From the IMG/VR virus record IMGVR_UViG_3300045988_128708: a DNA stretch of 57,430 bases; one strand, given 5' to 3'. The notes under the pieces are model-generated. The model worked only from the letters and a program-made list of their open reading frames with translations, had not been told where the DNA came from and did not search any database. This document shows, one piece after another, positions 1 through 57,430 of this stretch. Made by a program: the position numbers and the translations under genes. Positions within the stretch are counted from its first letter, which is position 1; each line of letters begins with the position of its first letter. Source of the stretch: a virus.

Positions 1-2167
1 GCTGCAAATTTAACACTTTTCGAAAAATCCATGCACCGGAAATTCTGCTTGAGCCGAAACTACCGCTCAATCTGTTTTTCAGAAAAGCGTAGTCGACGCC
101 GATGTCGAACTGGTGTGATTTCTCCCAAGTGATGTCAGGGTTTGCAAGCTGAGTCTGTGCCACGCCAGGAGAGAACTCTTTGTCAAACCAGTATCCGTAT
201 CCTGTTGAGCTTCCGATAGATGCCGAATAAGGGTAGTAGCTGCTTATCGCCTGATTGCCCAACAGACCGTATGATGCTCTCAGCTTGAAGTTGTCCATGA
301 CGTTTTTGGCTGATTCCCAGAATGCCTCCTCCGAGATTCTCCATCCGGCAGAAACAGAAGGGAAGAAACCCCATCGGTTGTTGCCGATGAATCGCGACGT
401 TCCGTCGTAGCGTCCGTTGACCTCAAACAGGTATCTGTCGTCGAAAGAATAGTTTACTCTGAACAGGTATGAGAGCATCGCCCATGCGTGGCGTGCGCTT
501 GAGTTTGTCATTGTCGCGGCATCGCCGTTATTGAGGTCTTGGTAGCCGTCGTAATAATAATTCTTTCGTCCGGCAATCAGGTATGAGTAGTTGAGCTCTT
601 CCGACTGGAAGCCCATCAGGAGTTTAAGATAGTTCTTGCCGAAAGTGTTTTCGTATGTTCCAATCAGGTCGTATTGCTTGCGCACTTGCTTTGTGCGTTG
701 GTCCGACATCGATGATCCTGTTGTCGGGAACGAGCCTTTGAAAGCTCCGTTCTCGTATGTGTCGTAAGGCTTTACGAATGCGTTTGTCTCGCCATCGTTG
801 CGCTTCCAGGTGTATGCTCCGTAGATTGAAAGACCTTTCAGCGGAGTGATTGTCAGCGATGTCTTGATGATATATTCAGGAGCAGTGCTGTTTGATGTGC
901 ATCCTGTTCTGACCATTGCTATAGGGTTTGTGCCGTTGATGCCGTATCCGTATGTTCCATCGGCGTTGATTCCCGACATAATAGGTGTCATTGTCAACGC
1001 TTTGCCGATGATATTGGCAGGGGAGTCCATAACGGGCGATGTGGCATTGGCTTGGCGCACGCTGGCGTCGATTCCCAATTTCACCCATTTGTTGATTTTC
1101 ATGTCTGAGTTTAAGCGCAATGATGTGCGTGAGAACTTGTTGTTGTCAATCAAACCGTCTTGTGAGTAGTATCCGGCAGAGGCGAAAACTTTAATGAATT
1201 CGCTGCCGCCGCTCACGCCCACGGAGTAGTTTTGCACAATAGCCGAGCTCTTTATCACTTCGTTGCGCCAGTCGGTGTCGTAATAGTTGATTTGGTCAAC
1301 GCCACCATTTTTGTAAATATCTATTACGTTTGTGTAAAGGGGTTGTTGCAAGGCGTTTTGACGGGCAATGTCGACAGCCTGCATATATTCGATGGCAGTT
1401 GCCGGCTCTGGCAGGGTGGTGGGAGTGTTCATTCCTACGTAGCCGTTGAAAGTAACTGTCGGTTTGCCTTCGTAGCCGCGTTTTGTAGTAATCAGGATTA
1501 CACCGTTTGACGCGCGCGAACCGTAGATTGATGCAGAGGCGGCGTCTTTAAGAACTGATATCGTCTCGATGCTGTTGAGGTCTATTCGGTTGAAGTCGCC
1601 CTCCACGCCGTCGATAAGAATGAGCGGTGATGTGGATGAGTTGAGCGATCCCAGTCCTCTGAGTTTCAGAGAGGCCTGGTCGTTGCCAGGCTGTCCGGAG
1701 CTCTGCACTGCTGTAAGTCCCGGCACGATGCCCTGGAGGGCAGAAGAGCCGTTGGAGACGTTGGCTCTGAGGATGTCCTTGCTGTTGATGCTCTGTACGG
1801 CACCGGTAAGGTTTATTTTCTTCTGTGTGCCGTATCCCACAACGACCACATCGTCAAGGGCAGTTGCCGTCTGACGCATGACAATATCCTTTTGTGTTGC
1901 CTTCTTTGCATCGATTGTTATCGTCTCAGAACCTACAAACGTGAATTTCAATTTGGTCGGAGAGTTCAATTCAATTGAATATCTGCCGTCTGCGTCTGTA
2001 ACGCCGAGCGTGTTGCCGTCCTTGTTTGTGACGGCGACTCCGATCATCGGCTCTCCGCTTTCATCAACGACTCTGCCTTGCACTGTGAATGCTTGGGCAA
2101 GCGCCGTTTGCGACATAGCGAGAAATGCAAGAATCATGGAGGCGTTTAAAAATCTTTTCAGCTTCAT
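1..2167 (-). CDS. SusC/RagA-family TonB-dependent outer-membrane receptor, N-terminal ~722 codons (3' end runs off the window)
   Basis: Reverse translation from the ATG at 2167: MKLKRFLNASMILAFLAMSQTALAQAFTVQGRVVDESGEPMIGVAVTNKDG... This gives a signal peptide and a carboxypeptidase-regulatory-like domain, then a plug region (DDVVVVGYGTQKK; IETISVLKDAASASIYGSRASNGVILITTKRG). It is absent from the ORF track because there is no stop inside the window. Confidence 0.9.
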   Translation of the reverse strand, partial: MKLKRFLNASMILAFLAMSQTALAQAFTVQGRVVDESGEPMIGVAVTNKDGNTLGVTDADGRYSIELNSPTKLKFTFVGSETITIDAKKATQKDIVMRQTATALDDVVVVGYGTQKKINLTGAVQSINSKDILRANVSNGSSALQGIVPGLTAVQSSGQPGNDQASLKLRGLGSLNSSTSPLILIDGVEGDFNRIDLNSIETISVLKDAASASIYGSRASNGVILITTKRGYEGKPTVTFNGYVGMNTPTTLPEPATAIEYMQAVDIARQNALQQPLYTNVIDIYKNGGVDQINYYDTDWRNEVIKSSAIVQNYSVGVSGGSEFIKVFASAGYYSQDGLIDNNKFSRTSLRLNSDMKINKWVKLGIDASVRQANATSPVMDSPANIIGKALTMTPIMSGINADGTYGYGINGTNPIAMVRTGCTSNSTAPEYIIKTSLTITPLKGLSIYGAYTWKRNDGETNAFVKPYDTYENGAFKGSFPTTGSSMSDQRTKQVRKQYDLIGTYENTFGKNYLKLLMGFQSEELNYSYLIAGRKNYYYDGYQDLNNGDAATMTNSSARHAWAMLSYLFRVNYSFDDRYLFEVNGRYDGTSRFIGNNRWGFFPSVSAGWRISEEAFWESAKNVMDNFKLRASYGLLGNQAISSYYPYSASIGSSTGYGYWFDKEFSPGVAQTQLANPDITWEKSHQFDIGVDYAFLKNRLSGSFGSSRISGAWIFRKVLNLQ

Positions 2168-2326
2168 TATTCGTTTTTTTATCTTGGTTTGTTTATGTTT
2201 TATTCAGTATTCTCATATGGGGCACAGAACGAAGCGTATATGAGTCGGTCGGCTGAAAAATGGGTGAGGGGTTTGTGTTTCAACGAGTTAGGCGTGTGTG
2301 GTTGAAATGACGGCGTAAAACGAAGC

Positions 2327-2407
2327 GTTTACATAGGCTTACATTTGGTTTACTTTTGGGGCTTGTTGAGGCTCCTGTGGTTTACATGGGGCTTACGGGC
2401 GGTTTAT
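2327..2407 (+). repeat. Cluster of G(G/C/T)TTAC(A/T)-type heptamer repeats (candidate outer transposase-binding sites or phage end)
   Basis: gtttacat 2327-2334, gcttacat 2337-2344, ggtttact 2347-2354, ggtttacat 2379-2387, gggcttacg 2388-2396, ggtttat 2401-2407. Same core as the 2905-2961 repeats. Confidence 0.4.
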
Positions 2408-2454
2408 ATTGCGTTTCTGTTGGTGGTTGGTGTTGGGGTGGGGTGGGGTAGAAT

Positions 2455-2478
2455 GGTGGCTGAGGCCACTTTTTTTTA
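2455..2478 (+). terminator. Hairpin plus T8 (intrinsic-terminator-like) preceded by a G-run tract
   Basis: gtggc(2456-2460) tgag gccac(2465-2469) followed by tttttttt 2470-2477. Upstream is ggtgttggggtggggtggggt (2430-2450). Confidence 0.4.
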
Positions 2479-2531
2479 TGGTGTTTCTGAAATTTTATAT
2501 TGCGAAATTATTCCATATAATGATTATTTGG

Positions 2532-2539
2532 TATATTTG
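2532..2539 (+). promoter_or_regulatory. Bacteroides-type -7 promoter box (TAnnTTTG) upstream of the 79-aa ORF
   Basis: tatatttg at 2532-2539, 15 nt before the ATG at 2554. It matches the Bacteroides sigma-ABfr -7 consensus TAnnTTTG. Confidence 0.4.
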
Positions 2540-2553
2540 CAGAAACAAAACGA

Positions 2554-2793
2554 GTGAATATGGCAAAGGTAATACATGTGCATCTGCTGCACAATATAGA
2601 TGGAACGAGGCGGAAAGACTGGTACTTTAGCAGCATTTCCGCGGTTTATACGGTTTTGACGGCTGAACAGATCGGCGCAACGAAGAATTATTTGCTTCAT
2701 GCCGGGTTGTCTGGCAATGGTACATTATGCACGAAACGCGCTATAATCAAGCAATCTACGCTTATTTCATGCTCTCGTGGGGCAGATGATTAG
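2554..2793 (+). CDS. Hypothetical small protein (79 aa); host or phage-end gene unresolved
   Basis: ORF with a consensus -7 box upstream and a strong terminator downstream (2853-2877). No recognisable domain. Confidence 0.45.
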   Translation: MNMAKVIHVHLLHNIDGTRRKDWYFSSISAVYTVLTAEQIGATKNYLLHAGLSGNGTLCTKRAIIKQSTLISCSRGADD

Positions 2794-2852
2794 GCTGGTG
2801 TTTTTATGGCGTTAGAACGCAAATAAAAGGCCGTTTGTACGGTCGTGGGAAA

Positions 2853-2877
2853 GGAGGTCGTTTGGCCTCCTTTTTTT
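2853..2877 (+). terminator. Rho-independent terminator
   Basis: ggaggtc gttt ggcctcc (7-bp stem including one G-U, 4-nt loop) followed by ttttttt 2871-2877. Confidence 0.7.
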
Positions 2878-2904
2878 ATGTCCGAAAATGGCGAAAATAG
2901 TGAG

Positions 2905-2961
2905 TGGGGTTACAGCTGGGGTTACAAAGTGGGGTTACATTTTCTGAAAAGTGGGGTTACA
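2905..2961 (+). repeat. Four direct copies of TGGGGTTACA (candidate Mu-type transposase end-binding sites or enhancer)
   Basis: tggggttaca at 2905-2914, 2917-2926, 2930-2939 and 2952-2961. Degenerate copies: cggggttttt ~2966 and cggggttataa ~3142-3152. Confidence 0.6.
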
Positions 2962-3213
2962 CATTCGGGGTTTTTGGGGGTAGGATAGAGGGGGAGGGAA
3001 AAGGATAGTTTTAAGGGATAGGGTGGGGGAAACTACCTATTTGTGATATTGGTAAAATGGGTGCGAATCGGGCTAAAACCTTGTATTTATGAGGCTTCTT
3101 ACATGGAATGAGCCTCGAAAGAGGGGGTACACCCCTCCAAACGGGGTTATAATGGGGTGGAGGGGCATACGTTTGGTGTTACGGCTTGCCACCTATGATA
3201 ACATGAAATGGGT

Positions 3214-3654
3214 TTACCCTGCACTTGCAATATTTGAAGTGTCGGCATCCGATACATGCTTTTCTTTTTCGATAGACAGTTGCTTTATGGTTTCTTTGAG
3301 ACGTCCTATTTCCTCTGCTTGTTGTATGATTTTAGCATCTTTGCTTTGTATGTATGGTTCTAATTGACCAAAGAATGTGGCAATGCTTGTCTCTGTCGTT
3401 GCAAGAATAGGGTTTCCTGGCTCAGAATTAGGTAAGGTGTCACTCCCTAAGCCAGTGAGAAGCCACATTGCGTTTACATCGTAAGAAATCACGATTTTTT
3501 CTAAGACGTCAGCTTTGGGTATGACTCCCTTTATATAACCTCTTATATTAGCTTCACTAACGCCTAATTTCTGGGCGAATACTGTATTCTTTCCACCTGC
3601 TTTAATATCAACGAGGTGCTTGATTCTTTCGTGAATTGTCCCGTTATGTGCCAT
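3214..3654 (-). CDS. Phage repressor, XRE-type HTH with C-terminal coiled coil (Mu c-like position)
   Basis: 146 aa. HTH: NTVFAQKLGVSEANIRGYIKG. C-terminal part: IQQAEEIGRLKETIKQLSIEKEK. Divergent from the early operon. Confidence 0.75.
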   Translation of the reverse strand: MAHNGTIHERIKHLVDIKAGGKNTVFAQKLGVSEANIRGYIKGVIPKADVLEKIVISYDVNAMWLLTGLGSDTLPNSEPGNPILATTETSIATFFGQLEPYIQSKDAKIIQQAEEIGRLKETIKQLSIEKEKHVSDADTSNIASAG

Positions 3655-3713
3655 AATTCTAAATTTAATCGAAATAAATCCCGATTTTTCTTTTGTAATT
3701 CGTGAGAAACCAC

Positions 3714-3748
3714 TATCTTTGCAGCGTGTTAATTATTTAACGCGCGGT
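3714..3748 (+). promoter_or_regulatory. Early promoter -7 box plus overlapping 22-bp near-palindromic operator candidate
   Basis: tatctttg (TAnnTTTG) at 3714-3721. gcgtgttaattatttaacgcgc at 3724-3745 pairs 9 of 11 positions as a dyad. It lies between the divergent repressor and early genes. Confidence 0.5.
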
Positions 3749-3762
3749 CAAAGGTACGAAAA

Positions 3763-4008
3763 ATGACCGAGAATAACGAATTTTTGCAATTAAAGAATAT
3801 GAACGACAACGAATTAAAGGAGTGGCAGACGCAGAGCGTGAAGCACAAGGTGGCAATGGTTCTGATAATGGATGGTGTTAGTTTCAGCTATACAGAAGAG
3901 GACGGCATCGTATTTACAGCACCAGAATGTTATGTGGCGAGATTGATAAGACGGCTGATGTCCTGCTACGGATGTAGCGTAAGACCAAAGATAAACGAGG
4001 TAAAATGA
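3763..4008 (+). CDS. Hypothetical early protein (81 aa; Ner position)
   Basis: First ORF of the rightward early operon. No motif recognised. Confidence 0.5.
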   Translation: MTENNEFLQLKNMNDNELKEWQTQSVKHKVAMVLIMDGVSFSYTEEDGIVFTAPECYVARLIRRLMSCYGCSVRPKINEVK

Positions 4009-4019
4009 TTGCAGGATAA

Positions 4020-4180
4020 CACGGAAGCCCAGGGTGATGTACTGGATAGTCGGCAGGGCCAGCCTCGGATGACGGCGGGAAAGACCGCAGGGGTGGCACG
4101 GTTGCAGTGGCCGGAATGTTGGAATAAGCGAAAGCGAAGAGCGTAGGACAGCCATGGGGTTCGACTCCCCACACTCCACA
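4020..4180 (+). ncRNA. GC-rich non-coding element ending in a tRNA/tmRNA-like T-arm plus acceptor 3' strand (partial, not a full cloverleaf)
   Basis: tgggg(4155-4159) ttcgact cccca(4167-4171) is a canonical 5-bp T-stem with a TTCGANT loop. It is followed by the 7-nt cactcca. The preceding gtaggacagcc resembles tmRNA 3' regions. The 200-bp gap has no plausible same-strand ORF. Confidence 0.35.
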
Positions 4181-4208
4181 ATAAGTATAACGTAAAAACA
4201 AGTGAGAT

Positions 4209-4571
4209 ATGAAAAAGTACATTCATGTAACAAAAGAGGTTCGTGAGCACCTGATGAAAATCTTCAGTGTTTCCGCTGTAATGGTATGGAAGGCTTTGAC
4301 TTTTGAGAGTGAGAGTGTCCTTGCCAACAAGATACGCAAGGCTGCCTTTGAGAACTTTGGTATATTGATGAACGAGTTGCCAGCAGTGGAAACGTTCCAT
4401 GACCATGACAACTATATGCGCCAGTATTTCCCGAATGGTGTTTTGCTGGAGGTAAACAAGAGCAATGGTGATGTGGATGTGATTTTCAAAGGTGAAAGTG
4501 TCAAGCACTATGAAAACGTGTTTGTAAGAGACCTTAAAGGCATTCAGAACTGGGCTGCAACATTGAGATAA
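4209..4571 (+). CDS. Hypothetical early protein (120 aa), possible DNA-binding N-terminus
   Basis: ORF tightly followed by the transposase gene. No clear motif. Confidence 0.55.
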   Translation: MKKYIHVTKEVREHLMKIFSVSAVMVWKALTFESESVLANKIRKAAFENFGILMNELPAVETFHDHDNYMRQYFPNGVLLEVNKSNGDVDVIFKGESVKHYENVFVRDLKGIQNWAATLR

Positions 4572-4583
4572 GGAGGAGTAAGT

Positions 4584-6590
4584 ATGGAGTACCACGATAA
4601 CAGACTTTGCATCTCGATGCGGGAACTTGTGGATGGCGGTGTGATGACCGTATCAAACTACAAGCAGCTCTCCGCACGCGGTCGCATTGATGTAGTGCGT
4701 CGTGGTGGAGGCTCTTCCAAGAACTACGCGCTTATTGCCGTATGCAGTCTGCCCGATGCTTATCAAGACAAACTCAAGGAGCTTTATCCGGACCCGTCGC
4801 TTGAGGTGCTGCTTGCCTGGCTTGATGCCAACTACGAGGTGGACCAGGCAGCTGTCGCTTATTTCAACGACTGGCGCAACCAGTGCGGACACGACCACGC
4901 TACCGATGCTCATGTGAAGGAGTATGTGACCAACGCCAGCGTGCTGAATGCTTGTATTAAGCTCTACAACAACGCCAAGGCGATACAGAAGACAATGGGC
5001 CAGAAGTATGACTGGAGCATGATGTCGCAAGCTGTGGAGGGCTACCGTATGAAGACAGGGCACACATTGCCTGCAAGTATGTTGCGCTTCCGCAAGAAGG
5101 TGAACGAGTACCAGCGTGACGGATACCAGTGTCTCATCAGCCGAAAGTTCGGCAACCAGGCAAGCCGTAAGGTAGATTACCGAACAATGCGCTTGATATG
5201 GTCAATAGCGGTGCTACCCAACAAGCCGTTCAATACCAATGTTTGGGAATTGTACAACTCGTTTGTGTGCGGTGAGCTGGACGTGTATGACCCAGAGACC
5301 GGTGAGCTTTTCGACGCAAGCGAGTGGACCGACAAGAACGGTGACCCGAAGTCATTGAGCGAAAGCACTATCACGAACTACCTGAATCGTCCAGATGCTC
5401 GTCTGTTTATAGCAAAACACCAAGATTCTTACACCACATTCATGCACGAGCAGATGCCACACGTTCACCGCCATGCGCCTGAGTTCTCGTTCTCAAAGAT
5501 TTCATTCGATGACCGCGACCTCCCACGCAAACTGAAGGATACCAAGGCAAGGCCGAAGGCATACTACGCCTACGATGTCACAAGCCAGTGCGTGGTGGGC
5601 TACGCCTACAACCGCAACAAGAACGTGGACTTGGTTGCCGACTGCTTCCGTTCGATGTTCCGACTGATAGAAAGCAAGGGCTGGGGTTGCCCGGCGCAGG
5701 TTGAGGTGGAGAACCACTTGATGAGTCAGTGGAAAGAGAGTTTCCTGAAGGCAGGAGTATTGTTCCCATTTGTGCGTTTCTGCGCCCCGATGAACTCCCA
5801 AGAGAAATACGCTGAGCCGATGAACGGTGCCAAGAAACGCCGTGTGGAGCATCGGAACCACCTCGGCATCGGACGCTTCTACGCCAAGGATAGACACTAC
5901 CGCACGGAGGCCAAGAAGGTGTTTGACGAGAAGAATGACACCTACGAGGACAAACAGTACTACACATGGGAAGAACTGATTGCTGATGACATCCGCGACA
6001 TCAAGGAGTTCAACAATACCCTCCACCCGAATCAGAAGAAATACCCCGGCATGACACGCTGGCAAGTGCTTGAAGCCAATATGAACCCAACACTTCAGCC
6101 AATGGACAAATCGGTGTGGGCACGCTTTATCGGCGAGCACACTGAGACCTCCATACGCAGGAACAGCTACTGCAGAGTGGCATATAAGGACTGGTGGTTG
6201 AGCAAAACCGAGGTGATAGAAAAACTTGCACCGAACAACTACAAGGTTGATGCCTACTATCTGACCGATGAGGACGGCAACGCGACCGATGTGTACATCT
6301 TCCAGAACGACCGACTTATCGACAAGCTCGAGGACGTGGGCACGTTCAACACTGCCGATGCAGAGCAGACTGACAAGGACAAGGAGATATTCGTGAACCA
6401 GCAGAAGAAGATAGCAGCATTCAACGCATACGTGAAGAAGAACGCCATAGCAAGTGTGGGCATATCCAAGGCTGAGCAGACCGCCCATGAAGAGGCTGCA
6501 CCACCGCCACCGATTGAACTTCCACCGATGGAAAGCGAGCAGGAAATGGAAGTGAGCTACCATATTTCTGACCCGTTGGCAGATTTATAG
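4584..6590 (+). CDS. Mu A-like DDE transposase
   Basis: 668 aa. It is the largest early ORF and is immediately followed by an AAA+ ATPase (Mu A-B order). Candidate acidic triad contexts: ISFDDRD, YAYDVTSQCVVGY, QVEVENH. Assignment rests largely on synteny. Confidence 0.7.
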   Translation: MEYHDNRLCISMRELVDGGVMTVSNYKQLSARGRIDVVRRGGGSSKNYALIAVCSLPDAYQDKLKELYPDPSLEVLLAWLDANYEVDQAAVAYFNDWRNQCGHDHATDAHVKEYVTNASVLNACIKLYNNAKAIQKTMGQKYDWSMMSQAVEGYRMKTGHTLPASMLRFRKKVNEYQRDGYQCLISRKFGNQASRKVDYRTMRLIWSIAVLPNKPFNTNVWELYNSFVCGELDVYDPETGELFDASEWTDKNGDPKSLSESTITNYLNRPDARLFIAKHQDSYTTFMHEQMPHVHRHAPEFSFSKISFDDRDLPRKLKDTKARPKAYYAYDVTSQCVVGYAYNRNKNVDLVADCFRSMFRLIESKGWGCPAQVEVENHLMSQWKESFLKAGVLFPFVRFCAPMNSQEKYAEPMNGAKKRRVEHRNHLGIGRFYAKDRHYRTEAKKVFDEKNDTYEDKQYYTWEELIADDIRDIKEFNNTLHPNQKKYPGMTRWQVLEANMNPTLQPMDKSVWARFIGEHTETSIRRNSYCRVAYKDWWLSKTEVIEKLAPNNYKVDAYYLTDEDGNATDVYIFQNDRLIDKLEDVGTFNTADAEQTDKDKEIFVNQQKKIAAFNAYVKKNAIASVGISKAEQTAHEEAAPPPPIELPPMESEQEMEVSYHISDPLADL

Positions 6591-6625
6591 AATGATATTA
6601 GAATACAATTAAAATAACGTGAGAC

Positions 6626-7504
6626 ATGATAACGAATGAGAACAAGAAGCGGATATTGGAGGCTATAGCCACCAACCGCACGAACTATCCGAGCGATGCC
6701 AAGCACGCTGCTTCATTGGGCATCAGCACCTCGGTATATAGCGCCATCAAGAATGGACAGACCGACAAGGCACTGAGCGAAGCCAACTGGATAACCATCG
6801 CCCGAAGACTGGGTGTGAACCTCAGAGGAGGCATTGAATGGAAGCCAGCACGCACCGCCACCTTCGAATATATCACCAAGCAGCTGGAGTTCAGCCAACA
6901 GAGCGGACTGAGTGCGATACTATGTGATATACCCAACATCGGCAAGACATTCACGGCACGCTATTATGTGCAGTGCCACCGCAATGCCATCTATGTAGAT
7001 TGCTCCCAAGTGAAGACCAAACTGAAGCTGGTGCGCAAGATAGCCACTGAGTTCGGTGTGGGCAGCAACGGAAGATACAGCGACGTGTACGAGGATTTGG
7101 TTTATTACTTGCGCTCAATCGACACACCACTCATCATTTTGGACGAGGCTGGCGACTTGCAGTATGAGGCATTTCTGGAACTCAAAGCCTTGTGGAACGC
7201 TACAGAAAGATGCTGTGCCTGGTATATGATGGGTGCGGACGGGCTGAAAGCCAAAATCAATCGCTCCATTGAGTGCAAGAAAGTGGGCTATACCGAGATG
7301 CTCAGTCGATATGGTGACCGCTACTCGAAGGTAACGCCCGACGACTGCAAGGAGCGTGAGAAGTTCCTGAAAGACCAGGCGAGCGTGGTGGCAAAGGTGA
7401 ACGCCCCAGAAGGTGCGGATATTGCTACTCTGGTGCGCAAGTCGGGTGGTGGACTGAGACGAGTTTACACGGAAATAGAAAAACTAAAAAGAGTGCAGGC
7501 ATGA
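6626..7504 (+). CDS. Mu B-like AAA+ ATPase (transposition target-capture protein)
   Basis: 292 aa. N-terminal HTH (AASLGISTSVYSAIKNG), P-loop-like DIPNIGKTF, Walker B LIILDEAG. Confidence 0.7.
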   Translation: MITNENKKRILEAIATNRTNYPSDAKHAASLGISTSVYSAIKNGQTDKALSEANWITIARRLGVNLRGGIEWKPARTATFEYITKQLEFSQQSGLSAILCDIPNIGKTFTARYYVQCHRNAIYVDCSQVKTKLKLVRKIATEFGVGSNGRYSDVYEDLVYYLRSIDTPLIILDEAGDLQYEAFLELKALWNATERCCAWYMMGADGLKAKINRSIECKKVGYTEMLSRYGDRYSKVTPDDCKEREKFLKDQASVVAKVNAPEGADIATLVRKSGGGLRRVYTEIEKLKRVQA

Positions 7505-7734
7505 TGACAAAGATGGAAATGCAATATATGGACGCGGTTATACAAATAAACCGCCGACAACGAAATAACGAGGTGGACTGGGAGCAACGTCGCTATGAAT
7601 TGGCCAAGGCTGCATTGTTTGTGGCTCCAGTCCTTCACCATGATCGTGAAGAAATGACAGCCGAACTCATTGCCAAATATGCAGTCAAGATAGCGGACGC
7701 TGTTGTATCAGAACTTATCGAAACAGAGAAGTGA
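7501..7734 (+). CDS. Hypothetical early protein (77 aa)
   Basis: ATGA start/stop overlap with the upstream gene (7501-7504). Confidence 0.5.
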   Translation: MMTKMEMQYMDAVIQINRRQRNNEVDWEQRRYELAKAALFVAPVLHHDREEMTAELIAKYAVKIADAVVSELIETEK

Positions 7735-7735
7735 T

Positions 7736-8377
7736 ATGGCAAAGCGAGCATATAGTCCCAAGGATGTGGCTAATATCAAGTGCAAGGCACTACCATTTGA
7801 AGGACAATGGAAAGACGTGTTCGGTCAGCCAGAAGAGGGCGACACATGGTTCATCAGTGGTCCCAGTGCCAGTGGTAAGAGTTCCTTCGTTATGCAGTTT
7901 GCCAAGATGCTCTGCGGTATAGGCAGCGTGTTGTATGTGTCCTTGGAAGAGGGCGTTGGTCTGTCGATGCAACGACGGCTTGCCCAATTCAAGATGACTG
8001 ACGTTCAAGGCTCGTTCCGCCTCATTACCGATGGCGACATCAAGGCATTGGAAGAACGTCTGGCGAAGCCCAAGAGTGCCAAGTTTATCATTGTGGACAG
8101 TTACCAGTACGCATACGAAGCAGGGTGGGAATATTCGCTGACCAGGGCACTGATAGACCGCTTCAAGCGCAAGACCTTCATTTTCGTCAGCCAAGAGGAT
8201 AAAGGCAAACCCATCGGCAAACCTGCCATCAGACTGAAATACGCTGCCGGCGTGAAGGTGAGAACGCAAGGCTTCCGTGCATACTGTCAAGGACGCTATT
8301 CAGGCAACGTAAGTGAATACTACACCATCTGGGCGGAGAAAGCCGTGGAGGTTTACAATGACAAGTCTAACAACTAA
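7736..8377 (+). CDS. P-loop NTPase (RecA/KaiC-like fold suspected)
   Basis: Walker A GPSASGKSSF, Walker B-like FIIVDSYQY. I chose the ATG at 7736 (MAKRAYSPKD) over the tracked 7703 start because 7703 overlaps the previous ORF. Confidence 0.6.
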   Translation: MAKRAYSPKDVANIKCKALPFEGQWKDVFGQPEEGDTWFISGPSASGKSSFVMQFAKMLCGIGSVLYVSLEEGVGLSMQRRLAQFKMTDVQGSFRLITDGDIKALEERLAKPKSAKFIIVDSYQYAYEAGWEYSLTRALIDRFKRKTFIFVSQEDKGKPIGKPAIRLKYAAGVKVRTQGFRAYCQGRYSGNVSEYYTIWAEKAVEVYNDKSNN

Positions 8378-8388
8378 ACATAACTGAG

Positions 8389-8841
8389 ATGAAGAAGAAA
8401 GTTTATATCAGCGGAGCGATAGCCCACTACGACCTTAAAGAGCGTATGGCAACCTTTGACCATGCGGCACGCTATCTCTCCATAAAAGGTTACGAGCCGG
8501 TGAACCCATTTGAAAATGGCGTTTCGCAGGATGCTCACTGGATGGAGCACATGAGAGTGGACATTGCCCAGCTTTTGAAGTGTGATTGCATCTATATGCT
8601 GCAAGGCTGGGAATTGAGCAAGGGAGCAAAACTGGAACTGGATGTTGCCAGTTCGTGTGGCATTAAAGTGATGTTTGAAGGTCATGAGAACAATGTTCGT
8701 GAATACACCTGCTGCCTTTGCGGTAAGCCCCAAATCGGCTATGGAAACAATCCTCATCCATTGAAAGATGAGGGGGAGTGTTGTCCTGAATGTAATTTGA
8801 AGGTGTTAAGTGAAAGAATAAGGTTGTCAAAATTGAAATAG
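8389..8841 (+). CDS. DUF4406 / nucleoside 2-deoxyribosyltransferase-like domain fused to a C-terminal zinc ribbon
   Basis: KVYISGAI...GYEPVNP...DCIYMLQGWELSKGAKLELDVA pattern, then CCLCG...CCPEC. Confidence 0.5.
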   Translation: MKKKVYISGAIAHYDLKERMATFDHAARYLSIKGYEPVNPFENGVSQDAHWMEHMRVDIAQLLKCDCIYMLQGWELSKGAKLELDVASSCGIKVMFEGHENNVREYTCCLCGKPQIGYGNNPHPLKDEGECCPECNLKVLSERIRLSKLK

Positions 8842-8843
8842 AT

Positions 8844-9341
8844 ATGGCACAGGAAGTAACCAATTTCGCACGCTTCTATGGCATACTCAAAAAGAGCTAC
8901 AAGTTTGCCACCAAGGAGCTGGGCGATGAGTTCAAGGAAGGAGTGGTGAGTCAATTCACCAATGGACGTACCACTTCGCTTAGGGAAATGACCCGTAAGG
9001 AGTACGACTTGATGTGCGACAAGCTCGAAGGTGTTACAGCCAAATTGATACGCACCGCCAAGGACGTACAGCGCAAGCATCGAAGCCAGTGCTTGAGGTT
9101 GATGCAGAAGCTCGGCATCGATACAACAGACTGGACACGCATCAACGCATTTTGCCAGGATCAGCGTATTGCCGGCAAGGTGTTCTCTCAACTAAGTAAT
9201 GAGGAATTGGAGCAGCTGTCGGTGAAGCTCCGCTCCATCCAGCGCAAGGGAGGTCTGAAACCTAAGAAAGAACCGACACCTCCAGCACAGCCACAAGTGG
9301 AATACATGATGGTACCAATTGGAAATGGAGGTGAGGCATGA
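8844..9341 (+). CDS. Hypothetical early protein, possibly GemA/DUF1018-like
   Basis: 165 aa in the Mu semi-essential early position. Weak resemblance only. Confidence 0.4.
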   Translation: MAQEVTNFARFYGILKKSYKFATKELGDEFKEGVVSQFTNGRTTSLREMTRKEYDLMCDKLEGVTAKLIRTAKDVQRKHRSQCLRLMQKLGIDTTDWTRINAFCQDQRIAGKVFSQLSNEELEQLSVKLRSIQRKGGLKPKKEPTPPAQPQVEYMMVPIGNGGEA

Positions 9342-9496
9342 ATGAGAAAGTGAAGCGTGTGATGGAATACATTCACGGCATCGCATACAGAGAACTCCAA
9401 GGTGACCAGTACATCGAATTTCTTGAGTGTATTGAATACGAGATAGACAAGGAACTGGAAGAAGGTGACTGGCCGGAACCAGAAGAAGACGAGTGA
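9338..9496 (+). CDS. Small, highly acidic protein (52 aa), below the ORF-track cutoff
   Basis: ATGA overlap with the upstream stop (9338-9341). MNEKVKRVMEYIHGIAYRELQGDQYIEFLECIEYEIDKELEEGDWPEPEEDE. Confidence 0.45.
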   Translation: MNEKVKRVMEYIHGIAYRELQGDQYIEFLECIEYEIDKELEEGDWPEPEEDE

Positions 9497-9535
9497 TAAG
9501 CAATCAAAATAATAATCAACAAAAAGTTTACTACA

Positions 9536-10204
9536 ATGAAAGAAGACAACAAGCAGACCGTTGAAATGACGGCGGAGGAGATGGCCGAGTACCGGGCATT
9601 CCAAAAGGCGAAAGCCAAGAAAGAGGCAGAGGCGAAAGCCAAGGCCGAGCGTGAAGAGTACAAACAGCTCGTGGACGAGGAAATAGAGCATTCCATCCCC
9701 GTGCTTCTCGGCATCAGCGAGCAAATCAAGGACAGCAAGCAAAAGGTGATGGACAACTTCAAGACCATACTGGAGATGAAGTCTGACCTGTTCAAGACCA
9801 AGGTCAAGGACGACCAGCGCAGCCACACGTTCACCAACTCCGAGGGCAACAAGCGCATTACGCTCGGTGTGTATGTGACCGACGGCTACCGTGACACCGT
9901 AGAGGACGGCATCGCCATCGTGAAGGAGTACATCGCCGGCCTTGCCAATGACGACAAGACACAGGCGTTAGTGAACATGGTGTTTCGTCTGCTGGCACGC
10001 GATGCCAAGGGCACGCTGAAGGCAAGCCGCATCGTGCAACTCCGCAAGGTGGCGCAGGACACCGGCGATGAGCGTTTCCTTGAAGGCGTGCGCATCATCG
10101 AGGAAAGCTACCAGCCGGAGGTGAGCAAGCAGTTCATCAGGGCTGAGATAAAGAACGAGAACGGAATGTGGAAGTCAATACCGCTCGGAATGACAGAATC
10201 CTAA
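9536..10204 (+). CDS. DUF3164-like protein (family typical of Mu-like phages)
   Basis: 222 aa. Lys/Glu-rich N-terminus, then ALVNMVFRLLARDAKGTLKASRIVQLRKV...FIRAEIKNENGMWKSIPLGM. Confidence 0.5.
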   Translation: MKEDNKQTVEMTAEEMAEYRAFQKAKAKKEAEAKAKAEREEYKQLVDEEIEHSIPVLLGISEQIKDSKQKVMDNFKTILEMKSDLFKTKVKDDQRSHTFTNSEGNKRITLGVYVTDGYRDTVEDGIAIVKEYIAGLANDDKTQALVNMVFRLLARDAKGTLKASRIVQLRKVAQDTGDERFLEGVRIIEESYQPEVSKQFIRAEIKNENGMWKSIPLGMTES

Positions 10205-10216
10205 AAGCGAAGAGAC

Positions 10217-10405
10217 ATGATACTGGAAGTAGAGAAGAAACCGAAAGTGGCCTTGTGCCGTAAATGTTACGGCACAGGTCGTCTCCACGACAAGGAGACT
10301 GGCAAAGAAAGCACATGTGACCAATGTGAGGGAACGGGCAGAGTAACCGTCAGCGCAAAGATGAGCTATGACATCCGTCCCTATAAACCAAGAGACAGAC
10401 ACTAA
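10217..10405 (+). CDS. DnaJ-type zinc-finger protein (62 aa)
   Basis: Two CxxCxGxG units: CRKCYGTG and CDQCEGTG. Confidence 0.55.
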   Translation: MILEVEKKPKVALCRKCYGTGRLHDKETGKESTCDQCEGTGRVTVSAKMSYDIRPYKPRDRH

Positions 10406-10413
10406 AACATTTT

Positions 10414-10692
10414 ATGAGCAAGAGGCGAGGAGCAAGCTATCAGAAACGTGTCACAGACATAAATAGGATATACGACCAACATGCCAAAAGCGGAATCAGC
10501 AACCGCGAGATATGGCGAAGGTACGTGTATCCTGTTTATGGTATATGTGAGCGTACCTTCTACAACCTCCTTAATGCCTCTTGTGACCCTAAGAACGAAG
10601 TGCCACAAGAGGCACAGACGTTTCTAAAATTCGACTTTGACGATGAACCAGGACATACAGAAAATTATCCGCAATATCCTAAACGACGTTAG
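10414..10692 (+). CDS. Putative DNA-binding or regulatory protein (92 aa)
   Basis: Basic N-terminus with an HTH-like GISNREIWRRYVYPVYGICERTFYNLL. Overlaps the next gene by 56 nt. Confidence 0.45.
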   Translation: MSKRRGASYQKRVTDINRIYDQHAKSGISNREIWRRYVYPVYGICERTFYNLLNASCDPKNEVPQEAQTFLKFDFDDEPGHTENYPQYPKRR

Positions 10693-11194
10693 GGTGGAGT
10701 TGAGTGATGAGTTTGACCGCAACTTTGAACGGCAGGCATTCTTCAACGAGGCATGGCAGCGCAGAAGCAGCCCCACACGTCCTGGCGGTTCCATACTGAT
10801 AGACACCGGCAAGTTGCGGCAGAGCATCAGCAGCCGAACCACAGAGAGCAGTATCACGTTCTGCTCGACACTGCCTTATGCAGCCATACACAACGATGGA
10901 GGTGAGATAAAGGTGACGGCGAGGATGAAGCGATTCTTCTGGTACAAGTACCATGAGGCGACAGGCTCATTCGGACGCAAGAAGAATGGTGAGAGACGCA
11001 ACGACAAGCGCACCGTACAACTGAGCACCGAGGCGGAGTTCTGGAAGCACATGGCTCTGATGAAAGAAGGAAAGAGCATCAAGATACCGCGCCGCAGATT
11101 TCTTGGAGCATCGCCAGAAGTGGAGCAAGCGGTCAAGGACATCATCGAGGAGAACCTTGCAGAGTATTTTGAACACGAATATAAATTGAAATGA
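10637..11194 (+). CDS. Virion morphogenesis / head-tail joining protein (Mu G / HK97 gp10-like)
   Basis: 185 aa. N-terminal IRNILNDVRVELSDEFDRNFERQAFFNEAW pattern is typical of this family. Confidence 0.55.
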   Translation: MTMNQDIQKIIRNILNDVRVELSDEFDRNFERQAFFNEAWQRRSSPTRPGGSILIDTGKLRQSISSRTTESSITFCSTLPYAAIHNDGGEIKVTARMKRFFWYKYHEATGSFGRKKNGERRNDKRTVQLSTEAEFWKHMALMKEGKSIKIPRRRFLGASPEVEQAVKDIIEENLAEYFEHEYKLK

Positions 11195-11592
11195 GAAAGG
11201 AATTATTCAACGCCATTAAAGCAAAACTGGCGAGCGATGTGCCTGAAGTGCAGCACATTGATTTGTGGAACCACAATGTGGAGTTTGTAGAGCAGGAAGA
11301 AGGATGGGCGCGTCCAGCCGTCTTTGTGGAGTTTGGAAAGATAGAGTGGTCACCATTTCAAGGTGGCAGTCAGCGTGGCAAGGGACTTGTTACTATTCAC
11401 CTTGTGACAGACTGGGCTGACGGTGGCCATGATGCAGCTTTCGACCTTTGCCACCAGGTGCATACAGCCCTTGACGGATTGAGTGGTGATGATTTTAACG
11501 GCATGGCGCTTGTTGAGACGAACACCAACCACAACCACGAAGAGATACTTGAAAGCATCGACTGTTATGCGGTGCGTTACCTATTGCGATAA
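11191..11592 (+). CDS. Putative head-tail connector / tail completion protein
   Basis: 133 aa. ATGA-coupled to the preceding morphogenesis gene. Confidence 0.4.
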   Translation: MRKELFNAIKAKLASDVPEVQHIDLWNHNVEFVEQEEGWARPAVFVEFGKIEWSPFQGGSQRGKGLVTIHLVTDWADGGHDAAFDLCHQVHTALDGLSGDDFNGMALVETNTNHNHEEILESIDCYAVRYLLR

Positions 11593-11606
11593 ACCGCCCA
11601 TGTCGC

Positions 11607-11639
11607 AACGATTTAGCCCCGACGGATAATTTACCGCCG
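11607..11639 (+). terminator. Rho-independent terminator between convergent units
   Basis: gccccgacgg ataatttac cgccggggc followed by ttttt 11635-11639. Confidence 0.7.
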
Positions 11640-11677
11640 GGGCTTTTTAATGCCGTTAGAATTGAATTATAACGCCG

Positions 11678-12517
11678 TTAGGCGGCATCGGTGAACAACA
11701 TCATGTCTGTGTAGTGCGAGCTGTAGTTTACTGTGGCGTTGAACTCCACCTTGTGGCAGTTCTTGAATGGGTTGCCCACGGTCGGGTTCTTGCCCATCCA
11801 TTCACAAAGCTCAATAATGGATGACTTGTTGGAAGTGAAATATATAAAGTGATGTCCGGCAAGAATGGTCAGCACATCGAGGTAGTCGGAAAGTTTCCAG
11901 TACATATTATATGTGCCAACGTCGGTGGATAGATAGGGCGGATCAACAAGGTACACAACATTCGGCATGTCTTTGTATCGGGCGAACACCTCTTTGTAGT
12001 CGCATGATACTACTGTGATACCTTCAAGATAGTCCTCACAAGTAGGATAGTCTGACTTGCGGAGATTGTTGTATAGAGCCTCCTTCTTCATTTCGGGGAT
12101 GCTCAATTTGTATTTCATGGAGAACATCAGTCCGGAAGAAATGGTGATGAAGTCAATGTACCCGACCTCTCGTTCCTCTTGCTCCAAACGAGCGAATATG
12201 CGGTCGCGCAGTTCACCACGGATGCAGCTGTGCTTGGGTATGCCTTCCGTTTCCACCATTTTGCGCAGGTCAGCCAAAAGGTGGTTGGTCTGCGGGATGT
12301 GCTGTAGGCGGTTGCGGTAGCCGTCGAAGTCGTTGTATATGACTGTGGCATTTGGCTTCTGGCACTTGGTGATGTGCGACAGCAGACCCGAACCGCCGAA
12401 CAAATCCACGAATACCGTGTCCTCTGGATATTGTTTTAGAACCTTGATAAACTCACGCGCGAACATGCGCTTCTGCCCCACGAAAGGGAGCGGTGCCGAT
12501 AAATATTGTCTTCTCAT
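11678..12517 (-). CDS. D12-class (Dam-like) N6-adenine DNA methyltransferase family protein
   Basis: 279 aa. SAM motif DLFGGSG, catalytic DPPY (LVDPPYLSTD). Confidence 0.75.
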   Translation of the reverse strand: MRRQYLSAPLPFVGQKRMFAREFIKVLKQYPEDTVFVDLFGGSGLLSHITKCQKPNATVIYNDFDGYRNRLQHIPQTNHLLADLRKMVETEGIPKHSCIRGELRDRIFARLEQEEREVGYIDFITISSGLMFSMKYKLSIPEMKKEALYNNLRKSDYPTCEDYLEGITVVSCDYKEVFARYKDMPNVVYLVDPPYLSTDVGTYNMYWKLSDYLDVLTILAGHHFIYFTSNKSSIIELCEWMGKNPTVGNPFKNCHKVEFNATVNYSSHYTDMMLFTDAA

Positions 12518-12520
12518 GTC

Positions 12521-13159
12521 TTATACGTTTAGTTCAAATTTCACGTTCTCGTTTCCGTTGAGCAACTGTCGTGTGTGTTCGATGTTGTTCTCGTAGATAT
12601 GCACATTCGCAAGGTTCAGCGTGATGGACTTCAAAGGGAGGTCAATCTGCCGGGTCATGAGGTAGAGGTGGTAGATGTCGGCCGGCAAGCCGAGGTTCGC
12701 GTCCGAGCTGCGCTGGTAAGCCGACACCACTAATTCGTCGTTCTCAATCTGGAACTGAACGAGTGACAGACACGGTGCCTGGTTTGTCTCCGCATCGGTG
12801 GAGCCGAGGAACAGCACATAGTTCTTGCTGTTGCGCTTCTCTCGGTTGATTTTGGCGATGAGTGGCGGCAGCTTCTCAAAGTAGGTAGGGTAGGAGTTTA
12901 CGAGAATGGCACCGCAGTAGTCCCACCAGTTGATGCCCACCTCGCGATACTTCTCCACATTGCGTTCACCTTGCATGAAGAGCTGCAGCTCGTTCTTTAA
13001 CTTCTTTCGTGCGAGGCCGTGCCCCTCGAATATGTCGAGCAGGTCAGCAGGGGAAAGCACCAACGGCTCGTTGAGCAGGTAACGTATGCTTCCCTTCTTG
13101 TTAGTCTGGCACTTGCCCAGAGTAAGTACCTTCTGTAAAATTTGATGGTATTTGTTCAT
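12521..13159 (-). CDS. Compact thymidylate synthase-family enzyme (ThyA or dNMP hydroxymethylase-like)
   Basis: 212 aa. Catalytic-Cys context QAPCLSLVQFQ and YQRSSDANLGLPADI align with ThyA ALAPCH and YQRSCDVFLGLPFNI. Confidence 0.7.
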   Translation of the reverse strand: MNKYHQILQKVLTLGKCQTNKKGSIRYLLNEPLVLSPADLLDIFEGHGLARKKLKNELQLFMQGERNVEKYREVGINWWDYCGAILVNSYPTYFEKLPPLIAKINREKRNSKNYVLFLGSTDAETNQAPCLSLVQFQIENDELVVSAYQRSSDANLGLPADIYHLYLMTRQIDLPLKSITLNLANVHIYENNIEHTRQLLNGNENVKFELNV

Positions 13160-13230
13160 AACCGTTTTGAATTTGAAAACGGTGCAAAGGTAACAACGCG
13201 TGTCCCCTCGACAATGACCATACGCAAATG

Positions 13231-13473
13231 TTACACTGCAAGTAGATTGCAGTCAGTTTTGAAACGCCGTATAAGGCTGTACACCTTGCGCTCGCTTATG
13301 GCATATTCTGTGGCGAGCCTTGCCACGATATATGACACCTTCTCGCCTTGTGCGGAAAGTGTGCGGTATTCCTTAAATAGGTCGATATATTGCACATCGT
13401 CCAGCCTGATTCCTGCCTTTTGGAGGTAAATTAGCAATTCCCTGTTCAAATTCAGTATCTCTATTAGTTTCAT
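13231..13473 (-). CDS. Mor/C-like small transcription activator (HTH)
   Basis: 80 aa. C-terminal HTH ARLATEYAISERKVYSLIRRF. Confidence 0.5.
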   Translation of the reverse strand: MKLIEILNLNRELLIYLQKAGIRLDDVQYIDLFKEYRTLSAQGEKVSYIVARLATEYAISERKVYSLIRRFKTDCNLLAV

Positions 13474-13500
13474 TCTCAGAAAAATTTAGTACTTTTGCAC

Positions 13501-13621
13501 CGTCTCACTTACATAGCGCATCGCGCACACACATAAAAAAAGCCATCAATAGGCGAGCGAGGGTTTACGCCCCCGGTCGTGCCTATTGATGGTAACGTGT
13601 GTTAAAAAAGTAAGTGAGACG
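13501..13621 (-). ncRNA. Structured intergenic element: 12-bp long-range stem enclosing a strong terminator hairpin (mirror of 43810..43930)
   Basis: See 43810..43930. The terminator hairpin is at 13535..13592 in this arm. Confidence 0.4.
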
Positions 13622-13675
13622 ACTATTTTAACAGGCCGGGGGCTTTTTTATTACCCTCCCCCGAAGGGATTGTTC

Positions 13676-14161
13676 TTAGTCTCGGTATAACTCCAAATTG
13701 AAATTATCCTTGCTCTTCCATCCGTCAGCCAGTGTGTCCTGGATATGCTGCATGGCTTTGGTATAGAAGTCCGCCAGTTCTTCGATGGTGCTGAACGTGT
13801 GATAGCATGGCACATCGTCTGTTCCGAACTTGAACGTGACTGGCAATGTCTTGCCGTCAGACTGCACAGCCAAGTCGTATGCCACCTTGTAGTTGAACTG
13901 GTTCTCGTTAGAGAGCCACACGCTCATGCCGTTCCACACGAAGCCAGAAAGTATGGTCTCGTTCGTGCGGTCGTTGAACCATTCCGACACCATGGTCTTG
14001 ATGGTATCCTCAGATGGCTTTCCGTTGAACTCAGCCTCCATATAGTCGGCAGATCCATCCTCGTTGTTATGCACGTCCCAGCGGACACGCCATTTTCCTT
14101 TGACGGGGTTGGTGCATTCAAGCAGCTTTACCCCTTGTGCTCCGTTTACTCTGTTCATCAT
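13676..14161 (-). CDS. 161-aa protein translationally coupled to the RT; DUF4376-like (fibre-assembly-associated family) suspected
   Basis: ATGA overlap with the RT stop. Pattern ...FVWNGMSVWLSNENQFNYKVAYDLAV...LPVTFKFGTDD...FSTIEELADFYTKAMQHIQDTLADGWKSKD. Confidence 0.5.
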   Translation of the reverse strand: MMNRVNGAQGVKLLECTNPVKGKWRVRWDVHNNEDGSADYMEAEFNGKPSEDTIKTMVSEWFNDRTNETILSGFVWNGMSVWLSNENQFNYKVAYDLAVQSDGKTLPVTFKFGTDDVPCYHTFSTIEELADFYTKAMQHIQDTLADGWKSKDNFNLELYRD

Positions 14162-15462
14162 GTGAAAATGTACTTTGTTCTACCTTTGCCGAAGGTTTCC
14201 GCCTTGATGGTGGTCTCGAATGGGAAGCCGTCTGGCATTTCACTCACTTGCTGGAGAATGTTTTTCATCTCCTCACTGTTGGTGAAGAACTTCTTCGGCT
14301 CGCCGTTCTGCTCGATGGACACGACACAGCGGTCTTCGCCCTGGCTGGTTTTGACCCCGACCTCGAAGTCTTTTACCACGATGGGCAGGTTCACCAACTC
14401 ACGGATGCTTACCACCGCACCCGCAAATCGCTTCTTGCCGTCTTCCGGCTTGTAAGCGACATTCAAATCTTTAAATGATTTCATTTTTTTGCCTGTTAAT
14501 TTATAAAACAAATTTCGGCAGCAAGCGTGCTTGGCTATTCCGTAGAATGACGCAATCAGTTCCCGCCGTCTCTTTCTTGACTTGACTTTGTGTAGTTTCC
14601 TTGCATTTTCCTTCTTGACGCGCTTGCGCAGTAGTGAGTATGAACCGTTATATGTCACATACCCCAAGAAGTCGATTCCTTGCGCTGAAGGGAACACCCT
14701 TTCGTTTTTCTTGATTTCAAGGTCAATTTTTTCGACTTGCTCATGTACAATGCCGTGTGCCAGCCAATTTTCTTGCTTGTTGCCACAGAGCACTCTGCCG
14801 TCATCACAATAACGGTAGAAATGGCGGATGCCATATTTGTCCTTCAGATAATGGTCGAGGAACACGGACAACAAGAGGTTGCCAGAAGCCTGTGAGCTTC
14901 GCAACCCGAAGCTGATGCCCTCTGGTAGTAGATGAAGGAAATGATCCAGGAGTGACAGCAGGGTCTTGTCTTTGAATACTCTGCGGTAGCACCACATGAC
15001 AAACTTAGGCTTAGTATTGTCATAGAAATGCTTGATGTCGAACTCGTAGCAGTAGCGTGTGCCTTCGGGGTCACGTTCCATGTCCAATTGCATGCATTTG
15101 CGGAGATCATGTGTGCCGCGCTTCTTTATACTTGCTCCAGTCGTCCTGATGAAACGCTTGTGCAGATGTTGGTCCACCACGTTCATCACTGCATACACTG
15201 CGATGCGGTCGTACATGGAGATAATCTGCAGGTGACGGACTTTGCCGTATTCACAGATGGTGCGCTCGTGGTAGCCACCGAGGCGGAAAGACCCGTCGGC
15301 AAGTTTTGCAGTCTGTTCTGCAATCACCTCCTCGCGGTGTGCGAGCAGATAGCGTCCTTGACGGCATCTCTTTCGCTTTTTCCCACGCAGTACACGGTCA
15401 AACGCCTCCGAAATATTGCCGTAGGACGTTATCTCTTGCATGATATAGCCTTCTCTGAGCAT
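14158..15462 (-). CDS. DGR-type reverse transcriptase with ~110-aa C-terminal extension
   Basis: 434 aa. Collinear by eye with Bordetella bRT: ITSYGNISEAFDRVLRGKKRKR, KVRHLQIISMYDRIAVYAV, RGTHD, FDIKHFYDN, FGLRSSQ (DGR xGxxxSQ motif), YCDD at aa 218-221, GIDFLGY. Confidence 0.85.
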   Translation of the reverse strand: MLREGYIMQEITSYGNISEAFDRVLRGKKRKRCRQGRYLLAHREEVIAEQTAKLADGSFRLGGYHERTICEYGKVRHLQIISMYDRIAVYAVMNVVDQHLHKRFIRTTGASIKKRGTHDLRKCMQLDMERDPEGTRYCYEFDIKHFYDNTKPKFVMWCYRRVFKDKTLLSLLDHFLHLLPEGISFGLRSSQASGNLLLSVFLDHYLKDKYGIRHFYRYCDDGRVLCGNKQENWLAHGIVHEQVEKIDLEIKKNERVFPSAQGIDFLGYVTYNGSYSLLRKRVKKENARKLHKVKSRKRRRELIASFYGIAKHACCRNLFYKLTGKKMKSFKDLNVAYKPEDGKKRFAGAVVSIRELVNLPIVVKDFEVGVKTSQGEDRCVVSIEQNGEPKKFFTNSEEMKNILQQVSEMPDGFPFETTIKAETFGKGRTKYIFT

Positions 15463-15658
15463 TGTCTTTTTTGTTTTATGGAAGATAAGGGCCTTCCTTT
15501 CCCCGGGCCAAACTTCTTCGAATCGTTACCGACCTACCAAACTCTATTGCCCGACACTTGATGTTTCAGCTTTCCACCTTTATATTGGTGCTTTTGCTGT
15601 GGCTCGTTTCCCTCGGCTCCACATTAGGGACACGTCCCCATCGTTGTACGCCGATTAG

Positions 15659-15779
15659 TTAGATTTCCAGGCGCGAGCCGACATACGCAAACGCATACGA
15701 GGCATCGTTACTCGCATTCGCACCCGAGACACCGCCACACGCGAACGCATAGCGACACCCGCGATAGACCACACGGCCT
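15659..15779 (-). repeat. DGR repeat copy in the template-repeat (TR) position: non-coding, ~196 nt upstream of the RT
   Basis: Reverse complement is identical to 41652..41772 (fibre 3' end). Here it follows an in-frame TAA and sits in intergenic DNA 59 nt after the stop of the 77-aa gene. The sequence is A-depleted, which is VR-like rather than TR-like. Confidence 0.6.
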
Positions 15780-15838
15780 ATGGGAAACTCTACCAGTTTG
15801 CAAAGTTACTCATTCTCTGTGCAAAAGATGAATGAATA

Positions 15839-16072
15839 TTACACAATGAGCCAAAATAACATTGCAATGAAGCCTCCGAGCACTGTGCAAGCCCAGTCAA
15901 TCCAGTCCCAATGACAGCCGTGAAGCTTGTCTTTGAGTTCGAGGCATGAGGCTGCGATGATGGCAGAATAGATGGCTGCCCATGGCGACAATGCACACAG
16001 ACCGACCAGTAAACCGCCGACAAGATGCTTATAGCGGTTGCTTTTTTTTAGAAATGAGAAAATTTTGTTCAT
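15839..16072 (-). CDS. Small membrane protein (77 aa, 2-3 TM); holin or immunity-type role possible
   Basis: Hydrophobic stretches LVGGLLVGLCALSPWAAIYSAIIAASCL and WACTVLGGFIAMLFWLIV. Confidence 0.55.
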   Translation of the reverse strand: MNKIFSFLKKSNRYKHLVGGLLVGLCALSPWAAIYSAIIAASCLELKDKLHGCHWDWIDWACTVLGGFIAMLFWLIV

Positions 16073-16152
16073 AACTTGTTGTGTTTTGAAAATTTGTTAT
16101 TACCTTTGCAATGCGAGGGATGGGGTAACCTTTAGAGACCCGCTCTCGTTCC

Positions 16153-16179
16153 AGCCAAGTTTTCTAACTTGGCTTTTTT
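16153..16179 (+). terminator. Plus-strand hairpin plus T5 straddling the stop codon of a minus-strand gene
   Basis: agccaagtt ttct aacttggct (9-bp stem, 4-nt loop) then ttttt 16175-16179. The T-run is present only on the plus strand. Confidence 0.35.
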
Positions 16180-17591
16180 ATTTGTACTATATCTGTCCCT
16201 TGTATGCAGTAAATCAAATCAAACTTTTTATACTGGGATGTTCCCTTGAGACCATTGAATTTAGCAAGACCAGCTTGGAAGTTCTCCGCTGAGAAATTGC
16301 CGTTAGGGAAGAATAAAACTGCGATTTTTGATTCTGGTTTAGATGCACAATGTTTGAGAGCATTTCTAATATTATTAGATGTGCCACTTTCTGCACCGGC
16401 GACCTCGAATTTAAGATCATCCCAAAGTCCCTCGCAACTCTTCCCTTTATACAAATTCTGTGGCTCGTCCTCTAAAATAACAGAATGTCCATGTTTATAT
16501 CCAACATCTTGTATTGTGGTTTCATACCAGCCTTTATCTTTGTCTAAGTTGTGCCCAATATGGGTGGCTTTTAAGCCCCCGTTCTTTTCATCAAAGGCAA
16601 CATCTTTATATTTATCATCTTTGATGAGTTTGCCATATAAGGAACGATTCTTTTCGATGTGCTCATTTTGAACATCTTTGATGCACCGAAGTAACTTGCA
16701 CGCAGCACACAATTCATTCTCAGGAACAACCTTCGCCAACTTGATTTTGCCCTTTGCGACATCGCAGTCACGACACCGACGAATAGTGTAGGGGTTGTAG
16801 TCGGGTATGGTCTTGTCTTCCTTTCCTGGATTGAAATGGAAGATACCCTTTGTGTCACGTTGAAGAGCTTCTTCGCCCAGCGCCATTGCCTCATCGTGGG
16901 GTGTGGCAGGATATTTGGACTTGCGCACCTGCACTACGGTGCAACGACAGTTCCATCCGTTGGGTGGATAGTATTCCCCCCAGAATGGGTCTGAAGGCGG
17001 AAGCGTCACGCCATTAAGTGCAGCGTGTTCTGGACGCACCTTGCCATCGTTTGCCGTGCGGTACTGGAGGTTGTAGCGGTCACCGTCCTCCGAGAACCGT
17101 TCCCATTTGGCAGCCATCTCCGCAGATGATTGTACGAAGTTGTACTCCGCGCGGAGGTAGTTGGAGTTGTAGGTGTTGTCTATCTTTCGAACATCATTCA
17201 AAAAGGCTTCAAATGTCTTTCTATTGCCGTTAGAATCCAGCAAGGACGGGAACGCCTCGTTGAGTTCGTGGAATGTCTTCATACCCGAGAAAATATAGTC
17301 AGACCGCTGGAGGCGCTTGCGCATAGCGTCAGACATCTCCACTTGTTTGAAAGTGGAATCCAATGCTCCGGCATGTGCGTTGATGAACTCCTGAACTTTC
17401 GGTTCTGCCAGCACCTTGATGCGGAACTCCGACCCTTTCTGAGAATAGAGCGTGCGCATCATGCCGTCGAACAGTTCAGAGAGCTGCTTACGTATTTGCT
17501 CCTGTTCCTTAGACAGCGACAAGGTTTGTGGATCATCGCCTAACAGACGGGCGTAGCGTTGGTGCAGCCCCAGGTAATCGCTGGGGCTCAA
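16164..17591 (-). CDS. Mu F / SPP1 gp7-family head morphogenesis protein with ~250-aa C-terminal extension
   Basis: Phage_Mu_F signature DGKVRPEHAALNGVTLPPSDPFWGEYYPPNGWNCRCTVVQV at aa ~182-221. The C-terminal part contains a CxxC...CxxC motif (CRDCD...CAACK). Confidence 0.8.
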   Translation of the reverse strand: MSPSDYLGLHQRYARLLGDDPQTLSLSKEQEQIRKQLSELFDGMMRTLYSQKGSEFRIKVLAEPKVQEFINAHAGALDSTFKQVEMSDAMRKRLQRSDYIFSGMKTFHELNEAFPSLLDSNGNRKTFEAFLNDVRKIDNTYNSNYLRAEYNFVQSSAEMAAKWERFSEDGDRYNLQYRTANDGKVRPEHAALNGVTLPPSDPFWGEYYPPNGWNCRCTVVQVRKSKYPATPHDEAMALGEEALQRDTKGIFHFNPGKEDKTIPDYNPYTIRRCRDCDVAKGKIKLAKVVPENELCAACKLLRCIKDVQNEHIEKNRSLYGKLIKDDKYKDVAFDEKNGGLKATHIGHNLDKDKGWYETTIQDVGYKHGHSVILEDEPQNLYKGKSCEGLWDDLKFEVAGAESGTSNNIRNALKHCASKPESKIAVLFFPNGNFSAENFQAGLAKFNGLKGTSQYKKFDLIYCIQGTDIVQIKKPS

Positions 17592-18937
17592 TCGAAAAAA
17601 GGACTGTGTGCGTTTTGCTGCTGTTTCTTCTTGTCGTCTTGCGGCTCGCTGTTACCATCGTCTCCCCCATCGTTGTCATCCCCTCCTGTCGGTTGCATGG
17701 GCTGAGCATTGCGACGTTCGCCTACTGGCATACTATATTTCTCTGCAAAGTAGGATGGGTCCACTTCGTAGCGGTCGGCAACCATGGTCTCGTATGCCAC
17801 CTGCTGCTCTGGTGTGTAATCGACAGCATCATCCCATTCGAAGCGCAGTCCCTTTATCGGGAACCCATGCTTTACCATGCGTGGGATAAGCTGGTTGTTC
17901 ACGATGTCGCGCAGCATGGTGCAGTCGCTTTCCACCAGGTTCTCGAACACCTCAAGGTGTGTTTCTGATTGTGAGAGGCTGCTGCCGTCCTCGATGGTCA
18001 TCGTCTGCCCGATGATGAGCTTTGACAGTTCCGAGTTGGCTCGATCGATGCGCTTGTCATAGACATTGAAGGCATCGCCCTTGCCACTCTCTACAAACTC
18101 AATCTCCGTGTCCTGCCCAGCCACCATGTACTGGCTTGCCCCGGCACCCTTGAGCATCTGTTCAAGTCGTCCCATTTCCTTTGGGTCGCGTGAGGTTGTG
18201 CGTGCAATACGCATCGGCATACCGAAAATCTCGCCGAAGGAATCCCAGAATGCCAACATGTTTTTCTTAGGAATGGTCTGCGTGGCAGCCTTCAGATACA
18301 GCCCGAGATCGTCAGGCCGTCCAGCTTCTATGAGCCAGTCAGAGAATGGGGCTGAGTGGTAGTCTATGCCCGTAGTCCAGTCCTGCCCGAGCTGTTGAAT
18401 CACACGACCGTATTCCGGAATGACATGCTTCCGTGGAATGAGCTTCACATCCGTATAGCAAGGACATCCGTCGCCATCGGTGGTGAGGTCGCCAAGTTCG
18501 ATGAGCGAGTGTCCCCAAAGATTGGCGGCAAGCGCGTATTCGAGCATTTGCTTGAACCAAGCCTGGTCGAAATAGTGGTGTGCCTCCTCGTTCTCATTAC
18601 CTTTTGCATCGACCAGTTTGAAGGACTTCGCCATGACGAACCCTACACGCTGGCGAACACAGCCCGATAGGTGAAGGTCAATATCCACATCGCGGTATAT
18701 GTCGTAGAGACGTTGGCGGTTCGGGCTGTCCACATTTATAGCCATCTGCCAGGCGTTACGCCAGTCGGCAATGTCCCTGCGTGTAAGCGCATCGGTGGTG
18801 CGTTGCAGTTCGATTACCATCTTCTTTATGCGCTTGCGGTCAGACGACTTCGCAAGGTTGAAGTCCCCGTTTGGCGTGTGCAGTATATTTTGACTGCCAC
18901 CTCCGAACATACCGCTGAAAAAGTTCTTTATATCCAT
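17588..18937 (-). CDS. Portal protein (Mu gp29 / DUF935-like)
   Basis: 449 aa, between terminase and the Mu F gene. 4-nt overlap with the Mu F start. Acidic, Gly-rich C-terminus. Confidence 0.7.
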   Translation of the reverse strand: MDIKNFFSGMFGGGSQNILHTPNGDFNLAKSSDRKRIKKMVIELQRTTDALTRRDIADWRNAWQMAINVDSPNRQRLYDIYRDVDIDLHLSGCVRQRVGFVMAKSFKLVDAKGNENEEAHHYFDQAWFKQMLEYALAANLWGHSLIELGDLTTDGDGCPCYTDVKLIPRKHVIPEYGRVIQQLGQDWTTGIDYHSAPFSDWLIEAGRPDDLGLYLKAATQTIPKKNMLAFWDSFGEIFGMPMRIARTTSRDPKEMGRLEQMLKGAGASQYMVAGQDTEIEFVESGKGDAFNVYDKRIDRANSELSKLIIGQTMTIEDGSSLSQSETHLEVFENLVESDCTMLRDIVNNQLIPRMVKHGFPIKGLRFEWDDAVDYTPEQQVAYETMVADRYEVDPSYFAEKYSMPVGERRNAQPMQPTGGDDNDGGDDGNSEPQDDKKKQQQNAHSPFFD

Positions 18938-18941
18938 AGCG

Positions 18942-19361
18942 TTACCAGTTATGTCGTAATTGTTTCTGTGAACCGAATATGAGCAAGTCGCCAGTCGGTG
19001 TGCCGTCCTCGTCGGTGTTGAGCGGCAGGTCGGGGATGATTTTTCCGGCTTGCACGCCTTCCAGCCACTTTATGGCACGCTCGTAGCGCTCCTTGCGTAT
19101 TTCGCTGCCCATCTTTTGGGGCATAGCGGCAATCATGTGATAGAGCGCAATGTCGGCGGCATACATTACCACCAAACGGTTGCGGTTTTCGCCTTCAGCC
19201 GAGAACACCGCTTCCGTGTCGTATTTTGGTCTGAGGTAGCCGGCAATCTCCTCGCAAGCCTCCAGTTCCGCATTGTCGCGTATCTCCTGCGATGCCTGCG
19301 ACACGACCTTCAGCGCATTTTCGCCTATGACCACTCTGTAGTCCTCTTCCATGATAAACAT
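18942..19361 (-). CDS. DUF1320 / Mu gp36-like head-tail adaptor
   Basis: 139 aa. IAGYLRPKYD...AADIALYHMIA...ERYERAIKWLEGVQAGKI pattern. Confidence 0.55.
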   Translation of the reverse strand: MFIMEEDYRVVIGENALKVVSQASQEIRDNAELEACEEIAGYLRPKYDTEAVFSAEGENRNRLVVMYAADIALYHMIAAMPQKMGSEIRKERYERAIKWLEGVQAGKIIPDLPLNTDEDGTPTGDLLIFGSQKQLRHNW

Positions 19362-19375
19362 AGTAAGCCTCCTTC

Positions 19376-19606
19376 CTAATGCGTCACATAAATGGCACGA
19401 CGCTCGATGTCGGCAACCTTTACACCCTTACGGAAGCGGTGCTTGGCAACCAGTTCGCGGATGGTGCGTTTCGGTACGACCTTCAGCGAGCCGTTCATGT
19501 AAATCACATAATACTTCATGCCAAGCAGCTTTGAGAGCTTGTTGGCTTTCTTGATGGCACGCTTGCACTGCCATCCCCAGATAATGTCCTTTATTACTTG
19601 TATCAT
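19376..19606 (-). CDS. Hypothetical small basic protein (76 aa)
   Basis: I chose the internal ATG at 19606 (MIQVIKDII...), which abuts the terminase stop at 19609. The tracked 19690 start overlaps the terminase. Confidence 0.45.
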   Translation of the reverse strand: MIQVIKDIIWGWQCKRAIKKANKLSKLLGMKYYVIYMNGSLKVVPKRTIRELVAKHRFRKGVKVADIERRAIYVTH

Positions 19607-19608
19607 TG

Positions 19609-21168
19609 TTACCAAATGTTTTTGGCGGTCGGTCTTTTGCCGAACACCGGTTTGAAACTTTCCTGTCTTGTATTGCGCTGGAGTATCCATATTGCGCCTT
19701 CATCAGCGTCAGGCGCATCGTCATGCACACGGCTGCCACGCTCCAACGCCAACGTCTGTTCTATGCCCACCTGCATATCGGGGTCTTCCTTCTTGCGCTC
19801 GTTGTACCAGACAAAGCCACGTTCCCAAAGAGGGCTGACCGCCTCGATACGCTGGATTTTGTCTGGCTTCTTTCGCTTGTCTGGCATGATGGGCAGCTGG
19901 TAGCCACGCAGCTCCCCTTCCACGGCAAACTCGTCCAAAATCACATCCTGCATGAAGTTCGCTTCCATGAAGAACTGAATAGCCACCGTGTCGCGTGTAC
20001 GCTCGTAGAGGTCGTATAGCCATCGAACCATCTCGCTGACTGTTGCCTGGCGCACGAAACTGTCTATGAGATGCAGTTCCGAGCCAATCTTTCCCCAAAC
20101 GCGGCTCGCCTTGTAGTCGTTGGAGGTTGTCGATTTGAACGACGGGTCGGTATAGCACACAATCATGTCGTACTTTTCGAGCTTTGGCAAACGCTTGTAT
20201 CGAATCCAATCCGCACGGAAGATCGTACCATCCACGATAGGGTTGTGCATCATCTCCTTCTCCCAGGCACGATAGCCCACGAAGTCGCGGTAAGCCTGCG
20301 CCTCCTCTTTGGTCCATTTCTCTTTCCATACCGGTTCTCCGTTACGATCGACCGCTACGATTTTAGAAAGGAACACTCCCTTTGTACGTGAGAGATTGTA
20401 GAGCACAGAGTTCTTGCTGATGAGGTTGCCCACCATAATGAAGCGTCCACGGCCCACATCAAGCGCACCAAAGAGAGCCTCCTTCACCCAGTCGGTGAGG
20501 TCGTGTACGAGTTTGTCGTTCTTGCAAAGCTGATCGTCGTCAAGGTCATCAATGACGATGTAGTCAGGACGGGATTCACGGTCACGCAGACCACGAGGCG
20601 ACTGTCCACGACCGCAGGCAAGGAACTTCACACCGCTCTTTGTCTTGAACTCGCCCTCCTGCCATCCGCCGTCGTTCTTCTGCTGTCCGAAGTCGGCAAT
20701 GAGACGCTGGTTGTATTCCAGTTCCGCTTGAATATCTCCAAGCAGTCGGTCGGCATTGTCCTCCGACTTTCCGACAACCACCATAAAGTTGATAAGCCGC
20801 TTCGGTTGGAACATCAACCAGAGCGGCGTGAATACATCAAGGTGGGTCGATTTGGCGTGACCGCGTGGCCACATGAATACAGCCTTCAAGTCGGGCGTGT
20901 TTCGGACCTTGCGTGCAGCTTCGTTGTGGAACGGAGCGTTGTGAATGGTGCGTATGACCTCACCGGTCGTCTTGTCACGCAATTGCAGGAAGTGTGGAAA
21001 GTAATACTCGCAGAACGCTGCGTAGTTGTTGAGCAAGCGTTTGATACGCATGTCCCTTTCTACTGGCGTTTCGCTTTTCAGGAGTGACGTGTCCGTAATG
21101 GCTTGCACTTGCCGGCATCGCTCTTTCCACTCCTCGTATGCCTTTTTCTTTTCCGCTGCTGTTGCCAT
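19609..21168 (-). CDS. Terminase large subunit
   Basis: 519 aa. Walker A-like WPRGHAKST, Walker B-like YIVIDDLDDD. Positioned between the small terminase and portal genes. Confidence 0.8.
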   Translation of the reverse strand: MATAAEKKKAYEEWKERCRQVQAITDTSLLKSETPVERDMRIKRLLNNYAAFCEYYFPHFLQLRDKTTGEVIRTIHNAPFHNEAARKVRNTPDLKAVFMWPRGHAKSTHLDVFTPLWLMFQPKRLINFMVVVGKSEDNADRLLGDIQAELEYNQRLIADFGQQKNDGGWQEGEFKTKSGVKFLACGRGQSPRGLRDRESRPDYIVIDDLDDDQLCKNDKLVHDLTDWVKEALFGALDVGRGRFIMVGNLISKNSVLYNLSRTKGVFLSKIVAVDRNGEPVWKEKWTKEEAQAYRDFVGYRAWEKEMMHNPIVDGTIFRADWIRYKRLPKLEKYDMIVCYTDPSFKSTTSNDYKASRVWGKIGSELHLIDSFVRQATVSEMVRWLYDLYERTRDTVAIQFFMEANFMQDVILDEFAVEGELRGYQLPIMPDKRKKPDKIQRIEAVSPLWERGFVWYNERKKEDPDMQVGIEQTLALERGSRVHDDAPDADEGAIWILQRNTRQESFKPVFGKRPTAKNIW

Positions 21169-21180
21169 AGGCTGCCTCCA

Positions 21181-21645
21181 CTATTTTATGCCCATCTGTT
21201 CTGTGATGTACATGTCCTGGAACTTGTTGATTACACGCATCAGTTCGGGAGTCACCTCTGGGTCTGTCTGCGAGCGGTACTCCAGCCACTTGGAGAACGC
21301 CATGAACACCTCGATGGCATCCACCACATTAGCCTTCTTGTCGAGCTTCTCAATGACCGACGAGAGTTTAGCCAGCTTGTCGCCAAGTCCTGCAATGAGT
21401 GCAGGGTCGTCAGAACCATTCACTTGTGTAATGAGTGTGTCGATGGTGAGCAACAGTTTGTTCACCAGTTCAGGGCGTGTGATGTTCTTGGCGGCACGAG
21501 CCTCTTTCCACCCCTCGGCTGAGCACCATTTGGATATGGTGACGCGCGACACGTCCACCTTCTCCGCAATCTCCTGCTGCTCCATGCCCGAAAGATAGAG
21601 CGTGCGTGCCAGCGATTTCTTTTTTTCAATATCTGCCTTTGTCAT
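21181..21645 (-). CDS. Terminase small subunit (Mu gp27 / DUF1804-like HTH protein)
   Basis: Start chosen at MTKADIEKKK (21645). HTH: MEQQEIAEKVDVSRVTISKWCSAEGW. The tracked 319-aa version runs through the divergent control region. Confidence 0.65.
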   Translation of the reverse strand: MTKADIEKKKSLARTLYLSGMEQQEIAEKVDVSRVTISKWCSAEGWKEARAAKNITRPELVNKLLLTIDTLITQVNGSDDPALIAGLGDKLAKLSSVIEKLDKKANVVDAIEVFMAFSKWLEYRSQTDPEVTPELMRVINKFQDMYITEQMGIK

Positions 21646-21724
21646 GTTGATAAGGTTTTTGTTCACATCAGGGCATACCACGCCCCGATTCCTTCTGCAA
21701 AAGTGCCACGATTTCGGTGGCTCT

Positions 21725-21780
21725 CCAAAAAAGTGTGCAATGGTTTCATAGAAGTGTGCAACCATTGCACACTTTTTTGG
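21725..21780. promoter_or_regulatory. Perfect 21-bp inverted repeat with 14-bp spacer in the divergent late control region
   Basis: ccaaaaaagtgtgcaatggtt (21725-21745) and aaccattgcacacttttttgg (21760-21780). A third aagtgtgcaa copy lies in the spacer (21752-21761). A near -7 box taatattg is at 21800-21807. Confidence 0.6.
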
Positions 21781-21848
21781 CGGACAGACAATTACCTCGT
21801 AATATTGCACTGCGAATCGGGCAATGCAGCCCAGAAAACGACAATGAT

Positions 21849-22787
21849 ATGAGTAAAGGAAAACGCGTAAGAATAACCAACGATAGCCTGAACAGCTACG
21901 GCACAAGAGTGCTGACAGCTGGCATGAACGTGGAGCAGTATCAGCGCAACCCCGTCCTGCTGTATATGCACGAGCGTGGTAATGTGATAGGCTATGTGAA
22001 AGACCTGAAGGTGGAGGATGGTGAAGTGACCGGCGAATTGATGTTTGACGAAGCATCCGAACTATCCACACGCTGTAAGAAGCAGTATGAGTTCGGCAGT
22101 CTGAAGATGGTGAGCGCAGGGCTTGACATTCTGGAGACAAGTGAGGACCCCGAACTGCTTGTGCAGGGTCAGACCAGTCCTACCGTCACCAAGAGCAAAC
22201 TGTTTGAGGTTAGCTTGGTGGACATTGGAGCCAATGATGATGCCATCGTGCTGCAGAAGGACGGCAAGAAGATTACTCTCGGCAAGGACAGCGAGTGTCC
22301 CTTGCCAATGTTGAACAATAATAATCAAAAACAAATGGAACAGAAACAGTATGCCCTGCAGTTGGGCTTGCCGGAAACGGCGACTGATGCGGAGATCACC
22401 GCCAAGCTCAGCGAGCTGAATGCCGCTAAGCAAGAGAATGAGAGACTCCAGAAGGAGAAGGAGACCCTTACGCTTGCCAGTATCACTGCCGTCGTGGAGA
22501 AAGCAGTCGGCGAGAAGCGTATCGCCACAGACAAGAAAGACGAGTTCATCAACCTCGGCAAGGAAATTGGCCAGGAGAAGTTGGAGCGCATCATCTCTGC
22601 CATGTCGCCACAGATGAAGCTCAGTGCCGTTATCGGCCACCAGGGTGGAGCTTCAACCCAGCAGCCTGCCACATACAAGAAACTGAGCGATGTGCCGTCT
22701 GCAGAACTCCTGACACTCCGCAAAGAGCAGCCCGAGGAGTATAAGCGACTCTACAAGGAGGAGTACGGCATGGAGTGTGAACTTTAA
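21849..22787 (+). CDS. Prohead protease fused to a scaffold (Mu I/Z-like arrangement)
   Basis: Start chosen at MSKGKRVRITNDSLNSYGTRV. Protease-like N-terminal half. C-terminal coiled coil AEITAKLSELNAAKQENERLQKEKETL. Confidence 0.65.
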   Translation: MSKGKRVRITNDSLNSYGTRVLTAGMNVEQYQRNPVLLYMHERGNVIGYVKDLKVEDGEVTGELMFDEASELSTRCKKQYEFGSLKMVSAGLDILETSEDPELLVQGQTSPTVTKSKLFEVSLVDIGANDDAIVLQKDGKKITLGKDSECPLPMLNNNNQKQMEQKQYALQLGLPETATDAEITAKLSELNAAKQENERLQKEKETLTLASITAVVEKAVGEKRIATDKKDEFINLGKEIGQEKLERIISAMSPQMKLSAVIGHQGGASTQQPATYKKLSDVPSAELLTLRKEQPEEYKRLYKEEYGMECEL

Positions 22788-22811
22788 GTACAAACCAATA
22801 ATACAAGAAAA

Positions 22812-23876
22812 ATGAAAATGAACAGATTGCTTGCACTGACAATGGCAGTGCTTTTCAACTGCATCACCGGCAGCATTTTCGCTGCAGTCCTTGGCTTTTC
22901 GCCTGTGGCGGGAGCCTTGGGCATGAATTGCATCGCCACGATGGTGGGCGGTGAGGTCGCCCCCGGCGCATTGCGTGCCGGAGTGTACAAGGAGATATGG
23001 ACAGGCGAGTTGGTGAAATACCTCCGCCGTGGTTTGGAAGCCACCTGGCTTGACGGCATTCCAGATGCTTCAAGCATTGTCGATAACGATGTTATCCACT
23101 TGGTTGAGGTCGGTGTTGACCCCGAAGTGCTTGTCAACAATACTACCTATCCGATTCCCTTGCAGGCATTGGACGACAAGGACATCAGTATCCAGCTTGA
23201 CAAGTTCCAGACAAAGGTGACTCCGATTACCGACGATGAACTCTATGCCATCAGTTACGACAAGATGTCAAGAGTGAAGGAATCCCATGGCAATGCCATC
23301 AATGATGCCAAGTTCGCCAAGGCGGCTCATGCGCTTTGCGCGAAACAGAATGCGGCGAAGACCCCGGTGCTGAAAACTACAGGAGAGCGTGACGCGGCAA
23401 CCGGACGCTTGAAGATGACGAAGACCGACTTACTCAGCATGAAGCGGCAGATGGACGCTTTGAAAGTTCCTGCAGCAGGTCGCCGACTCGTGCTTTGCTC
23501 AGACCATATCAACGACCTTCTGGAGATTGAGCAGACCTTCCGTGAACAGTACAACATCAACCGCAATGATGGAACAGTCGGACGCTTGTACGGTTTCGAC
23601 ATCTACGAATACGCCAGCAATCCGCTTTATACGCAGGCCGGTGTGAAGAAGGATTTGGGCAAAGCAGCAGAGACGGGCGAGTTCCAATGCTCGTTTGCAT
23701 TCTATACAAACCGCGTGTTCAAGGCCACCGGCTCCACCAAGATGTATTGGAGCGCAGCCGAGAACGACCCCGAATATCAGCGCAACAAGATTAACTTCCG
23801 CCACCGTTTCATCTGTATGCCCAAGAAGGCAGACGCAGGTGTCGTGATGACCAGCGGATATAAAGCTGCAGCGTAA
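22812..23876 (+). CDS. Major capsid protein (start uncertain; hydrophobic first ~40 aa may not be translated)
   Basis: 354 aa directly after the protease/scaffold. Assigned by size and position. Alternative starts at MNCIATM or MVGGEV. Confidence 0.65.
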   Translation: MKMNRLLALTMAVLFNCITGSIFAAVLGFSPVAGALGMNCIATMVGGEVAPGALRAGVYKEIWTGELVKYLRRGLEATWLDGIPDASSIVDNDVIHLVEVGVDPEVLVNNTTYPIPLQALDDKDISIQLDKFQTKVTPITDDELYAISYDKMSRVKESHGNAINDAKFAKAAHALCAKQNAAKTPVLKTTGERDAATGRLKMTKTDLLSMKRQMDALKVPAAGRRLVLCSDHINDLLEIEQTFREQYNINRNDGTVGRLYGFDIYEYASNPLYTQAGVKKDLGKAAETGEFQCSFAFYTNRVFKATGSTKMYWSAAENDPEYQRNKINFRHRFICMPKKADAGVVMTSGYKAAA

Positions 23877-24349
23877 TGGCGAGAATGAAGTATTTAGTCC
23901 TACACTGCACAGCCACCCCTGAAGGCCGTGATGTAACCTCTAAGGAGATACGCCACTGGCACACTGACCCAGTAAGCAAGGGTGGGCGTGGCTGGAAGCA
24001 GGTAGGCTATACCGACCTGATACACTTGGATGGCAAGGTGGAACGCCTTGTCGATAACAACGAAGATGCGGAGGTTGATCCGTGGGAAGTGACCAACGGT
24101 GCCAAGGGTTACAACAGTGTGAGCCGTCATGTGGTGTATGCCGGTGGCTGCACCAAGGATATGAAGCATCCCAAGGACACGCGCACCCCTGCGCAGCTGA
24201 AGGCGATGACCGACTATGTGCGGAACTTCCATCAGCGTTTTCCGCAGATCAAGATTGTAGGTCATTGCGACCTTCCGGGCGTAAATAAAGCCTGCCCAGC
24301 CTTCGATGTAGCCAAGTGGCTCAAGTCAATAGGAATATACCAACAGTAA
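23876..24349 (+). CDS. N-acetylmuramoyl-L-alanine amidase endolysin (Amidase_2 / PGRP, T7-lysozyme-like)
   Basis: LVLHCTATPEG...GWKQVGYTDLIHLDG...HVVYAGG...IVGHCDLPGVNKACPAFDV. Confidence 0.85.
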   Translation: MARMKYLVLHCTATPEGRDVTSKEIRHWHTDPVSKGGRGWKQVGYTDLIHLDGKVERLVDNNEDAEVDPWEVTNGAKGYNSVSRHVVYAGGCTKDMKHPKDTRTPAQLKAMTDYVRNFHQRFPQIKIVGHCDLPGVNKACPAFDVAKWLKSIGIYQQ

Positions 24350-24353
24350 AAAT

Positions 24354-24839
24354 ATGGATGGCATGAATATCAGCGAAGTCCTGAACGTCCTCCTTGGCGG
24401 AGGTCTGGTGGCTACCATTGTTGCAATATGCACGCTGCGGGCTACCATAAGGAAAGCGAAAGCGGAATCGATGAAGGCGGAAGCCGATGCCGAGACGGTG
24501 CGTATGGACAACGCCGAGCATGCCACCCGTATCTTGGTAGAGAACATCGTGAAACCATTGAAGGAAGAACTCAATGAGACAAGAAGATACCTCGAAGCCT
24601 CGAAACGCGAGATGGCGCGTCTTCGGAAGGCTATCGACACTGCGAACAGTTGCAAGCATCATGATGATTGCCCTGTTCTTGTCGGGCTGCGCGACAAGCC
24701 GAAAAGCGAGCGTGGCCACGGAGGAAAGCGTGAAACAAGTATCCGCGGACACCCTCCAGAGCGAGGTGCGTCAGACATGGTCGGAGACAGTACCACAGGA
24801 GGAAGCCAAGCTGGAGATACCTCTGGCGGAACTGACTAA
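24354..24839 (+). CDS. N-terminally membrane-anchored coiled-coil protein (i-spanin-like or holin-associated)
   Basis: TM LLGGGLVATIVAICTL, then a coiled coil. The 3' ~180 nt overlap the next gene in another frame. Confidence 0.5.
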   Translation: MDGMNISEVLNVLLGGGLVATIVAICTLRATIRKAKAESMKAEADAETVRMDNAEHATRILVENIVKPLKEELNETRRYLEASKREMARLRKAIDTANSCKHHDDCPVLVGLRDKPKSERGHGGKRETSIRGHPPERGASDMVGDSTTGGSQAGDTSGGTD

Positions 24840-25140
24840 CCTGCCCGAAAAGGCAGAGTACCGAGCCAAGAACGGACGAGCCAGCGCAACCGTGCAGAAC
24901 AAAGGTGGCATCATCGTGGTGTATGCCACTTGCGACAGTCTGCAACGCCAGTGCGAGTACTATGAGCGCCAGATGGCGAGCTACAAGAAAGCATTGGAGC
25001 AGCAGAAGAATGAAGCCAGAACGGAAAAGGAACGCAGTTCAAATCCGTGGAAGATGCTTCTCATCGCCTTTATTGTCGGAGTGGCGACCGGCACAGTATT
25101 AACAATCATAACAAGAAAGATATGGCAAAAAGTGTTTTAG
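24574..25140 (+). CDS. Lipobox-containing protein with C-terminal TM (o-spanin / unimolecular-spanin-like); start uncertain (24574 to 24661)
   Basis: IMMIALFLSGC lipobox (Cys codon 24688-24690). C-terminal TM MLLIAFIVGVATGTVLTIITRKIW. Confidence 0.5.
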   Translation: MRQEDTSKPRNARWRVFGRLSTLRTVASIMMIALFLSGCATSRKASVATEESVKQVSADTLQSEVRQTWSETVPQEEAKLEIPLAELTNLPEKAEYRAKNGRASATVQNKGGIIVVYATCDSLQRQCEYYERQMASYKKALEQQKNEARTEKERSSNPWKMLLIAFIVGVATGTVLTIITRKIWQKVF

Positions 25141-25589
25141 ACGGAACTGACCTTATCCTTTCCATGGGTACCAATGCCCTCGGCTTTTCCACCGGTTGTA
25201 AGGTGTCCACATCAGCGGAGACCGGTGAACGTGTGACTAAAGAGGCTTCTGGTGGCAAGTGGAAGGAGTCTTACATCAAGAGTTTCTCCGAACAGATTAC
25301 CGCCGATGGTGTTGTACTTACTGACGGCACGGATGAGGTGCCTTCGTATGACCAGTTGAAGGACGCAATGCTTAAGGGTGAGCCAGTGGAGGCAGCGTAC
25401 AATCTGCGTGAAGGAGACAAACGCACAGGTAAAGCCACTGGCGGATATAAAGGCAAGTATCTGATTACCTCTCTTGACCTTGACGCACAGGCTGGTGACG
25501 ATGCCAAGTATTCAATCACGCTTCAGAACTGCGGCAAGGTGGATAAAGTGGGTACGGGTATCACAGACACCACTCAGCAGACTGAATAA
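25122..25589 (+). CDS. Major tail protein (TP901-1 / phi13-like, non-contractile tail)
   Basis: Start chosen at MAKSVLDGTDLILS. 155 aa. Lies upstream of the chaperone pair and tape measure. No sheath gene is present. Confidence 0.6.
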   Translation: MAKSVLDGTDLILSMGTNALGFSTGCKVSTSAETGERVTKEASGGKWKESYIKSFSEQITADGVVLTDGTDEVPSYDQLKDAMLKGEPVEAAYNLREGDKRTGKATGGYKGKYLITSLDLDAQAGDDAKYSITLQNCGKVDKVGTGITDTTQQTE

Positions 25590-25600
25590 CAACATCGCGT

Positions 25601-25903
25601 ATGAAAAAGACAAAAATCAAGGTTGGCGACAAGGAGTTCCCTTGCCGTGTGACCATGGGCGCAATGGTGCGCTTCAAGAATGAGAGCGGTAAGGACGTGA
25701 GCAAGCTGGAGAAAACCAATATCTCCGAGCTGGTACTGTTTGTTTACTGCTGCGTGAAAAGTGCGTGCAATGCTGACAAGGTGGAGTTTGACTACGACTT
25801 CCAGAGCTTTGCTGACCTTATGGAGCCCGACGCAGCGAACTCCTTCTACGAGGATATGGGCGGTGAAGAAAAAAAAACGACCAACCAGGCGGAAAAGAAG
25901 TAA
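25601..25903 (+). CDS. Tail assembly chaperone (G-like)
   Basis: 100 aa immediately upstream of the tape measure module. Contains an A AAA AAA slippery site near its 3' end. Confidence 0.6.
   Translation: MKKTKIKVGDKEFPCRVTMGAMVRFKNESGKDVSKLEKTNISELVLFVYCCVKSACNADKVEFDYDFQSFADLMEPDAANSFYEDMGGEEKKTTNQAEKK
25870..25876 (+). other. Candidate -1 programmed ribosomal frameshift heptamer A AAA AAA
   Basis: Zero-frame codons are gaa aaa aaa acg. The -1 frame is open from 25876 to the stop at 26223, which is the frame of ORF 25918..26223. Confidence 0.6.
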
Positions 25904-25917
25904 GCGTCGAGGAACTG

Positions 25918-26223
25918 TTGGGTATGGCATTGGGGTGCATCGGGATGAGCAGAGAAGACTTTGAACGATGTACCCCTTTTGAGTTTTACAAGGCATGGGA
26001 GCGATGGGCGGAAGCCAAGCGCGATGCGGAGCGCAACGAGTGGGAACGCACAAGAGTGTTGGCGCTCTTTGCCATCCAACCCTATGCAAAAAGCAATCTT
26101 CAAGCGCATGACGTTCTACCGTTCCCTTGGGATGAAAAGCAGGAAGAAAAGCGTGAGGAGGTGAGCAAGGACGAGTTCAATGCACGCTTTGAGGCAGCCA
26201 AGAAACGTTACGGACTGAAATAA
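25918..26223 (+). CDS. Tail assembly chaperone T-part, probably expressed as a G-T fusion by -1 frameshift
   Basis: The tracked ORF starts at a TTG. The frame is continuous with the -1 frame of the upstream gene. It ends 9 nt before the tape measure ATG. Confidence 0.5.
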   Translation: MGMALGCIGMSREDFERCTPFEFYKAWERWAEAKRDAERNEWERTRVLALFAIQPYAKSNLQAHDVLPFPWDEKQEEKREEVSKDEFNARFEAAKKRYGLK

Positions 26224-26232
26224 GAAAAGACA

Positions 26233-29200
26233 ATGGCAAAAGCAGTAGAATTTAGAATAAACATCAAGAGCGAGGACGGCGGTGTTCTGAAACGTCTGAC
26301 AGTGGAAGCCGACGGTCTTGACGACATACTCTCCGAGGTGGGGAATACCGCTGTGGCCACTGGCAACAGACTGCGCGAGATGGCAGACAAGAGCCTCGTG
26401 TTCGATACAGCCGTCCGCTCGATCCGCGACCTCAGCGACATGGTGGGCGGACTTGCCGAGCCTTTCGACAGTTTTGAGACCGCCATGCGCAGTGCCAACA
26501 CCATGGCAGGAAAGAGTGGGGACGAGTTTGAAGCACTGACTGGTCAGATAACGGAACTGAGCAAGAACATACCGCTTGCGCGTGAGGAACTTGCCAACGG
26601 CTTATACCAGGTTATATCCAATGGCGTGCCCGAGGATAACTGGATAGAGTTCCTCAACAAATCAAGCCGTAGTGCGGTTGGTGGTATTGCGGACTTGGGA
26701 GAGACGGTGACCGTTACTTCCACGCTCATCAAGAACTATGGTCTGGAATGGGATCAAGCAGGAAACATCCAAGACAAGATACAGATGACGGCCAAGAATG
26801 GTGTGACCAGCTTTGAGCAGTTGGCGCAGGCATTGCCCCGTGTGAGTGGTAGTGCATCTCAGCTTGGTGTCTCCATGGACGAACTGATGGCAGTGTTCGC
26901 CACTACAACGGGTGTGACTGGTGACACGGCGGAAGTATCCACTCAGTTGGCTGCCGTGCTCAACTCACTCATCAAGCCATCTGCGGAAGCTACGAAAGCG
27001 GCCAACGAGATGGGCATCGGTTTTAATGCAGCCAGTATTCAGGCTGCTGGTGGTTTAGAGAACTTCCTGCTCGGTTTGGATGCAAGCATACAGGAGTATT
27101 CGGCAAAGACCGGACAGTTGAGTCAAACCATTTATGGACAGTTGTTCGGCAGTGCAGACGCAATGCGACTACTCGGTTCGCTGACTGGCGAACAAAAGGA
27201 AAAGTTTTCGCAGAACATTGGAGCGATGGCAAACTCCGCAGGAGAGATAGACGCAGCCTTCGACAATATGGCATCGACTGGAGAGAGCCTACGTCAGACG
27301 CTCGCTAACCAAATGCACGCCATGATGGATTGGGCAGGCTCAATAGCCAGTACTTCCGCACCTTATGTGGAATGGATAGCTAATAGCGGCATCGCCCTCA
27401 TGAGTATGGTGCAGCTCAGCGGCGGCATCAAAACTGTGGTGGCAGGACTGAAAGCTGTGAAGGTGGCCACGCTTGCGCAAGCAGCTGCAGCAAAGGTGGT
27501 GGCTGTCGCATCCAACATTTGGAAGGTGGCACAGATAGCCCTGAACTTTGTGCTCAGTGCCAACCCCATCGGTATTGTCGTGATGGCTATAGCGGCACTT
27601 GTGGGTGCATTGATAGCGGCGTACAATAACTGTGAGACCTTTCGCAATATCTGTGATGCTGTATGGGCAGCGGTGAAGAAAATTGCATCAGCCGTATGGG
27701 ACTTTCTTGTCAAGGCATTCGAAAAAGCGAGTGCCGTGATAAAGAAGGCATGGGAATGGGTGAAGAAGTTCTTCGGCATAAAGGACGAGACCACAGCAAG
27801 GCAGACGGCAGATTTGGAGAAAAACACAAAGGCCACGCAAGCGAACACCAAGGCAAAGACTGCGAACGCCCAGACCGCCTTGAAGAACAATAAGAAACAG
27901 AACGCCCCCTCGACAGACAGCGGAAACGGCAGTGGTAAATCGGGGAACCAGGACAAATACAGCGGAAAGAAGCTTATCGCCAATGCCACGAGTTACAAGG
28001 AACTTGGCAACAACATCCAGTACTACCAGAACAAACTGGAAACTGCCAACGGAACGGACACCAAGACCATTGCGCTTTATGCAAAGAAAATCGCAGCCTT
28101 GCAAAAGCAGCAGGATGCGATAACGCAGTTGCAGGATGCGGCAAGCCGTCCCACCGAACTGAAAACCCTGAAGGACATCGATGCAGAAATCACTTATCAA
28201 CAGGGATTGAGGGAGAAAGCCTCTGCCGATGAACTTGCAGTAATCGATGCTGAAATACAGCGTTTGAATGACCTTAAAATGGCGTTTGAACGCAGTTCGC
28301 ATGTTGATGTCGGTTTAGACAAGATACAGACATACCGCCAGCTTGAAAAAGAGCTGCAGTATTATACAGACTTGTTGAAAACCGCTACAGAGACAGAGCG
28401 CATCGAGATACAGAAGCAGATAAATGCCCTTAACGACCTGAAGAAGAAATGGGACGATACTCTTGATGAACTGAAGAAGCCGGAGGACATCTCCCGACTG
28501 AACACCATCCGTTCGCTGGATGATGCCATCAGCTACTACCAGACCAAGCAGAAGAACGCCAGCGCATCGGAGATTGACGACATACAGCGCACGGTGTTGG
28601 AACTGGAGAAGAAACGCGATGCCATGAAGCAACTCACGCGCATTCCCGAAATGGAGAAAGAAGTGGCGAAGCTCGACAGTATGGAGGGCAAGACGCTGAC
28701 CCTCGAACTGAAAACCATTGGGTTTGATGGTGTAAAGAAACGCATCAAGGAACTCCAGGATATGTTGGCTGACACGAAAAGTCCTATGGACGAGTCGCAG
28801 CGAGCCTCCATACAGAAGCTCATCGGCAGTTACGAGGATTACGAGAAGCGCATCCGCAAAAGCAATGTCACGTTAGGTAAGTCGTGGAGCACGGTCAAGG
28901 GTGTGGGCAATGGTGTCTCCTCGCTCACTGATGCGCTGCAAGGCAACCGTGACGCATGGTCCACGATTACTGGCGTTGTCGATGCTGCCATTCAGATATA
29001 TGAGGGCATCAACGGCATCATTTCAATTATTCAGGCCTTGACCGCCGTAACAGGTGTCTCCAACACTGTGACCGCTGCAAGTGGAGTGGCTGCGACCACA
29101 GCTGCTACGGCAAAAGTAGCGGCAGCCCCTGGAGAGGTGGCGGCATCGGTAGCTACGATGGCGGCAGTAAAGGCAGAGGCGATGGCGTACCGCGAACTTG

Positions 29201-29547
29201 CAGCTTCAGAGTTTATGGCTGCACACGCTTACATTCCGTTTGCTGGTGCTGGCATCGCAGCTGGATTTATAGCCATGATGCAAGGGCTTGTTGCTTCGGT
29301 TGCCGTGACACCATTCGCCAACGGCGGTATTGTGTATGGCCCGACCTTGGCGCTGATGGGCGAGTATGCTGGAGCGAAAAGCAACCCGGAGGTGATAGCA
29401 CCGCTGAACAAATTGAAGTCGCTTATCGGTAATAATGGCAGCGGAGGTGGCGGCGTGTACGAGCTGAAGGTTAAAGGCAGAGACCTTGTGGCGGTGCTTG
29501 CCAACGAGACGAGAATAAACAGAAAAGGAACAAACATCAAAATATAA
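26233..29547 (+). CDS. Tail tape measure protein
   Basis: 1104 aa. Helical, Ala-rich, with central hydrophobic segments (IGIVVMAIAALVGALIAAY) and long coiled coils. Canonical position after the chaperones. Confidence 0.85.
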   Translation: MAKAVEFRINIKSEDGGVLKRLTVEADGLDDILSEVGNTAVATGNRLREMADKSLVFDTAVRSIRDLSDMVGGLAEPFDSFETAMRSANTMAGKSGDEFEALTGQITELSKNIPLAREELANGLYQVISNGVPEDNWIEFLNKSSRSAVGGIADLGETVTVTSTLIKNYGLEWDQAGNIQDKIQMTAKNGVTSFEQLAQALPRVSGSASQLGVSMDELMAVFATTTGVTGDTAEVSTQLAAVLNSLIKPSAEATKAANEMGIGFNAASIQAAGGLENFLLGLDASIQEYSAKTGQLSQTIYGQLFGSADAMRLLGSLTGEQKEKFSQNIGAMANSAGEIDAAFDNMASTGESLRQTLANQMHAMMDWAGSIASTSAPYVEWIANSGIALMSMVQLSGGIKTVVAGLKAVKVATLAQAAAAKVVAVASNIWKVAQIALNFVLSANPIGIVVMAIAALVGALIAAYNNCETFRNICDAVWAAVKKIASAVWDFLVKAFEKASAVIKKAWEWVKKFFGIKDETTARQTADLEKNTKATQANTKAKTANAQTALKNNKKQNAPSTDSGNGSGKSGNQDKYSGKKLIANATSYKELGNNIQYYQNKLETANGTDTKTIALYAKKIAALQKQQDAITQLQDAASRPTELKTLKDIDAEITYQQGLREKASADELAVIDAEIQRLNDLKMAFERSSHVDVGLDKIQTYRQLEKELQYYTDLLKTATETERIEIQKQINALNDLKKKWDDTLDELKKPEDISRLNTIRSLDDAISYYQTKQKNASASEIDDIQRTVLELEKKRDAMKQLTRIPEMEKEVAKLDSMEGKTLTLELKTIGFDGVKKRIKELQDMLADTKSPMDESQRASIQKLIGSYEDYEKRIRKSNVTLGKSWSTVKGVGNGVSSLTDALQGNRDAWSTITGVVDAAIQIYEGINGIISIIQALTAVTGVSNTVTAASGVAATTAATAKVAAAPGEVAASVATMAAVKAEAMAYRELAASEFMAAHAYIPFAGAGIAAGFIAMMQGLVASVAVTPFANGGIVYGPTLALMGEYAGAKSNPEVIAPLNKLKSLIGNNGSGGGGVYELKVKGRDLVAVLANETRINRKGTNIKI

Positions 29548-29552
29548 GGAGC

Positions 29553-32240
29553 ATGTATCTGCACGGACATTTTTACAACCAAAGGGAAGAGCGCATCGAG
29601 GTGCATATACTGACTGGTGGTGACCGTACTAAGGAAACTGTCATTGGTGAGAAGAATGGGGAACTGTCGTTTACTGATGATCCAGTGGAACTGACGAGTC
29701 AAGTGAACGATACGTTTGACCACTTGCTCTGCCAGCAGGCTACTGTACGCCTTCTGGCGCGGAACTTCGTGCCGGACTTCTTTTGTGCCTCATGCCGTGA
29801 CGCTGTGGTGAACATCTACCGTGAGGGGGAATGTCTCTTTGCCGGATTTATCGAACCGCAGAGCTATTCGCAGGGCTACAACGAGGAGTTTGACGAGATA
29901 GAGTTGAGCTGCATCGATGCGCTGACGGCATTGCAATATGCTAAATATCGTGATGTCGGCTCGCTCGGTGTACTGTATAATGTAGTAAAGGCGGAGGCGG
30001 AACAGCGCACATTCTTGGCGATGCTGAAAGAGATATTGGGCGGAGTGACGGCTGAGCTTGACATCGTGGGTGGTAATGCCATGCGCTACCTATACGATGG
30101 GAGTAAGGCTGTGGATGATTTGGCTGGTAACCATTATGCGATATTCGGGCAGCTGACGGTGAGCGAGTTGCTTTTTCTTGGTGATGAGGAGGATGACGTA
30201 TGGCAGCAGGATGAGGTGTTGGAGGAGATACTGAAGTACCTAAACCTCCACATCGTGCAGGATGGGTTCACGTTTTATCTGTTCTCCTGGGAGAGCGTGA
30301 AGGGCGACGAACGCATCTACTGGCGAGATTTGCTGACTGGCGCAAGCGTGACGACGGCCCGGCAGACAACGGACATCGTGACTGGTTTGGTGACAGACAC
30401 GGATACGACGATAAGCGTAGGGGAGGTGTACAATAAAATTATGCTGACTGCCAAGGTGGAGAGTATGGAGAGTGTGATAGAGAGTCCGCTTGACAACGAT
30501 CTTCTGAAAAGTCCCTTCAGCAACAAGCAGAAGTACATGACGGAATACAGCAGTGACGGTGAGGGTTCGAAAGCAATAAATGCCTTTGACGCAATGACTC
30601 ACGGACAGGAAACCTCCTATAGTGGTGGTTGTGTAACTGACTGGTATGTGCAGATGATGAACAACAGTCAGTGGCTGTTCCCAAAGAGCGGGAGCGGTAA
30701 CCTGATGGAGGAATACTGCAGTGAAGGGCGAAACCAACATATACTGCCGAACTGGTTGGCGAAGAACCAGGGTGCTGCCATCATGGCGCTTGGTAAGGTG
30801 GAAAAGAAAACGGACGGAAAGGACAACTCTCCGACATCGAAAGTGGAAATGACGAACTACCTGGTAGTGAGTGTGAACGGCAACTGTGACGACAAGGAGG
30901 CAACTACCTATCCTAATACCAACTCGCTAAAGGCAGGCATACCGAGGGCAGTGTATAACGGTAGCATGACTGGTGGTGTCTTTTCCCCTACAGACGAGGG
31001 CACGACGAACTACATCGTGTTGAGCGGAAAACTGGTGCTGAACCCAGTGATGGCATTGACGGACACATACAAAGCAATATACAACTATGACGGTGGAATA
31101 TGGGGAAACAACCCACTGTTTTCAGGTATCAAAAAATGGTTGGGCATGACGGTACCGAGCCGAAACAACGGTGACGGGCGATACTACACGCAGCAGTGGT
31201 GGAAGGCGGCAACGCCTAACGAGACCGTGGTATGGGATATGGAAACGGCGCACGGCTTTGTTCCGTTCACAGATACCGGTCCTCAGTTGTATGAGTTCAA
31301 GTATAGTGCCATCGGAGACGGCAGCGACCATATATCAAAGGTGGGTATGCTGGCATGTATGCTGATAATAGGAGATAAGTGCGTTGTGGAAAAAGGCACG
31401 GAAGGACAGGTGACGGACTTCGAATGGCGGAAGTACAAAACGCTGGAGGAGTGTTCCAATGAGGACGAATACTACCAGCAGTGTTTTACGATAGGTTTTG
31501 ACCCGAAAATCGGTGACAAGATAGTTGGTACCAAGTTCGATTTGCAAAACAACGTGAACTATGAGCTCGGCATCGATGCAGAGGGTATAGCGATACCAAT
31601 CAAGAAGGCAGATAAAGTGAGCGGTAGGGTTAAGTTTATGATCCTGGGACCAGTGAACGCATTGTGGGACGTGGTGACGAGACGGCACAAGACGTGGTTC
31701 AGACACACGAAATGGAACAGTACAACGATACCACTGCTGGCACACGTGAGCAGCATCATGGTGGAGCAGTTTGAAGTGAAGATATATAGCGACAACGGAC
31801 TGGTGAACAACACTGGTGATAACGACCTCGTTTACATGAGCGACACAAAGGAGAGTTTTGTGAACGTGAAGGATGACATCGAAATGAAGATAAACTCAGC
31901 ACTGACAGCTGCGGAGTGCCAGGCTTTGGACGTGACGGACAGCGTGAAGATGAGCACCCCATTGAACACGCTGACAGGAGAGGGACTGTTGGCGGTATAT
32001 GACTATTCGAGGGGTATGAGCGCTAAGCCTGAGCAGTTGTATGTGGACTACTATTACAAAGAGTGGCATGCACCAAGGGTTGTTATGACGCAGAAGTTGA
32101 CGGATACAGATGGTGGCATCGTGAGTTTGTTCGCTCACTATCGCCATCCCATGATGGATAAAACCTTCTTCGTGCAGGGCATCAGTCGCAACCTTGAGGA
32201 AGGATATGCAGAAATGACACTTAAGGAGATTGAGCAATGA
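29553..32240 (+). CDS. Distal tail / baseplate-hub structural protein
   Basis: 895 aa directly after the tape measure. ATGA-coupled to the next gene. Confidence 0.55.
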   Translation: MYLHGHFYNQREERIEVHILTGGDRTKETVIGEKNGELSFTDDPVELTSQVNDTFDHLLCQQATVRLLARNFVPDFFCASCRDAVVNIYREGECLFAGFIEPQSYSQGYNEEFDEIELSCIDALTALQYAKYRDVGSLGVLYNVVKAEAEQRTFLAMLKEILGGVTAELDIVGGNAMRYLYDGSKAVDDLAGNHYAIFGQLTVSELLFLGDEEDDVWQQDEVLEEILKYLNLHIVQDGFTFYLFSWESVKGDERIYWRDLLTGASVTTARQTTDIVTGLVTDTDTTISVGEVYNKIMLTAKVESMESVIESPLDNDLLKSPFSNKQKYMTEYSSDGEGSKAINAFDAMTHGQETSYSGGCVTDWYVQMMNNSQWLFPKSGSGNLMEEYCSEGRNQHILPNWLAKNQGAAIMALGKVEKKTDGKDNSPTSKVEMTNYLVVSVNGNCDDKEATTYPNTNSLKAGIPRAVYNGSMTGGVFSPTDEGTTNYIVLSGKLVLNPVMALTDTYKAIYNYDGGIWGNNPLFSGIKKWLGMTVPSRNNGDGRYYTQQWWKAATPNETVVWDMETAHGFVPFTDTGPQLYEFKYSAIGDGSDHISKVGMLACMLIIGDKCVVEKGTEGQVTDFEWRKYKTLEECSNEDEYYQQCFTIGFDPKIGDKIVGTKFDLQNNVNYELGIDAEGIAIPIKKADKVSGRVKFMILGPVNALWDVVTRRHKTWFRHTKWNSTTIPLLAHVSSIMVEQFEVKIYSDNGLVNNTGDNDLVYMSDTKESFVNVKDDIEMKINSALTAAECQALDVTDSVKMSTPLNTLTGEGLLAVYDYSRGMSAKPEQLYVDYYYKEWHAPRVVMTQKLTDTDGGIVSLFAHYRHPMMDKTFFVQGISRNLEEGYAEMTLKEIEQ

Positions 32241-34984
32241 TAGACATCAAGGTAATAAAGAAACCAAAGAACGAGGGCAGTACGTCGGCACTGAGAACGA
32301 GCGGCACCGCTTACGGCGGCATGGCTGTGAAGGAGGCTGCGCATGCGGCCAAGGCAGACATCGCAGAACTGGCAAAGGAAGCAGTCCATGCCACGGACAG
32401 CGATCATGCGGTGGAAGCAGACCACTCAAAGGAGGCAGACCATGCTGTGAACGCAGATGAGTCGAAACATGCACTGGAGGCGGACCACGCCGAGGAAGCA
32501 GACAATGCAGACAAGTGGGATTACCATGAGTTTGATGATTATCTGAATCAGCCAGTGAGAAAGACTGATGGTGTGACCTTTGACTCCGTGACCTCGGACA
32601 GCATAAGGAGCGCTGGGCAGTTTGTGGACGGACTGCTGGGCGCAGGGTTTCAACTGTGGAAAGGGGAGGATGGGCGCACCTACCTGACGGTGGATAAACT
32701 GACGGTGAGGCATACGATGGCCGTGTTGGAGTTGCTCATCGAGAAGGTGAGGAGCGTGGGCGGTCAGATATGTGTGAGTGCGGCCAACGGGCGCATCAAG
32801 ACCGTGGAGGAATCGGGCGAGCACTATCTTATCACCTTCGAGCAGGAGAATATGTTTGTACAGCACGACCTGGTGCGCTGTCAGACATTCACGGGCAAGG
32901 ACATGCGGAGCTACTGGGTGGAAGTGGACGATGTTACGGAGATCGGTATCGTGGTGGCGAAGGAGGAGTTTGAGGGCGTGGAACCGAAGGAGGGCGACGA
33001 GTGCGTGCTGATGGGTAACACGGCGAACACCGACCGCCAGAATATTGTGCTCATATCGGCAACCGAGGACGGACAGCCGAGAGTGGATGTGATGGACGGC
33101 GTGAGTGGCAAGACCTTTGACAACGCTTTGCGTGCAAGGCTCGGCAACCTGGACGGCATCAAGGACGACAAATTTCCGGCAGACCGCCAACCACGGGGCA
33201 ACGGCCTATATGCAGACAACGCCTATATGAAGGGAACCTTCGTGTTGGAGACAGGCGAGGACGTGAAGACTCGGTTTGAGATAACGGAGGGCAAGGTGCA
33301 GAGCGCGATTGACAGCGTGAGGAACGATTTTCTAAGCGAGAAGGGGTATCTGAACAACCCGACGTTTGCATCTGGACTGGAGAAGTGGAACTCGGAGAAT
33401 GAGACGGTGTTCTTCCTCGTCGGCAACAAATGGGTGTGGGCCAACGGCGCAGCACTATCGAAGAAGGGTGACGGCGCGAGCGTGGTGACAGACATGGGAC
33501 GCAAGGTGGTGCGGATTCGCAACAAGTATATCCGTCAGAAGCATGAGAATCTACGCTTTGTGCCGACATTTCCGACGAACGGCGACGGGAAGAAGGAAGC
33601 CTTGCCAGTGTATCTGAGCTTCTTTTATCGCTGCGCAAAGGCAGGCACGCTGAAGATTGGTTTTGAGAATGTTGACAAGACGGGCTTTGCGGACTTCAAC
33701 AGTATGGAGGTAAGCGAGGAAATCGCTGCTACCGGCGGCTATGTGCAATACACCTGCAGCGGACTGTGGAACGGCACGGGCGACTTCAAACTGACGTTTG
33801 ACGGAGACATCTATCTTTATATGTTGGTGTTGAGCACGGATAAGATAGAGGCGCTGACGTACAAGTACAAAACGCTGTTCGAGCAGTCGGAGCGACTGGT
33901 GAAAATATCGGCAGCTGTGTATGACAAGGATGAACGGGCGCTACAAGAGACGGGGCTGATGATACAACCTGAAGGTACGGGTATCTATATTAAGGATGCA
34001 AACGGCAAACTGGCTCTGATAGGTGTGGGCGTGGAGGAAACGGATGCCGAGGGAAATAAGAAAACCGTCATCAAGCTGACGGCGGACAATATCAAGCTGG
34101 AGGGACTGGTGACGGCCAACGGCTATTTCAAGGTAAAGGAAGACGGCAGCATCGAGGCTGTTAATGGAACATTCCGAGGCCATGTGTACGCTGAGGGTGG
34201 AGCCATTGGTGGTTTCAGCATAGGAAATGGGCATATAGGTGGTGCAGATGTAATCTATAACGAAGATGGCACAATAGAGGTAAAGGATACTGAAAACGGC
34301 CTGTTCTTGTATGATGACATGATAGGGTTCAACGACAAGGGACGGCAAGCCATCTTCGGCACATGGAACAACTATGGACAACCTATGCTATGCCGGTTGG
34401 TGGATACAGCCACTGATTACAACTTCGATTTTGGCATATCTCCGAAGTATGGCATCGTGTTCGACATAGAAAACTCCATGAACGGGAACTTCGCCTTTGC
34501 GGGTAAAGGTTCGGGCGTGCTGAACGGAGCTATGGACGGCTATGCATACAAAAAGATAGCCCTTGACAAGGCGAACACGGTGTTTGTCGGCTATATGGAC
34601 CTGCAGGCTGCGAACCGCTTCATCGTTAAGGCGACACAAAGCTCTGCCGTTGTGGCACTGCCCAAGATAGGGCAAGTGAGGGATGGTTTGGCCATTGGAA
34701 AGAACACCCCATTCTGCATGAGAATAACTATCATCGCCGACATAGGGTCGAGCAACTACAAGGTGTGTGGACGCTATAGCCAGCAGGACAGCAAAAAGGA
34801 ATATCCTTGGAACACCGAGGAACTGCCAGTGATGGTACATTGGGATGGCGGACACTACGAGACTCTGGATATGGGCAAGGGTGATACGCTTGAGGTGCTA
34901 CTGGTATATGACCCAGACAGCACCGAGACGCTGAACGGCTGGCCTACGAAATATACGGCAAGAATCATCAATAAACAATCATAA
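32237..34984 (+). CDS. Tail fibre / tail-associated structural protein with N-terminal xEADHx repeats
   Basis: 915 aa. Repeats: HAVEADHSKEADHAVNADESKHALEADHAEEADNADKW. Confidence 0.55.
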   Translation: MIDIKVIKKPKNEGSTSALRTSGTAYGGMAVKEAAHAAKADIAELAKEAVHATDSDHAVEADHSKEADHAVNADESKHALEADHAEEADNADKWDYHEFDDYLNQPVRKTDGVTFDSVTSDSIRSAGQFVDGLLGAGFQLWKGEDGRTYLTVDKLTVRHTMAVLELLIEKVRSVGGQICVSAANGRIKTVEESGEHYLITFEQENMFVQHDLVRCQTFTGKDMRSYWVEVDDVTEIGIVVAKEEFEGVEPKEGDECVLMGNTANTDRQNIVLISATEDGQPRVDVMDGVSGKTFDNALRARLGNLDGIKDDKFPADRQPRGNGLYADNAYMKGTFVLETGEDVKTRFEITEGKVQSAIDSVRNDFLSEKGYLNNPTFASGLEKWNSENETVFFLVGNKWVWANGAALSKKGDGASVVTDMGRKVVRIRNKYIRQKHENLRFVPTFPTNGDGKKEALPVYLSFFYRCAKAGTLKIGFENVDKTGFADFNSMEVSEEIAATGGYVQYTCSGLWNGTGDFKLTFDGDIYLYMLVLSTDKIEALTYKYKTLFEQSERLVKISAAVYDKDERALQETGLMIQPEGTGIYIKDANGKLALIGVGVEETDAEGNKKTVIKLTADNIKLEGLVTANGYFKVKEDGSIEAVNGTFRGHVYAEGGAIGGFSIGNGHIGGADVIYNEDGTIEVKDTENGLFLYDDMIGFNDKGRQAIFGTWNNYGQPMLCRLVDTATDYNFDFGISPKYGIVFDIENSMNGNFAFAGKGSGVLNGAMDGYAYKKIALDKANTVFVGYMDLQAANRFIVKATQSSAVVALPKIGQVRDGLAIGKNTPFCMRITIIADIGSSNYKVCGRYSQQDSKKEYPWNTEELPVMVHWDGGHYETLDMGKGDTLEVLLVYDPDSTETLNGWPTKYTARIINKQS

Positions 34985-35001
34985 CAAAAAAATATACGAC
35001 T

Positions 35002-38000
35002 ATGGCACTGACAGAAGAAGAGAAAAAGGAACTGGTCCAGGATGTGGTGAACCAGATAAAGACTGACAGCCAGAGTGTGGACGAACTGGAAACGGTAAGC
35101 ACGCTGGACGGTGTGGTGAGCCTCCCGGCCATGAGAGGCGAGACGGTGGTGAGCGCTCCGCTGAAATTGCTGTCAAAACCTGCGGAGGATGCAGCTGCTG
35201 TCGCCAACTCTTCTGCTGCTGCGGCTGACGCATCGGCAAAGAAAGCTGATACGGCAGCATCAACAGCGGAGACAGCGGCCCAAACCGCCAACGATGCGGC
35301 AAGCAAGGCCACTGATGCCGCCCAAAAGACCAATGCTGCCGTGACAAAGGCAGAGAGCGTGGAAGCGGAGTACAAGGACACGGCACTGGCTGCGAGGAAC
35401 GGCGCGACAGCGCGGTTTGACGGGCTGGTGGAAGGCGTGGAGATACGACTTGTATCATGCCTCCAGATAGACGGTGTGTACTATGACACGGTGAACAAAT
35501 CCTTCTGCGGGAAGAATGGTAACATATACTGCAATAACTGGCCTGGCGCAGACATGTACATGAACGATGTGCGCACGGAAGTACTGAAAGACAAAGCGTA
35601 TGTGTGCGGTGGCGTGGTGTATGTGTGGAGCGACGAGGAAGAGAACCTGGTGGAGATAAGCGGAAGCGGCGGTGGCAACACCTATAACGTGACGGAGCAG
35701 GTTCCACTGGAGAGCGGATACTATACGCTTGAGACCGCCATAGCAGCCGTGGAGGAGAAGAAACGTGCGAAGGGACGCTGTATTACCTACGAGACGGCAC
35801 AGGGCAAATGGGAAACCAAGCAGTTCAAGGGCACGAACATCGAGAGCTGGGAGCAGGCGGCGAGTTGGGAGGACTTTGGCGGCGACGGCACGGTGAAGAG
35901 CGTGACGCTGAACGGCAAGAAGCTGGAACCAGGCGAGGACGGCAACGTTGCTATCACCATCAGCGAGACGGAGGTGGACGAGAGTCTGAACGCAAGCTCG
36001 ACGAACCCGGTGCAGAACGCTGCTGTGACGGCAAAGCTGATGGAGATAGAGGCGAGTACCGTTTTAGGCATGAATGCCGAACTGAGTGACGACGGCAGCA
36101 GCGTGCGCCTGGCACTGACCAACAAGAGCGGTGCGGAGATAGCGTCTGCGGACATTCCGGCAGGAAGCGGCGGTGGAGGCGGTGACGCTTCGACCACGAA
36201 AATCGTGCTGGATGCAGCCGTCAGCAAGACCATCATCAAGGAAGGTGACAGTGCGATGCTGACATGGACGTATGACCACCAGTACAGCAGCGGTGACGAG
36301 AAAGGCACATCCACGGGTCAGAAGGCAACAGTCAGCATTGAGATGAAGAGGGGCGCGACCGTGATGTATGCAGACACGCAGCATGATGTTAGCAAGGGAA
36401 CCTATACCCTGGATCTGACGAAATACCTGCTGCTCGGAACGACAGACATCTATGTGAGGGCTACCACAACCGACCCGACCACCGGCAAGACACAGACAAG
36501 GCAGAGCTATGTGAGCGTGAAGGCTGTGACCCTTGCACTGAGCAGCAGCTTCAACATAGCCGAGTGTGTCGCCAAGGGCGGCTACGGTGTGAGCGAGGCG
36601 GTGAACATCCCCTTTGCGGTGAGCGGAAGCGGCGACAAAACCGTGACGCTGTATCTGGACGGACACCAGTGGGACTCGCAGACGGTGAAAAGAAGCGGCA
36701 CGACGAACGGCAGTTTCTCCTTGTCGATGTCGGGAGTGAGCATCGGCCGGCACACGGTGCAGATCGTCGCCGAGATGGAGGCGAGCTCGGAGCTGACGCT
36801 GAAGAGTGAGAGCATCTACTTTGACATTCTGAAGGCCGGACAGAACGCCCCGTATATCGGCACGAAGCTGACCTTCGGTGACGGACGCATTTTTGCGGAC
36901 GACCATCTGACCCCGACTATTGAAACCGGGCAGTATGAGCAGGTGAGATTTGACTTTGTGGCGTATGACCCGACAACGACCCCAGCGACGGTGGGTGTGT
37001 GGCGAGACGGCATTCGTACGCAGACGGTGAGCGTTCCGAGGACGACGCAGGTATATACAAACCGTTTCCTGGAGCAGGGCGACGTGGCCATGGTGCTGAA
37101 GTGCGGCACTACGGAATACAAGCTGAACGTGAAGGTGACGGAGAGCGGCATTGACCTGAGCGAGGCGACTGCCGGACTTGTGCTGAAACTGACGGCAGCC
37201 GGCAGAAGCAATGCCGAGAGCGAGCCTGCTGAATGGCGTTATAACGACGTTCAAACGGTGTTTGAAGGCTTTGACTGGCAGAGCAACGGCTGGACGGGCG
37301 ACGCGCTGAAACTGACGAACGGGGCAAACATCGAGATAGGTTACAAGCCATTTGCCAATGACGCCACCACGACAGGTGCGACCTACGAGATGGAACTGAC
37401 CTGCAGTAATGTGACCGACCGCAAAGGCACGGTGGTGGACTGCATGGCTGGCAATGTCGGTTTCAGACTGACCACGCAGGAGGCGTTGATGCGGACGGGC
37501 GCAGGCTCGGAAGTGGGCACGAAGTTCGCGAGCGGTATGACACTGAAGATAGCCTTCGTGGTGCAGGAGAAGAAGGGCAACCGACTGATGATGCTGTATG
37601 TGAACGGCATCCTATGCGGCGCGAAGCAGTATGCCTCGACGGACTCGCTGCTCCATGAAGAACCCACGAACATAAAGATCACGAGCGAGAGCGCGGATGT
37701 GGAGGTGCGGAACCTGCGCGTGTACAGCCGTGCGTTGGGTGATGATGAGGAACTGTCGAACTATATGGTGGACCGTCCGACAAGCGACGAGATGGTGGTG
37801 CTGTTCGAGAAGAACCAGGTGATGGACGACGAGGGCACTGATATCGATATAGACAAACTGCGTGCGATGGGCAAGAGCGTGATGAGGATCGTGGGCGACG
37901 TGAACCTTGTGAACCAGACGAACAACAAGAAGTTTGAGGTTCCGGTGGACATCTACTTCTACTCTGCCTACGGTAAGGAGTATGACTTCATCATCTACCA

Positions 38001-41000
38001 GTGCGGACTGAGAATACAAGGCACCTCATCGACGACCTACCCGAGAAAGAACTACCGCATCTACTTCAGCCGCTCGACGAAGTACGGCACTAAGCTGTAT
38101 GTGAACGGTGTGGAGGTAGCGGACTTCAAATATTCGTTCAAACCAGGTGCAAGACCGATAGACATATTCTGTCTGAAGGCGGACTTCTCGGACTCTTCAT
38201 CTACGCATAATACGGGTGCGGTGAGAGTGGTGAACGACATCTGGAAGAGATGCGGCTGGCTGACTCCGCCACAAATGGCCTACAAGGGCAACTACGATGT
38301 GAGAATCGGCGTGGACGGTTTCCCGATAGATTTGTTCTACGACAACAACGGCACGGGTGAGAACGTGTATCTTGGCAAGTACAACTTCAACAACGAGAAG
38401 AGCGGCAGCGGCATCATCTACGGCTTTGAGGGTATCGAGGGCTTCAATGACGAGGCTGCACTGAAGGGCGGGCGCAACAAGTGTATCTGTCTGGAGTTCC
38501 TGAACAACTCGGAGACATTGTGTCTGTTCGGTACGAGCAACATGGACACGTTTGACGACGCTCTGGAGTTCCGCTTCAAGGCCGACGACACATGGGCGAC
38601 GGCGCATGAGGACGACAAGGCGGCAGTGAAGCGCCTTTGGGAGTGGATATACTCGTGCAAGGGCAACCCGACGAAATTCCTGAACGAATATGCGGAATAC
38701 TTCGGCAACGACTCGCCATTTGCATGGTATCTGATAACGGACTACTTCATGGCTGTGGACAACCGCGCGAAGAACATGATGCTCGTGACGTGGGACGGCA
38801 AGATATGGTACTTCATCCCATACGACATGGACACGGTGTTCGGTGAGCGCAACGACTCAGTTCTGAAATACGACTACACGATAACGTGGGAGACGGTGGA
38901 CGAGAGCATCGGCTCGTATGCGTTTGCAGGACACGATTCCGTGTTGTGGGAACTTGTGAGAGGCTGTCCGGACAAATTGAGGGAGGTGGCAGACAAGCTG
39001 CGAAGCACGATGTCGCTGGAGTATGTGCTGAAGGTGTTCAATGAGGAAATGATGGGCAACTGGTGTGAGCGCATCTACAACAAGGACGGCATCTACAAGT
39101 ACATCAAGCCGCTGACGGAGGGTGTGACGACGGCAGACGGCACTACGAGTTACTATGACTATCTCTATGCACTCCAGGGCAGCCGATACGCGCACCGCAC
39201 CTATACCATCCAGAACCGCTTTGCATTGCTGGACAGCCAGTATGTGTGCGGTACATACAGAAAGGACAGTTTCGCGGCCTACTTCGGCTATAAGTTCGGA
39301 AGTGACAACCGGAAGATAAGAATCACGGCGAGCGAGAGGTATTTCTTCGGGTACGGCTACACGAGCGGTACGCCGCACGAAAGCGCAGTGCTTGCGGAGG
39401 ACACGGGAAGTCAGGTGGAACTGACGCTTGACACGGACCTCATCGTGAATGACCCGCAATACATCTACGGTGCGAGCCGCATCATGGGGCTTGACTTGAC
39501 GGACGTTAGCCATGCCATACTCCAGACTCTGAACTTGAACAACTGTTCAGCCCTGAGGACGCTTGACGTGAGCTGCGGCCAGACACAGACAACGCTGAAC
39601 GCATTGCTGGTGAACGGCTGCCGAAACTTGCGTACCCTGAATATGACCGGCTTGAAGTCAGGCAGTTTCACCGGCATAGACTTGAGCAACAACACGAAGC
39701 TGGAGACACTGAAGGCAGGCAAGACAGCCCTGACCGGCGTGAACTTCGCACAGGGTGCTCCGCTGACGAGCGTAACGCTCCCGGCAACGTTGCAGACACT
39801 GGAACTGCGCTATCTGGGCAAACTGACGACCAGCGGTCTGACGCTTGAGGGCACAAGCAACATCAACAGACTTGTGGTTGACAATTGCCCGGGTGTGGAC
39901 TGGCAGACGTTGCACGCAAGGTGCGGAAACGTGAAGTATCTGCGTGTGACGGGCATCGACATGGAAGGCGACGGCAGCCTGCTGGCCTCACTGATGCAGA
40001 CGGGCGGTGTGGACGAGAATGGCGGAAACGTGGAGAGCTGCCGACTGGTGGGCACATACCGACTGACCCGTTACGTTGATGATGAAACCTATGCTGCATA
40101 CATCGAGCACTACCCTGAGTTGAACATCGAGCAGCCTGAATATACAATGCTGGAGAGCGACGAGAGCGTGGCAGACGATGCAAATCTCTCGAACTTGGAT
40201 AACGGCACGGGCTATAAGTACGGCAACGACTACAAGCCAAGCGGCCATGTGGCTGCTATACTGAAGAACCGCCACAGAGTGCTGGCGAAGGTGACAAAGA
40301 AGGCGACCACGAGGAACGTGAACATCGCGAATGTCGATACCATGGTGAACAATCTGGACGGCGAGATGACTTACATGGAGCTTGACGATACGGACAGCAC
40401 CAAGTATGCCGACGGGACCCCTGCCAAACTTGACGGCAGCGAGGGTGACCTGATGATGCACGAGCCTTTCTTCTGGAGCAAGGGTGTGAATGACTTCTTG
40501 AACAGCAAGGACTACAGTTGCTACAGCTCGAATGACAAGGATCACATGCCGGCTGTGCCGAATGTGGACGTATTGACGCTTGATGACATCAAGGCGGTGC
40601 AGGGCGGTTACACTAAAGGCAGGAAAGTGATGAGTGGCAGGGACACCATAGCAAATGCCATGAGCACGGACAGCTCTTATTCGGTGTGCGTGGTAGATGT
40701 GTCGAAGCACAAACGTGTCCGTTGGCCGAGTGTGCCAGGCACGAATCTTGTGGGCAGCGTATTTGCCGACGTGAACGGCAATGTGGTGAAGAGCATCGTA
40801 GTGCCAACGCTGGGTAACAGATTTGAGGCTGGCATGTATCTCATCAGCGATGTGCCTGAGGGAGCCAAGACTTTATACTTCTCTATATTGAACACAGCCG
40901 AGTTTGACAAGGTGGTGCTATCCAACAGCAGCAAGATAGAGGATATGGAGCCTGAATGGTTTGCCAACGATGAGCATCTGTGCGCTGTTGTGGGCAGTTC

Positions 41001-41772
41001 TGTTGTGGGCAGCAAGCTGCGTGCCTGCATAACGGGCGGCAGCACTACAGCAAGCATGACATGGACGGACTTCCATTATTACAGCGTGCAGCGAGGTATG
41101 CAGCAGATTGACGCTCTGATGCACTTCCGCATCGCGAACCTTGCATACGCGAAGTATGGCAGGAGAAACATGCAGGAGCAGTGTGGCGCCGGCTCGCATA
41201 CGAATATGCGCACGACTGGCGGCACGATGTCAAGAGGCATGCAGGACACTATAGGCTATGAGGGCGCAAAGGCAATCAACCCGAATGTGACAAACAGTCT
41301 GGTGGACGAGAACAGAGTGCACCAATATGCCTGGTATGTGGACAAGGACGAGTATGGTGCTGCAAAGGTGACGCAGGTGAACAATATCTGCTGCCTGGGC
41401 TATGAGGACATCTACGGACACAAGTATGACATGATGGACGGTGTGGACTTGCCGAACACGAGCGGCAATGAGGGCAAGTGGCGCATTTGGATGCCTGACG
41501 GCAGCACGATCATGATAAAGGGTACGACAACCAGCGGTAACTGGATAACGGCAGTGGCTCATGGAAGGCTGATGGCGGTAGTGCCAGTAGGCTCGATGAA
41601 TGGCTCGTCGAGCACATACTATACAGACGTGTACTGGATAAGCACAGCCACAGGCCGTGTGGTCTATCGCGGGTGTCGCTATGCGTTCGCGTGTGGCGGT
41701 GTCTCGGGTGCGAATGCGAGTAACGATGCCTCGTATGCGTTTGCGTATGTCGGCTCGCGCCTGGAAATCTAA
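35002..41772 (+). CDS. Giant multidomain tail fibre, DGR target protein (Ala-rich N-terminus, LamG-like, CotH-like, LRR, C-terminal CLec-like variable region)
   Basis: 2256 aa. LamG-type ending VEVRNLRVYSRALGDDEL (~37160-37770). CotH-like motifs CGLRIQGTSSTTYPRKNYRIYF, FCLKADFSDSSSTHNTGA, WYFIPYDMDTVFG (~37945-39200). LRR (~39480-40000). C-terminus ...GRVVYRGCRYAFACGGVSGANASNDASYAFAYVGSRLEI. Confidence 0.8.
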   Translation: MALTEEEKKELVQDVVNQIKTDSQSVDELETVSTLDGVVSLPAMRGETVVSAPLKLLSKPAEDAAAVANSSAAAADASAKKADTAASTAETAAQTANDAASKATDAAQKTNAAVTKAESVEAEYKDTALAARNGATARFDGLVEGVEIRLVSCLQIDGVYYDTVNKSFCGKNGNIYCNNWPGADMYMNDVRTEVLKDKAYVCGGVVYVWSDEEENLVEISGSGGGNTYNVTEQVPLESGYYTLETAIAAVEEKKRAKGRCITYETAQGKWETKQFKGTNIESWEQAASWEDFGGDGTVKSVTLNGKKLEPGEDGNVAITISETEVDESLNASSTNPVQNAAVTAKLMEIEASTVLGMNAELSDDGSSVRLALTNKSGAEIASADIPAGSGGGGGDASTTKIVLDAAVSKTIIKEGDSAMLTWTYDHQYSSGDEKGTSTGQKATVSIEMKRGATVMYADTQHDVSKGTYTLDLTKYLLLGTTDIYVRATTTDPTTGKTQTRQSYVSVKAVTLALSSSFNIAECVAKGGYGVSEAVNIPFAVSGSGDKTVTLYLDGHQWDSQTVKRSGTTNGSFSLSMSGVSIGRHTVQIVAEMEASSELTLKSESIYFDILKAGQNAPYIGTKLTFGDGRIFADDHLTPTIETGQYEQVRFDFVAYDPTTTPATVGVWRDGIRTQTVSVPRTTQVYTNRFLEQGDVAMVLKCGTTEYKLNVKVTESGIDLSEATAGLVLKLTAAGRSNAESEPAEWRYNDVQTVFEGFDWQSNGWTGDALKLTNGANIEIGYKPFANDATTTGATYEMELTCSNVTDRKGTVVDCMAGNVGFRLTTQEALMRTGAGSEVGTKFASGMTLKIAFVVQEKKGNRLMMLYVNGILCGAKQYASTDSLLHEEPTNIKITSESADVEVRNLRVYSRALGDDEELSNYMVDRPTSDEMVVLFEKNQVMDDEGTDIDIDKLRAMGKSVMRIVGDVNLVNQTNNKKFEVPVDIYFYSAYGKEYDFIIYQCGLRIQGTSSTTYPRKNYRIYFSRSTKYGTKLYVNGVEVADFKYSFKPGARPIDIFCLKADFSDSSSTHNTGAVRVVNDIWKRCGWLTPPQMAYKGNYDVRIGVDGFPIDLFYDNNGTGENVYLGKYNFNNEKSGSGIIYGFEGIEGFNDEAALKGGRNKCICLEFLNNSETLCLFGTSNMDTFDDALEFRFKADDTWATAHEDDKAAVKRLWEWIYSCKGNPTKFLNEYAEYFGNDSPFAWYLITDYFMAVDNRAKNMMLVTWDGKIWYFIPYDMDTVFGERNDSVLKYDYTITWETVDESIGSYAFAGHDSVLWELVRGCPDKLREVADKLRSTMSLEYVLKVFNEEMMGNWCERIYNKDGIYKYIKPLTEGVTTADGTTSYYDYLYALQGSRYAHRTYTIQNRFALLDSQYVCGTYRKDSFAAYFGYKFGSDNRKIRITASERYFFGYGYTSGTPHESAVLAEDTGSQVELTLDTDLIVNDPQYIYGASRIMGLDLTDVSHAILQTLNLNNCSALRTLDVSCGQTQTTLNALLVNGCRNLRTLNMTGLKSGSFTGIDLSNNTKLETLKAGKTALTGVNFAQGAPLTSVTLPATLQTLELRYLGKLTTSGLTLEGTSNINRLVVDNCPGVDWQTLHARCGNVKYLRVTGIDMEGDGSLLASLMQTGGVDENGGNVESCRLVGTYRLTRYVDDETYAAYIEHYPELNIEQPEYTMLESDESVADDANLSNLDNGTGYKYGNDYKPSGHVAAILKNRHRVLAKVTKKATTRNVNIANVDTMVNNLDGEMTYMELDDTDSTKYADGTPAKLDGSEGDLMMHEPFFWSKGVNDFLNSKDYSCYSSNDKDHMPAVPNVDVLTLDDIKAVQGGYTKGRKVMSGRDTIANAMSTDSSYSVCVVDVSKHKRVRWPSVPGTNLVGSVFADVNGNVVKSIVVPTLGNRFEAGMYLISDVPEGAKTLYFSILNTAEFDKVVLSNSSKIEDMEPEWFANDEHLCAVVGSSVVGSKLRACITGGSTTASMTWTDFHYYSVQRGMQQIDALMHFRIANLAYAKYGRRNMQEQCGAGSHTNMRTTGGTMSRGMQDTIGYEGAKAINPNVTNSLVDENRVHQYAWYVDKDEYGAAKVTQVNNICCLGYEDIYGHKYDMMDGVDLPNTSGNEGKWRIWMPDGSTIMIKGTTTSGNWITAVAHGRLMAVVPVGSMNGSSSTYYTDVYWISTATGRVVYRGCRYAFACGGVSGANASNDASYAFAYVGSRLEI
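41652..41772 (+). repeat. DGR variable repeat (VR) at the 3' end of the fibre gene
   Basis: Identical to the reverse complement of 15659..15779. The 37 codons at 41653-41763 contain only 10 A, none at a third position. Remaining A-codons are tat, aat, aac, agt and gat. GC-rich end ggctcgcgcctgg is IMH-like. Confidence 0.75.
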
Positions 41773-41968
41773 CTAATCGGCGTACAACGATGGGGACGTG
41801 TCCCTAATGTGGAGCCGAGGGAAACGAGCCACAGCAAAAGCACCAATATAAAGGTGGAAAGCTGAAACATCAAGTGTCGGGCAATAGAGTTTGGTAGGTC
41901 GGTAACGATTCGAAGAAGTTTGGCCCGGGGAAAGGAAGGCCCTTATCTTCCATAAAACAAAAAAGACA

Positions 41969-43273
41969 ATGCTCAGAGAAGGCTATATCATGCAAGAGAT
42001 AACGTCCTACGGCAATATTTCGGAGGCGTTTGACCGTGTACTGCGTGGGAAAAAGCGAAAGAGATGCCGTCAAGGACGCTATCTGCTCGCACACCGCGAG
42101 GAGGTGATTGCAGAACAGACTGCAAAACTTGCCGACGGGTCTTTCCGCCTCGGTGGCTACCACGAGCGCACCATCTGTGAATACGGCAAAGTCCGTCACC
42201 TGCAGATTATCTCCATGTACGACCGCATCGCAGTGTATGCAGTGATGAACGTGGTGGACCAACATCTGCACAAGCGTTTCATCAGGACGACTGGAGCAAG
42301 TATAAAGAAGCGCGGCACACATGATCTCCGCAAATGCATGCAATTGGACATGGAACGTGACCCCGAAGGCACACGCTACTGCTACGAGTTCGACATCAAG
42401 CATTTCTATGACAATACTAAGCCTAAGTTTGTCATGTGGTGCTACCGCAGAGTATTCAAAGACAAGACCCTGCTGTCACTCCTGGATCATTTCCTTCATC
42501 TACTACCAGAGGGCATCAGCTTCGGGTTGCGAAGCTCACAGGCTTCTGGCAACCTCTTGTTGTCCGTGTTCCTCGACCATTATCTGAAGGACAAATATGG
42601 CATCCGCCATTTCTACCGTTATTGTGATGACGGCAGAGTGCTCTGTGGCAACAAGCAAGAAAATTGGCTGGCACACGGCATTGTACATGAGCAAGTCGAA
42701 AAAATTGACCTTGAAATCAAGAAAAACGAAAGGGTGTTCCCTTCAGCGCAAGGAATCGACTTCTTGGGGTATGTGACATATAACGGTTCATACTCACTAC
42801 TGCGCAAGCGCGTCAAGAAGGAAAATGCAAGGAAACTACACAAAGTCAAGTCAAGAAAGAGACGGCGGGAACTGATTGCGTCATTCTACGGAATAGCCAA
42901 GCACGCTTGCTGCCGAAATTTGTTTTATAAATTAACAGGCAAAAAAATGAAATCATTTAAAGATTTGAATGTCGCTTACAAGCCGGAAGACGGCAAGAAG
43001 CGATTTGCGGGTGCGGTGGTAAGCATCCGTGAGTTGGTGAACCTGCCCATCGTGGTAAAAGACTTCGAGGTCGGGGTCAAAACCAGCCAGGGCGAAGACC
43101 GCTGTGTCGTGTCCATCGAGCAGAACGGCGAGCCGAAGAAGTTCTTCACCAACAGTGAGGAGATGAAAAACATTCTCCAGCAAGTGAGTGAAATGCCAGA
43201 CGGCTTCCCATTCGAGACCACCATCAAGGCGGAAACCTTCGGCAAAGGTAGAACAAAGTACATTTTCACATGA
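41969..43273 (+). CDS. DGR-type reverse transcriptase with C-terminal extension (mirror of 14158..15462)
   Basis: Exact copy. Here it lies 196 nt downstream of the fibre stop codon, on the same strand. Confidence 0.85.
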   Translation: MLREGYIMQEITSYGNISEAFDRVLRGKKRKRCRQGRYLLAHREEVIAEQTAKLADGSFRLGGYHERTICEYGKVRHLQIISMYDRIAVYAVMNVVDQHLHKRFIRTTGASIKKRGTHDLRKCMQLDMERDPEGTRYCYEFDIKHFYDNTKPKFVMWCYRRVFKDKTLLSLLDHFLHLLPEGISFGLRSSQASGNLLLSVFLDHYLKDKYGIRHFYRYCDDGRVLCGNKQENWLAHGIVHEQVEKIDLEIKKNERVFPSAQGIDFLGYVTYNGSYSLLRKRVKKENARKLHKVKSRKRRRELIASFYGIAKHACCRNLFYKLTGKKMKSFKDLNVAYKPEDGKKRFAGAVVSIRELVNLPIVVKDFEVGVKTSQGEDRCVVSIEQNGEPKKFFTNSEEMKNILQQVSEMPDGFPFETTIKAETFGKGRTKYIFT

Positions 43274-43755
43274 TGAACAGAGTAAACGGAGCACAAGGGG
43301 TAAAGCTGCTTGAATGCACCAACCCCGTCAAAGGAAAATGGCGTGTCCGCTGGGACGTGCATAACAACGAGGATGGATCTGCCGACTATATGGAGGCTGA
43401 GTTCAACGGAAAGCCATCTGAGGATACCATCAAGACCATGGTGTCGGAATGGTTCAACGACCGCACGAACGAGACCATACTTTCTGGCTTCGTGTGGAAC
43501 GGCATGAGCGTGTGGCTCTCTAACGAGAACCAGTTCAACTACAAGGTGGCATACGACTTGGCTGTGCAGTCTGACGGCAAGACATTGCCAGTCACGTTCA
43601 AGTTCGGAACAGACGATGTGCCATGCTATCACACGTTCAGCACCATCGAAGAACTGGCGGACTTCTATACCAAAGCCATGCAGCATATCCAGGACACACT
43701 GGCTGACGGATGGAAGAGCAAGGATAATTTCAATTTGGAGTTATACCGAGACTAA
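43270..43755 (+). CDS. RT-coupled 161-aa DUF4376-like protein (mirror of 13676..14161)
   Basis: Exact copy. ATGATG overlap at 43270-43275. Confidence 0.5.
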   Translation: MMNRVNGAQGVKLLECTNPVKGKWRVRWDVHNNEDGSADYMEAEFNGKPSEDTIKTMVSEWFNDRTNETILSGFVWNGMSVWLSNENQFNYKVAYDLAVQSDGKTLPVTFKFGTDDVPCYHTFSTIEELADFYTKAMQHIQDTLADGWKSKDNFNLELYRD

Positions 43756-43809
43756 GAACAATCCCTTCGGGGGAGGGTAATAAAAAAGCCCCCGGCCTGT
43801 TAAAATAGT

Positions 43810-43930
43810 CGTCTCACTTACTTTTTTAACACACGTTACCATCAATAGGCACGACCGGGGGCGTAAACCCTCGCTCGCCTATTGATGGCTTTTTTTATGT
43901 GTGTGCGCGATGCGCTATGTAAGTGAGACG
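43810..43930 (+). ncRNA. Structured intergenic element downstream of the RT operon
   Basis: Outer stem cgtctcacttac (43810-43821) pairs with gtaagtgagacg (43919-43930). The inner hairpin is the terminator at 43839-43896. A gcgc gat gcgc mini-hairpin lies at ~43905-43915. Confidence 0.4.
43839..43896 (+). terminator. Strong rho-independent terminator of the RT operon
   Basis: ccatcaataggc (43839-43850), 26-nt loop, gcctattgatgg (43877-43888), then c plus ttttttt (43890-43896). Confidence 0.7.
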
Positions 43931-43957
43931 GTGCAAAAGTACTAAATTTTTCTGAGA

Positions 43958-44200
43958 ATGAAACTAATAGAGATACTGAATTTGAACAGGGAATTGCTAA
44001 TTTACCTCCAAAAGGCAGGAATCAGGCTGGACGATGTGCAATATATCGACCTATTTAAGGAATACCGCACACTTTCCGCACAAGGCGAGAAGGTGTCATA
44101 TATCGTGGCAAGGCTCGCCACAGAATATGCCATAAGCGAGCGCAAGGTGTACAGCCTTATACGGCGTTTCAAAACTGACTGCAATCTACTTGCAGTGTAA
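43958..44200 (+). CDS. Mor/C-like activator (mirror of 13231..13473)
   Basis: Exact copy. Confidence 0.5.
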   Translation: MKLIEILNLNRELLIYLQKAGIRLDDVQYIDLFKEYRTLSAQGEKVSYIVARLATEYAISERKVYSLIRRFKTDCNLLAV

Positions 44201-44271
44201 CATTTGCGTATGGTCATTGTCGAGGGGACACGCGTTGTTACCTTTGCACCGTTTTCAAATTCAAAACGGTT

Positions 44272-44910
44272 ATGAACAAATACCATCAAATTTTACAGAA
44301 GGTACTTACTCTGGGCAAGTGCCAGACTAACAAGAAGGGAAGCATACGTTACCTGCTCAACGAGCCGTTGGTGCTTTCCCCTGCTGACCTGCTCGACATA
44401 TTCGAGGGGCACGGCCTCGCACGAAAGAAGTTAAAGAACGAGCTGCAGCTCTTCATGCAAGGTGAACGCAATGTGGAGAAGTATCGCGAGGTGGGCATCA
44501 ACTGGTGGGACTACTGCGGTGCCATTCTCGTAAACTCCTACCCTACCTACTTTGAGAAGCTGCCGCCACTCATCGCCAAAATCAACCGAGAGAAGCGCAA
44601 CAGCAAGAACTATGTGCTGTTCCTCGGCTCCACCGATGCGGAGACAAACCAGGCACCGTGTCTGTCACTCGTTCAGTTCCAGATTGAGAACGACGAATTA
44701 GTGGTGTCGGCTTACCAGCGCAGCTCGGACGCGAACCTCGGCTTGCCGGCCGACATCTACCACCTCTACCTCATGACCCGGCAGATTGACCTCCCTTTGA
44801 AGTCCATCACGCTGAACCTTGCGAATGTGCATATCTACGAGAACAACATCGAACACACACGACAGTTGCTCAACGGAAACGAGAACGTGAAATTTGAACT
44901 AAACGTATAA
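44272..44910 (+). CDS. Thymidylate synthase-family enzyme (mirror of 12521..13159)
   Basis: Exact copy. Confidence 0.7.
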   Translation: MNKYHQILQKVLTLGKCQTNKKGSIRYLLNEPLVLSPADLLDIFEGHGLARKKLKNELQLFMQGERNVEKYREVGINWWDYCGAILVNSYPTYFEKLPPLIAKINREKRNSKNYVLFLGSTDAETNQAPCLSLVQFQIENDELVVSAYQRSSDANLGLPADIYHLYLMTRQIDLPLKSITLNLANVHIYENNIEHTRQLLNGNENVKFELNV

Positions 44911-44913
44911 GAC

Positions 44914-45753
44914 ATGAGAAGACAATATTTATCGGCACCGCTCCCTTTCGTGGGGCAGAAGCGCATGTTCGCGCGTGAGTTTATCAAGGTTCTAAAACAA
45001 TATCCAGAGGACACGGTATTCGTGGATTTGTTCGGCGGTTCGGGTCTGCTGTCGCACATCACCAAGTGCCAGAAGCCAAATGCCACAGTCATATACAACG
45101 ACTTCGACGGCTACCGCAACCGCCTACAGCACATCCCGCAGACCAACCACCTTTTGGCTGACCTGCGCAAAATGGTGGAAACGGAAGGCATACCCAAGCA
45201 CAGCTGCATCCGTGGTGAACTGCGCGACCGCATATTCGCTCGTTTGGAGCAAGAGGAACGAGAGGTCGGGTACATTGACTTCATCACCATTTCTTCCGGA
45301 CTGATGTTCTCCATGAAATACAAATTGAGCATCCCCGAAATGAAGAAGGAGGCTCTATACAACAATCTCCGCAAGTCAGACTATCCTACTTGTGAGGACT
45401 ATCTTGAAGGTATCACAGTAGTATCATGCGACTACAAAGAGGTGTTCGCCCGATACAAAGACATGCCGAATGTTGTGTACCTTGTTGATCCGCCCTATCT
45501 ATCCACCGACGTTGGCACATATAATATGTACTGGAAACTTTCCGACTACCTCGATGTGCTGACCATTCTTGCCGGACATCACTTTATATATTTCACTTCC
45601 AACAAGTCATCCATTATTGAGCTTTGTGAATGGATGGGCAAGAACCCGACCGTGGGCAACCCATTCAAGAACTGCCACAAGGTGGAGTTCAACGCCACAG
45701 TAAACTACAGCTCGCACTACACAGACATGATGTTGTTCACCGATGCCGCCTAA
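44914..45753 (+). CDS. Dam-like D12 methyltransferase family protein (mirror of 11678..12517)
   Basis: Exact copy. Confidence 0.75.
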   Translation: MRRQYLSAPLPFVGQKRMFAREFIKVLKQYPEDTVFVDLFGGSGLLSHITKCQKPNATVIYNDFDGYRNRLQHIPQTNHLLADLRKMVETEGIPKHSCIRGELRDRIFARLEQEEREVGYIDFITISSGLMFSMKYKLSIPEMKKEALYNNLRKSDYPTCEDYLEGITVVSCDYKEVFARYKDMPNVVYLVDPPYLSTDVGTYNMYWKLSDYLDVLTILAGHHFIYFTSNKSSIIELCEWMGKNPTVGNPFKNCHKVEFNATVNYSSHYTDMMLFTDAA

Positions 45754-45838
45754 CGGCGTTATAATTCAATTCTAACGGCATTAAAAAGCCCCGGCGGTAA
45801 ATTATCCGTCGGGGCTAAATCGTTGCGACATGGGCGGT

Positions 45839-46240
45839 TTATCGCAATAGGTAACGCACCGCATAACAGTCGATGCTTTCAAGTATCTCTTCGTGGTTGT
45901 GGTTGGTGTTCGTCTCAACAAGCGCCATGCCGTTAAAATCATCACCACTCAATCCGTCAAGGGCTGTATGCACCTGGTGGCAAAGGTCGAAAGCTGCATC
46001 ATGGCCACCGTCAGCCCAGTCTGTCACAAGGTGAATAGTAACAAGTCCCTTGCCACGCTGACTGCCACCTTGAAATGGTGACCACTCTATCTTTCCAAAC
46101 TCCACAAAGACGGCTGGACGCGCCCATCCTTCTTCCTGCTCTACAAACTCCACATTGTGGTTCCACAAATCAATGTGCTGCACTTCAGGCACATCGCTCG
46201 CCAGTTTTGCTTTAATGGCGTTGAATAATTCCTTTCTCAT
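45839..46240 (-). CDS. Putative head-tail connector protein (mirror of 11191..11592)
   Basis: Exact copy. Confidence 0.4.
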   Translation of the reverse strand: MRKELFNAIKAKLASDVPEVQHIDLWNHNVEFVEQEEGWARPAVFVEFGKIEWSPFQGGSQRGKGLVTIHLVTDWADGGHDAAFDLCHQVHTALDGLSGDDFNGMALVETNTNHNHEEILESIDCYAVRYLLR

Positions 46241-46794
46241 TTCAATTTATATTCGTGTTCAAAATACTCTGCAAGGTTCTCCTCGATGATGTCCTTGACC
46301 GCTTGCTCCACTTCTGGCGATGCTCCAAGAAATCTGCGGCGCGGTATCTTGATGCTCTTTCCTTCTTTCATCAGAGCCATGTGCTTCCAGAACTCCGCCT
46401 CGGTGCTCAGTTGTACGGTGCGCTTGTCGTTGCGTCTCTCACCATTCTTCTTGCGTCCGAATGAGCCTGTCGCCTCATGGTACTTGTACCAGAAGAATCG
46501 CTTCATCCTCGCCGTCACCTTTATCTCACCTCCATCGTTGTGTATGGCTGCATAAGGCAGTGTCGAGCAGAACGTGATACTGCTCTCTGTGGTTCGGCTG
46601 CTGATGCTCTGCCGCAACTTGCCGGTGTCTATCAGTATGGAACCGCCAGGACGTGTGGGGCTGCTTCTGCGCTGCCATGCCTCGTTGAAGAATGCCTGCC
46701 GTTCAAAGTTGCGGTCAAACTCATCACTCAACTCCACCCTAACGTCGTTTAGGATATTGCGGATAATTTTCTGTATGTCCTGGTTCATCGTCAA
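46237..46794 (-). CDS. Virion morphogenesis protein (mirror of 10637..11194)
   Basis: Exact copy. Confidence 0.55.
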   Translation of the reverse strand: MTMNQDIQKIIRNILNDVRVELSDEFDRNFERQAFFNEAWQRRSSPTRPGGSILIDTGKLRQSISSRTTESSITFCSTLPYAAIHNDGGEIKVTARMKRFFWYKYHEATGSFGRKKNGERRNDKRTVQLSTEAEFWKHMALMKEGKSIKIPRRRFLGASPEVEQAVKDIIEENLAEYFEHEYKLK

Positions 46795-47017
46795 AGTCGA
46801 ATTTTAGAAACGTCTGTGCCTCTTGTGGCACTTCGTTCTTAGGGTCACAAGAGGCATTAAGGAGGTTGTAGAAGGTACGCTCACATATACCATAAACAGG
46901 ATACACGTACCTTCGCCATATCTCGCGGTTGCTGATTCCGCTTTTGGCATGTTGGTCGTATATCCTATTTATGTCTGTGACACGTTTCTGATAGCTTGCT
47001 CCTCGCCTCTTGCTCAT
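46739..47017 (-). CDS. Putative DNA-binding protein (mirror of 10414..10692)
   Basis: Exact copy. Confidence 0.45.
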   Translation of the reverse strand: MSKRRGASYQKRVTDINRIYDQHAKSGISNREIWRRYVYPVYGICERTFYNLLNASCDPKNEVPQEAQTFLKFDFDDEPGHTENYPQYPKRR

Positions 47018-47025
47018 AAAATGTT

Positions 47026-47214
47026 TTAGTGTCTGTCTCTTGGTTTATAGGGACGGATGTCATAGCTCATCTTTGCGCTGACGGTTACTCTGCCCGTTCC
47101 CTCACATTGGTCACATGTGCTTTCTTTGCCAGTCTCCTTGTCGTGGAGACGACCTGTGCCGTAACATTTACGGCACAAGGCCACTTTCGGTTTCTTCTCT
47201 ACTTCCAGTATCAT
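47026..47214 (-). CDS. DnaJ-type zinc-finger protein (mirror of 10217..10405)
   Basis: Exact copy. Confidence 0.55.
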   Translation of the reverse strand: MILEVEKKPKVALCRKCYGTGRLHDKETGKESTCDQCEGTGRVTVSAKMSYDIRPYKPRDRH

Positions 47215-47226
47215 GTCTCTTCGCTT

Positions 47227-47895
47227 TTAGGATTCTGTCATTCCGAGCGGTATTGACTTCCACATTCCGTTCTCGTTCTTTATCTCAGCCCTGATGAACT
47301 GCTTGCTCACCTCCGGCTGGTAGCTTTCCTCGATGATGCGCACGCCTTCAAGGAAACGCTCATCGCCGGTGTCCTGCGCCACCTTGCGGAGTTGCACGAT
47401 GCGGCTTGCCTTCAGCGTGCCCTTGGCATCGCGTGCCAGCAGACGAAACACCATGTTCACTAACGCCTGTGTCTTGTCGTCATTGGCAAGGCCGGCGATG
47501 TACTCCTTCACGATGGCGATGCCGTCCTCTACGGTGTCACGGTAGCCGTCGGTCACATACACACCGAGCGTAATGCGCTTGTTGCCCTCGGAGTTGGTGA
47601 ACGTGTGGCTGCGCTGGTCGTCCTTGACCTTGGTCTTGAACAGGTCAGACTTCATCTCCAGTATGGTCTTGAAGTTGTCCATCACCTTTTGCTTGCTGTC
47701 CTTGATTTGCTCGCTGATGCCGAGAAGCACGGGGATGGAATGCTCTATTTCCTCGTCCACGAGCTGTTTGTACTCTTCACGCTCGGCCTTGGCTTTCGCC
47801 TCTGCCTCTTTCTTGGCTTTCGCCTTTTGGAATGCCCGGTACTCGGCCATCTCCTCCGCCGTCATTTCAACGGTCTGCTTGTTGTCTTCTTTCAT
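47227..47895 (-). CDS. DUF3164-like protein (mirror of 9536..10204)
   Basis: Exact copy. Confidence 0.5.
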   Translation of the reverse strand: MKEDNKQTVEMTAEEMAEYRAFQKAKAKKEAEAKAKAEREEYKQLVDEEIEHSIPVLLGISEQIKDSKQKVMDNFKTILEMKSDLFKTKVKDDQRSHTFTNSEGNKRITLGVYVTDGYRDTVEDGIAIVKEYIAGLANDDKTQALVNMVFRLLARDAKGTLKASRIVQLRKVAQDTGDERFLEGVRIIEESYQPEVSKQFIRAEIKNENGMWKSIPLGMTES

Positions 47896-47934
47896 TGTAG
47901 TAAACTTTTTGTTGATTATTATTTTGATTGCTTA

Positions 47935-48093
47935 TCACTCGTCTTCTTCTGGTTCCGGCCAGTCACCTTCTTCCAGTTCCTTGTCTATCTCGTATTCAAT
48001 ACACTCAAGAAATTCGATGTACTGGTCACCTTGGAGTTCTCTGTATGCGATGCCGTGAATGTATTCCATCACACGCTTCACTTTCTCATTCAT
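47935..48093 (-). CDS. Small acidic protein, 52 aa (mirror of 9338..9496)
   Basis: Exact copy. Confidence 0.45.
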   Translation of the reverse strand: MNEKVKRVMEYIHGIAYRELQGDQYIEFLECIEYEIDKELEEGDWPEPEEDE

Positions 48094-48587
48094 GCCTCAC
48101 CTCCATTTCCAATTGGTACCATCATGTATTCCACTTGTGGCTGTGCTGGAGGTGTCGGTTCTTTCTTAGGTTTCAGACCTCCCTTGCGCTGGATGGAGCG
48201 GAGCTTCACCGACAGCTGCTCCAATTCCTCATTACTTAGTTGAGAGAACACCTTGCCGGCAATACGCTGATCCTGGCAAAATGCGTTGATGCGTGTCCAG
48301 TCTGTTGTATCGATGCCGAGCTTCTGCATCAACCTCAAGCACTGGCTTCGATGCTTGCGCTGTACGTCCTTGGCGGTGCGTATCAATTTGGCTGTAACAC
48401 CTTCGAGCTTGTCGCACATCAAGTCGTACTCCTTACGGGTCATTTCCCTAAGCGAAGTGGTACGTCCATTGGTGAATTGACTCACCACTCCTTCCTTGAA
48501 CTCATCGCCCAGCTCCTTGGTGGCAAACTTGTAGCTCTTTTTGAGTATGCCATAGAAGCGTGCGAAATTGGTTACTTCCTGTGCCAT
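48090..48587 (-). CDS. Hypothetical / GemA-like protein (mirror of 8844..9341)
   Basis: Exact copy. Confidence 0.4.
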   Translation of the reverse strand: MAQEVTNFARFYGILKKSYKFATKELGDEFKEGVVSQFTNGRTTSLREMTRKEYDLMCDKLEGVTAKLIRTAKDVQRKHRSQCLRLMQKLGIDTTDWTRINAFCQDQRIAGKVFSQLSNEELEQLSVKLRSIQRKGGLKPKKEPTPPAQPQVEYMMVPIGNGGEA

Positions 48588-48589
48588 AT

Positions 48590-49042
48590 CTATTTCAATT
48601 TTGACAACCTTATTCTTTCACTTAACACCTTCAAATTACATTCAGGACAACACTCCCCCTCATCTTTCAATGGATGAGGATTGTTTCCATAGCCGATTTG
48701 GGGCTTACCGCAAAGGCAGCAGGTGTATTCACGAACATTGTTCTCATGACCTTCAAACATCACTTTAATGCCACACGAACTGGCAACATCCAGTTCCAGT
48801 TTTGCTCCCTTGCTCAATTCCCAGCCTTGCAGCATATAGATGCAATCACACTTCAAAAGCTGGGCAATGTCCACTCTCATGTGCTCCATCCAGTGAGCAT
48901 CCTGCGAAACGCCATTTTCAAATGGGTTCACCGGCTCGTAACCTTTTATGGAGAGATAGCGTGCCGCATGGTCAAAGGTTGCCATACGCTCTTTAAGGTC
49001 GTAGTGGGCTATCGCTCCGCTGATATAAACTTTCTTCTTCAT
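48590..49042 (-). CDS. DUF4406-like plus zinc ribbon protein (mirror of 8389..8841)
   Basis: Exact copy. Confidence 0.5.
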   Translation of the reverse strand: MKKKVYISGAIAHYDLKERMATFDHAARYLSIKGYEPVNPFENGVSQDAHWMEHMRVDIAQLLKCDCIYMLQGWELSKGAKLELDVASSCGIKVMFEGHENNVREYTCCLCGKPQIGYGNNPHPLKDEGECCPECNLKVLSERIRLSKLK

Positions 49043-49053
49043 CTCAGTTATGT

Positions 49054-49695
49054 TTAGTTGTTAGACTTGTCATTGTAAACCTCCACGGCTTTCTCCGCCC
49101 AGATGGTGTAGTATTCACTTACGTTGCCTGAATAGCGTCCTTGACAGTATGCACGGAAGCCTTGCGTTCTCACCTTCACGCCGGCAGCGTATTTCAGTCT
49201 GATGGCAGGTTTGCCGATGGGTTTGCCTTTATCCTCTTGGCTGACGAAAATGAAGGTCTTGCGCTTGAAGCGGTCTATCAGTGCCCTGGTCAGCGAATAT
49301 TCCCACCCTGCTTCGTATGCGTACTGGTAACTGTCCACAATGATAAACTTGGCACTCTTGGGCTTCGCCAGACGTTCTTCCAATGCCTTGATGTCGCCAT
49401 CGGTAATGAGGCGGAACGAGCCTTGAACGTCAGTCATCTTGAATTGGGCAAGCCGTCGTTGCATCGACAGACCAACGCCCTCTTCCAAGGACACATACAA
49501 CACGCTGCCTATACCGCAGAGCATCTTGGCAAACTGCATAACGAAGGAACTCTTACCACTGGCACTGGGACCACTGATGAACCATGTGTCGCCCTCTTCT
49601 GGCTGACCGAACACGTCTTTCCATTGTCCTTCAAATGGTAGTGCCTTGCACTTGATATTAGCCACATCCTTGGGACTATATGCTCGCTTTGCCAT
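49054..49695 (-). CDS. P-loop NTPase (mirror of 7736..8377)
   Basis: Exact copy. Confidence 0.6.
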   Translation of the reverse strand: MAKRAYSPKDVANIKCKALPFEGQWKDVFGQPEEGDTWFISGPSASGKSSFVMQFAKMLCGIGSVLYVSLEEGVGLSMQRRLAQFKMTDVQGSFRLITDGDIKALEERLAKPKSAKFIIVDSYQYAYEAGWEYSLTRALIDRFKRKTFIFVSQEDKGKPIGKPAIRLKYAAGVKVRTQGFRAYCQGRYSGNVSEYYTIWAEKAVEVYNDKSNN

Positions 49696-49696
49696 A

Positions 49697-49930
49697 TCAC
49701 TTCTCTGTTTCGATAAGTTCTGATACAACAGCGTCCGCTATCTTGACTGCATATTTGGCAATGAGTTCGGCTGTCATTTCTTCACGATCATGGTGAAGGA
49801 CTGGAGCCACAAACAATGCAGCCTTGGCCAATTCATAGCGACGTTGCTCCCAGTCCACCTCGTTATTTCGTTGTCGGCGGTTTATTTGTATAACCGCGTC
49901 CATATATTGCATTTCCATCTTTGTCATCAT
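49697..49930 (-). CDS. Hypothetical early protein (mirror of 7501..7734)
   Basis: Exact copy. Confidence 0.5.
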   Translation of the reverse strand: MMTKMEMQYMDAVIQINRRQRNNEVDWEQRRYELAKAALFVAPVLHHDREEMTAELIAKYAVKIADAVVSELIETEK

Positions 49931-50805
49931 GCCTGCACTCTTTTTAGTTTTTCTATTTCCGTGTAAACTCGTCTCAGTCCACCACCCGACTTGCGCACCA
50001 GAGTAGCAATATCCGCACCTTCTGGGGCGTTCACCTTTGCCACCACGCTCGCCTGGTCTTTCAGGAACTTCTCACGCTCCTTGCAGTCGTCGGGCGTTAC
50101 CTTCGAGTAGCGGTCACCATATCGACTGAGCATCTCGGTATAGCCCACTTTCTTGCACTCAATGGAGCGATTGATTTTGGCTTTCAGCCCGTCCGCACCC
50201 ATCATATACCAGGCACAGCATCTTTCTGTAGCGTTCCACAAGGCTTTGAGTTCCAGAAATGCCTCATACTGCAAGTCGCCAGCCTCGTCCAAAATGATGA
50301 GTGGTGTGTCGATTGAGCGCAAGTAATAAACCAAATCCTCGTACACGTCGCTGTATCTTCCGTTGCTGCCCACACCGAACTCAGTGGCTATCTTGCGCAC
50401 CAGCTTCAGTTTGGTCTTCACTTGGGAGCAATCTACATAGATGGCATTGCGGTGGCACTGCACATAATAGCGTGCCGTGAATGTCTTGCCGATGTTGGGT
50501 ATATCACATAGTATCGCACTCAGTCCGCTCTGTTGGCTGAACTCCAGCTGCTTGGTGATATATTCGAAGGTGGCGGTGCGTGCTGGCTTCCATTCAATGC
50601 CTCCTCTGAGGTTCACACCCAGTCTTCGGGCGATGGTTATCCAGTTGGCTTCGCTCAGTGCCTTGTCGGTCTGTCCATTCTTGATGGCGCTATATACCGA
50701 GGTGCTGATGCCCAATGAAGCAGCGTGCTTGGCATCGCTCGGATAGTTCGTGCGGTTGGTGGCTATAGCCTCCAATATCCGCTTCTTGTTCTCATTCGTT
50801 ATCAT
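49927..50805 (-). CDS. Mu B-like AAA+ ATPase (mirror of 6626..7504)
   Basis: Exact copy. Confidence 0.7.
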   Translation of the reverse strand: MITNENKKRILEAIATNRTNYPSDAKHAASLGISTSVYSAIKNGQTDKALSEANWITIARRLGVNLRGGIEWKPARTATFEYITKQLEFSQQSGLSAILCDIPNIGKTFTARYYVQCHRNAIYVDCSQVKTKLKLVRKIATEFGVGSNGRYSDVYEDLVYYLRSIDTPLIILDEAGDLQYEAFLELKALWNATERCCAWYMMGADGLKAKINRSIECKKVGYTEMLSRYGDRYSKVTPDDCKEREKFLKDQASVVAKVNAPEGADIATLVRKSGGGLRRVYTEIEKLKRVQA

Positions 50806-50840
50806 GTCTCACGTTATTTTAATTGTATTCTAATATCATT

Positions 50841-52847
50841 CTATAAATCTGCCAACGGGTCAGAAATATGGTAGCTCACTTCCATTTCCTGCTCGCTTTC
50901 CATCGGTGGAAGTTCAATCGGTGGCGGTGGTGCAGCCTCTTCATGGGCGGTCTGCTCAGCCTTGGATATGCCCACACTTGCTATGGCGTTCTTCTTCACG
51001 TATGCGTTGAATGCTGCTATCTTCTTCTGCTGGTTCACGAATATCTCCTTGTCCTTGTCAGTCTGCTCTGCATCGGCAGTGTTGAACGTGCCCACGTCCT
51101 CGAGCTTGTCGATAAGTCGGTCGTTCTGGAAGATGTACACATCGGTCGCGTTGCCGTCCTCATCGGTCAGATAGTAGGCATCAACCTTGTAGTTGTTCGG
51201 TGCAAGTTTTTCTATCACCTCGGTTTTGCTCAACCACCAGTCCTTATATGCCACTCTGCAGTAGCTGTTCCTGCGTATGGAGGTCTCAGTGTGCTCGCCG
51301 ATAAAGCGTGCCCACACCGATTTGTCCATTGGCTGAAGTGTTGGGTTCATATTGGCTTCAAGCACTTGCCAGCGTGTCATGCCGGGGTATTTCTTCTGAT
51401 TCGGGTGGAGGGTATTGTTGAACTCCTTGATGTCGCGGATGTCATCAGCAATCAGTTCTTCCCATGTGTAGTACTGTTTGTCCTCGTAGGTGTCATTCTT
51501 CTCGTCAAACACCTTCTTGGCCTCCGTGCGGTAGTGTCTATCCTTGGCGTAGAAGCGTCCGATGCCGAGGTGGTTCCGATGCTCCACACGGCGTTTCTTG
51601 GCACCGTTCATCGGCTCAGCGTATTTCTCTTGGGAGTTCATCGGGGCGCAGAAACGCACAAATGGGAACAATACTCCTGCCTTCAGGAAACTCTCTTTCC
51701 ACTGACTCATCAAGTGGTTCTCCACCTCAACCTGCGCCGGGCAACCCCAGCCCTTGCTTTCTATCAGTCGGAACATCGAACGGAAGCAGTCGGCAACCAA
51801 GTCCACGTTCTTGTTGCGGTTGTAGGCGTAGCCCACCACGCACTGGCTTGTGACATCGTAGGCGTAGTATGCCTTCGGCCTTGCCTTGGTATCCTTCAGT
51901 TTGCGTGGGAGGTCGCGGTCATCGAATGAAATCTTTGAGAACGAGAACTCAGGCGCATGGCGGTGAACGTGTGGCATCTGCTCGTGCATGAATGTGGTGT
52001 AAGAATCTTGGTGTTTTGCTATAAACAGACGAGCATCTGGACGATTCAGGTAGTTCGTGATAGTGCTTTCGCTCAATGACTTCGGGTCACCGTTCTTGTC
52101 GGTCCACTCGCTTGCGTCGAAAAGCTCACCGGTCTCTGGGTCATACACGTCCAGCTCACCGCACACAAACGAGTTGTACAATTCCCAAACATTGGTATTG
52201 AACGGCTTGTTGGGTAGCACCGCTATTGACCATATCAAGCGCATTGTTCGGTAATCTACCTTACGGCTTGCCTGGTTGCCGAACTTTCGGCTGATGAGAC
52301 ACTGGTATCCGTCACGCTGGTACTCGTTCACCTTCTTGCGGAAGCGCAACATACTTGCAGGCAATGTGTGCCCTGTCTTCATACGGTAGCCCTCCACAGC
52401 TTGCGACATCATGCTCCAGTCATACTTCTGGCCCATTGTCTTCTGTATCGCCTTGGCGTTGTTGTAGAGCTTAATACAAGCATTCAGCACGCTGGCGTTG
52501 GTCACATACTCCTTCACATGAGCATCGGTAGCGTGGTCGTGTCCGCACTGGTTGCGCCAGTCGTTGAAATAAGCGACAGCTGCCTGGTCCACCTCGTAGT
52601 TGGCATCAAGCCAGGCAAGCAGCACCTCAAGCGACGGGTCCGGATAAAGCTCCTTGAGTTTGTCTTGATAAGCATCGGGCAGACTGCATACGGCAATAAG
52701 CGCGTAGTTCTTGGAAGAGCCTCCACCACGACGCACTACATCAATGCGACCGCGTGCGGAGAGCTGCTTGTAGTTTGATACGGTCATCACACCGCCATCC
52801 ACAAGTTCCCGCATCGAGATGCAAAGTCTGTTATCGTGGTACTCCAT
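50841..52847 (-). CDS. Mu A-like transposase (mirror of 4584..6590)
   Basis: Exact copy. Confidence 0.7.
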   Translation of the reverse strand: MEYHDNRLCISMRELVDGGVMTVSNYKQLSARGRIDVVRRGGGSSKNYALIAVCSLPDAYQDKLKELYPDPSLEVLLAWLDANYEVDQAAVAYFNDWRNQCGHDHATDAHVKEYVTNASVLNACIKLYNNAKAIQKTMGQKYDWSMMSQAVEGYRMKTGHTLPASMLRFRKKVNEYQRDGYQCLISRKFGNQASRKVDYRTMRLIWSIAVLPNKPFNTNVWELYNSFVCGELDVYDPETGELFDASEWTDKNGDPKSLSESTITNYLNRPDARLFIAKHQDSYTTFMHEQMPHVHRHAPEFSFSKISFDDRDLPRKLKDTKARPKAYYAYDVTSQCVVGYAYNRNKNVDLVADCFRSMFRLIESKGWGCPAQVEVENHLMSQWKESFLKAGVLFPFVRFCAPMNSQEKYAEPMNGAKKRRVEHRNHLGIGRFYAKDRHYRTEAKKVFDEKNDTYEDKQYYTWEELIADDIRDIKEFNNTLHPNQKKYPGMTRWQVLEANMNPTLQPMDKSVWARFIGEHTETSIRRNSYCRVAYKDWWLSKTEVIEKLAPNNYKVDAYYLTDEDGNATDVYIFQNDRLIDKLEDVGTFNTADAEQTDKDKEIFVNQQKKIAAFNAYVKKNAIASVGISKAEQTAHEEAAPPPPIELPPMESEQEMEVSYHISDPLADL

Positions 52848-52859
52848 ACTTACTCCTCC

Positions 52860-53222
52860 TTATCTCAATGTTGCAGCCCAGTTCTGAATGCCTTTAAGGT
52901 CTCTTACAAACACGTTTTCATAGTGCTTGACACTTTCACCTTTGAAAATCACATCCACATCACCATTGCTCTTGTTTACCTCCAGCAAAACACCATTCGG
53001 GAAATACTGGCGCATATAGTTGTCATGGTCATGGAACGTTTCCACTGCTGGCAACTCGTTCATCAATATACCAAAGTTCTCAAAGGCAGCCTTGCGTATC
53101 TTGTTGGCAAGGACACTCTCACTCTCAAAAGTCAAAGCCTTCCATACCATTACAGCGGAAACACTGAAGATTTTCATCAGGTGCTCACGAACCTCTTTTG
53201 TTACATGAATGTACTTTTTCAT
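52860..53222 (-). CDS. Hypothetical early protein (mirror of 4209..4571)
   Basis: Exact copy. Confidence 0.55.
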   Translation of the reverse strand: MKKYIHVTKEVREHLMKIFSVSAVMVWKALTFESESVLANKIRKAAFENFGILMNELPAVETFHDHDNYMRQYFPNGVLLEVNKSNGDVDVIFKGESVKHYENVFVRDLKGIQNWAATLR

Positions 53223-53250
53223 ATCTCACTTGTTTTTACGTTATACTTAT

Positions 53251-53411
53251 TGTGGAGTGTGGGGAGTCGAACCCCATGGCTGTCCTACGCTCTTCGCTTT
53301 CGCTTATTCCAACATTCCGGCCACTGCAACCGTGCCACCCCTGCGGTCTTTCCCGCCGTCATCCGAGGCTGGCCCTGCCGACTATCCAGTACATCACCCT
53401 GGGCTTCCGTG
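53251..53411 (-). ncRNA. tRNA/tmRNA-3'-like element (mirror of 4020..4180)
   Basis: Exact copy. Confidence 0.35.
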
Positions 53412-53422
53412 TTATCCTGCAA

Positions 53423-53668
53423 TCATTTTACCTCGTTTATCTTTGGTCTTACGCTACATCCGTAGCAGGACATCAGCCGTCTTATCAATCTCGCCACATA
53501 ACATTCTGGTGCTGTAAATACGATGCCGTCCTCTTCTGTATAGCTGAAACTAACACCATCCATTATCAGAACCATTGCCACCTTGTGCTTCACGCTCTGC
53601 GTCTGCCACTCCTTTAATTCGTTGTCGTTCATATTCTTTAATTGCAAAAATTCGTTATTCTCGGTCAT
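53423..53668 (-). CDS. Hypothetical early protein (mirror of 3763..4008)
   Basis: Exact copy. Confidence 0.5.
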   Translation of the reverse strand: MTENNEFLQLKNMNDNELKEWQTQSVKHKVAMVLIMDGVSFSYTEEDGIVFTAPECYVARLIRRLMSCYGCSVRPKINEVK

Positions 53669-53776
53669 TTTTCGTACCTTTGACCGCGCGTTAAATAATT
53701 AACACGCTGCAAAGATAGTGGTTTCTCACGAATTACAAAAGAAAAATCGGGATTTATTTCGATTAAATTTAGAATT

Positions 53777-54217
53777 ATGGCACATAACGGGACAATTCAC
53801 GAAAGAATCAAGCACCTCGTTGATATTAAAGCAGGTGGAAAGAATACAGTATTCGCCCAGAAATTAGGCGTTAGTGAAGCTAATATAAGAGGTTATATAA
53901 AGGGAGTCATACCCAAAGCTGACGTCTTAGAAAAAATCGTGATTTCTTACGATGTAAACGCAATGTGGCTTCTCACTGGCTTAGGGAGTGACACCTTACC
54001 TAATTCTGAGCCAGGAAACCCTATTCTTGCAACGACAGAGACAAGCATTGCCACATTCTTTGGTCAATTAGAACCATACATACAAAGCAAAGATGCTAAA
54101 ATCATACAACAAGCAGAGGAAATAGGACGTCTCAAAGAAACCATAAAGCAACTGTCTATCGAAAAAGAAAAGCATGTATCGGATGCCGACACTTCAAATA
54201 TTGCAAGTGCAGGGTAA
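53777..54217 (+). CDS. XRE-type phage repressor (mirror of 3214..3654)
   Basis: Exact copy. Confidence 0.75.
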   Translation: MAHNGTIHERIKHLVDIKAGGKNTVFAQKLGVSEANIRGYIKGVIPKADVLEKIVISYDVNAMWLLTGLGSDTLPNSEPGNPILATTETSIATFFGQLEPYIQSKDAKIIQQAEEIGRLKETIKQLSIEKEKHVSDADTSNIASAG

Positions 54218-54469
54218 ACCCATTTCATGTTATCATAGGTGGCAAGCCGTAACACCAAACGTATGCCCCTCCACCCCATTATAACCCCGTTTGGAGGGGT
54301 GTACCCCCTCTTTCGAGGCTCATTCCATGTAAGAAGCCTCATAAATACAAGGTTTTAGCCCGATTCGCACCCATTTTACCAATATCACAAATAGGTAGTT
54401 TCCCCCACCCTATCCCTTAAAACTATCCTTTTCCCTCCCCCTCTATCCTACCCCCAAAAACCCCGAATG

Positions 54470-54526
54470 TGTAACCCCACTTTTCAGAAAATGTAACCCC
54501 ACTTTGTAACCCCAGCTGTAACCCCA
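54470..54526 (-). repeat. Four TGGGGTTACA repeats (mirror of 2905..2961)
   Basis: Exact copy, read as tgtaacccca on the plus strand. Confidence 0.6.
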
Positions 54527-54637
54527 CTCACTATTTTCGCCATTTTCGGACATAAAAAAAGGAGGCCAAACGACCTCCTTTCCCACGACCGTACAAACGG
54601 CCTTTTATTTGCGTTCTAACGCCATAAAAACACCAGC

Positions 54638-54877
54638 CTAATCATCTGCCCCACGAGAGCATGAAATAAGCGTAGATTGCTTGATTATAGCGCGTTTCGT
54701 GCATAATGTACCATTGCCAGACAACCCGGCATGAAGCAAATAATTCTTCGTTGCGCCGATCTGTTCAGCCGTCAAAACCGTATAAACCGCGGAAATGCTG
54801 CTAAAGTACCAGTCTTTCCGCCTCGTTCCATCTATATTGTGCAGCAGATGCACATGTATTACCTTTGCCATATTCAC
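54638..54877 (-). CDS. Hypothetical 79-aa protein (mirror of 2554..2793)
   Basis: Exact copy. Confidence 0.45.
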   Translation of the reverse strand: MNMAKVIHVHLLHNIDGTRRKDWYFSSISAVYTVLTAEQIGATKNYLLHAGLSGNGTLCTKRAIIKQSTLISCSRGADD

Positions 54878-55023
54878 TCGTTTTGTTTCTGCAAATATAC
54901 CAAATAATCATTATATGGAATAATTTCGCAATATAAAATTTCAGAAACACCATAAAAAAAAGTGGCCTCAGCCACCATTCTACCCCACCCCACCCCAACA
55001 CCAACCACCAACAGAAACGCAAT

Positions 55024-55104
55024 ATAAACCGCCCGTAAGCCCCATGTAAACCACAGGAGCCTCAACAAGCCCCAAAAGTAAACCAAATGTAAGCCTATGT
55101 AAAC
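55024..55104 (-). repeat. GTTTACA-type heptamer cluster (mirror of 2327..2407)
   Basis: Exact copy. Confidence 0.4.
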
Positions 55105-55263
55105 GCTTCGTTTTACGCCGTCATTTCAACCACACACGCCTAACTCGTTGAAACACAAACCCCTCACCCATTTTTCAGCCGACCGACTCATATACGCTTC
55201 GTTCTGTGCCCCATATGAGAATACTGAATAAAACATAAACAAACCAAGATAAAAAAACGAATA

Positions 55264-57430
55264 ATGAAGCTGAAAAGATTTTTAAACGCCTCCATGATTC
55301 TTGCATTTCTCGCTATGTCGCAAACGGCGCTTGCCCAAGCATTCACAGTGCAAGGCAGAGTCGTTGATGAAAGCGGAGAGCCGATGATCGGAGTCGCCGT
55401 CACAAACAAGGACGGCAACACGCTCGGCGTTACAGACGCAGACGGCAGATATTCAATTGAATTGAACTCTCCGACCAAATTGAAATTCACGTTTGTAGGT
55501 TCTGAGACGATAACAATCGATGCAAAGAAGGCAACACAAAAGGATATTGTCATGCGTCAGACGGCAACTGCCCTTGACGATGTGGTCGTTGTGGGATACG
55601 GCACACAGAAGAAAATAAACCTTACCGGTGCCGTACAGAGCATCAACAGCAAGGACATCCTCAGAGCCAACGTCTCCAACGGCTCTTCTGCCCTCCAGGG
55701 CATCGTGCCGGGACTTACAGCAGTGCAGAGCTCCGGACAGCCTGGCAACGACCAGGCCTCTCTGAAACTCAGAGGACTGGGATCGCTCAACTCATCCACA
55801 TCACCGCTCATTCTTATCGACGGCGTGGAGGGCGACTTCAACCGAATAGACCTCAACAGCATCGAGACGATATCAGTTCTTAAAGACGCCGCCTCTGCAT
55901 CAATCTACGGTTCGCGCGCGTCAAACGGTGTAATCCTGATTACTACAAAACGCGGCTACGAAGGCAAACCGACAGTTACTTTCAACGGCTACGTAGGAAT
56001 GAACACTCCCACCACCCTGCCAGAGCCGGCAACTGCCATCGAATATATGCAGGCTGTCGACATTGCCCGTCAAAACGCCTTGCAACAACCCCTTTACACA
56101 AACGTAATAGATATTTACAAAAATGGTGGCGTTGACCAAATCAACTATTACGACACCGACTGGCGCAACGAAGTGATAAAGAGCTCGGCTATTGTGCAAA
56201 ACTACTCCGTGGGCGTGAGCGGCGGCAGCGAATTCATTAAAGTTTTCGCCTCTGCCGGATACTACTCACAAGACGGTTTGATTGACAACAACAAGTTCTC
56301 ACGCACATCATTGCGCTTAAACTCAGACATGAAAATCAACAAATGGGTGAAATTGGGAATCGACGCCAGCGTGCGCCAAGCCAATGCCACATCGCCCGTT
56401 ATGGACTCCCCTGCCAATATCATCGGCAAAGCGTTGACAATGACACCTATTATGTCGGGAATCAACGCCGATGGAACATACGGATACGGCATCAACGGCA
56501 CAAACCCTATAGCAATGGTCAGAACAGGATGCACATCAAACAGCACTGCTCCTGAATATATCATCAAGACATCGCTGACAATCACTCCGCTGAAAGGTCT
56601 TTCAATCTACGGAGCATACACCTGGAAGCGCAACGATGGCGAGACAAACGCATTCGTAAAGCCTTACGACACATACGAGAACGGAGCTTTCAAAGGCTCG
56701 TTCCCGACAACAGGATCATCGATGTCGGACCAACGCACAAAGCAAGTGCGCAAGCAATACGACCTGATTGGAACATACGAAAACACTTTCGGCAAGAACT
56801 ATCTTAAACTCCTGATGGGCTTCCAGTCGGAAGAGCTCAACTACTCATACCTGATTGCCGGACGAAAGAATTATTATTACGACGGCTACCAAGACCTCAA
56901 TAACGGCGATGCCGCGACAATGACAAACTCAAGCGCACGCCACGCATGGGCGATGCTCTCATACCTGTTCAGAGTAAACTATTCTTTCGACGACAGATAC
57001 CTGTTTGAGGTCAACGGACGCTACGACGGAACGTCGCGATTCATCGGCAACAACCGATGGGGTTTCTTCCCTTCTGTTTCTGCCGGATGGAGAATCTCGG
57101 AGGAGGCATTCTGGGAATCAGCCAAAAACGTCATGGACAACTTCAAGCTGAGAGCATCATACGGTCTGTTGGGCAATCAGGCGATAAGCAGCTACTACCC
57201 TTATTCGGCATCTATCGGAAGCTCAACAGGATACGGATACTGGTTTGACAAAGAGTTCTCTCCTGGCGTGGCACAGACTCAGCTTGCAAACCCTGACATC
57301 ACTTGGGAGAAATCACACCAGTTCGACATCGGCGTCGACTACGCTTTTCTGAAAAACAGATTGAGCGGTAGTTTCGGCTCAAGCAGAATTTCCGGTGCAT
57401 GGATTTTTCGAAAAGTGTTAAATTTGCAGC
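55264..57430 (+). CDS. SusC/RagA-family TonB-dependent receptor, N-terminal part (mirror of 1..2167)
   Basis: ATG at 55264. Open to the window end. Confidence 0.9.
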   Translation, partial: MKLKRFLNASMILAFLAMSQTALAQAFTVQGRVVDESGEPMIGVAVTNKDGNTLGVTDADGRYSIELNSPTKLKFTFVGSETITIDAKKATQKDIVMRQTATALDDVVVVGYGTQKKINLTGAVQSINSKDILRANVSNGSSALQGIVPGLTAVQSSGQPGNDQASLKLRGLGSLNSSTSPLILIDGVEGDFNRIDLNSIETISVLKDAASASIYGSRASNGVILITTKRGYEGKPTVTFNGYVGMNTPTTLPEPATAIEYMQAVDIARQNALQQPLYTNVIDIYKNGGVDQINYYDTDWRNEVIKSSAIVQNYSVGVSGGSEFIKVFASAGYYSQDGLIDNNKFSRTSLRLNSDMKINKWVKLGIDASVRQANATSPVMDSPANIIGKALTMTPIMSGINADGTYGYGINGTNPIAMVRTGCTSNSTAPEYIIKTSLTITPLKGLSIYGAYTWKRNDGETNAFVKPYDTYENGAFKGSFPTTGSSMSDQRTKQVRKQYDLIGTYENTFGKNYLKLLMGFQSEELNYSYLIAGRKNYYYDGYQDLNNGDAATMTNSSARHAWAMLSYLFRVNYSFDDRYLFEVNGRYDGTSRFIGNNRWGFFPSVSAGWRISEEAFWESAKNVMDNFKLRASYGLLGNQAISSYYPYSASIGSSTGYGYWFDKEFSPGVAQTQLANPDITWEKSHQFDIGVDYAFLKNRLSGSFGSSRISGAWIFRKVLNLQ

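Follow-up and report, generated by a model that had tools for sequence, protein, structure and literature searches.

Hankyphage (Phocaeicola dorei p00, B. thetaiotaomicron; PMC6199706, PMC12135933) is a Mu-like transposable siphovirus of gut Bacteroidales that inserts at random sites. In hankyphage proper, the reverse transcriptase (RT) of the DGR lies at the right end of the genome directly after the tail fibre (PMC12135933), and the variable repeat (VR) and template repeat (TR) are adjacent direct repeats. A C-type lectin domain has been reported for its fibre, and its target duplication is given as 5 bp (PMC6199706). The paradigm DGR is that of the Bordetella phage BPP-1, in which sequence passes from TR to VR with adenine-specific changes, the VR occupies the 3' end of a receptor-binding protein gene, SQ stands upstream of YxDD in the RT, and an RT-10 motif lies between TR and RT (PMC5737381). 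A remote DGR target on the opposite strand is known from Pseudogulbenkiania NH8B (PMC3521204), and prophage DGR targets within 50 kb have also been described (PMC5758913). Bacteroides phage BT-TP2 (PQ571279.1) carries a fibre of 2,262 aa followed by VR, TR, RT and DUF4376, its VR and TR being direct repeats with a start-to-start spacing of 285 nt and 90% identity.

We analysed a viral contig of 57,430 nt (the whole stretch, here called the window) that encodes a homologous fibre and a DGR. Its main features are as follows, with contigs used for comparison designated by L numbers.

1..2215, minus strand: host flank with a SusC-like TonB-dependent receptor gene (ORF 2167->2; Pfam CarboxypepD_reg, Plug, TonB beta-barrel)
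2216..2300, plus: phage left end (TATGGGGCACAGAACGAAGCG...), carrying AACGAAGCG-type repeats
3214..3654, minus: HTH repressor, RepC-like (Pfam HTH_3; PHROG transcriptional repressor)
4584-6590, plus: MuA-like transposase (phrog_310 transposase)
6626-7504, plus: MuB-like AAA+ transposition protein (phrog_296 DNA transposition protein; Pfam AAA_22)
11678..14161, minus: DGR-cassette companions, namely a Dam-type methyltransferase, a ThyA-like protein, an 80-aa ORF and a DUF4376 protein (Pfam)
14158..15462, minus: DGR reverse transcriptase, 434 aa (Pfam RVT_1; phrog_1423)
15504..15656, minus: RT-3 RNA motif, between TR and RT (Rfam RF03068, 142.8 bits, E 2e-36, full length)
15667..15779, minus: TR, 113 nt, in its authentic context (same sequence after the p77 gene in L006 and L012)
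15780..41651, plus: unique core, authentic (100% identical to L006, L012, L013, L014, L015 and L016)
within 15780..41651, minus: MuF, Mu portal, adaptor, TerL and TerS (Pfam, PHROGs)
within 15780..41651, plus: protease, major head protein, amidase, tape measure, tail proteins and fibre (Pfam, PHROGs)
15839..16072, minus: p77, a small hydrophobic ORF (phrog_38535)
35002..41651, plus: authentic part of the fibre ORF, aa 1-2216 (99.97-100% identical to L013, L014 and L015)
41652..41772, plus: very probable chimeric join, a TR-type repeat copy (41652-41764) and then TR flank
41652..57430, plus: right arm, very probably a spurious reverse-complement re-use of 1-15779 (0 differences from the left arm)

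The window phage is of the same kind, a siphovirus of gut Bacteroidales that transposes like Mu and inserts at random. It has in common with hankyphage a repressor, MuA/MuB, a Mu-type portal, MuF and gp36, a fibre of roughly 2,200 aa whose C-terminus contains the VR, the DUF4376, ThyA-like and Dam proteins after the RT, and p77 beside the TR. Its matches included phrog_310, phrog_296, Portal_Mu, Phage_Mu_F, AAA_22, DUF3164 and the virion morphogenesis family, with Phage_Mu_Gp36 present in relatives, and the exact HTH repressor protein was indexed in 3248 blocks of a public collection. Unlike in hankyphage, the DGR cassette and the TerS-MuF block are inverted and placed between the early and head genes, with TR and VR inverted and 26 kb apart, and the window RT shows only ~75% protein identity to RTs of Phocaeicola/Bacteroides isolates. 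The cassette reads p77-TR-RT-3 RNA-RT-DUF4376-...-Dam, inverted and 26 kb upstream of the fibre; because of this inversion relative to the fibre, TR and VR are 113-bp inverted repeats. The hankyphage group comprises two architectures, with the DGR cassette either beside its target or inverted 26 kb away. The block of Dam, ThyA-like, 80-aa and DUF4376 genes follows the RT in both architectures, across 80 genomes. Likewise p77 adjoins the TR in both and accompanies it in most relatives; it had no Pfam match, and it resembles a small membrane protein. BT-TP2, by comparison, is of the integrase type rather than transposable, and its homology to the window phage (~72% nucleotide identity) is confined to the fibre, although its synteny superficially resembles that of the right arm.

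By motif and by Pfam/PHROG match, the window RT is of the DGR type, with SQ at aa 190-191 (...FGLRSSQ, aa 185-191) upstream of YCDD at aa 218. The structured RNA between TR and RT scored far above the Rfam RT-3 gathering score (142.8 versus 40.5 bits); it is analogous to the RT-10 motif of BPP-1 and is presumed to form the spacer/priming part of the DGR RNA. As in BPP-1, sequence transfer from TR to VR is adenine-specific: the VR of ENA contig k119_41155, from an identical strain, equals the window TR plus five A->G changes, with 0 non-A changes, and TR/VR differences in related contigs fell at A and non-A positions as 11/0, 9/1 and 8/2. In contrast to BPP-1, the target lies far away on the other strand, a search for Avd homologues recognised none (no Pfam match to an Avd-type family for p77, p80 or DUF4376), and the TR is adenine-depleted, with 11 A compared to 26 in the canonical TR. 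An accessory factor of an unrecognised kind is possible. In the window strain, TR and VR differ at 0-5 of 113 positions, where 8-14 is usual and 8-11 is seen in the cleanest pairs from a single contig; this depleted, VR-like TR still templates the VR. The repeat closes with a GC-rich, IMH-like segment, its last letters being GTCGGCTCGCGCCTGG in TR and VR alike; beyond it the flanks diverge, into CCTTTCGCGG after the VR and AAATCTAAC after the TR.

The window as a whole is a quasi-palindrome. Reverse-complementing 41652-57430 yields bases 1-15779 exactly (0 mismatches over 15,779 nt), which confirms the perfect arms reported in the preliminary description of this DNA. That description had the arm identity stopping at the first base of a ~120-bp repeat; we measured 113 nt, and the repeat lies within the arms as their innermost part (15667-15779, minus; 41652-41764, plus), in-register identity being lost right after it (15780 a versus 41651 c). 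The last 8 nt of the repeat as first drawn, 41765-41772 (AAATCTAA), directly 3' of the repeat, are TR flank. No further repeat of at least 40 nt was found within 14000-43500. The two copies had been assigned to the TR and VR positions, of which the first assignment holds, while the copy at the VR position has TR-type sequence and runs into TR flank. Because the repeat lies inside the arms, the window copies are identical by construction and carry no A-specific mismatches; they are one sequence used twice, and the adenine pattern described above comes from k119_41155. Both arms terminate at one same host base. Window positions 1-~54 differ from two other assemblies of the same lysogen, and this outer contig end marks a branch point in the assembly graph.

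We consider the window to be, very probably, a fold-back assembly chimera of a single-copy prophage, with a phantom right arm and the real right end missing. The left junction, p77-TR-RT, was recovered in 10/10 ENA, Logan and JGI contigs and in 40/40 IMG/VR contigs (at least 50 independent), as well as in genomes of isolates, among them Hoylesella shahii DSM 15611 and Mediterranea massiliensis, and the VR flank followed the TR-side context in 0/40 IMG/VR contigs. The right junction, fibre-repeat-RT, occurred in 0/5 other assemblies of the 100.00%-identical strain. A genuine palindrome would show both junctions reproducibly in the same strain, and only the left one was reproduced. k119_41155 contains the same lysogen, its left side again flanked by this SusC gene (99.994% over window 52-16200), and after the VR it continues into 20 further fibre codons, ~215 bp of phage right end and host ROK, DUF4434 and MFS genes. 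We thus observed both junction sequences, an authentic left junction, and the true right end of this lysogen in another assembly, supporting the earlier suggestion of an authentic left arm, a spurious right arm and a missing right end. The same conclusion had been drawn from Mu synteny, but that reasoning was only partly right: since the RT of hankyphage proper adjoins the fibre at the right end, synteny alone would favour the right arm. It is the lineage-specific architecture, seen in relatives, that authenticates the left arm.

The phage ends agree with this reading. Among ten contigs with ten different host flanks, the match to the window begins at 2215/2216; fibre tail and right end agree in ten contigs (...GCGGATTATA), each of which then enters unrelated host DNA. 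Insertion therefore occurred at many unrelated host sites, with all ten left and all ten right flanks different. In k119_41155, 'CTCA' adjoins both phage ends, marking a short duplication of the target. The window lacks fibre tail and right end, ~278 bp in all. Its susC gene, previously called truncated, has an intact ATG and signal peptide at 2167 and is cut by the contig end only. The phage left end (2216) lies 48 nt from this ATG, and we take the phage to be a single-copy, Mu-like (hankyphage-like) prophage inserted upstream of the susC gene.

The fibre itself bears the mark of the join. The full protein in k119_41155 has 2276 aa, with the VR spanning roughly aa 2217-2254, and its true continuation is CCTTTCGCGGCAAACTCG..., encoding AFRGKLVRAQSVAAYKALSEAA and a stop; the last 20 residues are nearly invariant. 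In the window, the fibre ends in a TR-type copy, and what comes after it is the RT-3 RNA, part of the TR transcript; the resulting fibre C-terminus (...GSRLEI, stop), made of TR sequence and TR-flank RNA, is thus chimeric. A protein search found no record of this exact chimeric protein. Fibre protein matches were mostly C-terminal fragments, in keeping with frequent contig breaks at this point. The fibre C-terminus had no Pfam match and no match in a profile search of PDB sequences, and an AlphaFold2 model of the last 200 aa had low confidence (mean pLDDT 39).

If the window is a chimera, the real element would comprise host sequence, 2216...41651, the 113-nt VR, ~278 nt (20 fibre codons plus a ~215-nt right end) and then other host DNA. 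The assembler would have entered the repeat from the fibre side and exited on the TR side. From there its path would have retraced RT, early genes and host flank as far as the branch point at which the contig begins. We infer that the switch occurred in the assembler and not in the cell, and near-identity of TR and VR was probably the cause. Other assemblies break at this locus as well: for the identical strain, JGI contigs _000403 and _000303 together cover window 1-41684, ending 33 nt inside the repeat, and SPAdes NODE_507 breaks off after exactly 55 nt of it; 27/80 IMG/VR loci terminate no more than 150 nt from the VR start. A second contig with the same join, L119, switches inside a 56-nt stretch common to its VR allele and the TR, which is just enough for k=55; L070, L091 and L150 are sister cases in which direct repeats have collapsed, those of L119 being inverted. 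Perfect arms, a breakpoint at an internal repeat, mirror-image ends and loss of the sequence beyond the repeat are all shared with repeat-induced fold-back or collapsed short-read contigs. Nothing essential differs from these, the cause here being a hypervariable locus with a template almost identical to its target.

Besides the traces of VR sequence in templates described below, two points count against an assembly chimera. Typical reads exceed a 113-nt repeat in length and ought to resolve it. In three single-repeat contigs of other lineages (L247, L248 and L150), moreover, VR-type repeat runs right up to the TR flank, a pattern beyond a graph with k>=31 unless the strain TR is VR-like or the molecules are real recombinants.

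These contigs bear on the best-surviving alternative, in which some of the population carries the 26-kb core inverted, through homologous recombination between the inverted TR and VR. In that case the fibre-repeat-RT junction would be real, and two isomers would have been merged into a palindromic path, leaving the duplicated arm an artefact all the same; joins from unique fibre sequence to AAATCTAACTAATCGG and from GGTAGAGTTTCCCAT...repeat to CCTTTCGCGG would be expected. Near-identity of TR and VR in the strain (<=5/113 positions differ), recurrence of the join in L119, and the VR-type repeats beside TR flank in L247, L248 and L150 are consistent with such an isomer. At least four lineages (window strain, L216, L241 and L157/L159) also have VR-type substitutions where the TR lies, which implies VR-to-TR sequence transfer, and a physical TR/VR interaction is therefore not far-fetched. 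Nevertheless, the reciprocal junction, p77-repeat-VR flank-right end, was seen in 0/50 contigs, neither recombinant junction appeared in five assemblies of the identical strain, and the inversion would cost the fibre 20 conserved residues and leave the recipient repeat non-coding. We therefore regard an inversion isomer as quite unlikely. It is also unlikely that the join is the footprint of real template/variable-repeat DNA exchange, with the template overwritten by VR-type sequence and the core inverted in part of the population; if this were true, DGR repeats would serve as substrates for recombination, remodelling the phage genome and wearing down their own template.

Library and sequencing fold-back artefacts, such as an MDA inverted chimera or a palindromic long read with a missing adapter seeding the contig, yield perfect palindromes like this one. 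Their breakpoints are essentially random, whereas the present one falls, to the base, on the genome's only long inverted repeat, and the switch inside the repeat in L119 points to a repeat-mediated join, making this origin very unlikely. A true inverted duplication, i.e. a molecule in which host flank, early region and DGR cassette are present twice, in opposite orientations around the core, arising for example by TR/VR template switching in replication, has only the contig itself in its favour and is extremely improbable, given the different host DNA on the right of the same lysogen elsewhere, the absence of the right end, on which transposition and packaging depend, the complete identity of the arms over 15.8 kb, and mirror-image ends at a graph branch.

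The palindrome, which the assembly chimera explains, is almost certainly not a real feature, and it matters as a warning. Pipelines that rely on inverted terminal repeats would score the contig as a complete 57-kb genome, a hazard to completeness calls that had been rightly pointed out. Taken at face value, the contig double-counts 20-odd genes, misses the phage right end, and gives the fibre a false C-terminus and the DGR "identical" TR and VR. A large proportion of public assemblies break or collapse at this locus, which biases gut-phage DGR surveys here when they are built on short-read contigs. Of more interest than the palindrome is the biology it uncovered, namely the two architectures and the templates that have lost adenines. 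Template erosion was predicted by a recent theoretical preprint (10.64898/2026.02.18.706561), and the literature we searched held no documentation of it. In several lineages, including type-strain prophages, we found templates that had lost adenines in blocks matching their own VR.

The preliminary description reported that the window is a quasi-palindrome, and comparison of its arms confirmed this: 41652-57430 is the exact reverse complement of 1-15779 (0 mismatches), and in-register identity is lost at the very next base beyond 15,779 bp. The inner ends of the arms are formed by the DGR repeat, and we found no further repeats of ≥40 nt within 14000-43500. A Mu-like transposable prophage and host flank make up the window, which is organized as follows:

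1-2215, SusC-like TonB-dependent receptor gene of the host flank, with intact N-terminus, cut by the contig end only
2216, phage left end; 10 contigs with 10 unrelated host flanks match the window from there
Early block, + strand: repressor, transposase (phrog_310), transposition ATPase (phrog_296) and early genes
Middle block, − strand: Dam, ThyA-like, p80, DUF4376, RT, TR, p77, MuF, Mu portal, adaptor, TerL and TerS
14158-15462, − strand: reverse transcriptase (RT), with SQ upstream of YCDD
15504-15656, − strand (mirror 41775-41927, + strand): full-length Rfam RT-3 RNA between TR and RT start (142.8 bits, E 2e-36)
15667-15779, − strand, and 41652-41764, + strand: DGR repeat, 113 nt
15839-16072, − strand: p77, a 77-aa ORF beside the template repeat (TR)
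Late block, + strand: protease, major head protein, amidase, tape measure, tail proteins and fibre

The fibre ORF of the window (2256 aa, 35002-41772) terminates 121 nt inside the right arm, and the mirror of its last 121 nt sits between p77 and the RT ORF. The repeat takes part in two junctions, p77-repeat-TR flank-RT on the left and fibre-repeat-RT on the right; it is entered from the non-fibre side through GGTAGAGTTTCCCAT, and the alternative flanks past it are CCTTTCGCGG and AAATCTAAC. The left junction was present in all contigs carrying the exact p77 protein (10/10, from ENA, Logan and JGI, produced by different assemblers) and in isolate genomes, and the same p77-TR-RT order was found in 40/40 IMG/VR contigs having TR-upstream context, while the flank of the variable repeat (VR) followed TR-side context in 0/40. 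The fibre-repeat-RT join was found in none of five other assemblies 100.00% identical to the window. The exact chimeric 2256-aa fibre protein had no record on look-up, and scans of JGI metagenomes returned no match for either the chimeric join or the orphan right-end piece.

The most informative of these assemblies is k119_41155, an ENA contig of the same phage strain that is 100% identical to the window outside the repeat. On its left side it carries the same SusC/SusD flank (99.994% over window 52-16200). Its fibre continues for 20 codons past the repeat to a total of 2276 aa, ending ...AFRGKLVRAQSVAAYKALSEAA*, and is followed by ~215 nt of phage right end and then by ROK, DUF4434 and MFS genes, with CTCA abutting both phage ends. 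This contig is the same lysogen as the window, with an ordinary single insertion. The fibre tail and right terminus (...GCGGATTATA) agree in 10 contigs with unrelated host DNA after each, and the window is without these ~278 nt of fibre tail and right end. Other assemblies break at the same place: two JGI contigs from sample 3300056372 tile window 1-41684, one of them ending 33 nt into the repeat, and a SPAdes contig of another sample ends after exactly 55 nt of it. The tiling makes sample 3300056372 the likely origin of the source contig. Over its outermost ~54 nt the window departs from two other assemblies of this lysogen, indicating that the arms end at a graph branch. Taken together, these observations identify the right arm as a putative second traversal of the same graph path. 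The preliminary description had listed a chimera with a spurious right arm among its readings and favoured the left arm as authentic, and independent assemblies support this; an assembly chimera is very probably the explanation, and we do not regard the quasi-palindrome as a feature of the phage's biology. In practice it is useful as a recorded trap for anyone calling completeness or annotating DGRs, and what was observed besides on eroded templates and on the architecture of the cassette adds to its worth.

The fibre-VR-TR-RT-DUF4376 series of the Bacteroides phage BT-TP2, which resembles the window's right arm, had early on suggested that this arm was authentic and the left junction chimeric. 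That reading was dropped given the left junction in 10/10 and 40/40 contigs, and is contradicted by the k119_41155 lysogen.

We also considered why assembly would fail at this locus. The window's own repeat copies are one sequence used twice, so the adenine signature is invisible within it. We compared its TR with the canonical TR of the phage group, the form shared by 38 of the 48 full-length copies among 51 contigs examined. The canonical TR has 26 adenines versus 11 in the window's, and 15 of the 16 differences between them lie at canonical adenines (chance ~3e-9 by our own binomial estimate). Given this bias, the window's TR is a VR-like sequence occupying the TR locus. It is genuine, since it was found after p77 in three assemblies and the VR of k119_41155 holds all its substitutions. 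The TR of that contig equals the window's repeat; its VR carries every substitution of the window's TR plus 5 more at the remaining adenines, each TR-A to VR-G, so that TR and VR of this strain differ at 0-5 positions. In relatives, eight TR/VR pairs from the same contig showed 8-14 adenine differences (8-11 in the cleanest pairs). A near-perfect 113-bp inverted TR/VR repeat would be unresolvable for a short-read graph, and the near identity of TR and VR would account for a fold-back at this very site.

Contigs from elsewhere were also disturbed here. A second contig with the fibre-repeat-RT join, L119, switches from VR-type to TR-type within 56 nt that both share, a length slightly greater than k=55; it has only one copy of the RT flank, a second inverted copy having been looked for and found absent, and, having no duplication, is either a mis-join or an isomer. 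In 27 of 80 IMG/VR loci sequence extends ≤150 nt past the VR start, which we read as contig ends, and protein matches to the fibre C-terminus were terminal fragments almost throughout. A single repeat also stands between fibre and TR flank in L070, L091, L150, L247 and L248, from other lineages, and the six single-repeat contigs include one from an isolate genome; in L247, L248 and L150 the repeat is VR-type almost to its final base, up to the TR flank. Such contigs could be assembly collapses where TR and VR are alike, or real deletions between direct repeats. In a type-strain scaffold (L149) the VR contains a stretch of Ns, and the last ~22 nt of L106 (IMGVR_UViG_3300045988_063399), inside the VR, are Nextera adapter CTGTCTCTTATACACATCT.

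The main alternative to an assembly chimera is an inversion isomer, in which TR/VR recombination has really inverted the core. We consider it unlikely: the reciprocal junction occurs in 0/50 contigs, neither recombinant junction occurs in five assemblies of the identical strain, and inversion would cut short a nearly invariant fibre tail, although VR-type sequence has moved into the TR locus in several lineages and a k≥31 graph could not invent a VR-type repeat reaching the TR flank, as in L247, L248 and L150, unless TR and VR were alike in those strains too. A library or sequencing fold-back is highly improbable, as one would not expect its breakpoint to coincide exactly with the sole long inverted repeat of the genome. 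Least credible is a true inverted duplication, which the complete lysogen contradicts and which would be without a phage right end. Intramolecular replicative transposition of the Mu type makes inverted prophage copies, with junctions at the phage ends and not at an internal DGR repeat, and was rejected. A chimera of two co-resident phages, one per cassette architecture, is unneeded, as the right arm equals the left base-for-base, host flank included.

Adenine-eroded TRs were observed in the window (15667-15779) and in the comparison loci L006, L012, L216 (2144-2645, − strand), L241 and L157/L159 (~9037-9752). In L216 the TR has 8 such changes, all of which recur in the VR beside 6 others; three A-to-G changes of the TR are also found in the VR in the prophages of P. 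coprocola DSM 17136 and P. plebeius DSM 17135. It looks as though VR-type sequence overwrites the TR by gene conversion or cDNA mis-homing, and as though the eroded TR goes on templating the VR; loss of TR adenines has been predicted in theory (2026 preprint, 10.64898/2026.02.18.706561). The VR of L073, which is correctly followed by VR flank, right end and host, equals the canonical TR without difference. Unmutated VR alleles therefore occur naturally, and these too would leave the repeat unresolvable. Between VR and same-contig TR, non-adenine differences numbered 19 in L049/L211, 7 in L104/L215 and 9 in L075/L244, and it looks as if their fibre module was acquired from a lineage that has a different TR, with no rewriting afterwards.

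The window phage belongs to the group of hankyphage, a Mu-like phage of Bacteroides, 42.8 kb long, with a DGR that varies the C-terminal end of a large fibre protein (PMC6199706; PMC12135933). Megablast against the phage collection returned no hankyphage record. A tblastn survey for related RTs yielded 80 genomes (L128-L207) with two architectures, both containing the cassette p77-TR-RT-DUF4376-p80-ThyA-like-Dam (window 11678-16072). Architecture I is that of hankyphage proper, with examples in P. plebeius DSM 17135, P. coprocola DSM 17136, B. finegoldii JCM 13345 and Leyella stercorea. Its cassette comes immediately behind the fibre, at the right end, and its VR and TR form direct repeats whose starts were ~330-600 nt from each other in the loci that we examined. 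In architecture II, the window's lineage, the cassette and the TerS-MuF block are inverted between early and head genes, 26 kb from the target; it was also found in Hoylesella shahii DSM 15611, Mediterranea massiliensis and a Muribaculaceae isolate, and VR and TR lie on opposite strands in seven IMG/VR contigs and k119_41155. Both architectures include fibres that are nearly the same (96-97% nt), and the change between them is not a single inversion. Since non-adjacent and opposite-strand DGR targets are already on record (PMC3521204; PMC5758913), the inverted cassette is a variant arrangement and no new kind of system.

Like the RT-10 motif that BPP-1 carries between TR and RT (PMC5737381), RT-3 appears to form the spacer element of the DGR RNA in this phage group. 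No Avd homologue was recognized among the window's proteins. The AlphaFold2 model of the VR domain (pLDDT 39) did not confirm a C-type lectin fold, and a PDB profile search with this domain gave no match. Fibre residues 1003-1289 (window 38008-38868) match a CotH kinase-family Pfam entry (E 1.9e-7). Index entries for the repressor protein cover 3248 blocks of the public collection. The prophage insertion point (window 2167-2216) lies 48 nt 5' of the intact susC start codon, with susD and more PUL genes behind susC in L249, and the insertion probably separates the susC locus from its promoter.

Follow-up and report, generated by a model that had tools for sequence, protein, structure and literature searches.

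The described system closest to the locus analysed here is the diversity-generating retroelement (DGR) of the Hankyphages. These phages, which include Bacteroides phage p00 and the B. thetaiotaomicron jmh hankyphages, are Mu-like and transposable, and carry MuA/MuB-type genes, a Mu portal and Mu F, a variable copy (VR) at the 3' end of an ORF of ~2250 aa, a repeat of ~113-117 nt made up of AAY-GCG codons, and genes for ThyA and a DNA methyltransferase (MTase) downstream of the reverse transcriptase (RT). In the published genomes, VR and the template copy (TR) are adjacent direct repeats at the right end, in the order tail fibre with VR, TR, RT, Avd, ThyA and MTase. A C-type lectin domain has been reported for the homologous Hankyphage ORF (Benler 2018, PMC6199706), and the TRs have been reported to be identical, without substitutions (Benler 2018, PMC6199706; PLoS Biol 2025, PMC12135933). 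In the canonical DGR, the TR 'remains unchanged', with the directionality of transfer imposed by a divergent IMH segment (Guo 2011, PMC3240598), and targets lying tens of kb from the RT within one prophage have been documented (Wu 2018, PMC5758913). Loss of template adenines has been modelled as slow point mutation in a theory preprint (10.64898/2026.02.18.706561). In the engineered DGRec system in E. coli, the cDNA recombines with the TR, which leads to progressive dA loss and a narrower search space (10.64898/2026.07.21.739853, 10.64898/2026.06.12.731847); this process is driven by recombineering proteins, and its authors contrast DGRec with natural DGRs. Our search of the literature found no report of natural, burst-like template erosion that matches the VR.

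We analysed a viral DNA of 57,430 nucleotides (IMG/VR record IMGVR_UViG_3300045988_128708; the whole stretch is hereafter called the window), which, judged from its gene content, is a Hankyphage-like, Mu-type transposable prophage of the gut that carries a DGR. Its Mu-like genes encode a transposase (phrog_310), an AAA_22 MuB-like protein, DUF3164, Portal_Mu, Phage_Mu_F, the terminase, and head and tail proteins, and the host flank differs in every relative's contig, as in random insertion. The features of the Hankyphage group, namely the MuA/MuB-type transposition genes, the Mu portal, Mu F and random insertion sites, were thus all found, together with a giant tail-fibre-like target gene, ThyA and a D12 methyltransferase. 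The RT (434 aa; 14158..15462, minus strand, mirrored at 41969-43273) carries the GLRSSQ and YCDD motifs in its translation, matches RVT_1 (36 bits, above the cut-off) and phrog_1423 (E 6e-96), and shares 67-71% amino acid identity with the annotated Hankyphage RT, in keeping with a DGR-type enzyme; an NCBIfam search gave sub-threshold similarity to group II intron RTs only. The RT stop codon is overlapped by an ORF of 161 aa (13676..14161, minus strand, mirrored at 43270-43755; phrog_19239), which is 64% identical to the jmh72_hp ORF annotated as 'Avd' in Hankyphage records; since it has no Avd family match in Pfam or NCBIfam and only a weak one to DUF4376, it is called Avd-like here.

The spacer between TR and RT contains the structured RT-3 RNA (Rfam RF03068; 15504..15656, minus strand, the mirror of 41775-41927). 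The right-arm copy matches the model over its full length (142.8 bits, E 1.5e-36), the left copy is identical to it through the perfect inverted repeat, and the spacer is 95-100% conserved among relatives. No structural difference from the known motif was seen, and the RNA can here be placed as the TR-to-RT spacer of Hankyphage-like DGRs, so that a TR beside the RT with a structured spacer RNA, as is usual for DGRs, is present. On the other side of the TR, and directly upstream of it here, lies an ORF of 77 aa (phrog_38535; 15839..16072, minus strand), the last gene of the terminase-portal-Mu F block. The target (tail-fibre) gene occupies 35002..41764 on the plus strand, and its product shares 77% identity with the Hankyphage tail fibre over the C-terminal 531 aa; a PDB sequence search with the C-terminus returned nothing useful. 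The VR lies at the 3' end of this ORF, and the true gene runs 23 codons past it.

We then compared the gene order with those of relatives. In more than 100 independent contigs the order is portal, Mu F, 77-aa gene, TR, RT-3 spacer, RT, Avd-like ORF and ThyA. The published Hankyphage gene order is not that of the window, where the block from TR to MTase (TR, RT-3 spacer RNA, RT, Avd-like ORF, ThyA, MTase) lies downstream of Mu F, on the strand opposite to the target gene and ~26 kb away from it. The VR of this lineage sits ~278 nt short of the phage's right end; in IMG/VR contig 3300045988_078176, for instance, whose first bases fall within the VR, the RT is found at 26.5 kb. In many relatives, on the other hand, VR and TR are neighbouring direct repeats, and both architectures are common in the wider family. 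We considered an inversion of the 26-kb middle segment between the two architectures and dropped it; the annotated Hankyphage map looks like a relocation of the TR-to-MTase block. In the relatives and in a sister contig of the window's prophage described below, TR and VR share the GC-rich 3' segment GTCGGCTCGCGCCTGG, after which their flanks differ, reading CCTTTCGCGG... at the VR and AAATCTAAC... at the TR; the VR-type flank is missing from the window owing to a chimeric join. This resembles the arrangement of the BPP-1 DGR (IMH versus IMH*; Doulatov 2004, Guo 2011 PMC3240598), and by this analogy it would be the one expected to keep the flow from TR to VR one-way.

A comparison of the whole window with itself showed that bases 1-15779 are the perfect reverse complement of 41652-57430, with the first mismatch at 15780, leaving only 15780-41651 as unique sequence, in which the plus strand carries the genes for head, tail and target and the minus strand those for packaging. 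Positions 1..2215, beyond the left phage end (about 2188-2216), are host DNA encoding a SusC-like TonB-dependent receptor, and this DNA is mirrored at 55216-57430, giving ~2.2 kb of host sequence per arm; the similarity of relatives with other host flanks to the window ends at 55215-55243. Since the same left end and the same host flank mirrored on both sides are impossible for one transposable prophage, the window is a foldback misassembly, and its mirror arms are an in-silico artefact. Downstream of the VR, all relatives have CCTTCCGCGG..., a further 23 codons (ending ...SRLAFRGKLVRAQSVAAYKALSEAA and the stop) and ~278 conserved nt, beyond which their contigs diverge into differing host DNA, marking the right phage end. 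This true VR-downstream sequence (CCTTTCGCGG...), present in every relative and in the sister contig, was not found in the window, where the artefactual arm (41765..57430, plus strand), the reverse complement of 1-15666 joined to the VR, stands in its place; the foldback thus cost the window the ~278 nt downstream of the VR, the right phage end and the right host flank. The target ORF of the window (35002-41772) accordingly has 2256 aa and ends ...SRLEI, its last 8 nt (41765-41772) being TR flank, with a spacer of 193 nt between its end and the RT gene in the right arm. An exact look-up of this protein gave no record, and all 13 of the sampled target-cluster members that reach the C-terminus (cluster of 3390 members) end ...SRLAFRGK.... 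The last ~54 nt of the window were also tried as a phage end; they match none, and are no more than a stretch that departs from the SusC gene found intact in the sister contig.

This sister contig, ENA ERZ27263635 k119_41155 (68,974 nt, MEGAHIT), is the same prophage, correctly assembled. Stretches of 8.3 kb and 13.5 kb are 100% identical to the window, and a comparison over 22.2 kb gives only 5 differences, all of them in the VR. In the flanking host DNA, SusC/SusD lie to its left and a ROK regulator, DUF4434 and an MFS transporter to its right, and its target gene encodes 2276 aa ending ...SRLAFRGKLVRAQSVAAYKALSEAA, the true length of the protein. The fold in the window fits the architecture of the lineage: as TR and VR are inverted with respect to each other, a collapse of both copies in the assembly graph yields an inverted duplication such as that seen here.

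We next turned to the repeat itself. The TR/VR homology spans 113 nt, and the allele found in the window, here called V1, occurs at the TR position (15667..15779, minus strand), a genuine locus, and with 0 differences at the VR position (41652..41764, plus strand), which may be the real VR of the sample or part of the folded-back arm. Read on the minus strand, the copy at 15667..15779 is preceded by the flank of the 77-aa gene and followed by the RT-3 spacer RNA and then the RT, and this adjacency to the RT-3 spacer makes it the template by position. The composition of the 111 nt at 41653-41763 is 10 A, 43 G, 31 T and 27 C, the adenines falling 3, 7 and 0 times at the first, second and third codon positions in the codons TAT (four times), AAT, AGT, AAC and GAT. 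These counts agree exactly with those of the first-pass annotation, which had also described the mirror copy as base-for-base the same allele, as is indeed the case for the minus strand of 15667-15779 inside the perfect inverted repeat. The depletion is extreme, not unique, as ~0.2% of the 111-nt stretches of the window contain 10 or fewer adenines. The annotation had further found no third, A-rich copy, and two scans of both strands concur: the best other ungapped match in the window to a 124-nt segment has 53/124 identities, and an adenine-tolerant scan, in which any mismatch was allowed where the subject is A, returned the two known copies only.

The A-rich template that is lacking in the window was found in the family. 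One invariant A-rich TR of 113 nt occurs in 83 of the 113 TR-position copies surveyed, some contigs having been fetched as more than one locus. It has 26 adenines and 13 AAY codons, and reads TAC AAC AAT GCG AAC GCG AAT GGC GGT GTC TCG AAT GCG AAT GCG AAT AAC GAT, followed by GCC TCG AAT GCG AAT GCG AAT GTC, so that the earlier proposal that V1 is a diversified AAY-GCG-AAY-GCG-AAY sequence is borne out by the stretches AAC GCG AAT and AAT GCG AAT GCG AAT. V1 retains 11 adenines in 113 nt and two AAY codons (AAT and AAC), and is thus no A-rich template. It differs from the family TR at 16 sites, 15 of them at template adenines (chance ~6e-11; replaced by T in 8 cases, G in 6 and C in 1) and one a C-to-T change. 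A TR/VR pair differing only at template adenines is therefore absent from the window as printed, where the two copies are identical, and present in the strain and the family. Strain L001 has an intact TR, yet its RT protein is identical to that of the window, its spacer is 100% identical and the adjacent flank of 400 nt is 99.75% identical, from which it follows that the change to V1 is recent. Against the Hankyphage reports of unsubstituted TRs, the TR of the window has lost 15 of 26 adenines and equals its VR.

Does V1 truly occupy the template locus? The TR-position allele of the window's own sample is known from contigs only, and four non-folded assemblies made with different programs (MEGAHIT, JGI, SPAdes and Logan) join V1 to the flank of the 77-aa gene. 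The sister contig and JGI 3300056372 Ga0252408_000403 cross the whole locus, from the 77-aa flank through V1 to the RT side, with no foldback. In the SPAdes assembly ERZ1309924, NODE_5036 extends from Mu F across the 77-aa gene and breaks off exactly 55 nt into V1, while its partner NODE_507, coming from the target gene, ends after these 55 nt too, and the Logan contig ERR260245_69326 (k=31) joins the 77-aa flank to V1 and stops 30 nt in. The VR also begins V1-like, over its first 55 nt in ERZ1309924 and its first 33 nt in JGI 3300056372. A sequence that is genuinely shared shows up in a de Bruijn graph as contig ends lying k or k-1 bases inside the repeat. If the TR were the family allele, its context and that of the VR would have no more than 23 nt in common, too short a stretch to link the graph unless real reads do so. 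As for the independence of these data, the JGI 3300056372 contig ends at most 6 nt from the window's end and is probably from the same sample, and ERZ1309924 and ERR260245 might come from one run.

It is conceivable that the strain has an ordinary A-rich TR, and that bubble-popping or low-k reuse placed the VR variant V1 at the TR position, after which it was duplicated. The window is demonstrably misassembled at the TR/VR repeat itself, and many public contigs of the family break inside the VR or collapse the VR onto the TR flank (L180-L182, L189-L197, L006/L192, L009/L195, L041, L061 and L103). MEGAHIT and SPAdes reuse low-k contigs, and a chimeric join could in principle be carried forward. 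However, the four assemblies that place V1 beside the 77-aa flank include a k=31 unitig contig, and bubble resolution should favour an A-rich TR present at full coverage. In addition, the differences between TR (V1) and VR (here called V2) in ERZ27263635 are interleaved (positions 83/84 and 95/96), a pattern that k-mer switching cannot create, and the step from V1 to V2 needs a V1-like template, as the family TR would re-randomise the 16 sites that both share. A pure assembly artefact is thus very unlikely, and the A-poor allele at the template position is, as far as these assemblies indicate, real biology. The first-pass annotation had suggested that the duplication overwrote the TR in silico; the duplication is indeed an in-silico foldback, but it did not remove an A-rich template, as the four non-folded assemblies indicate.

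The junction of target, V1, RT-3 and RT might also be real in part of the population, if recombination between the inverted TR and VR flips the 26-kb segment and both isomers are mixed in the contig. Recombination can act on perfect inverted repeats of 113 bp, and an inversion would make exactly the junction at 41764/41765. It cannot, however, duplicate 15.8 kb or place one host flank on both sides, neither the window nor any locus examined contains the reciprocal junction (77-aa flank, repeat, VR-downstream sequence), and the protein ending ...SRLEI is without any record; we therefore consider this explanation highly improbable.

We then asked what the sister contig tells about the use of this template. 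V2 equals V1 with 5 changes, at segment positions 15, 63, 75, 84 and 96, all of which fall on the 11 adenines of V1 (P = 3.3e-6), and no other difference occurs in 22 kb. Both alleles share all 16 substitutions relative to the family TR, which homing from that TR would re-randomise, so the template linking V1 and V2 must be V1-like; furthermore, V1 keeps A where V2 has G, so V1 is not derived from V2. The depleted template thus seems to be still in use, V2 having presumably arisen by homing from V1. All five changes are A-to-G, which is somewhat skewed for DGR mutagenesis.

Other VR variants of the V1 lineage were sought in public collections, and none besides V2 was found. Exact searches with a V1 29-mer and with a 42-mer in which a V1 adenine was left free had no match in IMG/VR and the JGI metagenome contigs, the 15 sampled of the 3390 target-cluster members included no variant of the lineage, and look-ups of the tail protein returned known datasets only. 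A near-identity search of GenBank phages gave no match for the left junction and one partial match, ending inside the VR, for the right junction. The evidence for ongoing activity in the V1 strain is accordingly one allele pair and the analogy with other lineages described below, which together suggest it.

The opposite reading is that the DGR of this strain is dead: with the TR overwritten and equal to the VR, nothing would diversify, and V2 would be an unrelated polymorphism. TR and VR are indeed identical in the window, the first 33-55 nt of the VR are V1 in JGI 3300056372 and ERZ1309924, and the collections yielded no further variants. Nevertheless, this reading is unlikely, in view of the placement of all five V2 differences on V1 adenines with none elsewhere in 22 kb; of the RT, RT-3 RNA and Avd-like ORF, which are intact and match those of strains with a normal TR exactly or almost exactly; and of the eroded TRs of L110/L112, L175 and L060, which coexist with VRs varying further at the remaining adenines. 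The other suggestion of the first-pass annotation, that the TR was gene-converted by the VR in vivo, is upheld in substance, but its corollary that this would cripple diversification is too strong. V1 keeps 11 adenines, 10 of them in codons, the VR of the sister contig differs at 5 template adenines, and other eroded lineages diversify. The repertoire falls from 25 codon adenines to 10, which would mean roughly nine orders of magnitude less nominal DNA sequence space, and is not abolished.

To see how far such erosion extends, 246 TR-position copies (86 alleles) were each compared with the nearest adenine-richer allele, copies with target-type upstream flanks being excluded. As a result, at least eight further lineages were found to have an eroded TR with genuine TR flanks, in which every change is at an adenine of the nearest intact TR: L175/L008 (8 changes), L413/L427 (9 changes, all in the 3' half), L110 and L112 (3 changes; the isolate genomes of Phocaeicola coprocola DSM 17136 and P. 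plebeius DSM 17135), L060 (15 changes), L161 (6 changes), L051 (8 changes), L342 (10 changes) and L078/L378 (7 changes). The restriction to the 3' half in L413/L427 (ERZ925214 k127_86062 and ERZ27263807 k141_35327) has the polarity that integration of cDNA would be expected to give. L103, L006/L192, L009/L195 and L041, which were candidates for eroded templates as well, were rejected, as they have the target-gene flank upstream and represent VR/TR collapses or deletions. Where the VR is complete (L175, L110, L112, L060 and L161), it carries all of the TR substitutions and extra changes only at the remaining TR adenines, numbering 6 in L175, 2 in L060, 1 in L161, 7 in L110 and 6 in L112. The L051 contig begins inside the VR, and the 77 nt present are identical to the TR-position copy. 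L110 and L112 have one eroded TR in common and differ in their VRs. This sharing and the nested VRs indicate that eroded templates are inherited, spread between hosts and keep templating. The window and these eight or more lineages thus depart from the BPP-1 rule, in that their TRs carry adenine-specific substitutions matching the VR, and no eroded templates were described in the Wu 2018 survey (PMC5758913), relative to which the foldback is a side effect of the window's architecture.

Ordinary point mutation under selection could also have removed the template adenines, as a slow 'TR evolution' with no copying from VR or cDNA, and gradual loss of TR adenines in stable environments is what the theory preprint (10.64898/2026.02.18.706561) predicts. 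Against this, 16 changes are packed within 72 nt of the window's template, compared with L001, which matches the window at 99.75% in the 400-nt flank and at 100% in the spacer and has the same RT protein; the new TR equals a VR allele; and other lineages show 6-15 simultaneous adenine-only changes nested in their VRs. We regard point mutation as extremely improbable. The recurrent erosion looks rather like a reverse flow of information, from the VR or the cDNA into the TR, insofar as the comparison of alleles can tell.

The extra differences bear on the route of this flow. Per remaining adenine, the eroded pairs show 0/11, 5/11, 2/11, 1/20, 6/18, 7/24 and 6/24 extra differences, and intact TR/VR pairs in relatives typically differ at 10-15 of 26 sites, almost all at A. 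The lower rate in eroded pairs leans to direct copying from VR to TR in some cases, including the window; alternatively, mutagenised cDNA may have mis-homed into the TR before a fresh round of homing. Gene conversion between homeologous copies of 113 bp that are 87% identical should be inefficient.

Taken together, we consider it probable that V1 overwrote the TR in vivo, that the resulting identity of TR and VR made the assembler fold back, and that the depleted template remained usable. In the proposed history, the family TR would first have given a VR equal to V1 by normal homing. V1 would then have been written into the TR, replacing 15 of the 26 template adenines together with the single C-to-T change, either by gene conversion from the VR or by mis-homing of mutagenised cDNA into the template. 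TR and VR would thereby have become identical inverted repeats of 113 bp, and overwriting of the TR by a VR-type allele would so have led to the foldback of the assembly: the assembler would enter the repeat from both ends of the unique region and exit on the RT side both times, producing two mirror-image arms of 15.8 kb and losing the true VR-downstream end. Homing from the TR, now equal to V1, would have given V2 in one population, and afterwards only the remaining adenines of V1 could vary. As a broader proposition, which we favour only slightly, natural DGRs may not be strictly one-way, a selected VR allele or mutagenised cDNA being recurrently written into the Hankyphage-like template. 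The outcome is the same as in DGRec, except that the erosion occurs in natural prophages, including isolate genomes, and that the eroded TR often equals the resident VR, suggesting copying from the VR.

These results have practical consequences for sequence analysis. Where inverted TR and VR have turned identical, assemblers yield foldback contigs with inflated genome lengths and false C-termini. Software for finding DGRs requires adenine mismatches and an A-rich TR, and such detectors will miss elements with an eroded template.

Finally, DGR biology and software, recent theory and the Hankyphage papers regard the template as a master copy that is invariant or drifts very slowly, whereas the template of this globally common gut phage family appears to change in bursts, only at adenines and matching the variable copy, with altered templates that apparently remain functional in at least nine lineages, including cultured isolates. 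This would be the counterpart in nature of the template decay by which engineered DGR mutagenesis is limited, and would provide a concrete mechanism for the shrinking or lock-in of a DGR repertoire; the natural allele series from the family TR through V1 to V2 allows the direction and rate of information flow to be tested. If the proposition holds, write-back would fix chosen residues, since non-adenines are copied faithfully, and would leave fewer adenines free to vary, so that, as with a ratchet, the search space would close in on a receptor-binding solution that has succeeded, and the strain of the window, with 15 of 26 adenines lost and its TR equal to its VR, would be the most extreme case so far.

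Comparison of the window with the public locus L446 (PV107408.1, 31509-42606) revealed two kinds of DGR arrangement in the Hankyphage-like family. In the published Hankyphages, the tail fibre gene with its VR, a small ORF, TR, RT, Avd, ThyA and MTase form a co-directional block at the right end, whereas in the window lineage the TR-to-MTase block (11678-15779, minus strand) is encoded on the strand opposite to the target gene (35002-41764, plus strand), downstream of Mu F and 26 kb from the VR. The 34 nt directly upstream of TR are kept in both architectures, and both are found among isolates. The TR-to-RT spacer of Hankyphage-like DGRs is RT-3 RNA (Rfam RF03068), matched over its full length with 143 bits (41775-41927, plus strand; 15504-15656, minus strand). 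It presumably corresponds to the spacer RNA of BPP-1, from which synthesis of the cDNA is primed.

Of the 16 positions at which V1, the A-poor allele of the window, departs from the A-rich family TR, one is not an adenine: C25 has changed to T (TAC to TGT; 41675-41678, segment positions 24-27), and both the TR-position and the VR-position copies have this change. The lineage of L413 (ERZ925214 k127_86062) and L427 (ERZ27263807 k141_35327) encodes an RT identical to that of the window, and its TR is eroded in the 3' half only, with nine adenine changes between positions 62 and 96. Such a 3'-biased tract is the pattern that partial cDNA integration would give.

The true VR-downstream region, which is missing from the window, was recovered in the public locus L403 (19529-19810). 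There, the true target stop codon is followed by two hairpins, the first strong and 16 bp long (AGAACGGGGTTCGGATGGTGTCCGGACTCCGTTCT), the second a GC hairpin (ACCGGCGTAAGCCGGT), and the right phage terminus comes after both. Folded together, the two gave z = -3.9; they may serve as a terminator or as a homing-site structure, or may combine the two functions.

The insertion site of the prophage lies upstream of a polysaccharide-utilisation locus, with a ROK-family regulator on one side and a SusC/SusD pair on the other (L403, 19825-22748; L447, a further public locus, 1-4584). On the SusC side, the window, JGI 3300056372 and ERZ27263635 have the same flank, while the ROK-side flank is seen in ERZ27263635 only; a single lysogen lineage appears to be common to the three datasets. 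Over its final ~54 nt (57377-57430, and likewise 1-54) the window diverges from the sister contig in ERZ27263635, whose SusC gene is intact (1015 aa) and continues GACTATTACGTGCGC..., and this tail matched none of the phage ends compared with it. The JGI contig carries the same ~54-nt tail followed by 6 further nt. The SusC gene seems to be interrupted or variant at this point in the sample, which is probably why the contig ends.

A further overlap of exactly 55 nt was observed between NODE_507 and NODE_5036, SPAdes contigs of the same strain from ERZ1309924, in the terminase region (window 19867-19921). This points to another branch point for the sample, arising from strain variation or a repeat.

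Many public contigs of the family stop inside the VR (IMG/VR loci L180-L182, L189-L197, L213, L215-L216, L218, L220, L224 and L230), and in others a VR/TR hybrid copy links the target gene straight to the TR flank (L006/L192, L009/L195, L041, L061 and L103). DGR repeats systematically give rise to contig breaks and chimeric C-termini in viral catalogues.

Follow-up and report, generated by a model that had tools for sequence, protein, structure and literature searches.

A probable split-layout diversity-generating retroelement in a Hankyphage-related Bacteroidales prophage

The diversity-generating retroelement (DGR) of phage BPP-1 is laid out as mtd with its variable repeat (VR), avd, the template repeat (TR) and the reverse transcriptase (RT) gene brt, and it works on inverted and in-trans targets (Guo et al. 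2011, PMC3240598). A structured RNA motif, RT-10, occupies the TR-to-RT position in BPP-1 and is the only such motif linked to a DGR, the RT-3 motif (RF03068) having been published without an assigned function (Weinberg 2017, PMC5737381). In many prophage DGRs the target is not adjacent but still lies within 50 kb (Wu et al. 2018, PMC5758913), and the activity of the Hankyphage DGR has been measured (PMC12135933).

Here, we analyzed a stretch of 57,430 nt (IMG/VR record IMGVR_UViG_3300045988_128708), referred to below as the window. We put at roughly 85% the probability that it holds a Mu-like, Hankyphage-related Bacteroidales prophage with a functional split-layout DGR, that its right arm is a fold-back and that its TR has been rewritten. 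The prophage extends roughly from 2218 to 41764, plus about 270 nt missing from the window, and the left-terminal sequence at about 2218 is similar to the terminus of Hankyphage p00. The features are as follows.

2-2203, minus strand: host SusC/TonB-dependent receptor gene, running off the contig end (Pfam Plug 2.8e-20, CarbopepD_reg_2, TonB beta-barrel)
11678-13473, minus strand: genes travelling with the TR-RT module, namely an 80-aa HTH protein, thymidylate synthase (ThyA) and a D12 N6-adenine methyltransferase (Pfam; collinearity with p00)
13676-14161, minus strand: 161-aa DUF4376-fold protein, its start overlapping the RT stop (BFVD match to DUF4376 phage proteins)
14158-15462, minus strand: DGR reverse transcriptase, 434 aa, authentic copy (match to BPP-1 bRT, identity to Hankyphage RTs)
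15504-15656, minus strand: structured spacer RNA between TR and RT, Rfam RF03068 (RT-3 RNA; cmscan)
15667-15779, minus strand: TR, 113 nt, authentic (slot shared with 52 other contigs)
35002-41764, plus strand: tail-fibre gene, the DGR target (PHROG 14959; 68-71% nucleotide identity to the p00 fibre)
41652-41764, plus strand: VR position at the fibre 3' end (adenine-restricted variation across contigs)
41765-57430, plus strand: fold-back artefact, an exact reverse-complement duplicate of 1-15666

Reverse transcriptase, spacer RNA and accessory gene

A first-pass annotation of this DNA had likened a 434-aa ORF at 41969-43273 (+) to bRT, citing an xGxxxSQ motif and a YCDD box, and this likeness was confirmed. 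The best solved-structure match of the RT is BPP-1 bRT (8ub7, verified as bRT; 2.1e-14), aligned over residues 6-320, with FGLRSSQ falling on IGSLTSQ (xGxxxSQ) and YCDD on YMDD (YxDD). The protein is 67-71% identical to annotated Hankyphage DGR RTs and also matches Pfam RVT_1 and PHROG 1423. Exactly the same protein occurs on many contigs in a constant context, with TR-RT following Mu-F and a 77-aa gene in 10/10.

We considered whether the locus might be no DGR at all, its RT belonging to another class (group II intron, retron or Abi/DRT defence) and its repeat stemming purely from duplication. The top NCBIfam match is a group II RT/maturase model, PADLOC lists DRT/UG models and no Avd is present. 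However, the group II and DRT matches lie far under the family cut-offs (62.9 versus 300 bits; 65 bits or less), and a check for grouping with retron, group II or Abi RTs, proposed in the first-pass annotation, was negative: bRT, the closest structural relative, scored best (56.7 bits versus 32 or less for group II-type RTs) and defence-RT models matched weakly and generically. With TR/VR differences confined to adenines on many contigs, and with the measured activity of the homologous Hankyphage DGR, we regard a non-DGR origin as next to impossible.

The RT-3 RNA was found by cmscan over the full model (1-148) at 142.8 bits, compared to a gathering score of 40.5 (E=1e-34), and its region is nearly invariant across contigs. 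It is presumably the priming or scaffold part of the DGR RNA.

AF2 predicted a mixed alpha/beta fold for the 161-aa DUF4376 protein (pLDDT 93.9). Its Hankyphage counterpart is labelled "Avd" in PV107405, an assignment that we rejected for the window protein on the basis of this fold and the lack of a Pfam Avd match. It had no PDB match by sequence or by Foldseek, and sequence, AF2 and Foldseek searches detected no Avd-like accessory protein. We regard the DUF4376 protein as a candidate accessory factor, its role here being putative.

A palindromic contig and the position of TR and VR

The window is a palindrome: reverse-complementing 1-15779 gives exactly 41652-57430. Its two arms are 100% identical over the 15,779 nt of the inverted duplication; a repeat-tool figure of 15,783 includes one mismatch at 15780. 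The RT and everything beyond it therefore occur twice, and the same host SusC/TonB-receptor gene is found at both ends of the contig. Segment 41765-57430 contains the TR 3' flank, RT-3 RNA (41775-41927), the RT (41969-43273), the DUF4376 gene, HTH, ThyA and D12 methylase genes, early genes, MuB/MuA-like genes, the phage left end and host DNA. An imperfect third copy of the repeat was not found in the window (best ungapped match 50/112).

The first-pass annotation had placed a DGR cassette at 41652-43273. Its features are present in the sequence, but the adjacency of fibre and RT is an artefact: this RT duplicates 14158-15462 (-), and 41652-43273 is a fold-back assembly copy of a DGR that is itself real. 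The second copy of the fibre end that it reported in the left arm (15659-15779, minus) is there, with the last ~121 nt identical and 196 nt upstream of the RT gene; the true repeat is 113 nt (15667-15779 and 41652-41764).

Because TR and VR are identical inverted repeats here, the assembler could cross from one to the other: it would have left the fibre via the VR, come out on the TR side and then re-read 15.7 kb backwards, producing the right arm and the apparent compact fibre-RT cassette. In 52 other contigs the TR slot follows the order Mu-F, 77-aa gene, ~60 nt, TR, spacer and RT, and in independent contigs the fibre is the final phage gene, which argues that the right arm arose by such a crossing. 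The evidence for the fold-back thus comes from other contigs rather than from the source sample's own reads, which would be expected to join the VR to ...GCCTTCCGCGGCAAACTCG.

The end of the fibre bears on the same point. As the first-pass annotation had noted, its C-terminus carries VGSRL; in the window the ORF encodes 2256 aa and ends ...VGSRLEI* at 41772, cut off by the fold-back, and its last 8 nt (AAATCTAA, encoding EI*) are TR 3' flank. The true fibre is 2276 aa, ending ...VGSRL-AFRGKLVRAQSVAAYKALSEAA* in independent contigs (L027, L080, L081 and L082). Across independent contigs, the VR runs into a 22-codon tail and about 208 conserved nt, beyond which lie ten different host sequences. 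The ending RLEI was present in just 2 of 120 fibre-tip protein clusters. Two metaSPAdes contigs from the same assembly break off exactly 55 nt into a repeat, L028 in the VR and L093 in the TR.

TR and VR lie on opposite strands, separated by 25,872 nt. The same separation is seen in ERZ27263635 k119_41155, a non-palindromic 69-kb contig from this strain, with the TR at 31581-31693 (+) and the VR at 5596-5708 (-). This contig continues into host DNA past the fibre and also extends 21.6 kb further than the position corresponding to window position 1. Six IMG/VR contigs carry both repeats, on opposite strands in all. That the left-arm TR is authentic and 25.9 kb from an inverted VR, a geometry that the first-pass annotation had made conditional on a genuine left arm, is shown by the 69-kb contig and the 52 TR-slot contigs; the description of this arrangement as unusual for a phage was overstated, given the many prophage DGRs with non-adjacent targets (PMC5758913).

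Conversely, the compact layout at 41652-43273 could be real and the left arm the artefact. Hankyphage p00 and contigs L013 and L021 have fibre-VR, a small ORF, TR and RT in direct orientation, and the L013 RT is 99.5% identical to that of the window. However, even p00-like genomes carry two repeats, with about 370 nt between them, where the window has one, the non-palindromic same-strain contig has TR-RT beside Mu-F and host DNA directly after the fibre, and the Mu-F-to-TR junction is found in 52 contigs. In addition, the right arm after the methylase enters inverted early genes, that is, the left-arm order backwards. We therefore consider a genuine compact layout very improbable.

A biological origin of the right-arm junction is also conceivable, in which homologous TR x VR recombination inverts the 25.9-kb head-tail segment in some of the population and the assembler fused parental and inverted isomers into one palindromic contig. 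TR and VR are identical over at least 55-113 nt in the strain, enough for RecA-type recombination, and the fibre-to-TR-flank junction recurs in five IMG/VR contigs; with its core it is seen in the window, in L090 (RT 99.8% identical) and possibly in L014. The L090 core is a VR/TR hybrid with the switch within the shared stretch, but k-mer path switching also yields a hybrid core. Inversion should create both junctions, but 0/52 TR slots contained the reciprocal one (Mu-F side, core, VR 3' flank), and two gapped IMG/VR scans did not find it either. Furthermore, the inverted isomer would cost the fibre 22 conserved residues, and host DNA duplicated at both ends requires an assembler error anyway. 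An inversion in the population is thus quite unlikely, and we favor the fold-back.

Adenine-restricted variation and a probably rewritten template repeat

The proposal that the fibre 3' end is a VR is borne out by comparison across contigs, where 24/26 TR-adenine positions vary compared to 31/87 other positions (Fisher 2e-7). In TR/VR pairs carried on one contig, mismatches fall at TR adenines in 5/5, 15/17 and 8/10 cases. The window VR is identical to the TR at every base, which hides the adenine-mismatch pattern there, and the sample's own VR past the assembler switch point may differ. Over 19,528 nt, the same-strain contig L027 differs from the window at only 5 sites, all of them in the VR at TR adenines (base specificity, P about 9e-6). 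DGR changes are usually A-to-N, whereas all five changes in L027 are A-to-G. AF2 modelled the VR domain with low confidence (pLDDT 55), and a C-type-lectin fold is a candidate only.

The strain's TR is adenine-depleted, with 11 A versus 26 A in the canonical TR of the lineage, which is invariant in 44/52 slots and has 25/26 of its adenines at codon positions 1 and 2. Fifteen of the 16 differences between the two are at adenines (Fisher 6e-11). The same TR sits in the same slot of the non-palindromic contig ERZ27263635 k119_41155 (L073/L092; 113/113), and its first 55 nt recur in metaSPAdes NODE_5036 and its first 30 nt in Logan ERR260245_69326. Searches of IMG/VR and JGI metagenome contigs did not recover the strain's core sequence, and a search of GTDB representative genomes did not recover the Mu-F-side TR-flank pattern.

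An assembly chimera, with VR reads in the TR slot of a strain that really has the canonical 26-A TR, could give the same appearance. Flanking k-mers are common to TR and VR, and VR-like cores lie in the TR slot of three other contigs (L007, L064 and L074), of which L064 ends there. However, the same sequence adjoins the Mu-F-side flank in four assemblies (window, MEGAHIT k119, metaSPAdes and Logan), the others spanning at least 3 other datasets and different assemblers, and the L073/L027 TR-slot core differs from its own VR at 5 sites and was therefore not copied from the assembled VR. A canonical TR would share only 23 nt, such that no contig would stop 55 nt into the repeat. Finally, fresh homing from a canonical TR would have removed the 16 substitutions, yet the L027 VR retains every one. 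A chimeric TR is therefore unlikely. We conclude that the strain's TR has been overwritten with adenine-mutagenised sequence (26 A to 11 A), by a route that we infer, and that the rewritten TR is still used as template, as L027 VR changes occur only at TR adenines.

We propose that the TR, RT-3 spacer RNA, RT and a co-transcribed DUF4376 protein would act from the minus strand between early and head genes on a 113 nt-equivalent segment near the 3' end of the plus-strand 2276-aa fibre gene, at the phage right end. The TR-spacer RNA would be reverse-transcribed, with random nucleotides put in opposite template adenines, and the cDNA would replace the VR in trans and independently of orientation, recoding Asn/Tyr/Asp/Ser codons in the receptor-binding tip. 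Built on the observed layout, RT class, RNA motif, adenine-restricted variation and assembly artefact, this scheme takes its cDNA and retrohoming steps by homology from BPP-1 and the experimentally active Hankyphage DGR.

Relation to Hankyphage, BPP-1 and other prophage elements

The element is related to the known Hankyphage DGR, its cassette having been relocated. Like the window, Hankyphage p00 (BK010646; Benler 2018, PMC6199706) is a Mu-like transposable Bacteroidales prophage of about 40-43 kb. The TR, spacer, RT, DUF4376 gene, HTH gene, ThyA and D12 methylase are collinear at about 68% nucleotide identity, the last three matching p00 38411-42591, where they likewise follow the RT. The p00 fibre likewise measures about 2250 aa, ends ...VGSRLAFRG... 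and has its VR close to the C-terminus, and TR adenines are in AAC/AAT codons. The location of the module differs. In p00 it occupies the right end directly 3' of the fibre and shares the fibre's strand, with a VR-TR distance of 370 nt. In the window it is flanked by the early genes and Mu-F and is encoded on the opposite strand, 25.9 kb from the VR, and the fibre comes last in the gene order. Elsewhere the two genomes are for the most part not alignable as DNA, and the window TR is adenine-depleted.

The window shares with BPP-1 the RT family and catalytic motifs, a TR close 5' of the RT, the two separated by a structured RNA (RT-10 in BPP-1, RT-3 in the window), adenine-specific mutagenesis at the 3' end of a receptor-binding protein gene, and a GC-rich stretch at the repeat 3' end beyond which the flanks diverge (IMH/IMH*-like). 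It differs in having no Avd-like four-helix-bundle protein, in an extra C-terminal RT domain of about 105 aa (phrog_19665) and in a remote, inverted target whose C-type-lectin fold is only a candidate. For RF03068, the window offers a full-length, high-scoring match that adjoins an RT gene, as in the published motif, and here lies exactly between a verified TR and a DGR RT.

In the prophage DGRs of Wu et al. 2018, the target is tens of kb from TR/RT in the same prophage, an arrangement common in phage-associated DGRs (PMC5758913). The window differs in belonging to a specific, abundant gut-phage lineage in which a relative with a near-identical RT (L013, 99.5%) keeps the adjacent layout. The relocation of the cassette is therefore recent, and relocated and adjacent layouts can be compared directly within the lineage.

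The inverted duplication and the authentic arm

A whole-window repeat scan returned positions 1-15783 and 41648-57430 as reverse complements of each other, and a base-by-base check narrowed exact identity to 1-15779 and 41652-57430, with a mismatch at 15780, where the similarity ends. The first-pass annotation had reported a second copy of the variable region (VR) of the tail fibre at 15659-15779 on the minus strand. That copy is present, but it is simply the innermost part of an inverted duplication that is perfect over 15.8 kb; no imperfect further copy of the template (TR) was found within the window, the best ungapped match being 50/112. The outermost 2.2 kb of either arm is a host SusC/TonB-dependent receptor gene (Plug domain, 2.8e-20; CarboxypepD_reg; beta-barrel) that runs off the contig, and the left terminus of the phage, recognised through its likeness to the terminus of the Hankyphage Bacteroides phage p00, lies at ~2218. 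It is not plausible that a genome should end on both sides in one and the same host gene, in inverted orientation. Between early genes, at 10575-10614 (and 46817-46856), lies a 40-nt near-perfect hairpin (TGCCTCTTGTG...CACAAGAGGCA) that is probably a terminator; a repeat finder labelled it a direct repeat solely because the arms are duplicated.

In the collection, 81 indexed blocks contain the exact reverse transcriptase (RT) protein, and we inspected 10 loci. In all ten, the RT is preceded by the portal, Mu-F, a 77-aa gene and a spacer of ~377 nt, and followed by genes of 161 aa and 80 aa, ThyA and a D12 methylase, after which the early genes run inverted as far as a MuA-like gene. This is the context of the left arm of the window, on which the following features were read together with the VR.

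13676-14161 (duplicate 43270-43755), minus strand: 161-aa DUF4376-fold gene after the RT, labelled 'Avd' in PV107405
14158-15462, minus strand: RT open reading frame; second copy at 41969-43273, plus strand
15504-15656, minus strand: RT-3 RNA
15667-15779, minus strand: TR
15839-16072, minus strand: gene between Mu-F and TR for a 77-aa hydrophobic, apparently membrane protein, without a family match and kept in all contigs with the relocated module
41652-41764, plus strand: VR of the fibre gene

Scanning IMG/VR for the sequence pattern that flanks the repeat on the Mu-F side provided 38 additional contigs, and a strain-specific look-up provided 7 more. IMG/VR and GenBank gave 13 complete fibre ends, of which 12 read ...CTGG/CCTTCCGCGGCAAACTCGTGAGG...GCTGCGTAA after the repeat, encoding the tail LAFRGKLVRAQSVAAYKALSEAA followed by the stop. 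Among 120 homologous fibre-tip protein clusters, 95 have this tail and two have the RLEI end. In ERZ27263635 k119_41155, a contig of 68,974 nt from the same strain, a 2276-aa fibre is followed by host genes for a ROK regulator, a DUF4434 protein and an MFS transporter. Ten contigs have ~208 nt after the fibre stop in common (...GTTTCGTTTTGCGGATTATA) and then continue into ten different host sequences, the signature of the right end of a transposable phage. The fibre tail and the host flanks therefore establish that the fibre is the last phage gene and that window 41765-57430 is the left arm re-read. The left inner junction was found in 52 contigs, and the right one conflicts with both the same-strain contig and the ten host-flanked fibre ends. 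Judged by the junctions across independent assemblies and by the outer ends, which carry one and the same host gene, the duplication is neither a genuine long terminal inverted repeat nor part of a palindromic replicon. Independent contigs thus overturn the fibre-RT cassette that had been proposed at 41652-43273: it is an assembly artefact, a fold-back that the repeats of the diversity-generating retroelement (DGR) itself seeded.

Exact-pattern scans for the strain's core gave no hits in IMG/VR or in the JGI metagenomes, and a scan of GTDB genomes for the Mu-F-side TR flank gave none. Megablast of the region against phage records returned MT835789 alone, over the fibre only. A strong GC-rich hairpin (GAACGGGGTTCGGA-TGGTG-TCCGGACTCCGTTC) lies ~105 nt past the true VR end, just beyond the fibre stop, in two of the compared contigs (L027 19596-19810 and L081), and is absent from the window; it may act as a terminator or correspond to the target hairpin of Bordetella phage BPP-1.

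This strain's TR and VR match without a difference over long stretches. In one metaSPAdes assembly, a contig arriving from the fibre (NODE_507) and one arriving from Mu-F (NODE_5036) both end exactly 55 nt into the repeat, and further contigs break off 33 and 30 nt into it, just as paths in a de Bruijn graph do on reaching a repeat node. The exit on the VR side is a ~270-nt stub that leads into heterogeneous host DNA; the exit on the TR side offers a long path with good coverage. Coming out of the repeat, an assembler would naturally follow the latter and so write the right arm, in which case the VR would truly be joined to GCCTTCCGCGGCAAACTCG and the 41764/41765 join would not be real. We consider it very improbable that the right arm instead records a real minority inversion produced by recombination between the inverted TR and VR. 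The one-sided junction of fibre to TR flank does recur in five IMG/VR contigs, one of which (L090) repeats the right-arm order of the window, but the reciprocal junction expected from a true inversion is absent from 52 TR slots (the place between the Mu-F/77-aa gene and the RT) and from two gapped-pattern scans of IMG/VR. In L090, the core of the repeat changes over from VR-like to TR-identical sequence within a stretch common to both.

Programmed inversion of fibre genes resembling that of the Mu G segment was rejected, as the repeat is the TR/VR of a DGR and neither an invertase nor alternative fibre C-termini are present. A mixture of p00-like and relocated-module strains is likewise insufficient to generate the palindrome, because such a path would contain the ~370-nt segment of VR flank, small ORF and TR flank that the window lacks. 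For annotation, the fold-back means that the compact fibre-RT cassette, the 15.8-kb 'terminal inverted repeat' and the ...LEI terminus of the fibre are assembly products, and that DGR TR/VR pairs are able to seed fold-backs or collapses in metagenome contigs. In two IMG/VR contigs from another lineage (L087 and L091; identity to the window about 73% in the fibre and about 73-75% in the RT), a single, almost unmutated TR-like repeat joins the fibre straight to the RT. This is either an assembler collapse of direct VR/TR repeats or a real deletion, which would disable the DGR.

Identity of the retroelement

The best PDB match of the RT was 8ub7 (phmmer; 2.1e-14, 56.7 bits, residues 6-320), a chain 100% identical to the BPP-1 RT (bRT) by tblastn, and group II-type RTs scored at most 32 bits. 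FGLRSSQ aligned on IGSLTSQ of bRT and YCDD on YMDD, and NCBIfam and PADLOC gave only generic matches below threshold. The annotated RTs of p00 and of B. thetaiotaomicron hankyphages share 67-71% identity with the RT in tblastn, and DGR activity has been measured experimentally in this family (PMC12135933). From these comparisons the protein appears to belong to the DGR clade, with an (I/L/V)GxxxSQ motif 4 and a YxDD box, as the first-pass annotation had held; the retron, group II or Abi affiliation that would have spoken against it did not emerge. The RT is ~105 aa longer than bRT, and its extra C-terminal domain (residues ~327-434; window 14158-14480, minus strand) matches a PHROG of its own, phrog_19665 (2.9e-20), without known function.

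Directly 3' of the TR lies a full-length match to the Rfam RT-3 RNA (RF03068; 142.8 bits against a gathering score of 40.5), a predicted spacer RNA with a putative role in priming. RT RNA motifs have been described beside RT genes, with RT-10 between TR and brt in BPP-1 (PMC5737381). The orphan motif RT-3 is now tied to a DGR spacer RNA.

A distance of 204 nt separates the TR from the RT start downstream of it, and the TR has an in-frame stop 9 codons upstream. The canonical TR, the usual template of the lineage, has 113 nt and 26 adenines, of which 25 occupy the first or second codon position in the fibre reading frame. It is unchanged in 44 of 52 slots and has one to three non-adenine variants in four more; the template is thus non-coding, RT-adjacent and invariant, bar four lineages, this one among them, with adenine-only rewrites. 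VRs vary between contigs at 24 of the 26 positions of TR adenines compared to 31 of 87 others (Fisher 2e-7), and mismatches between TR and VR of the same contig fall at TR adenines in 5/5 cases in the window's strain and in 15/17 and 8/10 in other pairs. Inside the window, TR and VR have no differences, and the adenine-confined pattern comes from the other contigs. TR and VR have a GC-rich 3' end in common (GTCGGCTCGCGCCTGG), beyond which the flanks diverge (CCTTCCGCGGCAA... on the VR side, AAATCTAACTAATC... on the TR side), an asymmetry of IMH/IMH* type with a putative role in directionality. Three records (L028, L029 and MT835789) break inside or just past the VR, whose sequence differs between contigs; both are indirect signs that the VR may be hypervariable within populations.

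The VR lies 22 codons before the true fibre stop, the 3'-end position of a DGR target. An AF2 model of the fibre tip from a 63-sequence alignment had a pLDDT of 55, falling below 35 over the VR; its Foldseek hits in the PDB were meaningless (best E about 1), and a profile-versus-PDB search and Pfam were empty. The C-type-lectin fold suggested for the VR in the first-pass annotation is putative, its support here being the C-type lectin domain stated in the p00 paper. The 161-aa protein had no Avd match in Pfam and no sequence match in the PDB, and its AF2 model (pLDDT 93.9, mixed alpha/beta) had no Foldseek match among PDB entries. It belongs to a DUF4376 fold family found in many phages, including Bacillus, Pseudomonas, crAss-like and cyanophage proteins. 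The gene called 'Avd' in the Hankyphage record is not Avd-like and bears no resemblance to bAvd, and no Avd-like protein (a basic four-helix bundle) was found next to the RT.

An adenine-depleted template

Comparing the window's repeat to the canonical TR gives 16 differing sites; adenines account for 15 of these (Fisher 6e-11), which leaves 11 adenines of 26. Our first working hypothesis was that the assembler had misplaced a VR copy into the TR slot. It was rejected on two grounds: the same sequence fills this slot in three further assemblies, and the VR of a sister contig departs from it at adenines only. The Mu-F-side slot in k119_41155 (regions L073 and L092) is 113/113 identical, with no mismatches to the window over 20,567 nt, and the sequence is matched in metaSPAdes NODE_5036 (55/55) and in a Logan contig (30/30). 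The rewritten TR of the window strain is thus common to four datasets.

In k119_41155, the TR-slot sequence and the contig's own VR differ at 5 positions. Over 19,528 nt, the fibre region of this contig (L027) has only these 5 differences from the window, all A-to-G and all at adenines of the 11-adenine TR (P about 9e-6 for base specificity and 6e-12 for location). The VR in L027 retains the 16 substitutions, which fresh homing from a canonical TR would erase; the 11-adenine sequence is therefore the working template of the strain.

Adenine-only rewrites of the TR slot were also found in L074 (11/11), L064 (10/10) and L007 (9/9; slot at about 9683-9795 of the locus), in one assembly each; these substitutions may reflect separate rewriting of each TR or chimeric assembly. 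Recurrent, adenine-specific rewriting of the TR is well supported for the window strain. On balance, we favor the broader view that templates are not always protected, the TR slot having been overwritten with VR-type sequence at least four times among 52 contigs, which would imply leaky directionality. The rewritten TR could have arisen by retrohoming into the TR or by VR-to-TR gene conversion, for example through double inversion between the inverted repeats. If so, TR rewriting would be a ratchet that makes a DGR wear down its own capacity for diversification, and this strain offers a tractable natural case in which an adenine-depleted, rewritten template is still in use.

Geometry of the module and comparison with known systems

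On the non-palindromic 69-kb contig k119_41155, the TR (31581-31693, plus strand) and VR (5596-5708, minus strand) are separated by 25,872 nt, exactly the spacing between 15779 and 41652 in the window, and the two repeats lie on opposite strands in every one of six IMG/VR contigs that have both. The 25.9-kb inverted geometry proposed at first pass is thus borne out by a contig free of the palindrome.

In p00, all elements are in direct order: the fibre VR (38049-38164), a small ORF, the TR (38419-38534), the RT, the DUF4376 gene, an HTH gene, ThyA, the methylase and the right end. The module of the window is collinear with p00 38411-42591 at ~68% identity but lies elsewhere in the genome and is inverted. 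The two phages have in common Mu-like MuA/MuB, portal, Mu-F, fibre and the DGR module. By blastn, ~12 kb of ~40 kb aligned at 67-72% identity, and the phage falls outside the genus as drawn by the Hankyphage authors, who set a threshold of >70% intergenomic similarity together with the same gene order.

Two of the compared contigs, L013 and L021, retain the adjacent layout of p00. In L013, VR (9628-9719), TR (9996-10108) and RT (10313-11614) are direct, and the RT is 99.5% identical to that of the window, indicating that the module moved and was inverted recently. Compared to L013, the moved segment begins ~40 nt before the TR and takes in everything up to and including the methylase (window 11678-15779). 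Thymidylate synthase and D12 N6-adenine methyltransferase genes (window 11678-13159, minus strand) always accompany the TR-RT module, here and in p00; an adenine methylase beside an adenine-specific mutator is a curious pairing. Two pairs of regions, L035/L012 and L067/L019, come from the same IMG/VR contigs (3300045988_185346 and _094923). Their fibre VRs have 19 non-adenine differences from their own canonical TR (9 in the truncated pair) and resemble the VR of the B. thetaiotaomicron hankyphage, a mosaic fibre tip that mismatches its own TR; the DGR on these contigs may be unable to home.

We conclude that the DGR is real, a relative of the known Hankyphage DGR whose TR-RT module has been relocated and inverted. 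The first-pass annotation had called a remote-target layout unusual for a phage. The layout is indeed remote and inverted; however, remote targets inside the same prophage are already on record (PMC5758913), and homing in BPP-1 is orientation-independent and works in trans (PMC3240598), so it is a variant of a documented kind and not a new principle. An abundant Hankyphage-related lineage thus carries its whole TR/RT module 26 kb from the target and inverted, whereas close relatives keep the two adjacent, and the relocated and adjacent layouts form a natural experiment on in-trans, orientation-independent retrohoming.
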